Shown here: positions 1 to 32,000 of the stretch, piece by piece
Numbering within the stretch: the first letter of the stretch is position 1
Layout: every line of letters begins with the position of its first letter
Program-made: the position numbers and the translations under genes
The notes under the pieces: generated by a model
Databases searched by the model: none
Told to the model about the DNA's origin: nothing
What the model saw: only the letters and a program-made list of their open reading frames with translations
DNA from: Patescibacteria group bacterium
Lineage (GTDB): Bacteria > Patescibacteriota > Patescibacteriia > 2-01-FULL-39-33
Assembly: GCA_041649575.1 (NCBI GenBank)
Contig: JBAZMW010000002.1
Location: 180,001 to 212,000, forward strand
DNA: 32,000 nucleotides
Reading direction: 5' to 3'

Positions 1-1
1 A

Positions 2-865
2 CCCAAAGATCATTACGATTTAGCTGTAGCTTTAGATATTATTGATTATGAACGCGCCGTCAAAATGTCTGGTTCCGGTTTTTGGATTTACAAAGGTGCC
101 GGCGCCATTTTGGAATGGGCCATTTTATCGTATTTTATAAAATTCCATCAGGCTAATGGCTATATTTTCATGATCCCGCCCTTTTTGCTCACCGAGCAGT
201 CAGCTTATACTTCCGGCCACCTGCCTAAATTCAGAGACGATTTATTTTGGACTCAAGACAAGCAGTGTCTCAATGCCACCAGCGAAATGATGTTGGGCAA
301 TTACCATCGTGACGAAATTATTCCCGAGCAGTCGTTGCCTCTTAAATATTGCGCTTACTCGGCTTGTTTCCGGCGTGAAGCCGGCAGTTACCGCAAAGAA
401 GAAAGGGGAATGATCCGCGGCCATCAATTTAATAAAATAGAAATGTTCCATTATACTCGGCCAGAGCAATCCTGGGATAGTTTTGCCGAGCTGGTGGCCA
501 GTGCCGAGAAATTAGTTGAGGGTCTAGGTCTGCATTATCAATCAGTACAATTAGCAGCCGAAGACGCCAGCGCCGCCATGGCCAAAACCATTGATGTAGA
601 GGCCTGGATTCCTAGTATGGCTAGTTATAAAGAGGTAAGCAGTGTTTCCAATGCGCTTGATTACCAGGCCAGGCGAGGCAATGTGCGTTACAAAAATAAG
701 GAAACAGGCAAAAATGAATTTGTTCATACTCTAAATGCCTCTGGTTTGGCCACTAGCCGTTTGATTCCGGCAATTTTGGAACAACTCCAGAACGCGGACG
801 GCTCGGTGGACGTGCCAGAAGTTTTGCAGCCATTCTGCGGTTTTGATAAAATTTTCAAGTGCTAA
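2..865 (+). CDS. serS: Seryl-tRNA synthetase, C-terminal catalytic part (5' end lies upstream of the window)
   Basis: Frame is open from the window edge (PKDHYDLAVALDIIDYERAVKMSGSGFW...). Class II aaRS core motifs FRREAGSYRKEERGMIRGHQFNKIEMF and TLNASGLATSRLIPAILE. Confidence 0.93.
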   Translation, partial: PKDHYDLAVALDIIDYERAVKMSGSGFWIYKGAGAILEWAILSYFIKFHQANGYIFMIPPFLLTEQSAYTSGHLPKFRDDLFWTQDKQCLNATSEMMLGNYHRDEIIPEQSLPLKYCAYSACFRREAGSYRKEERGMIRGHQFNKIEMFHYTRPEQSWDSFAELVASAEKLVEGLGLHYQSVQLAAEDASAAMAKTIDVEAWIPSMASYKEVSSVSNALDYQARRGNVRYKNKETGKNEFVHTLNASGLATSRLIPAILEQLQNADGSVDVPEVLQPFCGFDKIFKC

Positions 866-875
866 GTTTTAAATG

Positions 876-919
876 AAAATAAAACGAGCTGGCCGAATCG
901 TGTTGATTCAGCCAGCTCG
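876..919 (-). terminator. Intrinsic terminator oriented for the minus-strand 165-aa gene
   Basis: Perfect 9-bp stem CGAGCTGGC (885-893) / GCCAGCTCG (911-919) with a 17-nt loop. On the minus strand the stem is followed by TTTTATTTT (884-876); on the plus strand no T-run follows. Confidence 0.75.
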
Positions 920-938
920 GTTGTAGCGTGGTGGCTTA

Positions 939-1436
939 CTATCTGAGGTGTAGAGCTTTCACCTCCGGTCCCTCACCGAAACACTTGCGTCCCGCCGGTG
1001 ACCCCGCAAGAAGCCGCAGACTGCAGGTTCGCTTGGCTTTCTCGACTTCCTCCATCAGGATTTGCAGTACGTAGAGGAGTCGGTCGACCGAGATCAACCT
1101 GGTCTTCAACTGCACACTTTCGGTCTCCACGTCGATACTGCCGACATGTTGCATCCGCCGCGTGACTTGCAGTTTGGGTCTGCGGCCCTCGACGGCTTTG
1201 ACCGCCTCCCGTGTCAAGACGATGACGTCAGAGCAGTTGAACTCCGATTCCCTCAGTCGTCGGCCGAATTCCCGGATGTGTTTTCCGTCCGTGCCGGATT
1301 CGCCATCCGGGTCAGGCATTTCGAACAGGAACATACGCTCCAAGGCTCTCCGCAGGTCATCTCGTGGGTCGATCCCGACGCTCCTCTCTTCTTCCGACAA
1401 CTCTTGTTCTCCCATTTCTGGCTTACCTTTCAGCAT
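939..1436 (-). CDS. Hypothetical 165-aa charged/acidic protein encoded by a GC-rich cassette; no family recognised
   Basis: ATG at 1436 is preceded by GAGGAgcGAGGAaacat (SD 5 nt upstream). It has its own consensus promoter and terminator in the matching orientation. Caveat: three frames are open across this block, so ORF length alone is weak evidence. Confidence 0.55.
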   Translation of the reverse strand: MLKGKPEMGEQELSEEERSVGIDPRDDLRRALERMFLFEMPDPDGESGTDGKHIREFGRRLRESEFNCSDVIVLTREAVKAVEGRRPKLQVTRRMQHVGSIDVETESVQLKTRLISVDRLLYVLQILMEEVEKAKRTCSLRLLAGSPAGRKCFGEGPEVKALHLR

Positions 1437-1505
1437 ATGTTTCCTCGCTCCTCAATGTTTTCCACCATAGTCCTAGCAAGCCACCGTTGCTAAGGTACTA
1501 ATTAT

Positions 1506-1535
1506 ATTATACCCCATAAACCCAAAACTTGTCAA
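1506..1535 (-). promoter_or_regulatory. Sigma70-type promoter TTGACA-N18-TATAAT for the 939-1436 gene
   Basis: The minus strand reads TTGACA (1535-1530), an 18-nt spacer, then TATAAT (1511-1506). The -35 lies 6 nt from the ATG (1541) of the divergent ftsQ-like gene. Confidence 0.7.
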
Positions 1536-1540
1536 GAGAA

Positions 1541-2386
1541 ATGATAGAAGACAAAAACCAATTTAATTACCGGCCGAAAATTCAGGTCAAAAAGGATTAT
1601 TACCGCCAGCGCTTTATCAATCCTTATTTTAATAAGGATAAAAAAAATAAATACCAGGGTTTCAACACCAGATTTTATCTAAAAATTTTAGTGGCGGTTT
1701 TTTTGTTGTACCTGATAGTTTACAGTGATTTATTCAAGATAGGGGAGATAAGCATTTCCGGCACCGATATGATCAGCCAAACCGAATTTCGGCAAATGGT
1801 GGAAAAGGAAATAAATACCTGGCGTTGGCATTTTTGGCCGCAGAGGAACCAGCTTTTGCTTAGTAAAAAACGATTGGCGCAAAAGATCACCAGCCAATAC
1901 AGTCTTAGTAAGCTGGAAATAAAAAAGGGTTGGCGCCGGCTGCAAATCAATCTGGAAGAAAAAATTTCTTACCTGATGGTTTTTAATCGCGGCAAGTTTT
2001 ACTTTACCGACGCCTGGGGCAATGTCACCCGGGAAATTTCTCCGGAGGAAGCCCAAAAATACTGGACCAGATTTCCCATTTTAAACACCGACCAAGAACG
2101 GGTCGATATCGGCAGCCAGATAACTTCCGAAAAAATGGTTAATTTCATTTTGGCTCTCAGTGGAAAGATAAAAGAAATGAAGCTGGCCATCTCTGGCTAC
2201 GAGAGTCGGGGACAGGAGGAAGTGTCTCTGGTGGCCAAAGCCGGCTGGCGGGCTTATTTTGATATTGACTCCGATGTTGCCAAGTCCGTGGAAAACTTGG
2301 AATTGGTACTGAAAGAAAAAATCAAAGACCAGAAAAATTTGCAATATATTGATTTACGTTTCGGCGATAAGATTTATTACAAATAG
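1541..2386 (+). CDS. ftsQ: Cell division protein FtsQ/DivIB-like (single N-terminal TM plus POTRA-like segment)
   Basis: Basic N-terminal tail, TM helix FYLKILVAVFLLYLIVY, then FKIGEISISGTDMISQTEFRQMV, typical of the POTRA start. ATG 1541 is preferred over the TTG at 1529 used by the ORF track. Confidence 0.55.
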   Translation: MIEDKNQFNYRPKIQVKKDYYRQRFINPYFNKDKKNKYQGFNTRFYLKILVAVFLLYLIVYSDLFKIGEISISGTDMISQTEFRQMVEKEINTWRWHFWPQRNQLLLSKKRLAQKITSQYSLSKLEIKKGWRRLQINLEEKISYLMVFNRGKFYFTDAWGNVTREISPEEAQKYWTRFPILNTDQERVDIGSQITSEKMVNFILALSGKIKEMKLAISGYESRGQEEVSLVAKAGWRAYFDIDSDVAKSVENLELVLKEKIKDQKNLQYIDLRFGDKIYYK

Positions 2387-2394
2387 AGGAGTGG

Positions 2395-2430
2395 GGATAA
2401 CTGTAATTGTTTGTTTATCCTTTTTATTTT
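2395..2430 (+). terminator. Probable intrinsic terminator after the ftsQ-like gene
   Basis: GGATAA (2395-2400) pairs with TTATCC (2415-2420) and is followed by TTTTTATTTT (2421-2430). Confidence 0.5.
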
Positions 2431-2488
2431 ATAATACCTTTAATGTCGCATAATATAGCTTAAGCGATAATAAAGCAAGTAATTAATC

Positions 2489-3454
2489 ATGAAGAAATCA
2501 AATCTGCCTATTCTCAGTCAGTTTTCGGACTTTCTGGCCTATTGCGAGGTAGAAAAAGGTCTTAGCCCCATTTCTACCAGAAATTACCACAATTTTTTGA
2601 GAATGTTCGAAGGTTGGCTAAAAATCAAACATTTAACGCAGCTCAAGCCGCATGAGCTCACTCCAGAGCATGTCTGGGACTACCGGCTTTATCTTTCCCG
2701 TCGGCAAGACCGCTCTGGTCGCTATATCAAAAAAACCACTCAAAATTATTATTTAATCGCCCTTAGGAACCTTTTGAACTACTTCGCCGATAAAGATATT
2801 ATCTCTTTGCCTTCAGAAAAAGTTAAATTACCAAAATTAACCGAAAAAGACAAAGCGATAAAGTTTCTAAAGTTTGATCAGATAGAAAAGTTATTACAGG
2901 TGCCGGATGTCACCACTCTTGAAGGCCTAAGGGACAGAACGATTCTCGAAATTCTCTTCTCTACTGGTATGCGGGTTTCGGAGTTAACGTCGCTTAATAT
3001 CAAACAGTTTGATCGCCTAGCTTTACTAAAAAATAATTTTTCTGATCAAGAGTTAAGCATCGCTGGTAAAGGTGGTAGAACAAGAACGGTTTATTTTTCT
3101 CATCGAGCTTTGGGTTGGCTGGCTAGATACTTAAAAAACAGAAACGACCTCTATCCCCCGCTTTTTATTAACTATCGTCCCCATAATGACAGAGATGACG
3201 AGCACCGTTTAACGCCTCGTTCGGTTGAAAGATTGGTAAAAAGACACACCGTGATGGCCGGGTTGCCTGTTGATGCCACGCCGCACACCCTGCGTCATAG
3301 CTATGCCACGGATTTATTGGATCAGGGAGCAGATTTGCGCAGTGTCCAGGAGCTTTTGGGGCATAAAAATATTGTTACCACTCAAATTTATACTCACGTC
3401 ACCAATCAAAAGCTTCGCTCCATTCATAAAAAATTTCATAGTGGCAATCATTGA
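2489..3454 (+). CDS. Tyrosine recombinase, XerC/XerD family
   Basis: N-terminal SAM-like core-binding region (FLAYCEVEKGLSPISTRNY). C-terminal catalytic signature HTLRHSYATDLLDQGADLRSVQELLGHKNIVTTQIYTHV. Confidence 0.9.
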   Translation: MKKSNLPILSQFSDFLAYCEVEKGLSPISTRNYHNFLRMFEGWLKIKHLTQLKPHELTPEHVWDYRLYLSRRQDRSGRYIKKTTQNYYLIALRNLLNYFADKDIISLPSEKVKLPKLTEKDKAIKFLKFDQIEKLLQVPDVTTLEGLRDRTILEILFSTGMRVSELTSLNIKQFDRLALLKNNFSDQELSIAGKGGRTRTVYFSHRALGWLARYLKNRNDLYPPLFINYRPHNDRDDEHRLTPRSVERLVKRHTVMAGLPVDATPHTLRHSYATDLLDQGADLRSVQELLGHKNIVTTQIYTHVTNQKLRSIHKKFHSGNH

Positions 3455-3465
3455 AATAAAAACTA

Positions 3466-3492
3466 CGTCCCGATAACCGGGACGGAGTTTTT
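3466..3492. terminator. Bidirectional intrinsic terminator between the recombinase gene and the Cys-rich mini-ORF
   Basis: CGTCCCG (3466-3472) / CGGGACG (3478-3484) with a 5-nt loop. GAGTTTTT follows on the plus strand and TAGTTTTTATTT on the minus strand. Confidence 0.8.
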
Positions 3493-3515
3493 CAGAGAAT
3501 AAAATCGTCTTTTGT

Positions 3516-3644
3516 TTATTCTTTCTCTTTGCAACCGCAGCCGCAACCGGCCCCGCAGGAACAGCAATGAAAACAAACCTCCGGCTCGCAGGAACAGCGG
3601 GTTTCTTCGTCTATGGGCATCTCGCATTTAGCGCATTTATCCAT
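3516..3644 (-). CDS. Unannotated 42-aa cysteine-rich mini-protein (12 Cys): MDKCAKCEMPIDEETRCSCEPEVCFHCCSCGAGCGCGCKEKE
   Basis: Hand translation of the minus strand from ATG at 3644 to TAA at 3518-3516. It is below the ORF-track length cutoff and lies 40 nt downstream of, and co-directional with, the M23 gene. A possible TTGCCT-N16-TATTAT promoter overlaps the M23 stop. No SD is present. Confidence 0.5.
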   Translation of the reverse strand: MDKCAKCEMPIDEETRCSCEPEVCFHCCSCGAGCGCGCKEKE

Positions 3645-3683
3645 AAAATTTGGTTAATTATTTAATAATATCTAATTTCTAGT

Positions 3684-4937
3684 TTAAGGCAAGTAGGTCG
3701 AGGGGCTGACTGGGATGCCATTAGAGCGCACCTCGAAATGTAAATGGGGACCGGTAGAAAATCCCGTGTTGCCGCTGTAACCGATAATTTGTCCTTTGGT
3801 GACATATTGATCACCTTTAACATTAATACTGCTTAAATGGCCATATAGAGTCGAGAGATTGTTGTTATGAATGATCATGACGTAGGTGCCATACCAGCGG
3901 GTGTTGGCGGCTACTTTGGCCACATAGCCGGATTCGGCCGCTTTTACTGGTGTGCCGATTTTGGCCGCTAGGTCGATTCCCGAATGTTCAAAGAGATTAC
4001 GAAACGGGTAATCGGGATCATGAAAATAACAAGTAATCCGGGGATTGTTAATGGGCCAGATCAAAGCGGCTTCTCCCAGAGAATTAAATTTTTCCTGACT
4101 CCCCTTTTTTTCCAGCTCTTGTCGAATTTTTCTTTCCAAGGCGGCGATTTGATTATTGGCCGCCGTTTGTTCTTTTTTGAGATCGGTAATCAGGTTTTGA
4201 AATTTGACCTCCGATTTTTTGGTCTCGACAATCAGATACTGTTTGGCGCCCTTTTGTTCGCCCAGCGCCGTCTTTTCCTGTTCCAGCTTGTTTAGCAAGT
4301 CTGAAAGTTGATCGCGTTCGCCGTTTAATTTTTCTTTTTGCTTGTTCAAAGTTTCTACCAGTTCTTGCACGCGGTTCAGGGTTTTTTGTAAATCACCTTC
4401 TATATTTTCCAAAGCTTTTACCTGATCGAAAAATTCCGAAAAAGAATTGTTGCTTAGTAAAACAAAAAGATAATTTTTGTCGTCATAATGATCGAGAGCG
4501 CGGATAAAAGCGGCCAGCCGTTCCTTGTCTTTATTGATCATCAGCTCATTTTCTTTGATTTTCAGGCCGATTTTTTCTATTTCCAGTTCGGTTGATTTAA
4601 TCTCCTCTTCTTTGGCGGTGATGTCTAGTCCCATTTTGGCGATCTGATTATCCAAAATATAAACTTGATTTTTAAAGTTGGCCGCTTGGCCCTGGGCTTT
4701 TTTGATGCTGTCTTTGTGCTTGTTTATCTCCTCGGCTAATTTGTCTATTTTTTCCTGTTGGGCTTCAATTTGCTTGTTTAAATTGGCTATCAAAGCTTCA
4801 TTAGAGCCGGAGTCGCCAGCTGTCTCTTGCGCTCGCCCTATTTCTCTGGACATCAAAAAAACACCGCCAAAAATAATTAACGGCATCAAAATTGACGCTA
4901 AAATATGATATTTTAGCTTTTTCAGTTCGGCAAGCAT
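3684..4937 (-). CDS. M23 family metallopeptidase with long N-terminal coiled coil (EnvC-like peptidoglycan hydrolase/activator)
   Basis: N-terminal TM, about 250 aa of heptad-like E/K/Q-rich sequence, then a C-terminal M23 domain with HSGIDLAA, YGHL and GPHLHFEV motifs. Confidence 0.9.
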   Translation of the reverse strand: MLAELKKLKYHILASILMPLIIFGGVFLMSREIGRAQETAGDSGSNEALIANLNKQIEAQQEKIDKLAEEINKHKDSIKKAQGQAANFKNQVYILDNQIAKMGLDITAKEEEIKSTELEIEKIGLKIKENELMINKDKERLAAFIRALDHYDDKNYLFVLLSNNSFSEFFDQVKALENIEGDLQKTLNRVQELVETLNKQKEKLNGERDQLSDLLNKLEQEKTALGEQKGAKQYLIVETKKSEVKFQNLITDLKKEQTAANNQIAALERKIRQELEKKGSQEKFNSLGEAALIWPINNPRITCYFHDPDYPFRNLFEHSGIDLAAKIGTPVKAAESGYVAKVAANTRWYGTYVMIIHNNNLSTLYGHLSSINVKGDQYVTKGQIIGYSGNTGFSTGPHLHFEVRSNGIPVSPSTYLP

Positions 4938-4986
4938 GGAAAGAAGATTATTTTAATCTTATTCTACAAGAATTATATAACAATTC

Positions 4987-5015
4987 TTGACAAAAATCAA
5001 TCTCAAAGCTATTAT
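4987..5015 (+). promoter_or_regulatory. Sigma70-type promoter TTGACA-N17-TATTAT for the 87-aa zinc-ribbon gene
   Basis: TTGACA at 4987-4992, a 17-nt spacer, TATTAT at 5010-5015, located in the AT-rich spacer. Confidence 0.65.
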
Positions 5016-5070
5016 TTTTATTAAGTTGTCCTTTGGCTTTTGGTGAAGTTTCAACAACGGAGGGAGAAAC

Positions 5071-5334
5071 ATGGGACTCGTCGCTCCTGACACTCGCGGC
5101 AACGCGTGCTGGCTGATTAAATGCAACAACTGCGGCCATCAGGCGGCTTGGGATGGCTCCAATGCCGAGCAAACCCTTAGCCTGGCCGAGAATGATGGTT
5201 GGACGGTAACTCGAGGCAAGGGCCCAGGTGAGGTGGTCGCTCTGTGCCCCGAATGCAGGAAGAAACAACAGAAAGTCACTCCAGCCGCCATTGTCAGCCT
5301 GATGGATTTCCGCCAAGCATTGCCCAGGCGGTGA
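5071..5334 (+). CDS. Hypothetical 87-aa protein with a four-cysteine zinc-ribbon-like arrangement (CNNC...CPEC); GC-rich cassette gene
   Basis: ATG 5071 is preceded by GGAGGGAG (5059-5066). Cys pairs C18-x2-C21 and C59-x2-C62. It has its own promoter and downstream hairpin. Confidence 0.6.
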   Translation: MGLVAPDTRGNACWLIKCNNCGHQAAWDGSNAEQTLSLAENDGWTVTRGKGPGEVVALCPECRKKQQKVTPAAIVSLMDFRQALPRR

Positions 5335-5374
5335 GCCGCGGGAGGTTTCCGAGATTCCCAACGTCAAAGGTTTC

Positions 5375-5413
5375 AAGGCTTGGACCGAGCGCGGTTCAAG
5401 CCTTTTCTGTCTT
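5375..5413 (+). terminator. Stem-loop plus T-rich tail after the zinc-ribbon gene; overlaps the gltX stop codon
   Basis: AAGGCTTG (5375-5382) / CAAGCCTT (5397-5404) followed by TTCTGTCTTT. The right arm contains the last codons and stop of convergent gltX. Confidence 0.55.
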
Positions 5414-6904
5414 TAAGCGCTCCAGCGCTTGCCTGATTCTTAGTAAACTTTTTTCTGGTCCCAAAATTTCCGCCACCTCAAACGGCGTTGGCGATTTTTC
5501 CATTCCCGTCAGCGCCACTCTCATCGGCCACAGCACTTCGCCGTTGGTCAGATTGTTTTTAGTGATAAAAGTTTTTAATTTATTTTCCAATACTCCCCTT
5601 TCCCAGTCGCTGGCAGAATATTTTTCCAACTCCTGCAAAGTTAATTGCAAATTTTTTTTAGCCGCTTCCGCGCTAGATTTTTTCCAGACCAGCAAGCTCG
5701 GGTTATAACTTAGCTCAGCGGTAAAGAAAAAATTTATCCTCCCCCCTACTTCGTTCAAGCGGCTAACCCTTTCTTGTTCTAGTTTTAGTATTTTTTCCAA
5801 ATCCAAATCAGTTGGCATTTGACCGACATTCTTTTCCAAATACGGCTTGGCTAGTTGGGCAAATTTAGTATTGGTCAGTTTCTTAAGGTATTCGCCATTG
5901 AGCCAGTCTAGTTTGGCTAGATCAAAAATGGCTCCGGCCTTGTGCACCTTGGCCAGAGAAAAAGCCTGAATAAGTTCTGGCAGGAGAAAAATTTCTTGTT
6001 CAGTGCCCGGATTCCAACCCAAAAGCGCCACAAAATTTAGGAGCGCTTCCGGCAAATAGCCTTTGTCGCGGTAATCCTCCACCGCCACGTCGCCTTGTCG
6101 TTTGGACAGTTTGCTGCGGTCGGCGTTTAAGATCAGAGGCAAATGGGCAAACAGCGGCGGCGTCCAGCCCAAAAATTTGTACAACAATAAATGCTTTGGC
6201 GTCGAAGACAGCCACTCTTCGCCGCGAATGACATGGGAGATTTTCATCAGATGGTCGTCAACCACCGAAGCCAAGTGATAAGTCGGAAAGCCATCGGCTT
6301 TCAAGATCACTTGGTCGTCTATTTCCCGGCTACGAAATTTTATTTCGCCGCGAATCAAATCATTAAAAACCACTTCTTGATTTTCCGGCACCTTCATTCT
6401 GATGGTGTATTTTTCGCCGGCCGCCAACTTATTTTGCACTTCATCTGGCAACAGATGGCGGCAATGCCAATCATATCTGGTTGGCTGTTTGGCGGCCTCT
6501 TGCTGTCGGCGTAAATTTTCTAACCTTTCCTCACTGCAGAAGCAATAATAGGCCAAACCCTTATTTACTAGCTCGGAGGCGTATTTCTGATAGATTTCGA
6601 GCCTTTTAGACTGCGTGTAGGGCCCAAAATGGCCTTTTTCAACGGCTTTTCCGGCTTTATCGAGTATTACGCCCTCGTCGGGTTTTAGGCTCGCCCAAGC
6701 CAAATTTTTGAGCAAATTTTCTACCGCCCCCGGCACTTCCCTGGTTTGGTCGGTATCTTCGATTCTCAGCACAAAAGACCCTTTATTTTGTTTGGCAAAA
6801 ATATAGGCATAGAGCGCGGTGCGTAGTCCCCCGACATGCAAATAGCCAGTCGGACTCGGCGCAAAGCGGGTGCGGACCTTTAATTTGTTTAGAAAAGAAA
6901 ACAT
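5396..6904 (-). CDS. gltX: Glutamyl-tRNA synthetase
   Basis: Class I motifs RFAPSPTGYLHVGGLRTALY (HIGH-type) and KLSKRQG (KMSKS-type); 502 aa. Confidence 0.95.
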   Translation of the reverse strand: MFSFLNKLKVRTRFAPSPTGYLHVGGLRTALYAYIFAKQNKGSFVLRIEDTDQTREVPGAVENLLKNLAWASLKPDEGVILDKAGKAVEKGHFGPYTQSKRLEIYQKYASELVNKGLAYYCFCSEERLENLRRQQEAAKQPTRYDWHCRHLLPDEVQNKLAAGEKYTIRMKVPENQEVVFNDLIRGEIKFRSREIDDQVILKADGFPTYHLASVVDDHLMKISHVIRGEEWLSSTPKHLLLYKFLGWTPPLFAHLPLILNADRSKLSKRQGDVAVEDYRDKGYLPEALLNFVALLGWNPGTEQEIFLLPELIQAFSLAKVHKAGAIFDLAKLDWLNGEYLKKLTNTKFAQLAKPYLEKNVGQMPTDLDLEKILKLEQERVSRLNEVGGRINFFFTAELSYNPSLLVWKKSSAEAAKKNLQLTLQELEKYSASDWERGVLENKLKTFITKNNLTNGEVLWPMRVALTGMEKSPTPFEVAEILGPEKSLLRIRQALERLKTEKA

Positions 6905-6907
6905 AAA

Positions 6908-7777
6908 TTATTTTTTCTTTACCACCAGCCACCCAAATTTAATGGTGGCATTATAAATCCTACTTAACCGGCGCGGTTCTTGGATTAGCCGATATAGCCA
7001 TTCTAACCCCAATCGCCTCAAAAATAAAGGCGCGCGTCTCACCTGTCCCGACAAAAAATCAAAAGTCCCGCCGACGCCAATCGCCACTTTAATTTTTGGC
7101 ACTTTGGCTAAGTTGTCTCTGATCCACTTCTCCTGCCTCACTTGCGGCAAGGCCACCAACAGAATATTGGCTTCGCTGGCATTAATTTTTTCCAGCACCT
7201 GATTGTTGTTTTCAAATTGCCAACATTTGTTTTCTATGGGATCCCCACGGCCGGCTTCGCCGGCCTCGGGATGACATTGTAGAAGCGGCCCGCCTTGGTC
7301 AAAGCCAGCCACTTTGCCAATATATTTTTCTGCCACTTGTTTTGCCGCTCCTTCTTTTCCGCCCAGTAAATAAATTTTATAAATGTCATTGCGAGGGAGC
7401 GCGAGCGACCGTCCGCCTAGGCTCGGCGAGACTGGTGGCAATCCCGTGGGATCACCGCGTTGCCCGGTCATTTGACCGGGCTCCTCGGGATGACAACTTA
7501 GAAGTGCCTCTATTAGATCCACGCCCGTCACTCTCTCTAATTTTTCTTGTTTTAAAAATTTAGCCGCCCAAACCAGCCCAGCGCCATCGCAGGTGGCCAA
7601 ATCAGCATTATTTAAAATATTTCTGAAAACTTCGTCTTTTTGCGCCGCCACCACAAATTCCGGATTAATCGTCACCACCTGCCTTTGGCCTTCCGCTGTC
7701 AGCCATTTTTTAATTAACTTCAAGGCTTCTGGCAAATTGACCTGATCGATTTTTATTCCCAGTATTTCTATTTTCAT
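6908..7777 (-). CDS. WecG/TagA/CpsF-family glycosyltransferase (GT26) carrying two in-frame GC-rich insertions
   Basis: Family-typical segments VVTINPEFVV, DLATCDGAGLVWA, IYLLGGKEG, ILLVALPQVRQEKW, AIGVGGTFDF and LEWLYRL. About 45-50 extra residues come from the repeats at 7238-7288 and 7384-7507. Confidence 0.8.
   Translation of the reverse strand: MKIEILGIKIDQVNLPEALKLIKKWLTAEGQRQVVTINPEFVVAAQKDEVFRNILNNADLATCDGAGLVWAAKFLKQEKLERVTGVDLIEALLSCHPEEPGQMTGQRGDPTGLPPVSPSLGGRSLALPRNDIYKIYLLGGKEGAAKQVAEKYIGKVAGFDQGGPLLQCHPEAGEAGRGDPIENKCWQFENNNQVLEKINASEANILLVALPQVRQEKWIRDNLAKVPKIKVAIGVGGTFDFLSGQVRRAPLFLRRLGLEWLYRLIQEPRRLSRIYNATIKFGWLVVKKK
7238..7288. repeat. GC-rich palindromic element, short copy, in frame inside the GT26 gene
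   Basis: GGGATCCCCACG + hairpin GGCCGGC-ttc-GCCGGCC + CTCGGGATGACAttgTAGAAG. It shares its ends with 7448-7507 and translates (minus strand) as LLQCHPEAGEAGRGDP. Confidence 0.7.
7384..7507. mobile_element. MITE-like GC-rich palindromic element, in frame inside the GT26 gene
   Basis: Imperfect terminal inverted repeats TGTCATTGCGAGG (7384-7396) and CCTCGGGATGACA (7483-7495). Internal hairpin CCCGGTCAtttGACCGGG. Translates (minus strand) as LLSCHPEEPGQMTGQRGDPTGLPPVSPSLGGRSLALPRNDI. Confidence 0.65.
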
Positions 7778-7780
7778 AAG

Positions 7781-8437
7781 CTACTTTTTTAGATAATTCA
7801 CGATGATTTTGGCCTGGCTCTGGTTTTCTTTGTCGTCCTTAAAAGACATCAGGCCAAAAATGTCGCCTTTCCAAAAGCCCAAATTAATTTCATAATCTGC
7901 CAGATTTTCCTTAAACTCAAAGCCGCTTTCCTTCAGCTTGTTTTTGTAGTAGCCGGCCACCTCTTCTTTCGGCTGGCTTATCTGTTTCCAGGACAAAGAG
8001 GTTGTTTCCATTTTTTTCAGTTCCGGCGAGCTTAGGGCTTTTTTTAATTCCTCCGGCGTAAAACCGCGCGACAAGTCTATTTTATCGGCAAAACTTTGGC
8101 TTAATTTAGCTTTCAAATCATTGGATAAATAAGCCAAAGTCGGCTTAAGCAGCCAGTTTGGTAAAAGGCCCATGATTTTCAAAAGTTTTTCCTTGCCTTC
8201 TGGCGTCTGCAGTTCAATCTCGGCTTTTTCCGGCAGATAAATGGCCAGTTCTTCCGGGAAATCACCCGGCAACTGGTTGACTTTTTCCACCACCGGAGAG
8301 ACCGCCAATCTGACAGCGGCAAAAAGAGTAATGAAGATAATTACCAACGCCAAAATTAAACAACCGAAAAATTTGATAAATTCTCGGCTTCTATTTTTTT
8401 CCGGATTGTTCAGGTTGAGTTCCTGCCAATTTTTCAT
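7781..8437 (-). CDS. Hypothetical membrane-anchored protein (single N-terminal TM)
   Basis: ATG at 8437 with ccAGGAaata upstream is preferred over the TTG at 8470 used by the track. TM FFGCLILALVIIFITLFAAV. No family recognised. Confidence 0.6.
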   Translation of the reverse strand: MKNWQELNLNNPEKNRSREFIKFFGCLILALVIIFITLFAAVRLAVSPVVEKVNQLPGDFPEELAIYLPEKAEIELQTPEGKEKLLKIMGLLPNWLLKPTLAYLSNDLKAKLSQSFADKIDLSRGFTPEELKKALSSPELKKMETTSLSWKQISQPKEEVAGYYKNKLKESGFEFKENLADYEINLGFWKGDIFGLMSFKDDKENQSQAKIIVNYLKK

Positions 8438-8483
8438 TATTTCCTGGCTAATTTTATTATATTCTAGCAAATACCAGCCTTTT

Positions 8484-8512
8484 TTGCAAAAGTAAATCAG
8501 TCTTGTTATAAT
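8484..8512 (+). promoter_or_regulatory. Sigma70-type promoter TTGCAA-N17-TATAAT (unit 1 of the island)
   Basis: TTGCAA at 8484-8489, a 17-nt spacer ending in TGT (extended -10), TATAAT at 8507-8512. Confidence 0.65.
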
Positions 8513-8518
8513 AAAAGT

Positions 8519-8725
8519 GGTTCATTTCCTCGAGACCCGAACTGGTCATTTGGGTCTCACCGCTCCGGTGGGGAAGCGAAACCAGCGCCTTCGCTTCCCC
8601 TCTGGCTTAACCAAAGCACCTTGGTAGCACTTCCCGGGTCTACTGAAAGCCGCATCCAGGCAAGCATTAGACCCGTTCCCGCTGTGGCGGCCGATGGCAT
8701 CAGTCATCAGCCGTCCTTTTTGTTT
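8519..8725 (+). ncRNA. Candidate structured ncRNA of about 205 nt, family not recognised
   Basis: Bounded by the promoter above and a hairpin plus T-run (GATGGC 8693-8698 / GCCGTC 8710-8715, then CTTTTTGTTT). Perfect stems: GAGACCC/GGGTCTC (8532-8538/8552-8558), GGGGAAGCGAA/TTCGCTTCCCC (8570-8580/8590-8600) and CGGGTCTA/TAGACCCG (8635-8642/8668-8675). No SD-preceded start codon. Confidence 0.5.
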
Positions 8726-8732
8726 ATCCACA
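8724..8732 (+). promoter_or_regulatory. Perfect TTATCCACA 9-mer (DnaA-box consensus), copy 1; part of a shared promoter-upstream motif
   Basis: Exact TTATCCACA, 31 nt upstream of the -10 hexamer of unit 2. The context TTATCCACAGtTAaaTATTTAT resembles the copy at 9120. Confidence 0.5.
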
Positions 8733-8760
8733 GTTAAATATTTATAACCAAAGAAATCTT

Positions 8761-8769
8761 TGCTATAAT
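8761..8769 (+). promoter_or_regulatory. Extended -10 promoter element TGcTATAAT (unit 2)
   Basis: TGCTATAAT at 8761-8769, with a weak -35-like TTTATA 17 nt upstream. Confidence 0.5.
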
Positions 8770-8775
8770 AAAATC

Positions 8776-9108
8776 ACATTGGACATGGGGCTTGTCAAAT
8801 GGCCCTGCAACCAGTCCGAACGGAGAACGAGCCATGAGAACAAAGACAACGAAGCGAGCAGCAGTGGGCGTGATGGTCGATGGCACCGGCGGAACAGCGT
8901 ACTTGGCGACGTCCTGACCTAACGAGAACGGTCGGACTGGGCGTCAAAGAAGTTCTCCGAGACGCTTGACTCAACCCAAGCGTCTCGCCGCACCTTAACT
9001 CTCCTCGGAGAGTTGTGACTATAGGTTTTCACGCTTTGACAAAGCGTGGACATCCCCCTAAGGTGAGCAGTCGGTTGCTGACAGGTAGCCGACTCTCTTT
9101 TTGTTTTT
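8776..9108 (+). ncRNA. Candidate transcript of about 330 nt: structured RNA and/or mRNA for a 27-aa peptide; family not recognised
   Basis: Strong terminator: 10-bp stem 9069-9078 / 9085-9094 (two G-U pairs), then CTCTTTTTGTTTTT. Long-range stem CCAGTCCGA (8811-8819) / TCGGACTGG (8932-8940). Hairpins GAGACGCTTG/CAAGCGTCTC (8959-8968/8977-8986), AACTCTC-ctcg-GAGAGTT (8997-9014) and CACGCTTT-gac-AAAGCGTG (9030-9048). Confidence 0.5.
8834..8917 (+). CDS. Possible 27-aa small ORF MRTKTTKRAAVGVMVDGTGGTAYLATS inside unit 2
   Basis: ATG 8834 with GGAG (8822-8825) 8 nt upstream; hand translated; enclosed by the 8811/8932 long-range stem. No other support. Confidence 0.3.
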   Translation: MRTKTTKRAAVGVMVDGTGGTAYLATS

Positions 9109-9119
9109 AAAAAATTTAG

Positions 9120-9128
9120 TTATCCACA
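9120..9128 (+). promoter_or_regulatory. Perfect TTATCCACA 9-mer, copy 2
   Basis: Exact TTATCCACA, 30 nt upstream of the -10 hexamer of unit 3, in the same orientation and relative position as copy 1. Confidence 0.5.
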
Positions 9129-9158
9129 GGTACTATTTATTTCTTTAAAAAATAGTTA

Positions 9159-9164
9159 TATAAT
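9159..9164 (+). promoter_or_regulatory. -10 hexamer TATAAT (unit 3, secreted-protein gene)
   Basis: TATAAT at 9159-9164 in an AT-rich stretch directly after the unit 2 terminator. The -35 is weak (TTTATT-like). Confidence 0.45.
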
Positions 9165-9253
9165 GAAAGTGCGGAAGGTATTTACGATAGCGTACAACCG
9201 AAGCAGGCCATCGGCCAAACGATCGGCCAAACGAAAGAAAGGTGGGACGGAAG

Positions 9254-9745
9254 ATGAGAAAGTTCGTGTTTTGTACGGTAGTACTGGCGTTCGCGTTTGT
9301 GATGATTCCGGCGACGAATACTCCGGCATACGCGACGCAACTCGATCAAGGCAAGGCAGTGGCGACGGCTCCGACGACGATGGGGACGACGCAGCAGGAC
9401 GTGCAGACGGCGATGAAGAGCAACCTGGTCCTCGACGGCACCGGGCAGAAAGTCGCTGAAGTGATGAAGGCGCCGACTCTTGACTCCGGACGAGTGATTG
9501 CGCAGACGGCGACGACGAAGACGGCACGCGAAGAGCAGACGAAGATCACGGCGAAGAGTGACACGGTTGTAACGGCGAAGATCGAAGCGCAAGGCATGGG
9601 CGAGCAGATGGCAGCGGCTGGCGAAGATGACGCTGGCACGATCATCGTGGCGACGAAGAGTGACACCTATGCGACGAGAATCGAGGGCCGTATCGCTCAC
9701 GACGCGGACGCGACCTTCAATGCGAACGTTCTGATCATCGGCTAA
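9254..9745 (+). CDS. Hypothetical secreted protein of about 163 aa, Thr/Ala/Lys/Gln-rich with an internal repeat; GC-rich cassette gene
   Basis: Signal peptide MRKFVFCTVVLAFAFVMIPATNTPAYA|TQ (basic n-region, hydrophobic core, AYA site). AGGTGGG lies 10 nt upstream of ATG 9254 (the track starts at GTG 9242). Repeat AKSDTVVTAKIE / TKSDTYATRIE. G/C-ending codons predominate. Confidence 0.7.
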   Translation: MRKFVFCTVVLAFAFVMIPATNTPAYATQLDQGKAVATAPTTMGTTQQDVQTAMKSNLVLDGTGQKVAEVMKAPTLDSGRVIAQTATTKTAREEQTKITAKSDTVVTAKIEAQGMGEQMAAAGEDDAGTIIVATKSDTYATRIEGRIAHDADATFNANVLIIG

Positions 9746-9830
9746 CCACGCGGGCAGCGCCGAAAGTCAGAACGAGTAGTACCTTGGATACACAACCGAT
9801 ACCGGCCAACAGTCGGATCGGCCACCTCCA

Positions 9831-9874
9831 GAGTTGGGTCAGCTGGCAACGGCGACCCTCTCTTTTTTTGTTTT
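9831..9874 (+). terminator. Intrinsic terminator of unit 3
   Basis: GGGTC (9836-9840) / GACCC (9854-9858), extended by GAG/CTC across a small internal loop, followed by TCTTTTTTTGTTTT. Confidence 0.6.
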
Positions 9875-9882
9875 GAAAAAAT

Positions 9883-9911
9883 TTGCCAAAATTTTATAAA
9901 TTTTTTATACT
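9883..9911 (+). promoter_or_regulatory. Sigma70-type promoter TTGCCA-N17-TATACT (unit 4)
   Basis: TTGCCA at 9883-9888, a 17-nt spacer, TATACT at 9906-9911. Confidence 0.6.
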
Positions 9912-9917
9912 ATAAGC

Positions 9918-10242
9918 AAGCGGTTCCTGCTGTGGGAACCGTGCACATTGGGTCAACGGGTCAACCGGAGGGTACAAGCAATATGAAAAAGGAAATGAGA
10001 GCGCAGGGTTTGGTCGTGGCGAAATGGAAGTAGGCTAGACCGTAGCAAGGCAACTTAGCGTTGTTGGGCGGAGGCCCCAACTAACAGTGGGCCTCCGCTG
10101 AATCTTTCCCTCGCTTGAGCGGGGTGCTGGTATATCCTTCTCTGAAGGGGTTCCCCCGTTGGGAAGTGTTGCCCATTCAACGCCTCCTGACCGCACAGGC
10201 TGCAATTTGTCGCAAGACGAAGGGCAGCCTGAATTATTTTTT
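9918..10242 (+). ncRNA. Structured RNA of about 325 nt directly upstream of amrS: stand-alone ncRNA or cis-regulatory leader ending in a terminator
   Basis: Stems CGGTTCC/GGAACCG (9921-9927/9935-9941) and GCGGAGGCCC/GGGCCTCCGC (10068-10077/10089-10098). Terminator CAGGCTGC/GCAGCCTG (10196-10203/10224-10231), then AATTATTTTTT. It ends 25 nt before the amrS ATG. Confidence 0.5.
9983..10033 (+). CDS. Possible 16-codon upstream ORF MKKEMRAQGLVVAKWK inside unit 4
   Basis: ATG 9983 with GGAGGG (9967-9972) 10 nt upstream; hand translated; no other support. Confidence 0.3.
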   Translation: MKKEMRAQGLVVAKWK

Positions 10243-10267
10243 GCTATACTTAATTTATACTGAATTT

Positions 10268-11143
10268 ATGAGAGCAGCCAAATTTTACAAAAAATCAGGG
10301 GCTAATGTTAAATGTCAGCTTTGTCGGCATTTTTGTCTGATTGCCCCAGCCAAGTTCGGCCTCTGCGGCATGAGGAAGAATATCGACGGCCGGCTTTATT
10401 CTCTTAATTACGGTAAAATCATTGCCAGCCAGATTGACCCGATCGAAAAAAAACCGCTCTATCATTTTTTGCCAGGCAGTTTTGCTTATTCTTTGGCTTG
10501 CCCCGGCTGTAATTTTAAATGCCTTAATTGCCAAAATTCCGATCTTTCCCAAATCACCCCGGCTTTACAAAAGGCCGTTGATTCTTTGCCGGAAACCAGG
10601 CCGGAAGAGATTGTCGAGGCGGCCTGGGAAAACAATTGCCCGTCAATCGCTTATACCTATACCGAGCCCACCATTTTTGCCGAGTTTGCTCTCGACTGCA
10701 TGGAGCTGGCCAGAGACAGTAATCTAAAAAATATCTGGGTTTCCAATGGCTATCTGTCGCCCGGTTGTCTGGAGGCCATCAGCCCCTATCTTGACGCCAT
10801 TAATATTGATTTGAAATTTTTTAGCGATAAAAATTATCAAAAAATTTGCGGCGCTCGCCTAAAACCAGTCTTGGATAATCTGGTTGCTTTTAAAACAGCC
10901 AAAATTCATTTGGAAATCACCACTTTAATCATTCCCTCACTTAATGATAGCGATGAAGAGTTAACCGCTCTGGCAGAGTTTATTTATCAAAAATTGGGCG
11001 ACGACACGCCCTGGCATCTGGGCGCCTTTCACCCCGCTTACAAATTAAAAAATTTACCGGCTACGCCGACAGAAACCATCAAGCGGGCCCAGGCAATCGG
11101 GAAAAATATCGGCCTGAAATATGTTTATCCGGGAAATGTTTGA
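10268..11143 (+). CDS. amrS: AmmeMemoRadiSam-system-type radical SAM enzyme (PflA-like activase fold)
   Basis: N-terminal Cys cluster VKCQLCRHFCLI..GLCGMR, DPIEKKPLYHFLPG, and the radical SAM CxxxCxxC motif in CPGCNFKCLNCQN. ATG 10268 is preferred: the track's TTG 10115 extension reads through RNA hairpins and a terminator. Confidence 0.85.
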   Translation: MRAAKFYKKSGANVKCQLCRHFCLIAPAKFGLCGMRKNIDGRLYSLNYGKIIASQIDPIEKKPLYHFLPGSFAYSLACPGCNFKCLNCQNSDLSQITPALQKAVDSLPETRPEEIVEAAWENNCPSIAYTYTEPTIFAEFALDCMELARDSNLKNIWVSNGYLSPGCLEAISPYLDAINIDLKFFSDKNYQKICGARLKPVLDNLVAFKTAKIHLEITTLIIPSLNDSDEELTALAEFIYQKLGDDTPWHLGAFHPAYKLKNLPATPTETIKRAQAIGKNIGLKYVYPGNV

Positions 11144-11239
11144 CTCTAATTTAAACCGGATTGTTTTTTTGGCTGTCTTAACGCCTGAATTTTTGTTATA
11201 ATGATTTATGGTGCATGAAAGATTAGTAAACAAAATTAA

Positions 11240-12595
11240 ATGAGAAAAAACTACCAATTAGCGGTATTATTTTGTTTTTTGCTTTTTTTGCTTTTACCCT
11301 TTACGGTTGGGGCGGCCGATTTCGATCCCGATTATCTGATTTCTGATACCGAATTGGCCAATCACAATTCTTTGGACCTGTCTGATATTCAAAGATTTTT
11401 GGACAAAAGAAATGGCACGCTCAAGGGTTATGTCACCCTTGATAAAGAAGGCAACCTAAAAACCGCCGTCCAGGCTTTTTTCGAGGTGGCGCAGAAGTGG
11501 CTGATCAACCCCAAATATTTGTTGGTGTTGGTACAAAAAGAGCAAAGCTTACTCGAAGATACCAATCCCTCCCAGGGCCAATATGACCGCGCTACCGGTT
11601 ATGGTTGTCCCGATACCGGCGGTTGCGACGACCGCTGGAAGGGCTTCTATCGCCAGGTAAATTCCGCCGCGGCTCAAACCCGCTATTATCTGGACAATAT
11701 TAATGAGTTTACTTATCAGCCGGGAAAGGCCTATAATATTGACGGGCAGTCTGTCACTCCCAAAAACACCGCCACCGCCGGTTTGTACAATTATACCCCC
11801 CATCTTCACGGCAATCAGAATTTCTGGAACCTTTGGAACCAGTATTTTGGCAAAAAATGGCCTAATGGCGCCCTGTTGCAAGCCGAAGGCGACGCTAGCA
11901 AGGTTTATTTGATTGAAAACGAAGAAAAACGCGAAATTATATCCAAAGCGGTTTTTGCCTCCCGCTTCGACAGTAAAAAAATAATCACTGTCGGCCAGGA
12001 AGATCTGGATTCTTATGACTCTGGCGTGCCCATAAAATACCTCAATTTTTCCCTGCTTAAAAGCAGCCGCGGCGACATTTACATGATCGTTGACGACCAA
12101 AAAAGAAAAATTGCCAGTCAGGAAGTTTTCAAAAAAATCGGTTTTATGGAAGATGAGGTGATTCCGGCGGATGACAGCGAGCTGGGCCTTTATAAAGACG
12201 GTCCCGAGATTACCAGCTATACCCTTTATCCCGCCGGGACGCTTTTGCAAGACAGCCAGACTAAACAAATTTTTTATGTCATCAGCGGCAAGAAGCGGCC
12301 AATAATCAATAAAGAAATCCTGGCTTTTAATTTTAACGGCTTGCCGGTCAAAAAAGTTTCTCCCGTCGAACTGGAATCGTACCGCTCTGGCAATCCCGTC
12401 ACCTTGCCCGATGGTGAACTGGTCAAAATCAAGGGAGCCAATACGGTTTACGTGATTTCCAATGGCAAACGTCTGCCGATTTTCAACGCCAAGATTTTCG
12501 AAAAAATGAATTATAAATGGACTAACGTCAAAACCGTTTCCAAAGAGACCCTGGAAGTTCATGAGCTGGGTCAAACCATCACCGGCGATTGGTAA
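11240..12595 (+). CDS. Secreted hypothetical protein (451 aa) with four C-terminal tandem repeats of about 55 aa
   Basis: Signal peptide MRKNYQLAVLFCFLLFLLLPFTVGAADF. Repeats begin KVYLIENEEKREI, DIYMIVDDQKRKI, QIFYVISGKKRPI and TVYVISNGKRLPI. Confidence 0.8.
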   Translation: MRKNYQLAVLFCFLLFLLLPFTVGAADFDPDYLISDTELANHNSLDLSDIQRFLDKRNGTLKGYVTLDKEGNLKTAVQAFFEVAQKWLINPKYLLVLVQKEQSLLEDTNPSQGQYDRATGYGCPDTGGCDDRWKGFYRQVNSAAAQTRYYLDNINEFTYQPGKAYNIDGQSVTPKNTATAGLYNYTPHLHGNQNFWNLWNQYFGKKWPNGALLQAEGDASKVYLIENEEKREIISKAVFASRFDSKKIITVGQEDLDSYDSGVPIKYLNFSLLKSSRGDIYMIVDDQKRKIASQEVFKKIGFMEDEVIPADDSELGLYKDGPEITSYTLYPAGTLLQDSQTKQIFYVISGKKRPIINKEILAFNFNGLPVKKVSPVELESYRSGNPVTLPDGELVKIKGANTVYVISNGKRLPIFNAKIFEKMNYKWTNVKTVSKETLEVHELGQTITGDW

Positions 12596-12624
12596 AGATT
12601 GCTATCTAAATTAATCAAAAACAT

Positions 12625-13416
12625 ATGTCTCTAGTTTTCGCGGCCATTGTGCCGCATCCGCCAATTCTCATACCCACCATTGGCAAAGAAAATTTGGAAA
12701 AGATACAAAAAACCCAAAAAGCCATGGAGCGTTTGGAGCAAGACCTTTATGCTTCCAAACCAGACATTCTAATCATAATTTCCCCTCATGGCGAAGTTCA
12801 GCATGATTTTTTTACCATCAACTTGTCTAATCAGTACCAAATTAGTTTTAACGACTTCGGCGATTTTGCCACCAAATTAGAAACCGGTGGCGACACTATC
12901 CTTATCTCGGTCAATAAAGAAAAAATCAACAGCCGCTCCCCTATCAATATTATTTCCGAGCCTAACTTGGACCACGGAATTGGCGTCCCTTTTTATTATT
13001 TGGGCCAACACCTCAAGGAAACCAAGCTGATCCCGATTTATTTTTCTTTGCTGGATAATTTGGCTCATTTGGAATTCGGCAAAAATCTGAAAGAGGCCAT
13101 TATGGGCACCGAAAAAAGAGTGGCCGTGGTGGCTTCCGGCGATTTGTCGCACTGCCTGACCGAAAACGCGCCAGCGCCTTTTAGTCCGGCTGGCAAAGAA
13201 TTTGATGAAAAATTAATCGCTTTGCTCAAAAATGGCGATACCCAGGGGGTGATTAATCTGGAACCAAAATTCATCGAAAGCGCCGCCGAATGCGGCCTGC
13301 GTTCGATTTTAATTCTTTTGGGAGTTTTGAATAACATTAGCTTTCAATCGGAAATCTTGAGTTATGAGGCGCCTTTCGGCGTCGGCTACCTGGTGGCGAA
13401 TTTCAAATTGGAATAA
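12625..13416 (+). CDS. LigB/Memo-superfamily protein (class III extradiol dioxygenase-like); possible AmrB-type partner of the radical SAM enzyme
   Basis: N-terminus FAAIVPHPPILIPTIG, then ISPHGEV, DHGIGVP and ASGDLSH motifs typical of the LigB-type fold. Confidence 0.6.
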   Translation: MSLVFAAIVPHPPILIPTIGKENLEKIQKTQKAMERLEQDLYASKPDILIIISPHGEVQHDFFTINLSNQYQISFNDFGDFATKLETGGDTILISVNKEKINSRSPINIISEPNLDHGIGVPFYYLGQHLKETKLIPIYFSLLDNLAHLEFGKNLKEAIMGTEKRVAVVASGDLSHCLTENAPAPFSPAGKEFDEKLIALLKNGDTQGVINLEPKFIESAAECGLRSILILLGVLNNISFQSEILSYEAPFGVGYLVANFKLE

Positions 13417-13430
13417 AGATTAATTTTTTA

Positions 13431-13457
13431 AAACCGCCCTCGTTGGCGGTTTTTTTA
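13431..13457. terminator. Bidirectional intrinsic terminator
   Basis: AAACCGCC-ctcgtt-GGCGGTTT flanked by an A-run and a T-run, lying between convergent genes. Confidence 0.8.
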
Positions 13458-13715
13458 TTTGTCTGCCAGTACTTTAAAAAAATATTTCCACCTCTCTTTT
13501 TGCGCCAGTTCCTTGGTCTCGTTTAAGGCTCTCTCTATTATAATCTGGTTATTTTCTTTGCAAACCTTAAAAACAGAATTCCGCTTAAAAGCCGGCACGC
13601 CCAGCTCCTTGATTATTTTTAGAGCCAGTTCTTGCCATTGGTAAGCGGGCGGCTTTTTTGACTGCCGATTGGTAAAAATATCACTTAATGATTGAAGTCC
13701 TTTATTGTCTTTCAT
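13455..13715 (-). CDS. Hypothetical 86-aa protein
   Basis: ATG at 13715 is preferred over the TTG at 13769 used by the track. No family recognised. Confidence 0.45.
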   Translation of the reverse strand: MKDNKGLQSLSDIFTNRQSKKPPAYQWQELALKIIKELGVPAFKRNSVFKVCKENNQIIIERALNETKELAQKERWKYFFKVLADK

Positions 13716-13803
13716 ACCTAAGGAATTGTAATGGGATTTCTTTAAAAAGTTAAGAGGTGCGAAAATCAAGTAATATTTTGCACCTCGTTTTTATTTAAAA
13801 AAA

Positions 13804-13833
13804 TTGACAAAACTTAGTATAAATTAATATAAT
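13804..13833 (+). promoter_or_regulatory. Sigma70-type promoter TTGACA-N18-TATAAT upstream of def
   Basis: TTGACA at 13804-13809 and TATAAT at 13828-13833. Confidence 0.6.
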
Positions 13834-13854
13834 ATAAAAAACTTAAATAAATTC

Positions 13855-14313
13855 ATGCTTCAAATACTAACCAATCCCAATCCAATTTTGCGCCAAAAAT
13901 CAGTCTTGGTCGCCGATTTTACTAATGAAGAAGTCCAGAAACTGGTGCCGGAAATGGCCGAGACTATGCTCAAAAAAGACGGGCTCGGTCTGGCCGCGCC
14001 ACAAATTGGTAAAAATATCAGATTGATAGTAGTGAGCCATAAGGATGGTGTTTTGGCTCTGTTTAACCCAAAAATTATTAAAAAATCTTGGTTTAAAGAA
14101 TGGGGCGAAGAGGGTTGTTTGTCTCTGCCGGATAAATACGGCGAAGTCAAACGTCATAAGAATATAACTGTAAAATTCGATGATACCACAGGCAAATCAG
14201 AATGTTTGGAAGCCAAGGGTTTATTGGCCAGAGTAATTCAGCATGAAATCGACCACTTGGACGGAGTTTTGTTTATTGATAAAGCTAGAAAAATCGTAAA
14301 TATCGACAAATAA
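13855..14313 (+). CDS. def: Peptide deformylase
   Basis: Three canonical motifs: GLGLAAPQIG, EGCLS and QHEIDHLDG. Confidence 0.95.
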   Translation: MLQILTNPNPILRQKSVLVADFTNEEVQKLVPEMAETMLKKDGLGLAAPQIGKNIRLIVVSHKDGVLALFNPKIIKKSWFKEWGEEGCLSLPDKYGEVKRHKNITVKFDDTTGKSECLEAKGLLARVIQHEIDHLDGVLFIDKARKIVNIDK

Positions 14314-14347
14314 AACACGAAGAACGGGCACCGGTTGGCACCCGTTC
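14311..14347 (-). terminator. Intrinsic terminator for the minus-strand small membrane protein gene
   Basis: GAACGGG (14322-14328) / CCCGTTC (14341-14347). On the minus strand the stem is followed by TTCGTGTTTTA; no T-run follows on the plus strand. Confidence 0.6.
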
Positions 14348-14378
14348 GGTTCCACAGAACAAACTCACGTCGCCTTGA

Positions 14379-14579
14379 TCACGCTGGCTCCAGCAGTCTG
14401 AAGCATATCATCATGCCGATGAAGCAACAGGCCGCCACAACCATTAAGCGCTCGATTCTCCTTTCCCAACCATGCCTCATGTTTTCATAGACGAGTGGGA
14501 TCGCAAAGCCGGAGAATAAGCCAATTAGGCCAAGAACCACCATGACCACTAGCAATGCACCGTGATATGCGGTAAACAT
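14379..14579 (-). CDS. Hypothetical 66-aa two-TM membrane protein; GC-richer cassette gene antisense between def and fmt
   Basis: ATG 14579 with AGGAGGG (14594-14588) 8 nt upstream. Two hydrophobic helices (ALLVVMVVLGLIGLFSGFAIPLV and LMVVAACCFIGMMICF) separated by the charged loop YENMRHGWERRIER. Confidence 0.65.
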   Translation of the reverse strand: MFTAYHGALLVVMVVLGLIGLFSGFAIPLVYENMRHGWERRIERLMVVAACCFIGMMICFRLLEPA

Positions 14580-14621
14580 GTCCAAGACCCTCCTGTGTCT
14601 GTTGAAATTGTGCTTGTCAAA

Positions 14622-14650
14622 AACATACCATTAAAATTTACAAATGTCAA
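14622..14650 (-). promoter_or_regulatory. Sigma70-type promoter TTGACA-N17-TATGTT for the small membrane protein gene; the -35 overlaps the fmt start codon
   Basis: The minus strand reads TTGACA (14650-14645), a 17-nt spacer, then TATGTT (14627-14622). The fmt ATG is at 14644-14646. Confidence 0.5.
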
Positions 14651-15582
14651 AAACAAAAATCATCTTTGCCGGCACGCCGGAATTCGCCGTGCCGTTTTTA
14701 AAAGCTCTGACCGAAGACTCCGATTTTGAAATTATTGGCGTCATTACTCAACCTGATAAGCCTTCCGGCCGAAAACAAGAATTTGTCCCCTCACCTATCA
14801 AACAACTGGCTCTGAAACTTGGTTTAAAAATTTGGCAACCAGGCAGTGTTAAGAATAATCCCGAGTTAGAAAAAGAATTAAAACAAGTTAGTCCGGATTT
14901 ATTAGTAGTAGTCGCCTTCGGTCAAATTATTCCGCAAGAAATTTTGGACTTAGCCAAATTTGGCAATATTAATGTCCACCCCTCTCTTTTACCCAAATAC
15001 CGCGGGGCTTCTCCGGTTCAGAGTGCCATTTTGACCGGCGAAACAAAGACGGGTGTCACTATCATGCTGATGGACCAAAAAATGGATCACGGGCCAATTT
15101 TGAGCCAAAAAACCCTACTCCTTAATAGCGAAGAAACCAATCAATCCCTACACCAGGCCTTGGCAGAGCTGGGGGTGCCGCTTTTACTGACCACCATCAA
15201 AGGCTTTTTGGGGGGTAAAATTAAGCCCCAGGAACAAAATCACGAGTCAGCCACTTTTTGCCAGACCATAACCAAAGACAGTGCCAAAATTGATTGGTCC
15301 AACGCGGCAATTGAGATCAAAAGAAAAATTTATGCTTTTTATCCCTGGCCAGGCGTTTGGGCTATTTGGGGTGGCAAGAGGATCAAGTTTTTTCCGCCAG
15401 CAGAAATCGTCAATGATTCAAAAAAACCGGGTGAAATTTTTTTGTCTGGAGACGGCTTAGCTGTTGGTTGTGGCCAAGGGTCGTTGAAAATTTCCAAGTT
15501 GCAACTGGAAGGCAAAAAAGAAATGACCGCCCAAGAGTTTTTGCGCGGCTATAACAAAGTTGTTGGTGAAATTCTAAAATAA
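14644..15582 (+). CDS. fmt: Methionyl-tRNA formyltransferase
   Basis: IIFAGTPEFAVP, N-terminal formyltransferase domain with NVHPSLLPKYRGASPVQ, and a C-terminal Fmt domain; 312 aa. Confidence 0.95.
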   Translation: MSKTKIIFAGTPEFAVPFLKALTEDSDFEIIGVITQPDKPSGRKQEFVPSPIKQLALKLGLKIWQPGSVKNNPELEKELKQVSPDLLVVVAFGQIIPQEILDLAKFGNINVHPSLLPKYRGASPVQSAILTGETKTGVTIMLMDQKMDHGPILSQKTLLLNSEETNQSLHQALAELGVPLLLTTIKGFLGGKIKPQEQNHESATFCQTITKDSAKIDWSNAAIEIKRKIYAFYPWPGVWAIWGGKRIKFFPPAEIVNDSKKPGEIFLSGDGLAVGCGQGSLKISKLQLEGKKEMTAQEFLRGYNKVVGEILK

Positions 15583-15620
15583 AACTACGGCTTCCGATGA
15601 TTTATAATATACTATCTAAG

Positions 15621-16910
15621 TCAAGCTCGTTTTGTCAATTTATGGCTGATAGGCAGCCCAACCAGCAGGATTAAAATTATATCCAAATAAAATTCTTCGC
15701 GCATCAAATAATTGGTATAAATGCTCATAACCGTCACGAAGCTGAAATAAGCAAAAAGCATAACCGACAAAACAGTCGGTTTTTTGGTCACCCAGTTATA
15801 AATAACAGCCAAAAGCACTCCCCAAAAAATTGCCGCCACGATTATCCCCAGCCAGCCGAAATCTACCCAATAATTGAACAAAAAAGTCGCTGTCACCCAC
15901 CAGGGCAAAAACATTTCTTTCCAAGCAATGGCGCCGTTTAGCTCCGGAGCGCCGAAAATTTTTAAGAACGAATTGAAAGTCGATAAACCGTAACCGCCCC
16001 AGTGCCAATTAGCATAACTGAAATAATCGGTAGCCCTGAAAAACGCTTGCAGATTAAAGGCGGGAATCAAATAAAGCGGAATCAGGAAGTCGAGTTGGGC
16101 GGGCAGATTAAGTTTTGACAGGTCGGCCAAGTAGGTAAAAGCGTTGTAATCGACATCCGCATAATAATCGCGGTAAGTGATAAAATGTCTGAACATCGGT
16201 ATGGCCACAGAGATCACCAAGACCAAAATAAGCACCACCATCGAAGCCACAGCGATTTTGCGCCAATTGATTTTTTTAATCTTTATAATCAGATAACCGA
16301 AATAGCTCATCAGTATCGGTAAAATTATCACCAGGCGCGAGGCATAAAGCGACAAGAGCAAAAAGCCCAACAAAATGTTAATAAAAATTATTATTTTGAC
16401 CACCCGGCTTCTGCGGCCGCTCAAGAGGAAGATAAAAGCCAGAGGAATAATAATTCTGGGCAGTAGCGCGGCATATTCCCAAAGTCCGAAAACTTGTTTG
16501 TTGATAATAAAACGCATTTTGTCGGGAACCGACGAGAGTATCGGCAAAGTGCCAAAACGGCTGAAAATATAAGCGTTAGCCGCCAAACTCAGAATTGTTA
16601 AAATTAGAATCGTTATTAAAAATATTTTACTATTGGTCGTCTCTATTATCTGGCCAGCTTTAATTTTTCGGTTAGCCAACCGGCTGAAAATCACGTAACT
16701 CAAATAAAAAAGTAAAAAAAATAAGGCTAAAATCAGCCAGAATTTGCCGCTCCAGGCCGCTTCATACGGACTAAGCCGCAACTGCGCTACACCAATCGCC
16801 AGGAGCCACAGCGACAAGAGCAATTTGGCCGGGGAAAATTTATTGTTGCCAAAAAAATAGCTCAAACCGACGGCCATGCCCAAGATTATAAAAACAAAAA
16901 ATAGAACCAT
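15621..16910 (-). CDS. Polytopic membrane protein, O-antigen/oligosaccharide repeat-unit polymerase (Wzy)-like
   Basis: At least 10 predicted TM helices over 429 aa, located next to the GT2 genes and the flippase. Assignment rests on context and topology only. Confidence 0.5.
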   Translation of the reverse strand: MVLFFVFIILGMAVGLSYFFGNNKFSPAKLLLSLWLLAIGVAQLRLSPYEAAWSGKFWLILALFFLLFYLSYVIFSRLANRKIKAGQIIETTNSKIFLITILILTILSLAANAYIFSRFGTLPILSSVPDKMRFIINKQVFGLWEYAALLPRIIIPLAFIFLLSGRRSRVVKIIIFINILLGFLLLSLYASRLVIILPILMSYFGYLIIKIKKINWRKIAVASMVVLILVLVISVAIPMFRHFITYRDYYADVDYNAFTYLADLSKLNLPAQLDFLIPLYLIPAFNLQAFFRATDYFSYANWHWGGYGLSTFNSFLKIFGAPELNGAIAWKEMFLPWWVTATFLFNYWVDFGWLGIIVAAIFWGVLLAVIYNWVTKKPTVLSVMLFAYFSFVTVMSIYTNYLMREEFYLDIILILLVGLPISHKLTKRA

Positions 16911-16913
16911 AAA

Positions 16914-17687
16914 TCAATTTTTAAAACCATATTTTTTAAAATACAACCAAGCGCTTTTGAAAAACTGCCATTGCTTGTTTATCACGCCTTGCTGAGAAAA
17001 ACTCTGGCCGCCATGATGAATTATTTGCGCCTGGGGCGTGTAGAAAACCTGATAGCCTTTTTGTCTGGCCCGGCGGCAAAAATCAACTTCCTCAAACCAG
17101 ATAAAAAATCTTTCATCGAGCGGGCCAATCTCGCCGATAACCCTCTTGGGCAGCAGCATAAAAGCGCCCATTACCTGATCGACCGTCTGTTCTTTCTGAT
17201 AATCAAAATCCTTAGCCAGATAGCGGTTGACTGATTTAAAACTAAAAAACTTTGGCAGTTTTAGAAACAGCAGCAGTATCGGCCAAAGTCGCGGAAATCG
17301 CCGTACCGATGGCTGGACGCTTTTGTCGGAATTTAATAACTGGCAGCCCAAAATTCCTATCCGGGGATTATCTTTTATGATTGCCAAACATTTTTCTAAA
17401 CTTCCAGACAAAACTTCCGTATCGGGATTTAGCAGTAGAATAAATTCGCCCTGGGCTTCTTTCAGGGCTAGGTTGTTGGCCTTGGCAAAACCCAAGTTTT
17501 GTTTATTGGCTATCAGTTTCACCTCAGGGAATTTTTGCCTGACCGTTTCCACTGTGCCGTCTGAAGAAGCATTGTCTACTAATACGATTTCCCAACTCAA
17601 GCCAGCGCTGTTTTTGCTGATAGTTGTCAGGCATTTATTTAATAATTCTTTGACATTCCAGGAAACTATGACAATTGATAAATCCAT
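16914..17687 (-). CDS. Glycosyltransferase family 2
   Basis: LSIVIVSWNVKELLNKCL, VDNASSDGT and LLNPD (DxD-type region). Confidence 0.85.
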   Translation of the reverse strand: MDLSIVIVSWNVKELLNKCLTTISKNSAGLSWEIVLVDNASSDGTVETVRQKFPEVKLIANKQNLGFAKANNLALKEAQGEFILLLNPDTEVLSGSLEKCLAIIKDNPRIGILGCQLLNSDKSVQPSVRRFPRLWPILLLFLKLPKFFSFKSVNRYLAKDFDYQKEQTVDQVMGAFMLLPKRVIGEIGPLDERFFIWFEEVDFCRRARQKGYQVFYTPQAQIIHHGGQSFSQQGVINKQWQFFKSAWLYFKKYGFKN

Positions 17688-17688
17688 A

Positions 17689-18372
17689 CTAAGTTAGTTG
17701 GTGTTTTTTTTGTATTAATTCTTTGGCTTTCAGATATTTTTCTTTATTTTTTGTTTTTACCGGCAACTGATAAATAAAACTGGGCAGCCAGTGGCTCATG
17801 GTGCCGCCGGTTTTAATTGTAAACAAAACCTCATCCAGCCAAATTCCCCGTCCGCCTCGCTCGCTGATGGTTAAAAACAAATCCCAGTCCTGAAATTTTT
17901 TTAAACTCTCGTCCCAACCAGGAAAAAACTTTCTTCTAATCAGCGAGGTGGAATGAATATAAGGAAGCTGTTTTAACTTTTCGGAGTCAAACGGCCAAAG
18001 TCTGAACTTCTTCCAGCCGAATTTAAACGAAGAATAAGCAAAAGCCGCTGACTCATCGTTTTCCAAAGCCGTCAGCATCTTTTCTAGGGCCGAGAGTTTC
18101 AGAATGATATCGGCATCGCAAAAAAACAAATACTGGCCGCCGCTTTCTTTAAAGCCGGCGTTTCTGGCCGCCGCCGCGCCTTTGTTTTCCTGGCGGATTA
18201 ATCTGATCCCCTCTTGCCAGGGAGCTACGGCCGTAGCGATAGCCTCTTTTGATCCATCGTCGACAATGATCAGCTCGAAATCCCTAAAAGTCTGGCTAAA
18301 AAGACTAACCAAACACTTCTGGAGCGACTTGGCCTGGTTGTAAACAGGTATAATGATGCTAATTTTTGGCAT
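17689..18372 (-). CDS. Glycosyltransferase family 2
   Basis: ISIIIPVYNQAKSLQKCL, LIIVDDGS and FFCDADI. Confidence 0.85.
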   Translation of the reverse strand: MPKISIIIPVYNQAKSLQKCLVSLFSQTFRDFELIIVDDGSKEAIATAVAPWQEGIRLIRQENKGAAAARNAGFKESGGQYLFFCDADIILKLSALEKMLTALENDESAAFAYSSFKFGWKKFRLWPFDSEKLKQLPYIHSTSLIRRKFFPGWDESLKKFQDWDLFLTISERGGRGIWLDEVLFTIKTGGTMSHWLPSFIYQLPVKTKNKEKYLKAKELIQKKHQLT

Positions 18373-19216
18373 TCTGTTTGTATTTTAAATAACCCCGGAC
18401 AGCGCCCATAAAATGATACCAGCCTCCCAGCTTGGCTATCATTTTGACCTTAAGTCTGTCTGATAAAGACGGCTTTTGGAATGGAGTAAAACTATTTAAA
18501 CTGTCACCGCTCTTGATTTTTTGATAGTTAAAAATTAAATCGCCAAAGTTTTTTATCTCTTTGATTTTTAAATAAGCTGTTTTTTCGCCGAATTTCCTTT
18601 GTTTGTCAAGATAATTTTTTATACTACTGGCGTAATCATGATAAATTATTACATCGGGATAATACCTTATTTTGTATTCTTTTCGACAACGGCCAATAAA
18701 TTCCCGGCCCTCATGGCCATAATCAAGATTGGCGTCGAACAAGCCTACTTTAGCAAAAACTTCGCGCTTAATGGCGCAATTACCCTCGAGCAGCACTGGC
18801 GATTCAGTCGGCTGGTCTCCCTGATAATAATGAGGCGCAAAGTATTGCCAAAGATTATTATTTAACGGTTTGACTCGGCCGGTAATTATCGCTTCGTGGA
18901 GCATAATTTCGCTGATGTTTTTTAGCCAGTTTTTGTCGGCCAAGGCGTCGTCGTCAAAAAAAACAATTATTTCTCCGCCAGAATTTTTAACGCCACTGTT
19001 TCTGGCCTGCGACACGCCGCCGTGTTCTTCCTTTAAATATTTCAAACTCAACCTATCTTTAAACTGCTTGGCTGTTTTTTCCGTGTCATCAATACTGCCG
19101 TCATCGACAACTATCACCTCGAATTTCTCCTTGGCAAAATCCTGCTCTACCAAGCTTGCCAGAGCCTTGGATAAATAGTTGGCCCGATTATAAGTTGGAA
19201 TCACTACTGACAGCAT
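18359..19216 (-). CDS. Glycosyltransferase family 2
   Basis: LSVVIPTYNRANYL, VIVVDDGSIDDT and VFFDDDA. Overlaps both neighbouring genes by 14 and 29 nt. Confidence 0.85.
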   Translation of the reverse strand: MLSVVIPTYNRANYLSKALASLVEQDFAKEKFEVIVVDDGSIDDTEKTAKQFKDRLSLKYLKEEHGGVSQARNSGVKNSGGEIIVFFDDDALADKNWLKNISEIMLHEAIITGRVKPLNNNLWQYFAPHYYQGDQPTESPVLLEGNCAIKREVFAKVGLFDANLDYGHEGREFIGRCRKEYKIRYYPDVIIYHDYASSIKNYLDKQRKFGEKTAYLKIKEIKNFGDLIFNYQKIKSGDSLNSFTPFQKPSLSDRLKVKMIAKLGGWYHFMGAVRGYLKYKQNAKN

Positions 19217-20654
19217 TTTCTTTTTTGAATAATAATGATTTAGTCTGCATGATATCTTTTTTTGAAAAACCCCCCACCAGTACCAGCGTAACCAGATAAA
19301 CCAGTGCTCCTAGCGGCGCAGTTATTACAAAAGACCAATAACCTTTTAGCCACACAACCACCAGACTCATCACCAGACAGCTAAAGGTTATTTTGGCAAA
19401 AGAAATCAATAAATATTTTTTATCATATTTGACGATTTTTTCAATCACCACTATGCCCAGAGCAAACAAAACAACATAACTGATCAAAGCGGCTACGGCA
19501 GCCCCATTATAACCGTAAAGCGGTATTAGAATTAAATTTAAAATTATATTCAAAACGGCGATAATGCCCAGATGAACGGTGTTTCTGGTTTGTTTGTCGC
19601 AGGCGTTGAGCATGGCGCCTATCGGAAAGCACAAAAAAACCAAAACCAAAGAAGAAATCAGGATTTGCAAAGGCAAAATCGCCCCTTGATATTCTTGGCC
19701 GAAAATCGGCGGCAGGAATTTATCCGCCAGAACAATTACCCCGAAAGATATGGGCAAAGAAATCAACATCAGAAAATACATCGATTTGGCGAAAGTTTTA
19801 GACAACAATTCCTTGGAAGCGACAAAATATCTGCAAAAAGCCGGATAAATGCTGGCCGAAAAAGCCACGGCTACAAACTGCAGGGCAAAAGTGATTTTGT
19901 AAGCCACGCTATAGAGGCCAACCGCTTTATCATTAGCCAGCTTGGACAATAACACGATATCCATCGAAGAATAAATTCTGATAAAAAATCCGGCGATGGC
20001 AAAAGGCAGAGCCAGCCGAAAGAGTTCTTTGATTATTTTTTTATCAAATCGGAAAATGGTTAGAATTTTTAATTTTATTTTCAAAAATAGCGCGGCATAA
20101 AAAAAGTTGAACAGACTGCCCAGTAGATAAGCGCCCATCAAAATTACCAAGCCCAACTGCAATTTTATAATTACCAGTCCCGCCCCCAAAACGATCAGTT
20201 GGTTTAAAATCACACCGTAGCTCTCGAATCTCAAGTTTTGGTGGCCGCGTAAAATGCCGTAAAAACTCAAGGCGAATGAATCCAAAAGCATCACAAAACC
20301 GGAAACATAAACTAATTGTTTGGTGATTTCCGGATAACCCATCAGATTGATAACCACTATTACCAAAGCATAAATTATTACCGACCCAAGAAGCTTGAGG
20401 CCCAGGACATTGGCCAGGTATTTTTGAGAATTTTTTATATCCCGGGCGCTTTCTCGAATAAGTATTTGCGTCAGACCAAAATCGAGAAACATGGCAAAAA
20501 TAGTGGTAAAACTCAAAGCGAAAGAATATTTGCCGGTGTTTTCCACGCCGATGCTTCGCGCTACCAGAATAAAATATACAAAAGAAAGAATCTTTTGTAT
20601 GGTTAGGGCGGCAGTAAAAAAAGTAGTATTTTTGACGAGGTTGCTGCTAGACAT
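19188..20654 (-). CDS. Polysaccharide flippase (Wzx, MOP superfamily)
   Basis: 488 aa with about 12-14 TM helices. The N-terminal pattern NTTFFTAALTIQKILSFVYFILVARSIGVENTGKY is typical of the family. Confidence 0.75.
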   Translation of the reverse strand: MSSSNLVKNTTFFTAALTIQKILSFVYFILVARSIGVENTGKYSFALSFTTIFAMFLDFGLTQILIRESARDIKNSQKYLANVLGLKLLGSVIIYALVIVVINLMGYPEITKQLVYVSGFVMLLDSFALSFYGILRGHQNLRFESYGVILNQLIVLGAGLVIIKLQLGLVILMGAYLLGSLFNFFYAALFLKIKLKILTIFRFDKKIIKELFRLALPFAIAGFFIRIYSSMDIVLLSKLANDKAVGLYSVAYKITFALQFVAVAFSASIYPAFCRYFVASKELLSKTFAKSMYFLMLISLPISFGVIVLADKFLPPIFGQEYQGAILPLQILISSLVLVFLCFPIGAMLNACDKQTRNTVHLGIIAVLNIILNLILIPLYGYNGAAVAALISYVVLFALGIVVIEKIVKYDKKYLLISFAKITFSCLVMSLVVVWLKGYWSFVITAPLGALVYLVTLVLVGGFSKKDIMQTKSLLFKKENAVSSDSNL

Positions 20655-20661
20655 GCGGTTG

Positions 20662-20690
20662 ATTATAATAAGCTAACTTTCCTTAACCAA
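20662..20690 (-). promoter_or_regulatory. Promoter TTGGTT-N17-TATAAT placed for a leaderless flippase mRNA
   Basis: The minus strand reads TTGGTT (20690-20685), a 17-nt spacer, then TATAAT (20667-20662). Only 7 nt separate the -10 from the ATG at 20654. Confidence 0.5.
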
Positions 20691-21381
20691 AATAGATATT
20701 TTTCAACTCTTTATTATTTAAGATGTCTTTATTTCCCTCAAGCGCCACTTGACCATTTTCTAAAACATAAGTCCGATTGGCCAGCTCTACGGCCTGTCTG
20801 GCATTTTGTTCAACAATCATAATCGAAACACCGGTGCTACTTATTTGTTTTATAGTAACAAAAATTTCTTTCATGGCTCTTGGAGATAAACCTAGCGACG
20901 GTTCGTCTAAAAGCAATAATTGCGGGCTCTGTATTAACGCTCGGCTAATGGCCAAAAGTTGCTGTTGACCTCCCGATAGATTAGCGGTTCTTTGTTTTTG
21001 TTTTTCTTTTAAAATTGGGAATTGATTAAAAATCTTTTTTATTTTCTCAGCCACGCTTTTTCTGTCTTTAAAAATAAATGCCCCCATTTCTAAATTCTCT
21101 TTTACGGTCATATTGCCAAAAACTTGCCGACCCTGTGGAACATAGCTTATACCTAATTCAATTAGTTTGTAGGTGGGAATCTTGGTGATTTCCCGATCAT
21201 TCCAGATTATTTGGCCAGCATAAATATCGCACTGGTTGAAAATGCTTTTTAGAACCGTGGATTTACCAGCCCCATTGGGTCCGATTATGGCCACTATCTC
21301 CCCTTCTTTGACTGTAATATCAACACCAAAGAGAATTTGCAGTTTTTCGTAGCCGGATTCGATTTTTTTTAGCTCCAACAT
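20683..21381 (-). CDS. livF: Branched-chain amino acid ABC transporter ATP-binding protein, LivF type
   Basis: Walker A GPNGAGKST, signature LSGGQQQ, Walker B LLLLDEPS; 232 aa with a LivF-like N-terminus. Confidence 0.85.
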   Translation of the reverse strand: MLELKKIESGYEKLQILFGVDITVKEGEIVAIIGPNGAGKSTVLKSIFNQCDIYAGQIIWNDREITKIPTYKLIELGISYVPQGRQVFGNMTVKENLEMGAFIFKDRKSVAEKIKKIFNQFPILKEKQKQRTANLSGGQQQLLAISRALIQSPQLLLLDEPSLGLSPRAMKEIFVTIKQISSTGVSIMIVEQNARQAVELANRTYVLENGQVALEGNKDILNNKELKNIYFG

Positions 21382-21406
21382 GCTTTTATCTTAGCAAAAT
21401 TTCTAT

Positions 21407-21435
21407 AATTTTAAAACCCCGCCACGGGGGCGGGG
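21407..21435 (-). terminator. Stem-loop/T-run between binding protein 1 and livF (possible intra-operon attenuation point)
   Basis: CCCCGCC (21417-21423) / GGCGGGG (21429-21435). On the minus strand it is followed by TTTTAAAATT. Confidence 0.65.
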
Positions 21436-21450
21436 CTTAGGACTAACTTA

Positions 21451-22602
21451 TTAGTTTTGATAAGGCACGAATTGGCCGTTTTTGATTTGTTGCATCATAG
21501 AAGTCATGTGGGAGTCGCCATTACTGTCGATAGTGATGGGTCCACTGACGCCATCATAATTTTTTACCCCATACAGGTAGTTTTTTACGCCATCAGGATT
21601 ATAGCCGCTACTCTTTATGGCGTTTAGTAACAGATTAGTGCCATCATAGGAATTGGCCACGGCGCTCATAATCGGCGGATCTTGATTGTAGGCGGAGATG
21701 TATTTTGTTTTGAGGTCTTTGACTTTTTGATTTTGATCATCTAGGGCGGAGGTGATAAAAATTGCTCCTTCGGCGGCGCTGTCGCCGGCTGTCACCACTT
21801 CTTTGACACCAAAATTGTCAGAGCCAATAATTTGAGCATTAATTCCCAGCTCTCTGGCTTGTTTGGCGATCAATCCCCCTTCGCTGCCATAACTTATAAT
21901 CACTAATGATGTCGGATTTTTTTCTTTTATTTTTGTCAGGGCGGTTCGGAAGTCAGTCGCTTCCGGCAAGTAGGTTTCGGCATCTAAAATTTTTCCGCCG
22001 CTAGCTTCATAGGTGCTTTTAAAATTATCGAAAAAACCGACGCCGTAGTCATTGCTGGCATAAATGACGGCCACCTCTGGAGTGTTTAACTGGTGGTAAA
22101 GAAAATCGGCCAGATTAGCGCCTTGCACCGCGTCAGAAATGCAAGTCCGAAAAATATAATTGCCAGCTTGGGAGATTTTGGCAGCTGAAGCCAGCGTGGT
22201 CAGTAGGATAACCTTACTTTGTTCAGCAATGGGAGCTGTGGCCAAGACCGACCCGGAACAGCCAACCATGGTGGCTTTGACTTTATCAACACTGATTAAT
22301 TTATTAAAAGCAGTGACGGCCTCGGTTTTGTCGCAAGTCTTATTATCCTCAAAAATCAATTGGATTTGTTGGCCATTTATTCCGCCGCGATCGTTCCATT
22401 CTTTGACGGCGATTTCTATACCACCCTTCATTGATCCACCCCAATTAACTAAGTCACCAGTCAGCGGCGCAATCACCCCGATTTTTATAGGCTCGGTATC
22501 TTGCGAATTAGCTTTGTTGGTGAGTGCCAAGGCATAGCCAATGATGGCGATAATCACCACCAGAGCAATTATCAGCCAGATAATTTTTGTTTTCTTTGAC
22601 AT
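21451..22602 (-). CDS. LIV-type (type I periplasmic) substrate-binding protein, paralog 1, TM-anchored
   Basis: N-terminal TM anchor, then IKIGVIAPLTGDLVNWGGSMKGGIEIAVKEWN, characteristic of the LivK/LivJ family. Confidence 0.8.
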   Translation of the reverse strand: MSKKTKIIWLIIALVVIIAIIGYALALTNKANSQDTEPIKIGVIAPLTGDLVNWGGSMKGGIEIAVKEWNDRGGINGQQIQLIFEDNKTCDKTEAVTAFNKLISVDKVKATMVGCSGSVLATAPIAEQSKVILLTTLASAAKISQAGNYIFRTCISDAVQGANLADFLYHQLNTPEVAVIYASNDYGVGFFDNFKSTYEASGGKILDAETYLPEATDFRTALTKIKEKNPTSLVIISYGSEGGLIAKQARELGINAQIIGSDNFGVKEVVTAGDSAAEGAIFITSALDDQNQKVKDLKTKYISAYNQDPPIMSAVANSYDGTNLLLNAIKSSGYNPDGVKNYLYGVKNYDGVSGPITIDSNGDSHMTSMMQQIKNGQFVPYQN

Positions 22603-22624
22603 GGTTCTTGGGATATTTTATTTG

Positions 22625-22638
22625 TCTTGAATTCAAGA
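22625..22638. promoter_or_regulatory. Perfect 14-bp palindrome TCTTGAATTCAAGA, candidate operator upstream of binding protein 1
   Basis: Exact dyad, 23-36 nt upstream of the ATG at 22602, in the divergent spacer shared with the TrmB-family gene. Confidence 0.35.
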
Positions 22639-22701
22639 ATAATGAAATATGGGACTTATCGTCAATTTATATTACAGAAATTTAGTGATATTTTAGCTAA
22701 T

Positions 22702-22730
22702 TTGACAAATATTTAGCTATATTATATAAT
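22702..22730 (+). promoter_or_regulatory. Perfect consensus promoter TTGACA-N17-TATAAT for the TrmB-family gene, bracketed by two TTTAGCTA repeats
   Basis: TTGACA at 22702-22707 and TATAAT at 22725-22730. TTTAGCTA occurs at 22692-22699 and 22712-22719 (20 nt apart; TAGCTA is self-complementary). Confidence 0.65.
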
Positions 22731-22755
22731 ATCTGTAAATATTTTTTACAACAAT

Positions 22756-23487
22756 ATGCTGGACAAAATTATTGATTATTTCAATTTAGAAGAAAAAGAA
22801 GCCAAAGTCTATCTGGCTGCTCTGGAATTGGGCAATTCTAAGGTCAGTGAAATAGCCAAAAAAGCCGGTTTAAATCGCATTACGGCTTATGAAATTTTGA
22901 AACGATTAAGACAAAAGGGGTTGGCCGTGAGCTTAACTAGAAATAACGTTTTGACTTTTCGGGTGATTGATCCTGAAAAAGTTATTAAGAAAATGGAAAG
23001 CAAGTTATCCTTGTCTCGGGAGCTTTTGCCGGCGCTGGTGCTACTAAAAAATAACAGCGGCAAAAAGCCGAAGATCGAGTACTTTGACGGTCGTGAAGGA
23101 TTAAGGGCTTTGTGCAACGATTCCTTAAACTGTCAAGAAAAAATAATTTATGATTTGGCGGAACCCACCAATCTGTTGAAAACTATCGGCGAGGATTTTT
23201 TTAATTCTTTTGTCAGACAAAGAGTCAAAAAAGGAATAAAGGTCAAGTTGTTGCTGCCTAAAAACAAAGAGAACAAAAAATATCTCGGGGTAGTAAAAAG
23301 AGATTTAAGAGAATTAAGATTTATTGATGATGATTTGTATCCCAATGAGTTTTATATTTATGACAATAAAGTCGCCATACTCTCCTTCTCCGGCAAGATG
23401 GGAGTATTAATTGAAGACGAGGAAATCGCCAAATCAATGAAGTCCATCTGGAGATTCTTATGGAATCACTCTGACAAAAATTTTTAA
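22756..23487 (+). CDS. TrmB-family transcriptional regulator
   Basis: N-terminal winged HTH EAKVYLAALELGNSKVSEIAKKAGLNRITAYEILKRLRQKGL, plus a C-terminal TrmB-type effector-like domain. Confidence 0.75.
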   Translation: MLDKIIDYFNLEEKEAKVYLAALELGNSKVSEIAKKAGLNRITAYEILKRLRQKGLAVSLTRNNVLTFRVIDPEKVIKKMESKLSLSRELLPALVLLKNNSGKKPKIEYFDGREGLRALCNDSLNCQEKIIYDLAEPTNLLKTIGEDFFNSFVRQRVKKGIKVKLLLPKNKENKKYLGVVKRDLRELRFIDDDLYPNEFYIYDNKVAILSFSGKMGVLIEDEEIAKSMKSIWRFLWNHSDKNF

Positions 23488-23490
23488 CTT

Positions 23491-23520
23491 AAAACACCCG
23501 CCAATGAGGCGGGTGTTTTA
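23491..23520. terminator. Bidirectional intrinsic terminator
   Basis: ACACCCGCC-aatga-GGCGGGTGT flanked by AAA and TTTT, lying between convergent genes. Confidence 0.85.
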
Positions 23521-23538
23521 AGAATATGTGGTTTTTAA

Positions 23539-24588
23539 CTAATTTACCTTCTCCAGATACATCGGAATAACAATATCATTATTTGTAATATCTTTGGCTA
23601 CTCCAGTCACGCCACTGACTTCTTTTTTGTTGGTCAGACAGCTTTCAATACTATCTTTGGGACAAGTGGCCAAAAGGTTGACAATATCAAAACCAAAGGC
23701 GGCCACGAAGTTGGGTTCTTTGCCATATTTGGCTTTGTATCTGGTTTTGAACTGCTCGCTATTACCGGGAATAGAAAAAGCAAATTGATTGGTGTAGAAA
23801 GTCATTTTGGGAGCTTTGGCTTGCGTTTCCGGATCGGATTGGACATTAGAGACTTCAACTATCGGGATATTAAACTTTAATTCTTCTATTTTTTTCAAAA
23901 TGCCCAGTGATTCGCTTGGTGGTGTTGGGACGAATAACAGAGCTTCCGGTCCAGCGTCTTTGGCCTTACTAACGATGGTGGAAAAGTCAGTCGTGTTGGG
24001 AACATATGATTCCATGAAGACTATCTTTTTGCCGGATTCATCACAGAGTTGTTTGATTTTGTCAGCCACCGATTGGGCATACTCGTCTTTTCTGTAGATG
24101 ACTGCTATTTTCTTGACGTTTTTGAGCGGTGAAATGTCTGATTCAAATGATGGCGTGGCAAAATGACTGGCGTCGGTATAATATCTGAAAGCATAATCAT
24201 TAGTAATATTGTTAGCCGCGCTTTGAGTGATAACCATGGGAATTTTGTCCTCTTTGGCGAGTGAGGCCAGCGGCACGCTGACAATACTAAGAGCTGTCAC
24301 AAAAACATCCGGCTTTTGGAGTTTTAGTTTTTGATAGGCGGTCAAACCATCGGCGGCAGCGCCTTTGCTATCCTCATAGGTGACGGCAAGATTGGGGTGG
24401 TCTTCCAGCGCTAGATCCATGCCGTTCTTGACACTTTCGCCCCAGATGGCCGATGGGCCGCTTAGAGCCAAAATGGCTCCGATTTGGGTTTTATCATCAC
24501 TGGTAGCAGCTTTATTGCCCAAGCCACAGCCGGCTAACACTACGCTTGCCATTAAGGCAACGACAATAATCAAAAATTTTGTTTTCAT
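23539..24588 (-). CDS. LIV-type substrate-binding protein, paralog 2, lipoprotein
   Basis: Lipobox VLAGC, then IGAILALSGPSAIWGESVKNGMDLAL. Confidence 0.75.
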   Translation of the reverse strand: MKTKFLIIVVALMASVVLAGCGLGNKAATSDDKTQIGAILALSGPSAIWGESVKNGMDLALEDHPNLAVTYEDSKGAAADGLTAYQKLKLQKPDVFVTALSIVSVPLASLAKEDKIPMVITQSAANNITNDYAFRYYTDASHFATPSFESDISPLKNVKKIAVIYRKDEYAQSVADKIKQLCDESGKKIVFMESYVPNTTDFSTIVSKAKDAGPEALLFVPTPPSESLGILKKIEELKFNIPIVEVSNVQSDPETQAKAPKMTFYTNQFAFSIPGNSEQFKTRYKAKYGKEPNFVAAFGFDIVNLLATCPKDSIESCLTNKKEVSGVTGVAKDITNNDIVIPMYLEKVN

Positions 24589-24612
24589 ACGACGTTTTAT
24601 TATTGTTTAGTT

Positions 24613-25740
24613 TTAATAAGGTATTATTTCACTATTTTTAATCTGATAAAGAATAAAATGTGCATTTTTTCTGTCATTGTTCTTATCGAAGCTAATTTCG
24701 CCGCCAGCTCCAGAGTAATTAATATTTTTTAGAGACTCTACTGCCTGACTCATGTCCATATTATTTTTTCCAGCTGCTTCGGCCAAGATATAGATGTCAT
24801 CGTACATGCCGATACAGGCGTTTTGCTGGGGACAATCGGCGCCGTATTTTTCTTTGTAAGTGTCTAATAAATTTTTTACTGAAACGATATTTTCTATGGC
24901 AAAATCAGTACTAATAGCCCCATCTAAATAATTTTTATATTTTGAATTTAAATCGGCCGAATGCATAATTGCCTCATTTACTAACAAAGTTTTAGGTCGA
25001 AAATTAATTTCTTTTGCCTCCTTCAAAACTTTATCACCAGAAGTTGGGCTTTGAACGCTCATTAATAAAACATCGGGGTTAGCGTTTTTGAGTTTTAAAA
25101 GTGGGGTGCGGACATCGGTGGCATCCGTTGTAAAGCCCTCGCTTACAATTTTTACTTCCTTATTTTCAAGATTTTTTTCCAGCATCAATTTCATGCCTTT
25201 AGCGTAATCCGTTTCTTCATAGATAATCGCAATTTTTCTTAAATTATTATTAACAATATATTCTCCAAATAAGCGAGCCCCGTCAGCATCAGAAGCATAA
25301 TTTCTAAAAACCGAGGGAGAAACCCCGGTCACCTTAACCGAGCTCACAACTGTGGCAATTAAGATCTGATCTGACTTTAATAAAGGCGCGATTCCTAATA
25401 CTGTTCCACTACAGGCCACGGAAGAAAAAAGCTTTAGGCCGTTTACATTTGAAAGTTGTTGAAAGGCTGAAATGGCCGCTTGAGGGGCGCATTGATGGTC
25501 TTGATAATTAATTTCTATTTTGTGTCCATTTATTCCGCCTTTGGCATTTATTTCCTCTACAGCGATTTCAGCCGCTTTTTGCGCTGAGTCGCCATAAATA
25601 GCTGCTCCTCCGGTCAAAGGTAATAAAGCCCCGATTTTGATAGTTTCTTTATTGTTTTTGCTAATATTGCTCAGGCTGCAACCGGCCGTGGCCACGACAA
25701 TTAACGCCAAAATGATGATGAATAGGGATTTTCTTTTCAT
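24613..25740 (-). CDS. LIV-type substrate-binding protein, paralog 3, lipoprotein
   Basis: Lipobox ATAGC, then IKIGALLPLTGGAAIYGDSAQKAAEIAVEEINAKGGING. Confidence 0.8.
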   Translation of the reverse strand: MKRKSLFIIILALIVVATAGCSLSNISKNNKETIKIGALLPLTGGAAIYGDSAQKAAEIAVEEINAKGGINGHKIEINYQDHQCAPQAAISAFQQLSNVNGLKLFSSVACSGTVLGIAPLLKSDQILIATVVSSVKVTGVSPSVFRNYASDADGARLFGEYIVNNNLRKIAIIYEETDYAKGMKLMLEKNLENKEVKIVSEGFTTDATDVRTPLLKLKNANPDVLLMSVQSPTSGDKVLKEAKEINFRPKTLLVNEAIMHSADLNSKYKNYLDGAISTDFAIENIVSVKNLLDTYKEKYGADCPQQNACIGMYDDIYILAEAAGKNNMDMSQAVESLKNINYSGAGGEISFDKNNDRKNAHFILYQIKNSEIIPY

Positions 25741-25763
25741 GATTTTACTATATTATTATTATA

Positions 25764-26501
25764 TTAACTCCCCAGATACGCCTCTAATACCAGCTTATTC
25801 TCCCTTATATCTTTGGGCTTGCCTTCGGCAATAACTTTTCCTGCGTCCATAACAATTATATAATCTGCCACCGTAAAAGTAAAATTCATATCATGTTCAA
25901 TCAGTAGGACAGTCTCGCCCTGTTTTTTTAAGTCCTTTAGGATGCTTTTAATACGGTCGCGCAACACCGGATTTACTCCGGCTACCGGTTCGTCCAGGAT
26001 GAGCAGCTGATGCGGATTGAGGATCGCTCGCGCTAGCTCCACCAGCCGTTTCTGTCCGTAGCTTAATTCTCCGCAAAGATGCTTGGGCGATTTATCCAAG
26101 CCAATCAGATCCAGGACATCTTGGATTTTTTTCTTTTTTTTCGAGCCGTAATAATTCAGGCCCAAAAGATTTTTGGCAAACTTCATGTCTTCATTGTCAA
26201 GAGCAATGGATAAGTTTTCTTCTATGCTTAAGTTATTAAATAAATGCGCTTGCTGGAAAACACGGGATAGGCCCAGATTGGAAATTTTGTCAGGTGATAG
26301 GTTGGTGATATTTTTTCCAGCTAAAACTATCTCGCCGCTTTCGGCTTTTAAAATGCCGGAAATTAAGTTAAAGATGGTGGTTTTACCGCTACCGTTGGGA
26401 CCAATGAGCGCCGTGATTTGATTTTGGCCAATCTCAAAACTGCAGTCGTCGACCGCATGCACCCCGCCAAAATATTTTTTTAAGTGTTGAATTTTGAGCA
26501 T
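25764..26501 (-). CDS. livG: Branched-chain amino acid ABC transporter ATP-binding protein, LivG type
   Basis: FGGVHAVDDCSF, Walker A GPNGSGKTTIFN, signature LSYGQKR, Walker B LLILDEP. Confidence 0.85.
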   Translation of the reverse strand: MLKIQHLKKYFGGVHAVDDCSFEIGQNQITALIGPNGSGKTTIFNLISGILKAESGEIVLAGKNITNLSPDKISNLGLSRVFQQAHLFNNLSIEENLSIALDNEDMKFAKNLLGLNYYGSKKKKKIQDVLDLIGLDKSPKHLCGELSYGQKRLVELARAILNPHQLLILDEPVAGVNPVLRDRIKSILKDLKKQGETVLLIEHDMNFTFTVADYIIVMDAGKVIAEGKPKDIRENKLVLEAYLGS

Positions 26502-26506
26502 TATTA

Positions 26507-27613
26507 TTAATACAGCACGAATTGGCCGTCTTTTATTATTTTAATGACTATCGGCTTGATGGCATCGCCATTGCTGTCGAAAGTGGTGGAACCGGACACG
26601 CCAGAATAATCTTTTATTTTATACAAGCCGTCTTTAATGCAGGTTGAGTCCACTGTTGGGCAGCTTTCTTTAATAATTTTGGCCAAAATTATTAAAGAAT
26701 CGTAGCCCTGCGCGGCAAAAATATTGGGGTCTTTACCGAATCTATTCTTATACAGATCCCAAAATTCTTGATTTGTTTCTCGTTTAAAATCAGAAGCAGC
26801 GAAGATGATGCCTTCGGCCAAGGGCCCGACCGCAGAAAGAAATTTGCTATCGGTCACTGTATTGTCAGAAATTATCTGGGCATTAATTCCCATTTCTTTT
26901 ATTTGCTTAATAATAAGAGCGACCTCCGGCATTAGGGCCCCGACATAAACTACTTGAGGATTTTTTTCTTTGATTTTTATGAGCTGGGATCGAAAATCGG
27001 TGGAGTTTTTTTGATATGATTGGCGTTCGACAATGACGCCCCCGTCTTTTTGAAAGGAATCAGTGAAGGTCTTCTCACCGATTACATAAGCATCGCTTGA
27101 CTGGTCGAAGATGGTAGCCGCTGTTTTATATTTTTGGGCCACAAATTCAGCCATTTTCTTTTGTTCGGTGCTTTCTAGGATGTGATTTCTAAAAATATAA
27201 TCCCCTGCTTGGCTAATTGAATCGGCCGCTGAAGCCGGGGTCAAGATAATCATCTTGGCTTTTTCGGCCAGTGGGGCGATAGCCAAAGTGCTTTGAGAGC
27301 AGACCGGACCAATGATTATTTTGGCGCCCTTAATGGCGGTAGAGTTATAAGCGTTTATAGCTTCCTTGGGGTCGCATTTTTCGTCTTCAAGCAATAAGTC
27401 TATTTTAAGACCAGAGAGAGCTGTTTTTTCGTTAGCTAATACAATGCCATCTTTTATGTCATCACCCAGGGAAGCCATGTTTCCGCTAAGCGGCAGAATT
27501 ACGCCGATTTTTATTGTTTGATTTTGGTGAAGTTTTTTGCTGGAGACAAAAATTGCAACTGCAATAATCGCCAGCACAATGATAATTACTATGAGCCAAA
27601 ATTTTGTCTTCAT
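26507..27613 (-). CDS. LIV-type substrate-binding protein, paralog 4, TM-anchored
   Basis: N-terminal TM anchor, then IKIGVILPLSGNMASLGDDIKDGIVLA. Confidence 0.8.
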   Translation of the reverse strand: MKTKFWLIVIIIVLAIIAVAIFVSSKKLHQNQTIKIGVILPLSGNMASLGDDIKDGIVLANEKTALSGLKIDLLLEDEKCDPKEAINAYNSTAIKGAKIIIGPVCSQSTLAIAPLAEKAKMIILTPASAADSISQAGDYIFRNHILESTEQKKMAEFVAQKYKTAATIFDQSSDAYVIGEKTFTDSFQKDGGVIVERQSYQKNSTDFRSQLIKIKEKNPQVVYVGALMPEVALIIKQIKEMGINAQIISDNTVTDSKFLSAVGPLAEGIIFAASDFKRETNQEFWDLYKNRFGKDPNIFAAQGYDSLIILAKIIKESCPTVDSTCIKDGLYKIKDYSGVSGSTTFDSNGDAIKPIVIKIIKDGQFVLY

Positions 27614-27630
27614 AAAATTTTGTATTTTAG

Positions 27631-28503
27631 TTATTCCAATTTAACTTTGCCAAAAAAACCCGTTGGTTTGAAGATCAAGATTAGTATAAGGATTAGGGCA
27701 TAAATTATCTGTCGGGCCGGGCCGACAATCGACGAAGGAAAACCGATGAACCTCAGTGGTTCCGGCAATAAGATCAAAATAATCGCGGCAATAATTGTGC
27801 CCCTCAGCGAAGCCAGGCCGGCAATAATTACAATAGCCAAAACAGGAATCAACTGCATGATAGTAAATGAGGAGGGATCGATAAAAGTAACATAATGCGC
27901 GTACAAACTACCGGCAATACCGGCAAAAAAAGCCGAGGTCGCCAAAGAATAACTTTTTAGCTTGAAAGTATTTTTGCCCAGCACTTGCGCGGCCAACTCA
28001 TCATCTCGGACAGCTTGAAGCGCTTTGCCAAATGGCGATCGGGTAATTTGTTTGATTATTAGGTAAGTAATGAGCGCAATAGCTATGGTCAAAAATAAAA
28101 AATTAAAATTACTACTGAAGTCCAGGCCGAATAAATTCGGTTTGGGTATGCCGGGTAGTCCCAGCGGTCCGCGAGTCAAATCAGTCCAATTGAGAGCCAC
28201 GGCATAAACTACAAAAGTAAAGCCCATGGTAGCCAGAGCCAGATAGTCCCCTTTCAGCTTGTGGGTGGGTATGGCCAGTAGATGGCCGAAAGCCATAGCC
28301 AACAAGCAGGCGCATAAAATACAAAGCCAAAAGGGGCAGCCAGCTAGAGCCAGCAAGGCCGAAGTATAAGCGCCGATGGCATAGAAAGCGATATGGCCGA
28401 GATTAAGCAAACCGGAAAAACCCATGGCCAATTGCAAAGACATGGCCAGAATGAGATAGATGCCGATTAAAATTAGGAGATGAATAATATAAGCAGAAAG
28501 CAT
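27631..28503 (-). CDS. livM: Branched-chain amino acid ABC transporter permease, LivM type
   Basis: 290-aa polytopic permease with GLLNLGHIAFYAIGAYTSA, typical of LivM. Confidence 0.85.
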   Translation of the reverse strand: MLSAYIIHLLILIGIYLILAMSLQLAMGFSGLLNLGHIAFYAIGAYTSALLALAGCPFWLCILCACLLAMAFGHLLAIPTHKLKGDYLALATMGFTFVVYAVALNWTDLTRGPLGLPGIPKPNLFGLDFSSNFNFLFLTIAIALITYLIIKQITRSPFGKALQAVRDDELAAQVLGKNTFKLKSYSLATSAFFAGIAGSLYAHYVTFIDPSSFTIMQLIPVLAIVIIAGLASLRGTIIAAIILILLPEPLRFIGFPSSIVGPARQIIYALILILILIFKPTGFFGKVKLE

Positions 28504-28506
28504 AGA

Positions 28507-29373
28507 TTATTTTCTTTTAAGACCTAGGATGCCATGAGGCATGAAAAGCAAAAAAATAAATAAGATTACAAAAGCGATGGCGTCCTTGTAGCCCGAAGGT
28601 AAATACCAGATGCCAAAATTTTCAGCCAAGCCCAACAAAAAAGAGCCCAAAACGGCTCCAGGTACGCTGCCGATACCGCCGATAATGGCGGCGGTAAAAC
28701 CCTTGATCACCAGATTGGTACCCATGGTCGGCTCCAGATTTTGCTCCAGCCCGATCAGTATGCCGCCAATGCCGGCAATGGCCGAGCCGATAATAAAACT
28801 CCAAGAATAAATTTTTTCAGCCGGTATGCCCACCACTTCGGCTACTTCTTTGTTGTCTGAGACGGCTCTCATAGCCTTGCCTAGGCGGGTGGTTTTCATC
28901 AGTAGGAATAATAGGACAAATAAGACCAGGGCGACGGCGATAATAACTATTTGCAAGGGAGTGATGACGGCGCCAAAAAATTGCCAGCCTTCGGCTATCT
29001 CAATGAAGTCAATGGTTTTGACGTCAGCGCCGAAGAACATCAAGATCAGCGATTCCAATAGAATCAAAACAGCAAAGCCGGTGACCAGCAGGATCACCGG
29101 ACTGGTTTTTCTATTTCTAAGCGGCTTATAGACTATTAGATTAATCAACCAGCCCAAAAAGGCGGCGAAGGCCACGGCCAAAATAATCGCCAGCCAGAAA
29201 TTAACGCCAAGATTAGAAAATAGCAGATAGGCAATATAGACAGAAAAAGTGACAACAGCGCCGTGGGCAAAATGAATGAATTTGCAGGTGGAATAAATCA
29301 GTGAAAAGCCGGAAGCGACCAGCGCGTAGATGGCGCCGGCAATTAAGCCGTTAATTAACAATTGTAAAAACAT
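28507..29373 (-). CDS. livH: Branched-chain amino acid ABC transporter permease, LivH type
   Basis: 288-aa polytopic permease with LINGLIAGAIYALVASGFSLIY, typical of LivH. Confidence 0.85.
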   Translation of the reverse strand: MFLQLLINGLIAGAIYALVASGFSLIYSTCKFIHFAHGAVVTFSVYIAYLLFSNLGVNFWLAIILAVAFAAFLGWLINLIVYKPLRNRKTSPVILLVTGFAVLILLESLILMFFGADVKTIDFIEIAEGWQFFGAVITPLQIVIIAVALVLFVLLFLLMKTTRLGKAMRAVSDNKEVAEVVGIPAEKIYSWSFIIGSAIAGIGGILIGLEQNLEPTMGTNLVIKGFTAAIIGGIGSVPGAVLGSFLLGLAENFGIWYLPSGYKDAIAFVILFIFLLFMPHGILGLKRK

Positions 29374-29427
29374 TTACGACTAGTTGTTTATTAATTCAAT
29401 CTTCTTATTTATACCATAATTTGGCTT

Positions 29428-29461
29428 TTAAAACAACAAAATCGGCGCATTTAAGCCGATT
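29428..29461 (-). terminator. Intrinsic terminator after the 471-aa radical SAM gene
   Basis: AATCGGC (29440-29446) / GCCGATT (29455-29461). On the minus strand it is followed by TTGTTGTTTT. Confidence 0.7.
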
Positions 29462-29487
29462 TTGATAATTACGCTTGATGATTTTAA

Positions 29488-30903
29488 CTAATCTTTTTTG
29501 GCCAGAACCTCTTCCCAATAGGGATCGGTGATTGATTTTAATTCCGCGTCAAATTCATAGATTTCTTCATGATATTTTTCGTCGTTAAGAGCGGCGGCCG
29601 CAGCCTCGTCTTCGGGCAAAACATGGCAGGCTCGGGCAATATCCATAAACTCCCGATGATGGTCTCTGATCAGGCAGGGCCGCAATAAATTTGCGCCCGG
29701 CTTGTCTTTTTTAAGATATTTTTCTTGCCAGTCGCGTCCTTTGACGAAGAAGTCAGAAAACAGCGCATCAGCGATCTTTTTGCCCTCGCCATAAACCTTT
29801 CTGACATTGTCTTTGTAGTAGGGAATGAAAACGCAAGGCATGATATTAGCATTCCAGTCGATATAAAAATAACTTTTACCGCAAGAAATACAACCCTCGC
29901 TCATCTCCGCGCTATTCCAGAAATCGGCCACAAACCAATTTTTTTCTCTGATGAGCTGGCGCCATTTTTTATACAATTCAAATCGGGCACCAGGACTAAG
30001 CATTAACTTGGTGTTAAATTCACGACCAATGGGCATATATTGGAACATCCACATGTAACTGGCTCCCTGCTGGTCAAAATAATAGGTATAAAAATCGTCA
30101 TTTAAAAGCAATTTGGCGTTTTTGCTGGTAGCCGTAACCGAAACCCCAAAAGGCGCCTGGGCCTGACGTAAATTTGCCAAAGACTTAAGAACGACCTGGT
30201 GAATTCCCGCTCCCCGGCGTTCGTCTGTTTCCTTTTCTAGCCCCTCAACGGAAACCGCTGGCGTAATATTGCCTAATTCTGCCATCTGTTTGGCAACGTC
30301 TTCGGTAATCAGCGTGCCATTAGTGTACATCAAGAAAAAGCTGTCCGGCCAAGCTTTAGGCAAATCCAAAATATTTTTACCCTCGCTCTGATACATCAGC
30401 GGCTCGCCGCCGGAAATGACAAAAAATCTCATGCCCATCTCGTCATGGAACTCATGCATCATTTTGTCAATCAGGCTCCATTCCAAGGTTTCGCTGTTGT
30501 CGGCGCCGGAAGAGGCATAACAGCCAATGCATTTCAAATTGCATTTCTTGGTCGGACTGATTACCACCAACGGCGGTGGCGTGGTGCCGTATTTTTCTTT
30601 GTAAACTTTAACGATTTTTAATCTTTCATCGTTATCGATCATTGCTCCTTTGACCAGGGTTTCGACGGCGCGAGTGGCAAATCGTTTGGAAATAACTCCG
30701 CGATTAATGTTTTTCACGGCAGTCACCAGTAATGATTTAACGCCGTAATAACGATCCAACCGCACTTCCCTAGAAAATTTCTTCTCATCGGTGACCATGG
30801 CTTTGTAAAGCTGCTTGTCGATTTGTTTGGTGACAAGATACCGGGTTAACCGGTTGCTCATCGCCAATTGGCCCAGCTTGATGATCAGATCCTCTTTTTT
30901 CAT
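29488..30903 (-). CDS. Radical SAM enzyme (471 aa) with a long N-terminal extension and extra C-terminal cysteines (twitch/SPASM-like); subfamily not recognised
   Basis: CxxxCxxC in KKCNLKCIGCYASSG, GGEPL motif in VISGGEPLMY, and a downstream Cys group CISCGKSYFYIDWNANIMPCVF...RPC. Confidence 0.75.
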   Translation of the reverse strand: MKKEDLIIKLGQLAMSNRLTRYLVTKQIDKQLYKAMVTDEKKFSREVRLDRYYGVKSLLVTAVKNINRGVISKRFATRAVETLVKGAMIDNDERLKIVKVYKEKYGTTPPPLVVISPTKKCNLKCIGCYASSGADNSETLEWSLIDKMMHEFHDEMGMRFFVISGGEPLMYQSEGKNILDLPKAWPDSFFLMYTNGTLITEDVAKQMAELGNITPAVSVEGLEKETDERRGAGIHQVVLKSLANLRQAQAPFGVSVTATSKNAKLLLNDDFYTYYFDQQGASYMWMFQYMPIGREFNTKLMLSPGARFELYKKWRQLIREKNWFVADFWNSAEMSEGCISCGKSYFYIDWNANIMPCVFIPYYKDNVRKVYGEGKKIADALFSDFFVKGRDWQEKYLKKDKPGANLLRPCLIRDHHREFMDIARACHVLPEDEAAAAALNDEKYHEEIYEFDAELKSITDPYWEEVLAKKD

Positions 30904-31030
30904 AGGTTTTACTCTTTTATAATGGCGGCGGCCAAGCTGATATTACTCGACTTAAGCTGCCGTTTTTATTTATTAGGTTATCTCTTATTATATTACAAAT
31001 TATTTTATAAATAAACAGCCTGAAAGTCAA

Positions 31031-31073
31031 ATTAAAAAACAAAAGAATAGCTGGTAAACTGCCATTCTTTTGT
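31031..31073 (-). terminator. Intrinsic terminator downstream of tRNA-Gln
   Basis: 10-bp A/T-rich stem ACAAAAGAAT (31039-31048) / ATTCTTTTGT (31064-31073). On the minus strand it is followed by TTTTTAATT. Confidence 0.6.
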
Positions 31074-31105
31074 TTCTGATTAAATTATGGCTTTTCCGCC
31101 CAAAA

Positions 31106-31176
31106 CTGGGAGACTAGGAATCGAACCTAGATTAAAGGCTTCAAAGGCCTCTGTCCTACCATTAGACGATCTCCCA
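31106..31176 (-). tRNA. tRNA-Gln (anticodon UUG)
   Basis: Hand-folded cloverleaf on the minus strand: acceptor TGGGAGA/TCTCCCA (U1-A72 as in bacterial tRNA-Gln), anticodon stem GAGGC/GCCTT with loop CT-TTG-AA, T arm CTAGG-TTCGATT-CCTAG, discriminator G. CCA is not encoded. Confidence 0.9.
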
Positions 31177-31241
31177 ATTCTGGGCGGAATTAGCGACGGC
31201 CACCGCCTTTGATTTATAAACCAACCCGAAGGCTTTGGTAA

Positions 31242-31361
31242 TTAATGGCCGTGCTTATACTTCCCTACTCTTTCGTTTTTCACCACCCGCTTCATCTTTT
31301 TGGTTTTCCACTTCAATTTGGGAACCTTGACTCTCGGGTCGCGTTTTTTCTTTTTTGGCAT
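31242..31361 (-). CDS. Unannotated 39-aa highly basic mini-protein MPKKKKRDPRVKVPKLKWKTKKMKRVVKNERVGKYKHGH (possibly ribosome- or nucleic-acid-associated)
   Basis: Hand translation from ATG 31361 to TAA 31244-31242. A strong promoter lies upstream and tRNA-Gln downstream on the same strand. No family recognised. Confidence 0.4.
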   Translation of the reverse strand: MPKKKKRDPRVKVPKLKWKTKKMKRVVKNERVGKYKHGH

Positions 31362-31404
31362 AAAATTTAAATTTAAAAATCCTCTCTTTTTGAGACGAAA
31401 ATAT

Positions 31405-31433
31405 ATTATAACAAATATTTTTTATTTAAGCAA
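31405..31433 (-). promoter_or_regulatory. Promoter TTGCTT-N17-TATAAT (with TGT extended -10) for the mini-protein/tRNA-Gln unit
   Basis: The minus strand reads TTGCTT (31433-31428), a 17-nt spacer, then TATAAT (31410-31405). Confidence 0.6.
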
Positions 31434-31437
31434 ATCC

Positions 31438-32000
31438 TTAAGATCTTAGATATCTGCCCAAAGCCAGCGAACTGCTGATGATGTTTAAAATCGTGATGCC
31501 CACCAGTTGCAGACCGAAAATTATCAAGAAATGTTCATTGAAATATTTCGTCACATCAAAATCAACGCCTTCAAAAAAACTGGCCAAATGCGGCTGCAGG
31601 AGCGCCAGAAAAGAATAAGTGACTATTATCGCCAGCAGACAAGCCAGGATGCCTGAAAAAATGTTTTCTAGGATAAACGGCGATCGCACAAACCAATTAC
31701 TGGCTCCAACCAGTTTCATAATGCCGACTTCGTTACGATGGGTAAAGATAGCGATGCGCACCGTATTAAAGACGATTAACGCGGCAATAATCACAAAAAT
31801 AATACTGATAACCAGTCCGCCCCGCCTGATATTATTGGCAATGGTATTAATTCGATTGATCACCAATTGATGGTCGTTGTAGTTTTTTTCCTCGACTAGT
31901 TCGCTGTAAGCGGGATTATCAATGGCTTTCAAAACCTCCGGATAGCTTTCCAGGTCTTTGGCTTTTATGATCAGTGTCGCCCCTAGTGGATTGCCGGCCA
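31438..32000 (-). CDS. ftsX: Cell division ABC transporter permease FtsX (5' end beyond the window)
   Basis: The frame stays open to the window edge. C-terminal FtsX domain with EVGIMKLVGASNWFVRSPFILE and three TM helices. Confidence 0.85.
   Translation of the reverse strand, partial: AGNPLGATLIIKAKDLESYPEVLKAIDNPAYSELVEEKNYNDHQLVINRINTIANNIRRGGLVISIIFVIIAALIVFNTVRIAIFTHRNEVGIMKLVGASNWFVRSPFILENIFSGILACLLAIIVTYSFLALLQPHLASFFEGVDFDVTKYFNEHFLIIFGLQLVGITILNIISSSLALGRYLRS

Follow-up and report, generated by a model that had tools for sequence, protein, structure and literature searches.

Small GC-rich units between housekeeping genes of a Patescibacteria genome as probable cargo of long-lived gene slots

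The DNA analyzed here, referred to as the window, comprises 32,000 nt (positions 180,001-212,000, forward strand) of contig JBAZMW010000002.1 from the metagenome-assembled genome GCA_041649575.1 of a Patescibacteria group bacterium, an uncultured organism of the Buchananbacteria/Falkowbacteria-like Patescibacteria. Within an overall GC of 0.43, four GC-rich blocks lie between housekeeping genes: 876-1535 at serS|ftsQ (block GC 0.54, GC-rich body 0.56), 4987-5413 at gltX|M23 (0.53, body 0.58), 8484-10262 at hyp229|hyp451 (0.52, bodies 0.54-0.58), and 14311-14650 at def|fmt (0.48, body 0.52). The relatives named in the comparisons are L001, L002, L010, L083, L084, and L166-L172, with 62-69% identity in GltX; since the closest of them stands at 69%, gains, losses, and replacements of cargo cannot be dated. 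The features of the blocks are:

885-919, no strand assigned: bidirectional hairpin terminator common to serS (plus) and c1 (minus); 15-bp stem with 9 G-C pairs, then a T-run on the minus strand
939-1436, minus: c1, a predicted 165-aa cytoplasmic ORFan, antisense to serS and the ftsQ-like gene; SD GAGGAG 5' of the ATG
1506-1535, minus: c1 promoter, TTGACA-18-TATAAT, 12/12 consensus matches, 6 nt from the ftsQ-like start codon
4972-5015, no strand assigned: divergent patch with the M23 promoter (minus, 5000-4972) and the c2 promoter (plus, 4987-5015)
4987-5015, plus: c2 promoter, TTGACA-17-TATTAT
5071-5334, plus: c2, a predicted 87-aa protein of zinc-ribbon type (two CxxC motifs), GC 0.59, antisense to gltX and M23; SD GGAGGGAG
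5375-5404, no strand assigned: c2 terminator hairpin, 13-bp stem then T-run, overlapping the gltX stop codon at 5396-5398
8484-8722, plus: unit 3a, promoter 8484-8512 (TTGCAA-17-TATAAT, 10/12, TG extension), strong-hairpin transcript of ~200 nt with no convincing ORF
8724-8732, plus: TTATCCACA box (DnaA-box consensus) just 5' of the unit 3b promoter
8741-9103, plus: unit 3b, promoter 8741-8769 (TTTATA-17-TATAAT), transcript of ~330 nt, 27-codon ORF at 8834-8917, terminator 9069-9094
9120-9128, plus: second TTATCCACA box, 5' of the c3 promoter (-10 TATAAT at 9159-9164)
9254-9745, plus: c3, a predicted 163-aa secreted ORFan, Sec-type signal peptide ending AYA; hairpin and T-run terminator at ~9838-9870
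9883-10246, plus: unit 3d/e, promoter 9883-9911 (TTGCCA-17-TATACT), hairpin-rich transcript of ~330 nt, 16-codon ORF at 9983-10033, hairpin and T-run just 5' of amrS
14322-14347, no strand assigned: terminator hairpin between def and c4, 11-bp stem with 7 G-C pairs
14379-14579, minus: c4, a predicted small membrane protein of 66 aa that has a pair of hydrophobic helices; antisense to both def and fmt; SD AGGAGG
14622-14650, minus: c4 promoter, TTGACA-17-TATGTT with TG extension; -35 hexamer inside the first three fmt codons

Read together, these elements suggest seven autonomous, monocistronic transcription units: four putative small-protein genes (c1-c4) and three short hairpin-rich transcripts (3a, 3b, and 3d/e). 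The first-pass annotation had described self-contained units at all four junctions, and a near-consensus promoter, an SD, and a terminator were indeed found in each; the hyp229|hyp451 block, which it had treated as a single cassette, is instead an array of four units in which only c3 carries a convincing ORF. In c1-c4 the SD is correctly spaced from the start codon and the ORF spans the interval from promoter to terminator. A common layout is displayed by c1, c2, and c4, where the unit runs antisense to both co-directional neighbors, its 3' hairpin doubles as the terminator of the upstream essential gene, and its near-consensus sigma-70 promoter occupies a short AT-rich patch abutting the downstream essential gene; the patches of c2 and c4 also contain, facing the downstream gene, a weaker promoter-like site in divergent orientation. 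Promoter-like sites number 52 in positions 1-16,000 versus 23.2 ± 5.2 in shuffled sequences. Searches of c1-c4 against protein families and phage, plasmid, and viral collections returned no match. Comparison of the blocks revealed no shared boundaries or repeats and no mobility genes within them.

Composition was referenced to 43 host genes in 50 kb of the same contig, with a GC of 0.418 ± 0.040 and a maximum of 0.474. The ORFs have GC values of 0.572 (c1, z 3.9), 0.587 (c2, z 4.2), 0.591 (c3, z 4.4), and 0.502 (c4, z 2.1), and their codon-usage fit gives z-scores of -4.3, -1.7, -8.0, and -3.7, respectively. All four follow the order GC3 > GC1 > GC2 typical of coding sequence, with GC3 of 0.61-0.74 versus 0.46 in the host. 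With host codon usage, the GC expected for c1-c4 would be 0.50, 0.55, 0.52, and 0.49, versus 0.57, 0.59, 0.59, and 0.50 observed and a host mean of about 0.43; about half of the excess is synonymous. The atypical composition claimed for all blocks thus holds for c1-c3 (z ~4), whose blocks lie outside the host distribution, but is mild at def|fmt (z 2.1), a weak case in which 15% of equal-length windows are as GC-rich or richer. The 60-nt G+C counts originally offered in support were exact in 10 of 11 samples, the exception being 25001-25060, which contains 22 rather than 19.

At serS|ftsQ, the terminator includes an 18-nt inverted repeat and c1 has a GC of 0.57 (GC1/2/3 = 0.64/0.40/0.68). No match to c1 was obtained in Pfam, PHROG, PADLOC, or NCBIfam, nor a credible one among 1.84 billion representative proteins. 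A TTGACA-type promoter adjoining the ftsQ start, with a same-strand ORF, is found in L083, L166, L167, and L172; L169 also carries a same-strand ORF, its promoter not being resolved. In four of these five relatives the cargo is richer in GC by 11 to 15 points (0.57 vs. 0.42 in L166, 0.56 vs. 0.41 in L167, 0.53 vs. 0.39 in L169, and 0.48 vs. 0.37 in L172), and the transcripts fold with z-scores of -1.8 to -4.2. The junction is empty in L001 and L084, with a gap of 4-24 nt. As no homology was detected between c1 and the cargo in any of the relatives, replacement and hyper-divergence are indistinguishable for the window itself.

The gltX|M23 junction behaves similarly: in the relatives, cargo of both slots runs antisense to its two neighbors from a consensus promoter beside the downstream gene, and is different or extremely diverged and often GC-rich. 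The window, L168, L170, and L171 all carry the patch core TATAACA...TTGACAAA without change, and the M23 promoter is conserved in L083 too. Profile alignment of c2 with the family occupying this slot in L168, L170, and L171 (hhalign E 9.5e-5, probability 59%; the link was not recovered by a local HMM search) points to probable orthologs in that slot. Only four further members of the c2 family were found among 5.8 billion proteins, and all relatives of c2 occupy the same slot. An AF2 model of c2 (pLDDT 69) gave no fold match in the PDB. Among the slot genes of relatives overall, those of L170, L171, and L083 are only slightly GC-enriched, by 1 to 5 points, so that the GC effect is not universal. 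The gltX|M23 junction is empty in L002, L010, L084, L166, L167, and L169 (gap 26-70 nt).

At hyp229|hyp451 there is a divergent gap whose GC-rich cargo varies; its status as a slot is probable, though less well supported than at the two preceding junctions. Exact copies of TTATCCACA occur only twice in 50 kb, at the two positions listed above, and the box-plus-promoter arrangement is common to the window, L083, L166, and L167; the promoter/start-site string of unit 3b, TATAATAAAATCAC, also occurs in L083. In relatives the junction holds an Ig-domain protein (L166), an IS110-type transposase (L167), or sRNA-like units (L083). In c3 (GC 0.59, GC3 0.74), ACG encodes 20 of 25 Thr residues and GCG encodes 18 of 27 Ala residues, whereas the host favors ACC and GCC; the protein found only itself among 5.8 billion proteins.

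The def|fmt unit is of a different kind. The two genes are tight in 10 of 10 relatives, with gaps of -10 to +36 nt, and fmt in the window starts with ATGTCAAAA. No match to c4 (GC 0.50, GC3 0.61) was obtained in phage, plasmid, or viral collections, and neither c3 nor c4 has a counterpart in the compared relatives. By this comparison of gene junctions, c4 alone appears to be a clear lineage-specific insertion. In some relatives the units are missing and the flanking genes abut, and none of the units is a conserved core gene.

Comparison of L166 with L167 addressed the persistence of high GC. Their serS|ftsQ slot genes are 29% identical while the neighboring proteins are 78-93% identical, and nucleotide identity within the slot gene amounts to 0.49, 0.59, and 0.35 at codon positions 1, 2, and 3, so that conservation follows the order 2 > 1 > 3. 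Four-fold sites of the neighbors are already saturated (identity 0.33-0.58). That the slot gene has stayed GC-rich despite saturated synonymous sites argues that the locus has maintained its high GC in place, which is then no mark of recent transfer. In these two genomes, GC islands of at least 500 nt and more than 2 SD are found only at serS|ftsQ and hyp229|hyp451.

Taken together, the data favor, with a probability of roughly 0.55 for the explanation as a whole, including the seven-unit reading, long-lived and fast-evolving gene slots with small GC-rich units rather than recently inserted phage-style morons. Conserved housekeeping genes would flank a small number of permissive slots that house the units; at least two of these slots, serS|ftsQ and gltX|M23, appear old in the clade, and hyp229|hyp451 probably is too. 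Slot cargo would evolve very fast or be replaced, and high GC would be a maintained property of the locus and not a scar of recent transfer. The c1-c4 proteins would be made, and what keeps their GC high might be either selection favoring stable, strongly folded mRNA or, at slots prone to recombination, GC-biased gene conversion. The cargo may have accessory roles in regulation, at the cell surface, or in conflicts with other organisms. The suggestion that the units were independently acquired or independently maintained survives in its second half, as GC persists in L166 and L167. Of the four junctions, at least two, and probably a third, are not places of independent recent acquisition.

The principal alternative, a series of recent, independent, moron-like acquisitions from a GC-richer donor (phage, plasmid, host, or other bacterium) that have not yet ameliorated, is considered unlikely overall but accounts for part of the data. 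GC and codon usage lie beyond the host range, c4 was inserted into a pair that is tight in all ten relatives, and the foreign codon signature of c3 fits acquisition better than in-place evolution. Moreover, the transposase (L167, GC 0.53) and the Ig-domain gene (L166, GC 0.60) were inserted independently at hyp229|hyp451, which demonstrates that GC-rich DNA does enter this junction. Against this, c1 and c3 lack homologs among billions of proteins, the phage, plasmid, and viral searches gave no match, and the blocks have neither boundaries nor repeats in common and contain no mobility genes. Slots and promoters of c1 and c2 are moreover conserved across genera, the sole relatives of c2 sit in the same slot, and the L166/L167 slot gene stayed GC-rich through synonymous-saturating divergence.

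It is still less probable that structured non-coding RNAs make up the GC-rich bodies and that the ORFs are incidental. Such RNAs are typical of long intergenic regions rich in GC within AT-rich genomes, and GC-rich intergenic regions are an established route to structured RNAs (PMC6429828, PMC8723152). Units 3a, 3b, and 3d/e, which have no convincing ORF, fold far better than shuffled sequences (z -5.0 with an MFE of -85.7 kcal/mol, -2.65, and -3.4), and the c1 transcript reaches z -5.5 with its 5' and 3' ends paired; c3 mRNA gives -0.2. These scores are noisy, host controls averaging -0.2 (sd 1.7) and one segment of a host gene reaching -4.8. The reading is opposed by the correctly spaced SDs, unit-filling ORFs, and GC3 > GC1 > GC2 order of c1-c4, the canonical signal peptide of c3 and the two hydrophobic helices of c4, and the codon-position conservation of the L166/L167 slot gene. 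ORFs of 140-177 codons are improbable by chance at 57% GC, and no Rfam family matches the blocks, units 3a and 3d/e included.

It is very improbable that the blocks are what is left of a decayed mobile element or prophage formerly covering the region, for instance an IS110-type element without terminal repeats, even though an IS110-type transposase lies at hyp229|hyp451 in L167 and a tyrosine recombinase gene is present at 2489-3454. The latter qualifies the earlier statement that no integrase was seen, since it falls within the span; it is nevertheless a Xer-like, syntenic core gene in all relatives, 66-73% identical where aligned. In addition, tblastn of the L167 transposase and all relatives' cargo found no match in the blocks, frameshifted fragments of transposase or phage genes were not detected there either, the blocks share no repeats, and the housekeeping genes between them keep a conserved order. 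An assembly chimera or contamination, conceivable because the source is a metagenome-assembled genome, is scarcely credible, as coherent promoters and terminators join the units to host genes and contigs of a second sample (SRR8542065) are identical over c1, c2, and flanks (0 mismatches in 7016 nt), which ruled out an assembly artefact there.

Among known systems, phage morons (Juhala/Hendrix; PMC3594210) are likewise independent units with their own promoter and terminator, a composition unlike their neighbors, and a position between genes adjacent in related genomes. The moron comparison made in the first-pass annotation stands insofar as the units look autonomous, are atypical, and are absent from some relatives with abutting flanks; it fails in that the units lie among housekeeping genes on a chromosome, no phage genes were found in 50 kb of contig, and there are no phage matches or signs of spread by horizontal transfer; moreover, cargo diverges between genera that share its position and promoter, and its GC remains high through a long divergence. 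Replacement flexible genomic islands and core hotspots (PMC4033161; PMC10250203) similarly involve the same core-flanked locus in many genomes with different or highly divergent contents. These are multi-gene islands compared between strains, whereas here a single GC-rich gene of 66-177 codons with a built-in consensus promoter and bidirectional terminator lies antisense within former operon-like gene pairs, and the comparison is between genera.

Units 3a, 3b, and 3d/e resemble the non-coding RNA candidates of GC-rich intergenic regions (PMC6429828, PMC11109978) in being GC-rich within an AT-rich genome, hairpin-dense, apparently independently transcribed, and devoid of a convincing ORF, but differ in having no Rfam match and no homologs for covariation, in stems that are mostly perfect hairpins, and in belonging to a set of seven units, four of which clearly look protein-coding. 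GC-biased gene conversion at recombining bacterial loci (PMC4450053) also raises GC3 locally against an AT-rich background, at loci that here are likely recombining; the effect in the window is far larger (GC3 of 0.61-0.74 vs. 0.46) and confined to single small genes, with recombination presumed.

A fifth small gene, overlooked in the first-pass annotation, is a 42-aa Cys-rich ORF at 3516-3644 on the minus strand, with a GC of 0.52.

Small units with promoters and terminators of their own occupy four gene junctions of the window, serS|ftsQ, gltX|M23, hyp229|hyp451, and def|fmt. In a consensus scan, the cassette edges coincided with the top promoter matches of the first 16 kb, and terminators made of a hairpin and a T-run lay at the opposite ends. 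Four of these units are filled by a small ORF (c1 to c4) with a Shine-Dalgarno (SD) site correctly spaced from its start, and the third block, at hyp229|hyp451, comprises c3 together with three hairpin-rich units lacking a convincing ORF (3a, 3b, and 3d/e).

Units at the four junctions
939-1436, minus strand: c1, ORF at serS|ftsQ
5071-5334, plus strand: c2, ORF at gltX|M23, two CxxC motifs
8484-8722: 3a, promoter and terminator, 0-codon ORF, strong hairpin chain, fold z -5.0
8741-9103: 3b, promoter and terminator, 27-codon ORF, strong hairpin chain, fold z -2.65
9254-9745, plus strand: c3, ORF at hyp229|hyp451, canonical signal peptide
9883-10246: 3d/e, promoter and terminator, 16-codon ORF, strong hairpin chain, fold z -3.4
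14379-14579, minus strand: c4, ORF at def|fmt, two hydrophobic helices

One common layout is followed by c1, c2, and c4: the two neighbours run in one direction with the unit antisense to them, the unit and the upstream gene converge at a hairpin terminator common to both, and a short AT-rich promoter patch is the point from which the unit and the downstream gene diverge. The -35 hexamer of c4 lies within codons 1-3 of fmt, that of c1 is 6 nt from the start codon of the ftsQ-like gene, and that of c2 overlaps the M23 -35 region. In the predicted fold of the c1 mRNA (885-1500, minus strand; overall z -5.5), the 5′ UTR sequence GGUGGCUUGCUA pairs with UAGUAAGCCACC just past the stop codon, closing the entire mRNA. 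Stable toxin mRNAs show a similar fold-back pairing, but c1 encodes 165 aa.

The window belongs to a Patescibacteria MAG (NCBI locus tags WC518_; ENA sample ERZ27247363), where it is part of a 235-kb contig. Contigs from a second sample, SRR8542065, are identical to the window across 7016 nt covering c1, c2, and their flanks, which excludes a chimera. Each window protein tested was a singleton at 90% identity, so close relatives are absent from the collections; in a set of 5.8 billion proteins, the nearest GltX sequences share 62-69% identity and are labelled Patescibacteria, Buchananbacteria, or Falkowbacteria. The sequence was extended to 50 kb of the same contig, which supplied a reference set of 43 host genes.

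Against these genes (GC 0.418 ± 0.040, maximum 0.474), the ORFs c1 to c4 have a GC content of 0.572, 0.587, 0.591, and 0.502, corresponding to z values of 3.9, 4.2, 4.4, and 2.1, respectively. Their GC3 is 0.68, 0.64, 0.74, and 0.61 (host 0.46 ± 0.07), with the order GC3 > GC1 > GC2 in c1, c2, and c4 and GC3 likewise highest in c3, and their codon-usage fit gives z values of -4.3, -1.7, -8.0, and -3.7. Amino-acid composition and synonymous choice each contribute about half of the GC excess; in c3, 20 of 25 Thr codons are ACG and 18 of 27 Ala codons GCG, against a host preference for ACC and GCC. The weakest case is the def|fmt block, whose GC of 0.48 is equalled or exceeded in 15% of windows of the same length. 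Together with the promoters and terminators, these z values confirm what the first-pass annotation had described, self-contained GC-rich units between housekeeping genes, and 10 of its 11 counts of GC in 60-nt samples were right on recount. The merged contig also holds two strongly AT-rich hypothetical genes 5′ of the window (GC 0.29 and 0.33 versus 0.42), and the genome therefore has compositional outliers in the opposite direction too.

AT-rich hypothetical genes, outside the window
-6660 to -6169 (window coordinates): first gene
-1430 to -864 (window coordinates): second gene

Ten syntenic loci were recovered from related genomes (L001, L083, L084, and L166-L172), and they bear out that the cassettes sit between genes adjacent in relatives, as tight serS|ftsQ, gltX|M23, and def|fmt junctions were seen. 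Since junctions are tight in some of the ten loci, the blocks are not conserved core genes.

At serS|ftsQ, the junction is tight in L001 and L084, whereas L166, L167, L169, L172, and L083 each have one ORF there, 91-177 codons long and on the c1 strand. A TTGACA-type promoter adjoining the ftsQ start precedes this ORF in L083, L166, L167, and L172, and a hairpin at the serS stop lies 3′ of it in all five. Four of the five have GC-rich cargo (0.57 vs 0.42, 0.56 vs 0.41, 0.53 vs 0.39, and 0.48 vs 0.37); serS|ftsQ is the main GC island of L169, and in L166 and L167 the only islands of at least 500 nt above 2 SD in 21 kb are serS|ftsQ and hyp451|hyp229. The cargo proteins are mutually unrecognisable, L166 versus L167 excepted, and no homology of c1 to the other cargo was detected by phmmer or hhalign.

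The gltX|M23 junction is tight in L002, L010, L084, L166, L167, and L169, and carries on the c2 strand a small CxxC...GWT...CPxC protein in L168, L170 (two copies), and L171. Alignment of c2 with this family by hhalign gave an E value of 9.5e-5 and a probability of 59%, the divergent promoter core TATAACA...TTGACAAA does not vary among the four genomes concerned (the window, L168, L170, and L171), and a large protein database holds just four more members of the family. Thus c2 is probably a resident, very diverged ortholog, and GC content is probably its only peculiarity in the window lineage.

The hyp229|hyp451 junction is a divergent intergenic region expanded to about 0.7-2.8 kb in several genomes, with cargo unrelated between them. 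L083 has two sRNA-like units there, L167 a GC-rich transposase of the IS110 type (Pfam Transposase_20), and L166 a secreted Ig-domain protein whose gene is likewise GC-rich; the transposase and Ig-domain genes were independent insertions. In L166 the xer gene is moreover inverted, with an HNH endonuclease gene adjoining; the inserts and the L166 rearrangement have the coordinates L167 5930-7285 and L166 6126-7358 and 14379-14867. Exact TTATCCACA(G) boxes, the DnaA-box consensus, occur in the window at 8724-8732 and 9120-9128, the only exact copies in 50 kb, and the box recurs in L083 (8205-8213), L166 (8477-8485), and L167 (8271-8279). Each box follows a terminator by a few bases and precedes the -35 of a strong promoter by 6-15 nt; three relatives keep this box-plus-promoter arrangement at the junction, and where the junction is tight the box is missing. 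The TTATCCACAG box may bind a regulator of these units, either DnaA or some other factor. A replication origin at 8.5-10.3 kb, prompted by the two perfect boxes, was rejected: no more than two boxes are present, each just upstream of a promoter, and GC skew shows no switch.

In all ten relatives def|fmt is tight (-10 to +36 nt), and c4 is therefore a lineage-specific insertion. At 66 aa with two hydrophobic helices, c4 was compared with type I toxin-antitoxin systems, which pair a small hydrophobic toxin with an overlapping antisense RNA expressed from its own promoter: the only opposite-strand promoter-like site (14602-14631) faces fmt, its transcript would miss the c4 mRNA, and PADLOC and Pfam gave no match. 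Taken together, at least two and probably three of the four junctions are conserved slots.

The age of the high GC can be judged from L166 and L167, whose neighbouring proteins are 78-93% identical and whose four-fold sites are saturated (0.33-0.58 identity). Their serS|ftsQ slot genes align end to end at 29% identity, with nucleotide identities of 0.49, 0.59, and 0.35 at codon positions 1, 2, and 3, and this order, 2 > 1 > 3, is the mark that weak purifying selection leaves on a genuine protein. Slot-gene GC3 is still 0.58-0.66 in both genomes over a time that randomised synonymous sites. As GC3 has been kept high despite this saturation, high GC at the serS|ftsQ slot is, by this comparison, maintained in place and not derived from a recent donor. 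Its upkeep could reflect selection for strongly folded mRNA, the fold z being -5.5 for c1 and -1.8 to -4.2 for the serS|ftsQ transcripts of relatives (host controls: mean -0.2, sd 1.7), or GC-biased gene conversion (PMC4450053) at recombination-prone slots; each candidate is consistent with the data. For c3 and c4 foreign origin stays a fair reading, because neither has a counterpart anywhere.

Searches of c1 to c4 against Pfam, PHROGs, PADLOC, and NCBIfam gave no match, only sub-threshold zinc-ribbon or hydrophobic noise. Among 5.8 billion proteins c3 matched itself alone, and among 1.84 billion representative proteins c1 had no homolog; its one weak match, P0011 (E 6e-4), is spurious, being a repeated periplasmic segment of an MMPL transporter. 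No match to the units was found in viral contigs, phage records, or plasmid collections, nor any homolog in other genomic contexts. No remnants of the relatives' cargo (IS110 transposase, Ig protein, all ORFs) were detected in the window blocks, and the M23 promoter is the only similarity between block DNA and the relatives.

Of the known kinds of mobile or accessory unit, replacement-type flexible islets or core hotspots (PMC4033161, PMC10250203) are a closer match than phage morons: serS|ftsQ, gltX|M23, and hyp229|hyp451 have conserved flanks with different or highly divergent contents, although each islet here amounts to one small gene that brings its own promoter and terminator and has GC-rich cargo. 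The moron-like interpretation of the first-pass annotation survives in part. The units share three of the four features of phage morons (PMC3594210), namely their own promoter and terminator, a position between otherwise adjacent genes, and atypical composition, but lack the phage or prophage setting with spread by horizontal transfer, and only housekeeping genes lie in the surrounding 50 kb; they are autonomous accessory units of atypical composition, yet for the most part slot genes of long standing instead of independently acquired morons. By single-sequence folding, 3a, 3b, and 3d/e fit the profile of GC-rich intergenic ncRNA candidates (PMC6429828); no homologous sequences that would allow a covariation comparison were found for these units, and their fold z-scores are single-sequence values. 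Integron gene cassettes are promoterless ORFs with attC beside intI/attI, whereas each unit here has its own promoter; comparison of the cassettes with one another showed no shared repeats, repeat families, or boundaries among the blocks, and the sole recombinase is a Xer-like gene (2489-3454), a syntenic core gene with 66-73% identity in relatives where aligned. Insertion sequences and transposons do not apply, as neither transposase domains nor terminal repeats were found in the blocks. Thermophile-style GC-rich housekeeping RNAs (RNase P, SRP, 6S, tmRNA) are out for want of an Rfam signal: a gathering scan of the window and five loci gave nothing beyond tRNAs (sole Rfam 15 match in the window: tRNA-Gln, 31105-31177), an E-value scan of 8400-10350 gave only E > 1 with scores far under gathering thresholds, and ARAGORN detected no tmRNA.

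We give a probability of roughly 15% to the reading that this clade has a small set of conserved expression slots whose cargo is made hypervariable and GC-rich by a locus-specific process, renewing small proteins. Such a slot would consist of a consensus promoter and a bidirectional terminator placed antisense between essential genes. Its content could turn over through cassette exchange among co-occurring genomes or slot-targeted recombination with GC-biased conversion, and the system would go on supplying genomes that are otherwise streamlined with new small proteins for surface, regulatory, or conflict roles.

The genomes of Patescibacteria are small and streamlined, and most of their lineage-specific genes are without explanation. 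As this region shows, some of these genes are non-randomly placed, in a few fixed, strongly promoted, and insulated slots between essential genes, where their divergence is close to the fastest that a protein allows and their GC stays 10-15 points over the genome. If general, this would offer a positional rule for locating fast-evolving accessory genes, which likely interface with hosts or phages, and an unusually clean natural case for studying how local GC is upheld against an AT-biased background, by mRNA-structure selection or by biased conversion. It also cautions that atypical GC with a private promoter and terminator is not by itself proof of recent horizontal transfer.

Several further observations concern individual genes. 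In the 5′ UTR leader of c3 (9200-9235), a 12-nt sequence, atcggccaaacg, is duplicated in tandem, and in its coding region (9300-9700) GAC, ACG, and GCG triplets predominate, the other frames reading poly-Arg or poly-Asp; this hints that c3 was born by triplet-repeat expansion. The window and L172 alone have the radical SAM gene amrS (AmmeMemoRadiSam, 10268-11143) between hyp229 and hyp451; other relatives keep its partner amrB and do not have amrS at this place. Window amrS is without an SD site and has a TATACT hexamer 6 nt before its ATG, so a leaderless transcript is possible. Identity to window serS (1-865) is 78-79% in L001, L083, and L168 and 36-37% in L084, L166, L167, and L169. Two very different serS types thus occupy one position in the clade, which suggests that this essential gene may have been swapped in place for a foreign version. 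A branched-chain-type ABC transporter cluster (21451-29373) includes four paralogous periplasmic binding-protein genes, and these account for the longest direct-repeat families of the window (D1, D2, D10, D11, and D13). Lastly, the M23|xer gap contains an uncalled ORF:

3516-3644, minus strand: 42-aa Cys-rich ORF, GC 0.52, MDKCAKCEMPIDEETRCSCEPEVCFHCCSCGAGCGCGCKEKE

It has a metallothionein-like look and belongs to a small family found at the M23|xer junction in L083, L084, L166, L167, L170, and L171, lying 4-13 points over genomic GC in every genome.

Follow-up and report, generated by a model that had tools for sequence, protein, structure and literature searches.

A tandem array of four promoter-to-terminator units upstream of amrS in a Patescibacteria genome, a candidate lineage-specific accessory islet

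Tandem intergenic loci of type I toxin-antitoxin systems or small ORFs are exemplified by ldr, ibs/sib, zor/orz and aapA/isoA. In the GC-IGR approach, orphan structured non-coding RNA (ncRNA) candidates are sought as GC-rich intergenic regions of AT-rich genomes, and those in print are defined by covariation across multiple homologs. A moron is a single unit of deviant composition that is flanked by a promoter and a terminator and sits, as an insertion, between genes that relatives have side by side (PMC4378225). Here we analyzed an island at positions 8484-10262 of a 32,000-nucleotide stretch of Patescibacteria DNA, referred to below as the window. An earlier note had proposed that the island contains possibly novel ncRNAs and small-protein genes and is a candidate for an undescribed system. 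Our analysis instead favors a lineage-specific, moron-like accessory islet of four self-contained units at a variable gene junction, a reading to which we assign a probability of about one half. The island is described as an accessory islet and not as a demonstrable new RNA system because no match to known families or related genomes was found.

The four units lie in tandem on the plus strand, each with a sigma70-like promoter and a hairpin followed by a T-run. The promoter scan found 10 promoter-like sites in 8000-10800, compared with 2.3 +/- 1.5 in shuffled sequences. Promoter P1 (8484-8512, TTGCAA-N17-TATAAT, TG-extended) scores 10/12 and predicts a transcription start site near 8519. P2 (8741-8769, TTTATA-N17-TATAAT) has the extended -10 element TGcTATAAT and a scan-predicted start site near 8776. 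P3 was missed by the scan; its -10 hexamer TATAAT (9159-9164) was read from the sequence and predicts a start site near 9171, and its -35 element is weak (TTTATT, 3/6 match). P4 (9883-9911, TTGCCA-N17-TATACT) again scores 10/12, with a predicted start site near 9918. On the minus strand, the scan found no promoter within the units. Direct folding yielded terminator hairpins of about -19 to -25 kcal/mol in all four units, at 8686-8715 in unit 1 (-18.9 kcal/mol, T-run at 8717-8725), 9065-9097 in unit 2 (-20.7 kcal/mol, with a T-run), 9830-9863 in unit 3 (-18.9 kcal/mol, then a T-run) and 10196-10231 in unit 4 (-24.7 kcal/mol, T-run beginning 5 nt past the stem). The automated terminator scan flagged unit 2 alone, and the other three terminators come from direct folding. 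These data bear out the earlier claim of four separate same-strand promoter-to-terminator units. Transcription by the host RNA polymerase would begin, in each unit, at a separate near-consensus sigma70 promoter and end at a separate intrinsic terminator. The description of the region as an intergenic gap needs one correction: unit 3 has been called as a gene (NCBI WC518_02045), which makes the region not wholly intergenic. On the left, the island is flanked by 'mem' (7781-8437, minus strand), an ORF divergent from unit 1 that encodes a 218-aa membrane protein, with native composition (GC3 0.52) and no Pfam match. On the right it is flanked by amrS (10268-11143, plus strand), which matches TIGR04337 with 293.9 bits (cut-off 220) and Radical_SAM and has no Shine-Dalgarno (SD) sequence. 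The chromosomal neighbours in the window are serS, ftsQ, gltX, wecG, amrS, def and fmt.

The promoters and spacers of the island look native. The AT-rich spacers contain partly duplicated modules of terminator tail and promoter, with a TTATCCACAG box ~30 nt upstream of the -10 hexamers of units 2 and 3. The only two perfect matches to the DnaA-box consensus TTATCCACA in 32 kb are both found within these homologous modules, at 8724-8732 and 9120-9128 on the plus strand, which places them 31 nt and 30 nt upstream of the -10 hexamers of units 2 and 3, respectively. A replication origin was rejected, since there are two boxes only, both in duplicated spacer modules, and the GC skew stays negative past the island. 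The abrupt alternation of GC content between unit bodies and spacers, together with the failure to find homologs, could be produced by an assembly artefact in which foreign, GC-rich pieces were joined into the Patescibacteria contig. We consider such a chimera extremely improbable. Two assemblers agree on the region, the MEGAHIT contig from ENA being 100% identical to a Logan contig through the island and both flanks, and the Logan contigs end inside wecG, not at the island edges. A chimera would also have to include four junctions in a row, all of them with a promoter and a terminator of native style, and the spacers share duplicated modules. A distinct GC-rich palindromic element is present in two copies within wecG and absent from the island.

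The GC content of the unit bodies is 0.55-0.61, compared with 0.43 for the window, in agreement with the earlier claim that they are GC-rich. In the unit-3 ORF, GC3 is 0.74 versus 0.41-0.53 in nine native genes. The 26 native genes are essentially devoid of SD sequences, whereas the ORFs of the GC-rich cassettes all have one (-6.6 to -10.8 kcal/mol). Composition and SD usage mark the island units as accessory or foreign. Their bodies most likely came from a GC-richer, SD-using source or evolved under the rules of such a source. ORFans are usually AT-richer, not GC-richer, than the host genome, which counts against a GC-rich source, and no donor of the GC-rich bodies was identified. Because the promoters and spacers look native, the units either did not come in whole from a foreign source or were re-fitted afterwards. 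Two other ORFs in the window show the same cassette style: a 165-aa singleton ORFan (939-1436, minus strand) and, as an insertion between def and fmt, a small membrane ORF.

Unit 3 (9171-9874, plus strand) would be transcribed as an mRNA of ~700 nt with an 83-nt 5' UTR and a 128-nt 3' UTR. Its ORF (9254-9745, plus strand) encodes 163 amino acids, follows the SD sequence GGTGG and starts with a predicted Sec-type signal peptide that ends in AYA, followed by T. The ORF shows strong 3-periodicity and has the sole strong-SD start among 29 plus-strand start codons. Codon periodicity, SD sequence and signal peptide together confirm the earlier view that only unit 3 encodes a convincing protein, and the unit probably serves as the mRNA of an orphan Sec-secreted protein. 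The protein found only itself in 5.8e9 proteins (word-indexed search) and in 1.84e9 representatives (full phmmer search), and it has no match in Pfam, PHROGs, PADLOC or NCBIfam. A single-sequence AlphaFold model (pLDDT 42.7) is unusable for fold comparison. Pairing of the SD sequence with distal 3' elements is predicted at p>0.9 in units 2 and 3. Long-range SD sequestration by these elements was rejected, with duplex energies no higher than those of shuffled sequences.

The other three units are dominated by hairpins. The island contains 13 perfect stems of at least 7 bp compared with 2.46 +/- 1.56 in 200 dinucleotide shuffles, none of which reaches 13, a roughly 5-fold excess. Units 1, 2 and 4 have three such stems apiece and the unit-3 ORF has none; native genes are at expectation. 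The plus-strand folding z-scores are -5.15, -2.63 and -3.28 for units 1, 2 and 4 and -0.15 for unit 3. Unit 2 folds better on the plus strand than on the minus strand (z -2.63 versus -0.68), as does unit 4 (-3.28 versus -1.97), and unit 1 folds about as well on either strand. The earlier claim that units 1, 2 and 4 are rich in stems is thus supported by the excess over shuffles and, for units 2 and 4, by the plus-strand advantage. The long perfect Watson-Crick stems are left unexplained by the accessory-islet reading.

Unit 1 (8519-8725, plus strand) is predicted to give an RNA of ~207 nt with no plausible ORF, in which four hairpins precede the terminator hairpin (MFE -85.7, three perfect stems versus 0.24 expected). 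It has neither codon periodicity nor a plus-strand start codon with an SD sequence, and it may be an orphan ncRNA made of a chain of independent stable hairpins. A role of unit 1 as an anti-SD sRNA against the SD-bearing cassettes was rejected because the pairing is no better than that of shuffled segments. Homology of unit 1 to the GC-rich leader that precedes an aaRS gene (L119) was also rejected, the resemblance being limited to the promoter. Units 2 and 4 may be hairpin-chain RNAs that start like mRNAs, with a leader of 58-65 nt, an SD sequence and a putative ORF of 27 or 16 codons. Unit 2 (8776-9108, plus strand) would produce an RNA of ~333 nt with a hairpin-dense 3' region (perfect stems of 11, 7 and 8 bp). 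Its possible small ORF (8834-8917, plus strand) has the start signal GGAG-N8-ATG, with an SD energy of -6.6 kcal/mol; SD-like motifs are common in the unit. The RNA of unit 4 (9918-10242, plus strand) would be ~325 nt, with perfect stems of 7, 10 and 8 bp. The SD of its possible small ORF (9983-10033, plus strand, GGAGGG-N10-ATG) reaches -10.0 kcal/mol, but strong SD sequences are found at 5/18 start codons in unit 4. The micro-ORF peptides, MRTKTTKRAAVGVMVDGTGGTAYLATS and MKKEMRAQGLVVAKWK, are not hydrophobic. A 'DGTG' motif is common to the unit-2 small ORF and the unit-3 protein. Ten small ORFs of unit 1, unit 2 and the 5' part of unit 3 were absent from the collection searched by exact look-up, possibly since non-ATG starts were translated literally.

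Homology searches returned nothing for the island. Rfam 15 at gathering thresholds reported only a tRNA at 31106 and nothing in the island, a search of 8300-10400 at E<=10 gave four noise matches (14-22 bits versus cut-offs of 36-85), and ARAGORN detected no tRNA or tmRNA in the island. The earlier statement that the units match no RNase P RNA, tmRNA, SRP RNA or riboswitch agrees with these results. No unit recurs in a blastn search of the island DNA against 80 amrS loci, and the units share no sequence similarity with the mem-linked contigs of relatives. They have no match in phage or plasmid DNA, their proteins have no PHROG match, and four viral scans gave 0 matches. A metagenome pattern scan for the 11-bp hairpin of unit 1 retrieved 33 hairpins, all unrelated. 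Among the four unit bodies there is no paralogy, and similarity is confined to the spacers. A REP- or MITE-type repeat was rejected, as no unit segment recurs elsewhere in 52 kb of the contig.

The mem-amrS junction is variable, with locus turnover among relatives. Only 7 relatives of 'mem' were found (43-49% identity), and there it adjoins wecG. In L003, one of the distant relatives (50-56% protein identity), wecG and amrS are separated by an 82-nt gap and the island is missing. Unrelated genes are present at the corresponding junction in L004. The L083 junction contains one autonomous unit with a 76-aa SD-led ORF, and its terminator T-run is fused to the amrS -10 element, a layout also seen in the genome of the island. 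The L121 junction contains one 263-nt hairpin-dense non-coding unit (z -5.45). The island, L083 and L121 units have no sequence similarity to one another, and aligning the island units with those of L121 and L083 gave no credible consensus structure; the L083 and L121 units are positional analogues. The L121 unit could be a fast-evolving orthologous functional RNA instead of the result of independent insertions. Orthology of unit 4 to the L083 76-aa gene was rejected, since the one tblastn match (E 0.022) is out of frame and has no start codon.

These comparisons do not bear out the proposal of conserved novel ncRNAs or an undescribed system: homologs were found nowhere, syntenic relatives are without the island, and the unit bodies are mutually unrelated. 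In this sparsely sampled clade, no conserved counterpart of the units was seen, and hence no covarying pairs. The different autonomous units that L083 and L121 have at this junction, the latter hairpin-dense and non-coding, soften that result. 'Not conserved' is a weak statement here because the nearest relatives are just 43-56% identical in the flanking proteins. Units 1, 2 and 4 may still be functional, novel structured RNAs, trans-acting or protein-binding, and together make up an RNA-based system of this CPR lineage that has not been described before. This reading would account for the significant folding z-scores and the excess of perfect stems, the plus-strand preference of units 2 and 4, the GC-rich bodies within an AT-rich genome, the strong promoters and terminators, and the lack of an Rfam match; the L121 unit, unrelated yet equally hairpin-dense at the same junction, also fits. 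We regard it as rather unlikely. With no unit homolog found, there is no covariation to assess, and no structure is shared with the L121 or L083 units. The bodies are not related to one another, an associated protein gene is absent, and the long, perfect and independent stems differ from the irregular helices of old conserved RNAs. Unit 1 shows little strand preference, and neither anti-SD pairing nor SD sequestration exceeds shuffles.

Units 1, 2 and 4 could also be decaying foreign DNA without current function, either pseudogenised small genes along with their 3' regions or captured DNA of intergenic, terminator-rich kind, in which promoters and terminators have survived, leaving unit 3 alone live. 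Their foreign composition and singleton status are consistent with decay. Units 2 and 4 begin as mRNAs with a leader, an SD sequence and an ATG, yet stop after 27 and 16 codons, and the 'DGTG' motif recurs in the unit-2 small ORF and the unit-3 protein. The weak tblastn match of the L083 76-aa protein, whose C-terminus aligns out of frame with part of unit 4 (E 0.022, search space 1.8 kb), points the same way. Residual codon periodicity is absent in unit 1, however, and weak in units 2 and 4. Enrichment in hairpins and intact strong promoters and terminators are unexpected in drifting DNA, and junk should tend to be purged from a streamlined CPR genome. We regard decay, too, as rather unlikely.

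Unit 4 is co-oriented with amrS, and only 26 nt separate the end of its T-run from the ATG of amrS, raising the possibility that it is a long cis-regulatory leader of amrS, acting by attenuation or in a riboswitch-like manner with the terminator as the regulated element. A terminator-bearing unit directly upstream of amrS in both L083 and L121 and the short leader ORF of unit 4 would suit such a role, which nevertheless seems very unlikely. The amrS gene has its own extended -10 element (TGcTATACT, 10242-10250), which overlaps the unit-4 T-run, and appears leaderless or short-leadered here, in L003 and in L083; in L003 it is without any leader. An alternative antiterminator pairing was not identified in unit 4, and its 16-codon ORF stops 160 nt short of the terminator and shows no attenuator-type codon bias. 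The three upstream units (here, in L083 and in L121) have no conserved sequence or structure.

On a further reading, mem-amrS would be a dedicated, fast-evolving expression locus of this Patescibacteria clade that holds one to four autonomous SD-led or hairpin-chain units under complete sequence turnover between genomes and encodes an undescribed class of CPR sRNAs or secreted micro-effectors. We think this quite unlikely. If true, the units might serve, for instance, in episymbiont-host interaction, and their strong SD sequences, unused by the SD-less core, would mean that accessory genes are translated under a regime of their own.

The accessory-islet reading has its own implications. If expressed, the units would be orphan sRNA, small-protein and secreted-protein genes in a phylum for which hardly any regulatory RNAs or host-interaction factors are known. 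Core genes here are AT-rich, lack SD sequences and are in part leaderless, whereas the accessory cassettes are SD-led and GC-rich, each with a separate promoter and terminator. This contrast provides a simple sequence signature by which genes gained recently by CPR genomes could be spotted, and it prompts the question of how SD-led cassettes are translated among SD-less core genes. At present the island opens no long-standing question for testing, because it shows no conservation and points to no partner protein or mechanism.

The island resembles an integron cassette array in its same-orientation tandem orphan cassettes, each with a 3' hairpin, at a variable spot; unlike those of an array, the island cassettes have their own promoters and their 3' hairpins are terminators. 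An integron was rejected, as R''/R' core sites (RYYYAAC ... GTTRRRY) are not present at the unit ends, with one chance pair found. The only tyrosine recombinase nearby, a 321-aa protein at 2489-3454, 5 kb away, was rejected as an integron integrase; its best match is XerD/XerC, and it scores 101 bits with the IntI model (cut-off 265). Tandem type I toxin-antitoxin loci are similar in their same-strand small units within a gap, with copy number varying among relatives, and in structured mRNAs whose SD sequence is predicted to pair with a distal element. They differ in that the peptides of units 2 and 4 (MRTKTTKRAAVGVMVDGTGGTAYLATS, MKKEMRAQGLVVAKWK) are no hydrophobic membrane toxins, antisense promoters are absent, the island units are non-paralogous, and SD sequestration is within chance. 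Like GC-IGR candidates, the bodies are GC-rich and hairpin-dense in a 43% GC genome, with a promoter, a terminator and significant z-scores, and unit 1 has no coding signal. Unlike those candidates, the units lack homologs, and their stems are perfect and independent, with no conserved multi-helix architecture. The island differs from phage morons in its location in a bacterial chromosome among housekeeping genes, with no prophage and no phage or PHROG match, and in its four tandem units, three of which are without a convincing protein. It shares with them a separate promoter and factor-independent terminator in four of four units (the unit-3 promoter by its -10 element only), a composition that deviates from the adjacent genes (GC 0.55-0.61 versus 0.43, GC3 0.74 versus ~0.5), content of orphan function, and a position between genes that lie 82 nt apart in the distant relative L003 (wecG and amrS).

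The island (8484-10262) lies between mem (7781-8437, minus strand), a membrane-protein gene that forms the left border of the region, and amrS (ORF 10268-11143, plus strand; TIGR04337, 293.9 bits against a cut-off of 220). The earlier note had called this stretch intergenic; its location from mem to amrS stands, but it is not purely intergenic, as unit 3 is a called protein gene. On the plus strand, a consensus scan found TTGCAA-N17-TATAAT (8484-8512) ahead of unit 1, TTTATA-N17-TATAAT (8741-8769, with TGcTATAAT) ahead of unit 2 and TTGCCA-N17-TATACT (9883-9911) ahead of unit 4. The -10 hexamer of unit 3, TATAAT at 9159-9164 with a poor -35, was read from the sequence. The scan counted 10 promoter-like sites in 8000-10800, compared with 2.3 ± 1.5 in shuffles. 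A simple terminator scan detected unit 2 alone; when the 3' ends were folded, units 1 to 4 gave hairpins of -18.9, -20.7, -18.9 and -24.7 kcal/mol, with a T-run behind each. The unit bodies are 55-61% GC, against 43% in the window. Perfect stems (at least 7 bp, loop 3-30) number 13 in the island, whereas 200 dinucleotide shuffles averaged 2.46 ± 1.56 and none reached 13. Units 1, 2 and 4 have three stems each, the unit 3 ORF has none, and the native genes are at expectation. The plus-strand fold z-scores are -5.15, -2.63 and -3.28 for units 1, 2 and 4, and -0.15 for unit 3. On the minus strand units 2 (-0.68) and 4 (-1.97) fold worse, and unit 1 (-3.78) about equally well. The four promoter-to-terminator units with GC-rich bodies described before are thus real and statistically unusual. 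The previous failure to place them among known RNAs also holds: no Rfam 15 family passed its gathering threshold, the hits at E<=10 were noise, and ARAGORN found nothing in the island.

The window is part of a 235-kb contig (ENA ERZ27247363 k141_2894300; NCBI locus tags WC518_...) from a Patescibacteria MAG. An assembly chimera, raised earlier as an objection, is very unlikely, because the region was also assembled independently by Logan from run SRR8542065: the island plus flanks, 1797 bases, is 100% identical there to the ENA sequence, and the contig breaks of that assembly fall inside wecG, away from the island borders. The wecG gene that holds a Logan break also bears two GC-rich palindromic elements (7235-7278 and 7385-7500, minus strand; termini TGTCATCCCGAGG ... 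CCTCGCAATGACA). Inserted in frame, they add 'SCHPEEPGQ...RGDP...' and 'QCHPEAGEAGRGDP' to the peptide, and they resemble a MITE-like element surviving within coding sequence.

Coding potential differs among the units. The unit 3 ORF (9254-9745, 163 aa) has strong three-base periodicity and a third-position GC of 0.74 overall, reaching 0.94 in 96-nt windows. Its start is the only one with a strong SD among the 29 plus-strand start codons in the unit. Its N-terminus, MRK followed by a hydrophobic core and AYA|T, reads as a textbook Sec signal peptide. By these signals it is the one convincing gene of the island, as the earlier note had it. Unit 1 is a chain of four hairpins plus the terminator; it lacks periodicity, an SD-led start and any plausible ORF. 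Units 2 and 4 begin like mRNAs, the former with a 58-nt leader, GGAG-N8-ATG and 27 codons (8834-8917), the latter with a 65-nt leader, GGAGGG-N10-ATG and 16 codons (9983-10033). Their periodicity is weak, and in their purine- and GC-rich bodies 10-25% of all start codons, on either strand, have an SD-like motif ahead of them. These two micro-ORFs are unproven as genes.

Signals for independent sigma70-type transcription and intrinsic termination are present in the four units, and each would be transcribed separately. Unit 3 would give an exported mature protein of 135 aa, and unit 1, possibly with units 2 and 4, would give stable small RNAs or small-peptide mRNAs. Perfect copies of TTATCCACAG, the DnaA-box consensus (sites as TTATCCACA(G)), occur at 8724-8732 and 9120-9128 and nowhere else in the 32 kb. 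They sit 30-31 nt upstream of the -10 hexamers of units 2 and 3 and are more conserved than the flanking spacer sequence. We suggest, as a lead only, that the box could serve a regulator of these two promoters. A replication origin was rejected, as there are only two DnaA boxes and the GC skew does not turn. Two RNA mechanisms were also rejected. In pairing with cassette SD regions, the unpaired C/U-rich segments of unit 1 do no better than shuffled segments. The SDs of units 2 and 3 are predicted to pair with distal 3' elements (p>0.9), and these duplexes are no stronger than those with shuffled 3' regions.

Searches for relatives of the units were negative. The unit 3 protein is a singleton both in a 5.8-billion-cluster search and when 1.84 billion representatives are scanned in full with phmmer, and matches no Pfam, PHROG, PADLOC or NCBIfam model; its single-sequence AlphaFold model (pLDDT 42.7) is unusable. 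The four bodies are unrelated to one another. Shared modules are confined to the AT-rich spacers, such as TTTGTTTATCCACAGTTA after unit 1 and TTTAGTTATCCACAGGTA after unit 2; units 2 and 3 have a 25-nt terminator tail in common (92% identity). Unit segments have no second copy within 52 kb of the same contig, and REP/MITE repeats were rejected on that ground. The units are absent from 80 amrS-centred loci of GTDB representatives and from phage and plasmid collections; four viral scans gave no match, and the 33 hairpins that a metagenome search with unit 1's 11-bp hairpin brought up were all unrelated. An integron array was rejected, since the recombinase 5 kb away is Xer-like and no attC pairs were found, as was a type I toxin-antitoxin locus, since the peptides are non-hydrophobic and no antisense promoters were found. 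The proposal of a new RNA-based system is not borne out: conservation and covariation, whose absence the earlier note had named as refuting it, are lacking as far as the data reach, in a clade that is barely sampled (best amrS relative 56% identity; seven mem relatives at 43-49%).

Elsewhere on the contig, some 4 kb to the left of the window, the promoter TGTTATATT and the gene of a 498-aa class II aminoacyl-tRNA synthetase are separated by a GC-rich leader of ~190 nt (L119 14420-14632, minus strand), which has a GGGGAGC...GCTCCCC hairpin and a T-rich tail at its end. The leader (fold z -1.6) has no Rfam match and could be a cis-regulatory element that is undescribed or divergent. A tRNA cluster ~2-2.2 kb past the window end (L084 6675-7037) has a duplicated tRNA 3' fragment, GGTTTACGATACCGTTGCTCTACCAATTGAGCTA in two copies, one of which appears to be a partial tRNA remnant. 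Within the window, amrS and the Memo/LigB-like amrB (12625-13416) flank the gene of a 451-aa signal-peptide protein (11240-12595). Pfam gave no match for this protein, and its C-terminal 120 aa match phrog_9616, labelled unknown function (E 2e-21). The gene is an unusual insert in the AmmeMemoRadiSam gene cluster.

The same junction in relatives is variable. In L003 (gltX 50%, amrS 56% identity), mem is absent and wecG and amrS lie head to head across an 82-nt gap. A role of unit 4 as leader or attenuator of amrS, to which it is adjacent on the same strand, is a weak possibility, since amrS carries an extended -10 of its own and the L003 amrS has no leader. In L004, an AT-rich 1.35-kb gap holds a LigT-like gene and a 72-aa ORF. 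The mem/amrS adjacency is kept on two short contigs, each with a single autonomous unit oriented like amrS. The L083 unit (392-889, minus strand) has TTGACA-N17-TATAAT, a strong SD (AGGAGGG), a 76-aa ORFan and a structured 190-nt 3' region (z -2.9), and the amrS -10 is fused to the T-run of its terminator. The L121 unit (535-832, minus strand) has TTGACA-N17-TATAAT, an apparently noncoding 263-nt body and a terminator at its end; the body is hairpin-dense (MFE -92.2, z -5.45) and 47.5% GC, against 37-39% around it. An unpaired 10-mer, CTCCTTCCGC, lies directly ahead of a hairpin in both units (chance expectation ~0.2). Neither unit matches an Rfam family or shares sequence with the other or with the window units, and no credible common structure was found among them. 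Judged by this lack of common sequence, the mem/amrS junction is a recurrent host of small autonomous units whose content turns over completely. The units may each have been inserted independently at a permissive spot, or one ancestral unit may have evolved beyond recognition and expanded to four in the window. It seems improbable to us that the locus serves as a dedicated, rapidly evolving site from which CPR small RNAs or effectors of a new class are expressed.

By their composition and translation signals, the units are better read as an accessory islet specific to this lineage than as a new RNA-based system. GC3 is 0.74 in unit 3, against 0.41-0.53 in nine native genes. The 26 native window genes have essentially no SD (anti-SD duplex energy about +2 to -3 kcal/mol), with stronger pairing only in gltX (-6.2) and one glycosyltransferase (-5.7). 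Several of them, including amrS (10242-10270) and def (13806-13857), look leaderless or short-leadered, because a -10 hexamer lies only 6-20 nt ahead of the ATG. In the GC-rich cassettes, on the other hand, all ORFs are led by a strong SD: -8.0 in unit 3, -6.6 and -10.0 in the micro-ORFs of units 2 and 4, -8.0 in a 165-aa ORF (939-1436, minus strand) and -10.8 in a small membrane ORF between def and fmt. L083 shows this contrast too. The 165-aa ORF (GC 0.57, GC3 0.68) belongs to a fifth GC-rich autonomous cassette (885-1534, minus strand) with a perfect TTGACA-N17-TATAAT, the SD GAGGAG and a hairpin plus T-run terminator; in the search of 5.8 billion clusters its protein, too, is a singleton, and Pfam, PHROG and PADLOC gave no match for it. 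The def/fmt cassette (14314-14643, minus strand; GC 0.49) has the SD AGGAGGG, a 66-68-aa two-helix membrane ORF without a family match (14379-14585) and the terminator gaacgggtgccaaccggtgcccgttc plus a T-run.

We rate the island's members as orphan, moron-like autonomous units that would encode sRNA, small-protein and secreted-protein genes. Phage morons are promoter-gene-terminator units of deviant composition, inserted where relatives have the two flanking genes side by side (PMC4378225). Although the window units lie in a bacterial chromosome and no phage signal was found, the units of the island and of the 165-aa cassette show this moron architecture.

Follow-up and report, generated by a model that had tools for sequence, protein, structure and literature searches.

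Unit 1, a candidate stand-alone small RNA gene at a variable gene junction of a Patescibacteria group bacterium

The window analyzed here is a 32,000-nt stretch (positions 180001-212000 of contig C2) of the genome of a Patescibacteria group bacterium. The genome has a size of 0.92 Mb, consists of five contigs, and is 97.9% complete. Between two housekeeping-type genes of the window lies a 1.83-kb gene-free gap (8438-10267). To the left of the gap, gltX, a gene for a WecG-type glycosyltransferase, and a gene for a 218-amino-acid (218-aa) membrane protein are located on the minus strand. To the right, the radical-SAM gene amrS is followed on the plus strand by a Memo/LigB-like gene, def, and fmt. 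The gap contains an island of four GC-rich, self-contained promoter-to-terminator cassettes arranged in tandem. The first of them, unit 1, is the subject of this analysis; the protein genes on its two sides are oriented divergently. A single protein is encoded in the island, a secreted one of 163 aa, and this protein is an orphan, as is the whole island. The GC content of unit 1 is 57%, compared to 44% in the genome and 40% in the intergenic gaps. The features of the locus are listed in Table 1.

Table 1. Features predicted at the unit 1 locus and in the adjoining island, in window coordinates
Feature	Position	Strand	Description
218-aa membrane-protein gene	7781-8437	-	Start codon ATG at 8437
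Divergent promoter of the 218-aa membrane-protein gene	8461-8489	-	TTGCAA-17-TAGAAT with TG
Unit 1 promoter	8484-8512	+	-35 TTGCAA, 17-nt spacer, extended -10 TGtTATAAT; 10/12 matches
Predicted transcript start and unpaired 5' leader	8519-8531	+	Leader with UUUCCUC; from promoter geometry (~7 nt after the -10 element) and folds
Helix H1	8532-8558	+	10 bp including one G-U, 7-nt loop CUGGUCA; pair probabilities 0.79-1.0
Optional closing stem P1	8560-8563/8684-8687 and 8566-8568/8679-8681 (span 8560-8687)	+	RNAalifold structure
Helix H2	8565-8605	+	Perfect 11 bp and 4-bp extension; 9-nt loop ACCAGCGCC
Small hairpin Hm	8610-8625	+	5 bp, z -2.1; absent from the list of the initial annotation
Helix H3	8635-8675	+	Perfect 8 bp CGGGTCTA/TAGACCCG (8635-8642/8668-8675) around 25 nt
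Intrinsic terminator	8686-8724	+	12-bp hairpin 8686-8715, -18.9 kcal/mol, z -4.4; followed by TTTTTGTTT
TTATCCACA (DnaA-box consensus)	8724-8732	+	Flanked by the terminator of unit 1 and the promoter of unit 2
Units 2-4	8741-10267	+	Same 1.83-kb island as unit 1; junctions with common terminator and promoter modules
Unit 2	8776-9100	+	Second cassette of the island
Unit 3	9254-9745	+	Position is that of the orphan secreted-protein ORF held by the unit
Unit 4	9918-10242	+	Last cassette before amrS
amrS start	10268	+	ATG; right boundary of the island

In the region 8300-10400, 10 promoter-like sites were found, compared to 1.9 expected. The consensus-like promoter that the initial annotation had placed upstream of unit 1 at 8484-8512 is present (TTGCAA-17-TATAAT; 10/12), and its -10 element is preceded by TG. 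The palindromic TTGCAA hexamer at 8484-8489 is the -35 element of both the unit 1 promoter and the divergent promoter of the 218-aa protein gene. Since the two promoters have this hexamer in common, they are predicted not to be occupiable simultaneously, and their occupation by RNA polymerase should be mutually exclusive. The shared hexamer may also have a regulatory consequence. At the other end of the unit, the previously noted terminator hairpin was found again. Its description as weaker did not hold, given its 12 pairs, folding energy of -18.9 kcal/mol, and z score of -4.4. The T5GT3 tail is in the style of the T5GT4-type tail of the RNase P RNA gene of this genome. Promoter and terminator bracket a structured, noncoding segment, as in a generic, intrinsically terminated small RNA (sRNA) gene. 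Together, these sequence signals support the prediction of an independent, noncoding transcription unit on the plus strand.

Upstream of the terminator, folding of the predicted RNA revealed the hairpins H1, H2, Hm, and H3, with pair probabilities in the helices of mostly 0.8 to 1.0. H1, H2, and H3 are the three perfect helices that had been reported earlier. They were confirmed at their positions, and two of them, H1 and H2, extend beyond their perfect cores. The 7-bp core of H1 (GAGACCC/GGGTCTC; 8532-8538/8552-8558) is part of an extended helix of -14.9 kcal/mol (z = -3.6). In H2, the perfect 11 bp (8570-8580/8590-8600) are continued by four further pairs past a 1×1 mismatch, resulting in -25.9 kcal/mol (z = -4.1). 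The inner 25 nt of H3 (-20.0 kcal/mol; z = -4.6) form 2+3 pairs with a 3×3 internal loop and a 7-nt apical loop. The MFE structure is an open string of local hairpins. H1 and H3 have a common GGGTCT/AGACCC core in swapped order. A switch based on partner swapping between the two was considered and rejected, because the alternative folds are 14-23 kcal/mol less stable. Furthermore, 5 nt of the H1 loop (CUGGU) are complementary to ACCAG in the H2 loop, suggesting a possible 5-bp kissing contact between H1 and H2. This complementarity was noticed post hoc and has an accidental chance of ~1-2%.

The whole 212-nt unit folds on the plus strand with -87.2 kcal/mol (z = -5.46), and none of 200 dinucleotide-shuffled sequences was as stable. 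For the minus strand, a z score of -3.67 was obtained, and a second comparison gave z scores of -4.5 for the plus and -3.4 for the minus strand. In favor of an RNA on the plus strand, its z score is the more extreme, and the G-U pairs in the extended helices correspond to A-C mismatches on the minus strand. The MFE values of the two strands are nearly equal. Because of the near-equal energies of both strands, the fold alone is no proof of selection on the RNA. As a genomic baseline, we used all 200-nt windows in the ORF-free gaps of the genome, GC-normalized to 1500 random genomic windows. At equal GC, the excess of unit 1 over genomic windows amounts to just -2.3 SD for the plus and -2.5 SD for the minus strand, and ~60-70 intergenic loci of the genome fold as well as unit 1 or better on this scale. 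We conclude that the structure of unit 1 is real and well above shuffle expectation, yet it is no outlier within its own genome. Given the modest excess over genomic windows and the near-equal strand MFE, it is possible that the hairpins originated at the DNA level or neutrally. Folds far stronger than that of unit 1 (-5 to -6.8 SD at equal GC) were detected at C2:160528, C1:229211, C5:41742, and C4:53988, among others.

The view that unit 1 lacks coding potential was borne out on both strands. No ATG or GTG with an SD sequence is present on the plus strand, where the only frames are a 36-codon frame with a GTG start at 8517, which is upstream of the predicted transcription start, and a 38-codon frame with a TTG start. 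Neither of them has an SD sequence. The 3-base GC periodicity seen in the neighboring real ORF (0.57/0.47/0.74) is absent from unit 1 (0.62/0.62/0.55). The 61-aa minus-strand ORF at 8546-8731 does exist, but it is an orphan: among 1.84 billion representative proteins, it matched only itself and two low-complexity sequences.

A comparison with Rfam, as proposed in the initial annotation, revealed no match of unit 1 to a known family, even at E ≤ 10. At gathering score, Rfam 15 yielded one distant tRNA in the whole window and nothing at unit 1. At E ≤ 10, only chance-level matches were obtained in the region 8300-10300 (a P26 match covering the terminator in minus orientation, and matches of snoRNA models to AT-rich DNA). 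ARAGORN detected no tRNA or tmRNA in the region, and RNase P RNA and tmRNA were located elsewhere in the genome.

An ENA assembly and an independently produced Logan assembly both contain the unit 1 region with 100% identity, and therefore it is no assembly artifact; the two copies carry no variation. The closest relative of the flanking 218-aa protein among 5.8 billion proteins shows 48% identity, indicating that no sister species has been sequenced. By blastn, nhmmer, and Smith-Waterman alignment against a shuffle null, no unit 1 homologue was detected at the syntenic loci of 26 family genomes. Apart from unit 1 itself, a covariance model built from the single sequence 8528-8688 retrieved nothing from 34 family genomes or from a sample of 150 genomes of the class. 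When the model was applied to the syntenic loci with filters off, the best match had an E value of 0.11 and was on the wrong strand. Nothing was found in phage and plasmid collections, and a search for related loci with the flanking protein as the query was likewise negative. Exact hairpin patterns retrieved nothing from viral and genome collections and, from the metagenomes, one contig. This contig, which contains the H2 arms, was rejected as a homologue, since it is an unrelated high-GC sequence matching by chance. As no homologue was found, there is no covariation to back the fold. Lack of conserved structure had been named in the initial annotation as an argument against its proposal; with no homologue in any collection searched, conservation is not demonstrable. 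As judged by these searches, the unit 1 cassette is specific to the species or genus.

We then considered the same junction in related genomes. Of 34 family genomes, 29 contain the 218-aa gene, and in eight of these amrS is again its divergent neighbor, with gaps of 188-958 nt. Inspection by eye and a scan showed that several of the relatives' gaps have a consensus promoter and a T-run terminator as well as a series of perfect hairpins joined by C/U-rich linkers. The z scores of these segments range from -4.5 to -10.4. All of these promoter-to-terminator units point towards amrS, as does unit 1. For example, a consensus promoter and a terminator in the orientation of unit 1 were found in L040 (12/12) and L033 (11/12). 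In a uniform survey, an ORF-free segment with a z score of ≤ -3.4 was detected directly upstream of the 218-aa gene in 12 of 26 relatives, and L035 is a 13th such relative if a spurious ORF is disregarded. The ORF-free segments of the survey have z scores of -3.4 to -10, and none of the relatives' segments matched Rfam. They are unalignable between genera and alignable only partly within genera. The only motifs shared among the relatives' units are short C/U-rich k-mers (CCCCTCT, CGCCTCCT), and the units form no alignable family. We conclude that the conserved feature is the site and not the sequence: approximately half of the relatives have unrelated, strongly folding promoter-to-terminator units there.

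Since different, nonhomologous structured cassettes are located at the 218-aa/amrS junction in related genera, this junction is a turnover hot spot. Turnover was also observed between two species of one genus, L027 and L042, which differ at the junction by a ~190-nt insert with 21-bp terminal inverted repeats. In L027, the insert is located ~150-340 nt upstream of the gene for the 218-aa homologue and forms a long foldback (z = -9.5). The insert-free species of the pair has a solo copy of one arm nearby, and the difference looks like a MITE-like gain or loss. Unit 1 itself shows a GC excess, host-type signals, a site between conserved genes, and a content of this site that changes from relative to relative. 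In line with the turnover of the junction, unit 1 is probably a young or fast-evolving, species-specific occupant, namely the one nearest to the 218-aa gene.

Hairpins with an SD-like GGAGG(C) in the 5' arm and CCUCC in the 3' arm are present in unit 4 (10068-10098) and in L028, L033, L035, L024, and L036. Such hairpins recur in units adjoining amrS in several genera.

Within the island, the junctions between the cassettes resemble each other. A 25-nt terminator tail recurs with 92% identity at junctions 2/3 and 3/4; promoters 1 and 2 have a 14-nt -10 module with 93% identity; and junctions 1/2 and 2/3 have a common 18-nt motif around TTATCCACAG (83%). These duplicated modules suggest that the array grew as its regulatory junctions were duplicated or underwent recombination. 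A second copy of the TTATCCACA sequence is located at 9120-9128, in an equivalent relative position. In the genome, this sequence, often followed by G, occurs in 18 copies, which are mostly found in AT-rich intergenic regions, 30-45 nt upstream of promoter-like -10 elements. A reading of the two DnaA boxes as oriC was rejected, because no cluster of relaxed boxes is present anywhere, the skew peak is terminus-like, and the 9-mer recurs upstream of promoters. Thus, TTATCCACA appears to be a motif that recurs at promoters and not a part of oriC. The cumulative GC skew of the 235-kb contig C2 rises steadily, has its maximum at ~178-190 kb (window 1-10000), and then falls. Due to this maximum, the variable island is located at a terminus-like skew switch.

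Based on the signals described above, we suggest that unit 1 is a discrete, independently transcribed noncoding RNA of ~200 nt, and we assign a probability of roughly 0.6 to this reading. The proposal of a stand-alone small RNA made in the initial annotation was upheld with respect to promoter, terminator, fold, noncoding nature, and the lack of an Rfam match; structure conservation based on homologues was not found. Transcription would start near 8519 from an extended -10, sigma-70-type promoter, and the transcript would end at the intrinsic terminator (8686-8724). It is predicted to fold into the 5' hairpin H1 followed by a three-hairpin domain, H2-Hm-H3, which could optionally be closed as a four-way junction. 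We infer that unit 1 would be transcribed as a discrete species and act as an RNA. Our best guess is a stable, trans-acting RNA, which might use its exposed loops and C/U-rich linkers for base pairing or protein binding. As a possible side effect, its transcription could compete with the divergent promoter via the shared -35 hexamer.

Any specific mode of action of the unit 1 RNA is doubtful at present. When 761 translation-start regions were searched for mRNA targets, the best duplex had -46.5 kcal/mol, compared to -45.8 ± 2.2 kcal/mol for shuffled RNA. A 15-nt complementarity to the der/engA coding region was discarded, since it corresponds to a common K-A-L-V codon string (E ~0.15). To our knowledge, almost nothing is known about riboregulation in the CPR/Patescibacteria. 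These bacteria are uncultured, and lineage-specific genes escape RNA discovery by homology. Taken alone, unit 1 is a modest result; the junction, which is occupied recurrently in several genera, offers the better starting point. Provided that they are expressed, unit 1 and its neighbors would add to the picture of GC-rich orphan cassettes as characteristic, fast-turnover components of these minimal genomes.

The main rival to the small RNA reading is a neutral or selfish cassette. According to this explanation, unit 1 would be a recent or decaying GC-rich insert in a hypervariable junction, without a cellular function. It would be transcribed, if at all, only from the host-type signals that it carries, and its hairpins would be the result of local inverted duplication and not of selection acting on an RNA. 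The 6-bp core that H1 and H3 share in swapped order speaks for this explanation, and so does the similar folding of both strands. At the level of the locus, the explanation agrees with the lack of a unit 1 homologue in any collection, the orphan status of the whole island including its sole protein, the duplicated junction modules, and the location at the terminus-like GC-skew switch of the contig. Turnover of the junction even within genera, as exemplified by the ~190-nt insert with 21-bp inverted ends in the L027/L042 pair, points in the same direction. However, unit 1 is single copy and has neither terminal inverted repeats nor target duplications. Moreover, a near-consensus promoter and a good terminator bracket precisely the structured part, and the high GC content is maintained amid an AT-rich intergenic background. 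Considering both sides, we regard a neutral or selfish cassette as a serious although rather unlikely alternative to a functional small RNA.

A more far-reaching reading of the junction is that it represents a dedicated expression slot, which in the whole family is always refilled with fast-evolving, structured, C/U-tract-rich small RNAs, unit 1 among them, having a common role despite their unalignable sequences. Possible roles would then be those of ribosome or SD-mimic decoys, or of RNAs exchanged with the host cell. We consider a dedicated slot improbable. If it were true, it would reveal a positionally conserved, sequence-unconstrained class of RNAs that is invisible to homology-based methods.

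Alternatively, unit 1 could be a cis-acting leader or attenuator. Units 1 and 2 would then form one transcript, in which the domain 8560-8687 acts as a sensor and the terminator at 8686-8724 controls transcription of a 27-codon ORF in unit 2 (8834-8917) and possibly also of the gene for the secreted protein. Indeed, a four-way junction made up of H2, Hm, and H3 and closed by the optional stem P1 has an energy equal to that of the MFE structure (-85.6 and -85.7 kcal/mol, respectively), the 3' strand of P1 abuts the base of the terminator, and the small downstream ORF is preceded by an SD sequence. However, P1 and the terminator can coexist (-85.6 kcal/mol) with a loss of no more than two base pairs from the terminator, and unit 2 is equipped with a promoter of its own (TTTATA-17-TGcTATAAT; 10/12). 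Because of this coexistence and the separate promoter, a riboswitch-type either-or switch is not evident. Furthermore, no riboswitch or leader family matched at E ≤ 10. A leader function of unit 1 is therefore quite improbable.

The GC-rich hairpins could also mark unit 1 as a member of a repeat family of the REP/MITE or NTS/dRS3-like type, and GC-rich hairpins do exist 1 kb away, in frame in the neighboring glycosyltransferase gene (7244-7270 and 7455-7488). These hairpins have 2-3-nt loops, however, and their sequences are unrelated to unit 1. No paralogue of unit 1 was found in its own genome, where none of its arms recurs and only chance 12-15-mers do. Terminal inverted repeats, target duplications, and long-range inverted ends were not detected, and the sole metagenome contig with the H2 arms is the unrelated high-GC sequence mentioned above. 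Because it is single copy, unit 1 is no repeat or MITE; this status largely refutes the repeat explanation, which we consider very improbable.

The last alternative, a divergent universal RNA (6S or SRP RNA) missed by the standard models, could account for the finding that neither RNA is detectable anywhere in the genome, and the length of ~200 nt fits 6S RNA. A 6S-like role had indeed been raised as a possibility in the initial annotation. 6S RNA is a rod with a central bubble, closed by a stem that its 5' and 3' ends form; it associates with the sigma-70 RNA polymerase holoenzyme and serves as a template for pRNA. The 6S model RF00013 had no match in the genome at E ≤ 10. For pairing of nt 1-40 of unit 1 with its last 60 nt, the expected number of pairs is ~0.43, and the end-to-end duplex was no better than in shuffled sequences, 77% of which were at least equal. 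Since its two ends lack rod pairing, unit 1 is not 6S-like, and the possibility raised earlier was not supported. Similarly, the SRP RNA models RF00169 and RF01854 gave no match at E ≤ 10 in the region and none in the genome. PF02978 and PF00448 were also without a match in the genome, and no open frame contains a G1...DTAGR...TKxD signature. In view of the absence of Ffh and FtsY, SRP RNA is not expected in this genome. Finally, conservation within the family would be expected of a universal RNA, but no homologue was retrieved by the covariance model from the 34 family and 150 class genomes. The 6S/SRP explanation is thus largely refuted and extremely improbable.

The SRP pathway is apparently missing beyond this genome. 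RF00169 is absent from 34 family genomes, and the SRP54-type GTPase domain PF00448 (Ffh/FtsY) was detected in 0 of 34 family genomes and as one weak match in 61 genomes sampled across the class. The same searches were positive in 14 of 14 control genomes. If real, this absence would represent a class-wide loss of a near-universal system.

Compared to known systems, unit 1 resembles 6S RNA (RF00013) in its similar length and in being a stand-alone gene with a strong promoter. It differs from 6S RNA by the missing model match, by a multihairpin structure where 6S RNA has a long closing stem and a central bubble, and by its lack of conservation. Domain IV of SRP RNA has a GNRA loop and a symmetric loop; in H3 of unit 1, despite the 3×3 internal loop, the apical loop comprises 7 nt and is not GNRA. 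Like large or ornate orphan RNAs of Rfam such as raiA, ROOL, GOLLD, and OLE, which were discovered as intergenic regions of high GC content within AT-rich genomes, unit 1 combines high GC content and strong structure with an intergenic location in a genome of lower GC content. It is, however, much smaller and had no match to these models at E ≤ 10. Moreover, these classes are defined by covariation over many genomes, and unit 1 is without covariation. The remaining comparison is that with orphan sigma-70 sRNA genes. Although unit 1 differs from them in being a sequence-based candidate that lacks an identifiable seed or target, a known chaperone context, and family conservation, it is like them in having its own promoter, a length of ~200 nt, stable hairpins, a terminator hairpin with a U tract, and no ORF.

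Follow-up and report, generated by a model that had tools for sequence, protein, structure and literature searches.

The window, meaning the whole 32,000-nt stretch of DNA analysed here, corresponds to C2:180001-212000 of a 920-kb Patescibacteria genome (five contigs, 97.9% complete) with a GC content of 43-46% and an intergenic share of ~9-11% of its DNA. A 1.8-kb gap between two genes of the window contains the element of interest, Unit 2, together with Unit 1, the Unit 3 gene and a fourth structured unit. The genes and named units around the gap are the following:

7781-8470, minus strand: hypothetical gene of 229 aa, one flank of the gap
8518-8724: Unit 1, directly upstream of Unit 2
8776-9108, plus strand: Unit 2, predicted transcript of ~325-333 nt with 55% GC, delimited by promoter and terminator positions
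146 nt downstream of Unit 2, plus strand: Unit 3, gene for a secreted Thr/Ala-rich protein of 163-167 aa
other flank of the gap, plus strand: radical-SAM (AmrS-like) gene, assigned with Pfam

The best named relative of the flanking 229-aa protein is a Candidatus Buchananbacteria protein with 44% identity. The Unit 3 gene is preceded by a Shine-Dalgarno (SD) sequence and has its own DnaA box and -10, and 300 genomes from the class contain no relative of its protein; each of Units 1-3 is an orphan. Unit 1 is a 207-nt promoter-to-terminator unit without an ORF, and its fold stands out far more strongly than Unit 2's (z = -5.3; none of 200 shuffles reached its stability).

Unit 2 was delimited by a start placed 7 nt past the -10 and by an end placed from the terminator T-run. 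The elements identified in and just upstream of it, all on the plus strand and with pair probabilities (P) from the partition function where given, are:

8724-8733: TTATCCACAG, exact match to the DnaA-box consensus, with the -35-like hexamer 7 nt downstream
8741-8769: sigma-70-type promoter, TTTATA, 17-nt spacer and extended -10 TGcTATAAT, 10/12 matches in a consensus scan
8787-8806: 5' hairpin GGGGCU / GGCCCU, pair probabilities 0.59-0.86
8811-8819: 5' arm of a possible 9-bp helix, CCAGTCCGA, exact reverse complement of 8932-8940
8822-8825: GGAG, an SD-like 4-mer with an ATG 8 nt downstream, in part paired in the model
8834-8917: 27-codon ATG ORF ending in TGA, encoding MRTKTTKRAAVGVMVDGTGGTAYLATS, of doubtful coding status
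8932-8940: 3' arm of the possible 9-bp helix, TCGGACTGG, exact reverse complement of 8811-8819
8958-8968/8977-8987: perfect 11-bp hairpin with an 8-nt loop, P of at least 0.98 for the 10 inner pairs (8959-8968/8977-8986)
8997-9003/9008-9014: perfect 7-bp hairpin with a 4-nt loop, P of at least 0.99 for 6 pairs
9028-9050: hairpin of 8 perfect bp plus a terminal G-U pair, 3-nt loop, perfect part 9030-9037/9041-9048, P of at least 0.90
9065-9108: intrinsic terminator, 3 + 11 bp stem with a GACA loop, then CTCTTTTTGTTTTT, P of at least 0.92

The consensus scan placed a single terminator at 9069-9094, followed by the CTCTTTTTGT T-run, on the same strand as the promoter, and a separate scan assigned it -20.7 kcal/mol, which bears out the strong terminator that an earlier note on this DNA had placed after the hairpins. 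A trans-acting sRNA gene has its own promoter and intrinsic terminator in intergenic DNA, and Unit 2 has both. The RNase P gene of this genome, with TTGACA, a TGn-extended -10 and a hairpin followed by TTTTTGTTTT, is written in the same grammar. The genome contains the DnaA box TTATCCACAG 18 times, in 14 cases between genes. Within the window, exact boxes (TTATCCACA, often with G as the next base) lie at 8724-8732 and 9120-9128. A spacing of 6-8 nt between DnaA box and -35 also occurs at Unit 3, C2:14001, C5:53663 and C5:58822, and this architecture, common to at least four other promoters, was counted as evidence for transcription of Unit 2. The placement of single boxes just upstream of several -35 hexamers suggests DnaA-dependent transcription, and since the -35 of Unit 2 is weak and preceded by such a box, its promoter may depend on DnaA. 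A cluster of three boxes at C4:4129, in the AT-rich island C4:3590-4227, is likely to be oriC.

The RNA spanning 8776-9108 folds with a predicted energy of -123.8 kcal/mol and is more stable than all of 100 dinucleotide shuffles (z = -2.6). The non-random signal is concentrated in the 3' half, where the three stems and the terminator reach pair probabilities of 0.90-0.99. Three perfect hairpins of at least 7 bp were found in 0 of 2000 dinucleotide shuffles, the shuffle mean being 0.16. The three perfect downstream hairpins reported in the earlier note, of 10, 7 and 8 bp, all exist, the first of them being 11 bp long. Two of the hairpins of Unit 2 are near-perfect palindromes with centres of 1-2 nt. 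From its promoter, terminator and fold, Unit 2 is predicted to be a stand-alone structured transcript, as had been proposed.

Folding of the 5' 170 nt, which include the mini-ORF, gives no dominant structure. This region had been described as organised by a long-range helix of 9 bp that encloses the SD and the ORF. The complementarity and its position are as described. The helix itself does not exceed chance and is thermodynamically unfavourable: 17.5% of shuffles contain a perfect 9-bp complement with a separation of 20 nt or more, the helix pairs have an ensemble probability of 0.001, and forcing them yields -117.9 instead of -123.8 kcal/mol, a cost of 5.9 kcal/mol. The helix belongs to the minimum-energy fold only of a transcript truncated at 8945. 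Once the sequence to 8990 is present it is displaced, and 8822-8828, including GGAG, then pairs with 8952-8958 (P = 0.32-0.34). In the model, 8781-8784 also pair with 8814-8817 (P ~0.63) and 8916-8919 with 8930-8933 (P of at least 0.87). Because such competing pairs replace the helix, the 5' half appears conformationally ambiguous rather than organised by it. A gating of translation by structure is not supported either, given the helix probability of 0.001 and an alternative SD pairing of only 0.32-0.34. As for the proposed closure of the molecule by its two ends, the 3' segment GGACATCCCCC is present (at 9048-9058, not 9049-9059) and the GGGG/CCCC pairing is not predicted, as 8787-8792 pair locally with 8801-8806.

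GGAG at 8822-8825 and the ORF at 8834-8917 are both where they had been reported, and they bring in a first alternative, in which Unit 2 would be an mRNA for a protein of 27 residues, perhaps with a dual function, and would carry a long hairpin-rich 3' UTR that stabilises the message. The spacing of GGAG, 8 nt before the ATG, fits such a reading, as does the SD of the neighbouring Unit 3 gene, and the GC content at third positions of the ORF (16/26 by hand count) is within the normal range of the genome. Against it, 6% of shuffled versions of Unit 2 contain an ATG ORF of 27 codons or more behind an SD-like motif, a share that rises to 32% when GTG and TTG also count as starts. The SD is only a 4-mer in an SD-poor genome: GGAG, GAGG or AGGA occurs at -16 to -5 of ~10% of 530 long ORFs versus 6.4% of random positions, and the regions upstream of long ORFs are A/T-rich, with G at only 7-15% at every position, although the 16S rRNA 3' end reads CACCTCCTTTCT. 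As motifs of the GGAG type are barely above background at the ORFs of the genome, an SD is weak evidence of translation here. In the predicted ensemble, accessibility at the SD and AUG does not exceed that of the remaining RNA. The peptide lacks a hydrophobic segment, has no paralogue in the genome's own sequence (tblastn) and, as a 41-aa TTG-extended form, no homologue among 5.8 billion protein clusters. Pfam gave nothing meaningful for six small ORFs of Unit 2 (the 27-codon ORF and five others, on both strands), and no frame of Unit 2 matched a protein family. TGA is the stop in 127 of 808 crude genes and is thus an ordinary stop in this genome, with no sign of an alternative genetic code. 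The suggested architecture, a helix that encloses an ORF and gates its translation, is therefore not upheld, both the helix and the ORF being at chance level and the peptide having neither homologue nor paralogue.

The comparison with other units of the genome weighs on both sides. A strict scan for intergenic promoter-to-terminator units with the size and GC content of Unit 2 returned only a handful in the whole genome. The units compared with Unit 2, besides Unit 1, are:

C1:69986-70315, plus strand: cassette for a small protein of 55 aa, AGGAG 8-9 nt before the ATG
C1:234220-234540, minus strand: cassette for a small protein of 66 aa with two transmembrane/hydrophobic segments, AGGAG 8-9 nt before the ATG
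C5:53663-53970 (unit 53711-53970), plus strand: GC-rich unit of ~260 nt without an ORF, with a DnaA-box promoter and a terminator

The two C1 cassettes, which clearly encode small proteins, resemble Unit 2 in length (320-330 nt), GC content, extended -10, structured leader of 60-90 nt, SD 8-9 nt before the ATG and strong terminator. They differ in that their ORFs of 55 and 66 codons occupy 50-62% of the transcript, compared with 25% for the 27 codons of Unit 2, whose ORF is followed by 190 nt of hairpins. The C5 unit begins with ACGAACATTGGAAGG, which resembles the start of Unit 2, ACATTGGACATGG. Unit 2 is thus intermediate between coding cassettes and ORF-less units, so the small-protein reading, unlikely as we consider it, retains substantial weight.

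The ORF has also to be considered as a Thr-rich leader peptide which, together with an attenuator, would govern read-through into Unit 3. Three Thr codons lie among its codons 3-6, and Unit 3 follows on the same strand after 146 nt. However, three autonomous hairpins (P of at least 0.9) separate the stop codon from the terminator, ~150 nt away, inspection of the sequence shows no convincing anti-terminator pairing, and Unit 3 has a DnaA box and a -10 of its own, all of which makes this arrangement very unlikely.

The Rfam scan that the earlier note had called for gave no match within Unit 2 with Rfam 15 at the gathering threshold. At a permissive E of at most 10, the region 8300-9400 contains three weak matches, all upstream of Unit 2, so that no known family is found in it even at this level. 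The earlier exclusion by eye of RNase P, tmRNA and SRP RNA agrees with this result. The tmRNA of the genome lies at C3:161668-162059 (111.6 bits) and its single RNase P RNA at C1:239999-240397 (160.6 bits), and ARAGORN found in the window only tRNA-Gln and no tmRNA. The small and large bacterial SRP RNA models have no match in the genome, nor in 34 family genomes. Ffh and FtsY are absent too, as no SRP54-type GTPase or Ffh M domain was found and a motif check agreed, and for this reason the idea of a hidden SRP RNA in Unit 2 was dropped. The SRP pathway as a whole seems to be missing from this 97.9%-complete genome. A search with PF00448 in 61 genomes of the class gave P-loop-level matches only, while every control genome scores.

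A highly diverged housekeeping RNA, such as a 6S RNA that Rfam models miss in Patescibacteria, is the least probable of the readings considered, and we regard it as extremely improbable. It would account for the lack of any 6S RNA match (RF00013) in the Unit 2 region or in the whole genome. However, no Rfam family is detected at E = 10 within 8776-9108. 6S RNA is ~185 nt long and forms a rod with a central bubble, while Unit 2 far exceeds that length with 333 nt and folds as a string of separate hairpins. A housekeeping RNA should moreover be conserved, and Unit 2 has no homologue in the relatives.

Unit 2 was also compared with mobile and repetitive elements. A degenerate pattern has been published for the Ssn-related motif (SRM/NTS) hairpin repeats (Chenal et al. 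2025, PMC11893778). It matches three sites in the genome and, in the window, one at 6204-6233 on the minus strand, inside the gltX coding region. Unit 2 does not match it and is single copy according to BLAST, to 13- and 14-mers and to BLAST against 37 other GC-rich islands; one shared 16-mer sits in an unrelated radical-SAM gene. A retron, a DGR, an intron and a CRISPR were likewise set aside, as neither a nearby reverse transcriptase, nor a long TR/VR-type repeat, nor an Rfam match was found.

The search for relatives of Unit 2 covered ~460 Patescibacteria genomes in all. BLAST gave no match in 60 relatives, in phages or in plasmids, and in 400 genomes from across the phylum its only matches were 20-40 nt long and either AT-rich or due to chance. 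The syntenic gaps of 26 family genomes contain no homologue, and in 100 relatives only chance-level matches were obtained with covariance models built for the 3' half (42 pairs) and for the 5' half (with the 9-bp helix). Having no homologues, Unit 2 is without support from covariation or conservation. For the flanking 229-aa protein, identities to relatives do not exceed 49%, whether in metagenome contigs, in genome contigs or in the 5.8-billion-cluster protein collection, which indicates that the collections searched contain no congeneric genome. The synteny of the 229-aa membrane-protein gene with amrS is kept in seven relatives from different genera (L014, L017, L018, L023, L025, L026 and L030). 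In these, the gap of 250-850 nt holds a promoter, strings of GC-rich near-perfect hairpins with CU-rich linkers, and a terminator. The gap sequences align neither to Unit 2 nor to one another, even within one genus. At these loci amrS seems to be leaderless, with its ATG preceded at a distance of a few bases by a -10-like box.

Hairpins of this kind are also frequent elsewhere in the genome. With a minimum stem of 9 bp, 65 GC-rich perfect hairpins lie in the intergenic 11% of the genome and 24 in the coding 89%, a density per base ~22-fold higher in intergenic DNA. Forty-two of the 65 lack a T-run and are thus not terminators, and 37 of the 40 non-tRNA GC-rich intergenic islands examined have no Rfam match. 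Since hairpins are abundant across the intergenic DNA, Unit 2 is one instance of a genome-wide habit, which can be read either as many young RNA genes or as accretion of hairpins at the DNA level. In the latter case Unit 2 would be functionless, a piece of young, fast-turnover GC-rich hairpin DNA at a gene junction, arisen by palindrome accretion or from decayed insertions, with its hairpins serving at most as extra terminators or insulators between the adjoining genes. The intergenic enrichment, the many non-terminator hairpins and the islands outside Rfam are consistent with this, as are the unrelated, unalignable hairpin strings at the same junction in seven relatives, the orphan status of all three units and the two near-perfect palindromes with their 1-2-nt centres. 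Junk, however, would have no need of a strong terminator and, on the same strand, a well-formed promoter whose DnaA box keeps a recurrent spacing. Unit 2 is furthermore single copy, has no repeat in common with the other islands and does not match the SRM pattern published for Ssn-type repeats. We consider a functionless Unit 2 rather unlikely, and somewhat more so than a small-protein mRNA.

Unit 2 is a single-copy promoter-to-terminator unit with three non-random, stable stem-loops, outside the catalogued RNA and protein families. We infer its transcription and prefer a non-coding small RNA to a small-protein mRNA or functionless DNA. More precisely, our tentative preference, with a probability of roughly 40%, is for an independent gene, restricted to its lineage, whose product is a small RNA of ~325 nt, highly structured and most likely non-coding, the 27-codon ORF being presumably incidental. 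Transcription would start ~7 nt past the extended -10 and stop at the strong intrinsic terminator, as the sequence signals predict. The 3' 170 nt would form three independent and very stable stem-loops besides the terminator hairpin, in line with the folding statistics, and these stem-loops may make the RNA long-lived. Acting in trans, the RNA could then bind a protein, or it could base-pair by means of its pyrimidine-rich single-stranded linkers (CACCUUAACUCUCCUC, CAUCCCCCU). A promoter and a terminator on one strand around a gene-free GC-rich body, in a grammar that the RNase P gene shares, argue for such a gene, and the existence of ORF-less sibling cassettes (Unit 1 and C5:53711-53970) points in the same direction. 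Arguing against it, perfect stems without G-U pairs or bulges are equally typical of young or DNA-level palindromes, and two similar cassettes of the genome encode SD-preceded small proteins. Searches for partners of the RNA were negative: a duplex-energy scan of 805 translation start regions gave mRNA targets no better than shuffled controls, and no antisense 13-mers to Unit 2 were found by k-mer complementarity.

A broader reading, which we regard as improbable, assigns Unit 2 to a class that is still undescribed in Patescibacteria, that of rapidly turning-over "hairpin-string" RNAs. Its members would be GC-rich promoter-to-terminator units, some with DnaA-box promoters, that occupy the same junctions with unrelated sequences in every genus, for example between the membrane-protein gene and amrS. 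They may be lineage-specific regulators or decoys, some of them doubling as small-peptide mRNAs.

To our knowledge, almost nothing is known of regulatory RNAs in Patescibacteria (candidate phyla radiation), and a literature search on sRNAs of the phylum and on AmmeMemoRadiSam regulation gave nothing useful. The genome is tiny, yet ~9-11% of it is intergenic sequence rich in GC hairpins. Should Unit 2 and its siblings be expressed as stable RNAs, the phylum would gain some of its first candidate sRNAs, together with a hint that small RNAs are under DnaA-linked control. For now, Unit 2 is an unconserved candidate, useful as an entry in a target list for metatranscriptomics and not a discovery in itself.

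Several known systems offer a comparison. Dual-function sRNAs that encode a small peptide include SgrS/SgrT, RNAIII/delta-haemolysin and SR1/SR1P, in which the ORF and the base-pairing region are both conserved and experimentally shown. Unit 2 resembles them in having a short SD-preceded ORF inside a longer RNA with additional stem-loops, and differs in that its ORF is at chance level and without homologues. With the SRM/NTS and REP-type repeats (PMC11893778) it shares GC-rich perfect hairpins in intergenic DNA; unlike them, it is single copy and does not match the SRM pattern. Compared to orphan trans-acting sRNAs, Unit 2 is longer than most (~325 nt), all its stems are perfect, its host belongs to the Patescibacteria and it is a candidate from sequence alone. 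Like their genes, it is intergenic and has its own sigma-70-type promoter, an intrinsic terminator and stable 3' stem-loops, and, like these RNAs, it has pyrimidine-rich single strands and no conservation outside a narrow lineage. Unit 2 is a reasonable, if ordinary, orphan sRNA or small-ORF candidate.

Follow-up and report, generated by a model that had tools for sequence, protein, structure and literature searches.

A putative antisense transcription unit for an orphan small membrane protein between def and fmt in a Patescibacteria genome

Peptide deformylase (def) and methionyl-tRNA formyltransferase (fmt) serve the same formyl-methionine cycle and are produced together in most bacteria. 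In the locus described here, the two genes are held apart by a short gene-like unit on the opposite strand, and several known kinds of element are close enough to this unit to be compared with it. Class II holins, or pinholins, are proteins of about 65–95 amino acids (aa) with two transmembrane helices. Type I toxins are usually shorter than 60 aa and have a single transmembrane helix (PMC12648545). The morons of phage and prophage genomes are autonomous units of promoter, gene, and terminator, which stand out as extra DNA when collinear relatives are compared and which differ in GC content (PMC3594210). An example is HK97 gene 15, which encodes a small inner-membrane protein (the definition of a moron is that of PMC3594210).

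The unit between def and fmt resembles the morons in that it has what appear to be its own promoter and terminator, is absent from collinear relatives, and has a predicted small membrane protein as its product. Its GC content is somewhat above that of its flanks, a difference that may or may not correspond to that of the morons. On the contrary, it lies between two chromosomal housekeeping genes with no phage genes nearby, searches of phage and viral collections and of PHROGs gave no match to it, its composition is in the host genome's own range, and its promoter is half-built from the start codon of the neighbouring fmt gene. It is this promoter, apparently anchored in the fmt start codon and recurring in other lineages, that seems to be new here. 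We consider that the spacer between the two genes is a self-contained, lineage-specific transcription unit of the minus strand that was added in an ancestor of this organism, and from the sequence we put the probability of this reading at roughly 0.6.

The def–fmt junction in this genome and its relatives

The source genome has a size of 920 kb in five contigs, is 98% complete, and has a GC content of 44%; the window, which is the whole 32,000-nt stretch of DNA that was analysed, is part of contig 2. The relatives of its fmt are Patescibacteria by annotation. Even the nearest fmt in a search of about 15 billion proteins has no more than 65% identity, so the lineage appears to have no close sampled relative. 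Pfam identifies def, fmt, and LigB-like and Wzy-like genes as the neighbours at the locus (for fmt, the E-values are 1.1e-40 for Formyl_trans_N and 9.8e-27 for Formyl_trans_C), and def has its own promoter, matching at 12/12 positions, at 13804–13833. A preliminary description of this DNA had reported a spacer of 330 nt between def and fmt, with a minus-strand gene inside it, and all the features that it named lie where it had placed them. The features of the locus, in window coordinates, are as follows.

13855–14313, plus strand: def (peptide deformylase), 152 aa; Pfam PF01327 Pep_deformylase, E 1.5e-49
14312–14347, minus strand: predicted intrinsic terminator, an 11-pair hairpin (14347–14322) and a T-run up to the def stop codon
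14314–14643, unstranded: def–fmt spacer, 330 nt, containing the putatively added unit; single copy in the genome
14379–14579, minus strand: open reading frame (ORF) of 66 aa plus stop, for an orphan, predicted two-helix membrane protein
14588–14594, minus strand: Shine–Dalgarno (SD) sequence AGGAGGG, 8 nt ahead of the ATG of the ORF
14615–14625, plus strand: upstream copy of a direct repeat of 11 nt, TGTCAAAAACA, which recurs at 14645–14655 as fmt codons 1 to 4
14622–14650, minus strand: promoter-like sequence TTGACA-17-TG-n-TATGTT, 10/12, with TG preceding the −10 box
14632–14637, plus strand: −10-like box TAAAAT, separated by 6 nt from the fmt ATG; candidate leaderless-mRNA promoter
14644–15582, plus strand: fmt (methionyl-tRNA formyltransferase), 312 aa; Pfam PF00551 and PF02911

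The spacer has a GC content of 0.49, compared with 0.40 in its flanks, and the median gap between long ORFs in the host genome is 72 nt. We surveyed the def–fmt junction in 95 genomes of the class, in about three quarters of which the gap is 50 nt or less. Among the relatives in which def lies upstream of fmt, 24 of 27 have a gap of between −23 and +45 nt, so the premise from which the preliminary description started, that the two genes are normally contiguous, holds in this group. All the same-family relatives with both genes in the retrieved locus fall within this range, and of 67 additional members of the class, 48 have a gap that does not exceed 50 nt. The closest known relative locus, L041, is collinear with the window: it encodes, in order, a 448-aa protein, a LigB/Memo-like protein, a conserved 96-aa protein (on the other strand), def, fmt, a Wzy-like protein, and a GT2 protein. 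Its fmt is 65% identical to that of the window and its 96-aa gene 61% identical to window positions 13455–13769, and its def runs into fmt with an 8-nt overlap. Because the relatives are tightly spaced and those two genes overlap in L041, the 330 nt is considered a derived addition in this lineage.

An insertion had been proposed on first reading, and it is borne out by the relatives, including the closest collinear one, in which def and fmt touch. The opposite situation, in which the small gene is conserved in relatives as a native part of the locus, was looked for and not seen. The longer def–fmt gaps found elsewhere are varied in content, with an antisense DedA-like gene in two loci (L052 and L086) and an ORF for a coiled-coil-like protein of 179 aa in another (L037).

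An integron- or transposon-like insertion was rejected on the repeat structure of the spacer, in which neither terminal inverted repeats nor a flanking target duplication could be seen. The two copies of the direct repeat TGTCAAAAACA lie 30 nt apart, and the upstream one coincides with the position at which the minus-strand transcript is predicted to begin. In this genome, one closely spaced repeat of that length is met in about every 8.6 kb, and the repeat may be an insertion footprint or, alternatively, a protein-binding repeat.

Signals, coding potential, and product of the minus-strand unit

On the minus strand, the promoter, SD sequence, ORF, and terminator follow each other in the correct order and spacing and fill the spacer exactly. 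The preliminary description had singled out the same three signals, and each of them is present: TTGACA and TATGTT at a spacing of 17 nt, with the −35 box (14650–14645) overlapping the fmt start codon and the opposing −10 box at 14622–14627; AGGAGGG at 14594–14588, at its 8-nt distance from the ATG; and the hairpin at 14347–14322, with a T-run extending to the def stop codon. Read on the opposite strand, the TGTCAA contained in ATG-TCA-AAA, codons 1 to 3 of fmt (ATGTCAA), gives the −35 box TTGACA. In the minus-strand RNA, the stem of the terminator consists of 11 pairs, two of them G-U, and is followed by a U-run; in the plus-strand RNA, the G-U pairs turn into mismatches and there is no U-run. 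In other words, the hairpin is predicted to act as a terminator in the minus direction only. It is unique in the genome even when three mismatches are allowed, which rules out a genome repeat.

The same signals can be weighed against the genome as a whole. The pattern TTGACA-N17/18-TGnTAnnnT occurs 53 times in the genome (once in the window) and a reversed control not at all; of the 66 occurrences of AGGAGGG, 16 stand ahead of an ATG that opens an ORF of 50 aa or more, compared with 3 of 50 for the reversed motif. Across the 401 genomes of the class, the 25-nt promoter pattern finds about 85 near matches, spread over 64 genomes, compared with about 16 for a control, so the promoter of the unit fits a class-wide consensus. 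We also counted 48 GGAGG-led intergenic ORFs in the genome, several of which have paired CxxC motifs or several helices. The def–fmt unit is likewise SD-led, but it is a single antisense gene that splits a usually overlapping pair and, unlike the others, shares its promoter space with fmt.

These counts bear on the view that the spacer is a non-functional leftover of acquired DNA, in which one frame is open by accident and the matches to a promoter and a terminator are due to chance. Four independent signals that are properly ordered and spaced are not expected from such a leftover, nor is a promoter type with 53 matches and none in the control, nor the recurrence of the layout in other lineages (see below), and little junk is retained in genomes as small as ~0.9 Mb, where long ORFs are a median of 72 nt apart. 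The points in its favour are that the sequence is an orphan, with no copies found in genome, protein, phage/plasmid, or metagenome searches, that the comparable units decay in relatives, and that the length of the ORF is not significant, since 34% of dinucleotide shuffles of the spacer yield an ORF that is equal or longer. Taken together, we regard this view as quite unlikely.

The coding potential of the ORF can be judged by means other than its length. Codon log-odds trained on long ORFs are positive in the frame of the ORF only, at 0.11 bits per codon. Among windows from true genes, this score would rank at the 8th percentile, and it is matched by 2% of off-frame windows, although by 18% of those off-frame windows that are open and hydrophobic. 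The GC3 of the ORF is 0.61, which is 1.3 standard deviations above the genome mean of 0.50 and within the range of the genome's genes. A foreign origin is unsupported by composition, as both this value and the GC of 0.49 are inside the genome's gene range. Coding is supported by the codon usage, the SD site, and the promoter type, and we think it rather likely that the ORF is transcribed and translated as a gene.

A different explanation is that transcription of the unit is real and the ORF within it incidental, so that the product would be a non-coding antisense RNA, or the promoter and terminator would simply insulate or tune def and fmt by way of competing promoters and colliding polymerases. 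This would agree with the non-significant length, with a protein that has no homologue, and with a promoter that overlaps both the fmt start and a candidate −10 box of fmt. It leaves aside, however, the strong SD sequence at an ideal spacing, of a type that marks real starts in this genome, and the codon usage that is positive in one frame only. A structured RNA is also not favoured, because the minus-strand fold is no more than mildly unusual (z −1.9), the plus-strand fold is not unusual (z 0.1), and the spacer has no Rfam match. We consider the incidental ORF unlikely, and return to it with the comparable units of other genomes.

If the ORF is a gene, its product is probably a small protein of the membrane. 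Hydropathy shows two hydrophobic stretches, at about residues 5–31 and 45–63, on either side of a loop with four Arg residues, and AlphaFold2, run on the single sequence, predicts helices at residues 2–34 and 39–63 with a mean pLDDT of 75.5. Both results agree with the hairpin-type small membrane protein of the preliminary description. The positive-inside rule places an Arg-rich loop in the cytoplasm and both protein ends outward, and on the basis of this model the loop probably faces the cytoplasm.

The homology of the 66-aa protein was checked among about 15 billion proteins, and no homologue was found. A word-indexed search of 5.8 billion clusters matched only the protein itself, and HMMER over all 1.84 billion representatives returned the protein itself and P0002, which was rejected as a homologue because it is a translated tandem repeat. 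There was nothing significant in NCBIfam, PADLOC, or the PDB sequences; the best Pfam score was 16 bits against a cut-off of 27, and Foldseek searches of the PDB gave E-values above 4 in every case. No homologue was found in the viral_contigs and genome_contigs collections or in a six-frame search of 60 relatives. At the DNA level, the unit has no copy elsewhere in the genome, none in phage or plasmid records, and no exact 51-mer in metagenome contigs. Within the genome, the protein has no sequence similarity to the products of the other SD-led orphan cassettes, and a lone weak match (E 0.008) was dismissed as a paralogue because it consists of low-complexity sequence in an implausible ORF.

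In size and in its two predicted helices, the protein would fit a class II holin or pinholin. Its gene, however, has def and fmt as neighbours and is not part of a lysis cassette, and the best PHROG match has an E-value of 0.23, to a family with no assigned function. A comparison with type I toxins and other small membrane proteins is also natural: the protein is shorter than 100 aa and hydrophobic, it would have its own short mRNA, and a complementary antisense RNA is possible. One may therefore imagine an arrangement like a type I toxin–antitoxin pair, in which the hydrophobic protein damages the membrane and the read-through RNA from def to fmt acts as the antitoxin. The small hydrophobic product with its own strong promoter would suit this arrangement, and a hairpin that does not terminate on the plus strand makes an RNA antisense to the whole mRNA plausible. 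In the minimum-energy fold, the SD sequence also pairs with a distal segment, although this pairing is missing from the centroid structure. On the contrary, type I toxins usually have fewer than 60 aa and one helix (PMC12648545), and this protein, with 66 aa and two predicted helices, departs from them in both respects. There is no dedicated plus-strand promoter-like site for an antitoxin RNA inside 14314–14600, so that only def read-through could serve, and the protein has no family match in PADLOC, Pfam, or NCBIfam. A toxin–antitoxin arrangement is very unlikely in our estimate, and a toxin-like role of the protein is unsupported. By analogy with the moron-type cassettes, our best guess is that the product is an accessory small membrane protein rather than a toxin.

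Overlapping promoters at the fmt start

The fmt gene has no SD site, and in this respect it is like most conserved genes of its genome, where a 5-mer SD core precedes the first start in no more than 5% of the long ORFs. When TANNNT hexamers are counted over the whole genome by their distance from start codons, there is a sharp maximum at −12, with 61 cases against a background of about 25. A −10 box at −12 is the spacing expected for leaderless mRNAs. The TAAAAT of fmt stands exactly at the peak position, and in four of six comparable units fmt is likewise preceded, at a distance of 6 nt, by a −10-like box; the fmt box is without a good −35 partner. Judging from these motifs, fmt is most likely produced as a leaderless mRNA.

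It should be mentioned that TAAAAT is 5 nt from the opposing −10 box, and that each −35 region lies beyond the start site of the other promoter. Because the boxes overlap back to back, we infer that the two promoters should compete for RNA polymerase. The preliminary description had emphasized transcription running head-on against read-through from def to fmt. The arrangement of the boxes suggests that any interference with fmt likely comes from overlapping divergent promoters together with possible antisense read-through, rather than from head-on collision alone.

These parts can be assembled into a proposed mechanism. A strong σ70-type promoter would start a minus-strand transcript of ~300 nt near 14615, its −35 half supplied by the first codons of fmt and its TG-extended −10 half by the spacer. 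AGGAGGG would then drive the synthesis of the 66-residue protein, which would lie in the cell membrane as a hairpin of two helices, and the one-way hairpin would end the transcript at the def stop codon. The addition of the unit would have disrupted the usual overlap of def and fmt, with any translational coupling between them, and fmt would now be transcribed, leaderless, from the TAAAAT that lies 6 nt ahead of its ATG. With the promoters of fmt and of the small gene overlapping, RNA polymerase could occupy only one of them at a time, and any read-through RNA from def would be antisense to the mRNA of the small gene. In other words, splitting the pair appears to have left fmt dependent on a promoter of the leaderless type, which occupies the same DNA as the opposing promoter of an orphan peptide.

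Recurrence of the fmt-start-anchored layout

Among the 95 def–fmt loci of the class, antisense SD-led ORFs for small membrane proteins occur in three of the four loci in which fmt starts with ATGTCAA and in none of the 91 others. The three loci are the one described here, L032, and L044; kinship collapses them into two independent lineages, so that, without the case in which the layout was discovered, one lineage is left in this sample.

A second sample consisted of 14 genomes from eight genera of the family f15. All five genomes in which fmt starts with ATGTCAA (ATGTCAAT) have a unit, and none of the nine others does. In these five carriers (L122, L124, L126, L127, and L132), the def–fmt gap is 145–363 nt, and the layout consists of a −35 box from the fmt start, a TG-type or consensus −10 box at 17–18 nt, an SD sequence, an ORF, and a hairpin terminator that adjoins the def stop. 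The ORFs encode peptides of 33–58 aa with one helix. Two of the five units are decayed, with a stop at codon 3 in one case and a missing SD site in the other, so ORFs of the f15 type appear to be dispensable. The carriers are scattered on the fmt tree, and at least three gains or losses of the units are therefore needed. The promoter of L124 matches that of the window at 24 of 26 positions, but shared descent with the f15 units was rejected because the pattern is the class-wide consensus.

Two further cases, L174 and L220, came from scanning all species genomes for the pattern. In L174, another Patescibacteria genome, a promoter matching at 12/12 positions is anchored on the fmt ATGTCAA, and the unit contains SD-led genes for proteins of 74 aa (two helices) and 123 aa (four helices); the upstream neighbour of fmt is a priA-like gene, not def. 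In L220, the promoter is found at the same position and the contig ends there. As a separate observation, the fmt frame of L174 is shifted by one base in a G-run.

The unit described here thus shares with those of f15 and L174 a −35 box from the fmt ATGTCAA, a −10 box 17–18 nt further on, an SD-led ORF for a small membrane protein, a hairpin terminator that abuts the upstream gene, and often a −10-like box 6 nt before the fmt ATG. The peptides, however, are unrelated, with one helix in f15 and two and four in L174, and those of different lineages have no similarity to each other. The incidental ORF gains something from these comparisons, because the promoter layout is constant while the peptides differ between lineages, and because two carriers (L126 and L127) keep their promoters although their ORFs have decayed. 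Against this, four other units hold intact SD-led membrane ORFs, which favours the reading of the spacer as a unit that includes a gene.

We may speculate further that in Patescibacteria, fmt genes starting with ATG-TCA-A offer a ready-made −35 box to the opposite strand, at which antisense genes for small membrane proteins repeatedly settle or arise upstream of fmt, and that this yields a compact promoter working in both directions, with expression of the membrane peptide excluding that of fmt and vice versa. The recurrence would then reflect a selected arrangement, or a hotspot of gene birth, rather than unrelated accidents. This extension is doubtful at present, but its consequences are easily stated. 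If the recurrence is due to selection, the locus would be a testable case of tiny genomes gaining genes by means of a promoter half in a neighbour's start, and it might act as a switch that sets formylation capacity against a membrane function. Without selection, the unit would be one more of the many SD-led orphan cassettes in this genome, and the class would be of interest mainly as a whole, with conserved genes that lack SD sequences and young small genes that have strong ones.

The start sequence ATGTCAA is not sufficient for the presence of a unit. Outside the Patescibacteria, fmt genes with this start mostly lie 2–25 nt downstream of def, and several of these cases speak against sufficiency, as does the genome G010 (L014), in which fmt starts with ATGTCAA, def is close upstream, and there is no unit. 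Because G010 has the same fmt start without a unit, the −35 box probably predates the unit.

The repeat at the start of fmt

An 11-nt direct repeat, TGTCAAAAACA, is found as two exact copies, one shortly before fmt and one within its first codons:

14615-14625, upstream copy, placed where the minus-strand transcript is predicted to begin
14645-14655, downstream copy, forming codons 1 to 4 of fmt

The upstream copy has a T in front of it and hence reads TTG-TCA-AAA-ACA. This pair of copies may be the footprint of an insertion, or it may be an operator-like repeat.

Start signals and small ORFs across the genome

Ahead of the long ORFs of the whole source genome, the hexamer TANNNT peaks at position -12 relative to the start codon (61 occurrences against a background of about 25), and this peak suggests that a noticeable share of the genes are transcribed as leaderless mRNAs. 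A Shine-Dalgarno core is found at the first start in only about 5% of the long ORFs. The promoters of the class seem to share a consensus that extends past both hexamers, consisting of TTGACA, a T-rich stretch, AAATTTTTA, TG, any nucleotide, and TA; in a class-wide scan, a 25-nt promoter pattern gave about 85 sites versus about 16 with the reversed control.

The same genome has 48 GGAGG-led ORFs of 25-143 aa situated between long ORFs. Several of them carry paired CxxC motifs that are zinc-ribbon-like, several encode multi-helix membrane proteins, and many lie in gaps with a higher GC content than their flanks. One ORF of the zinc-ribbon-like kind is in the window:

5071-5334, GGAGG-led ORF of 87 aa with paired CxxC motifs

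Flanking genes and def-fmt gaps in related genomes

Between the LigB/Memo-like gene and def lies one further gene, whose product belongs to no Pfam family:

13455-13769, minus strand, conserved hypothetical gene

It has 61% identity to a gene of 96 aa that occupies the corresponding position in the closest known relative (L041), and its own translation probably starts at Met 19 of the ORF as listed. In that relative, an IS110-type transposase gene (Transposase_20; L041:1335-2690) is located about 3 kb upstream of def; it has no counterpart at the matching place in the window (11240-13416), which is occupied by a 451-aa gene and the LigB/Memo-like gene.

In three further genomes of the class, the gap between def and fmt holds other genes:

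L052 (G117), gap of 630 nt, antisense gene for a DedA-like membrane protein
L086 (G166), gap of 773 nt, antisense gene for a DedA-like membrane protein of 183 aa
L037 (G038), coiled-coil-like ORF of 179 aa on the strand of def and fmt

In the family f15, the antisense peptides encoded in the gaps of L124 (G234) and L126 (G239) have in common an acidic C-terminal motif, DD..E-F/Y-Y..E.LAAL, and so constitute a small family. Codon 3 of the L126 ORF is TAG, and in L127 mere fragments of such a peptide are left, in shifted frames. In L174, a further Patescibacteria genome with a unit upstream of fmt, fmt begins with ATGTCAA, but past a run of four Gs its reading frame is shifted by one base relative to that start (2158-2210, JAHIST010000083.1); the cause is a fault in the assembly or a genuine frameshift.
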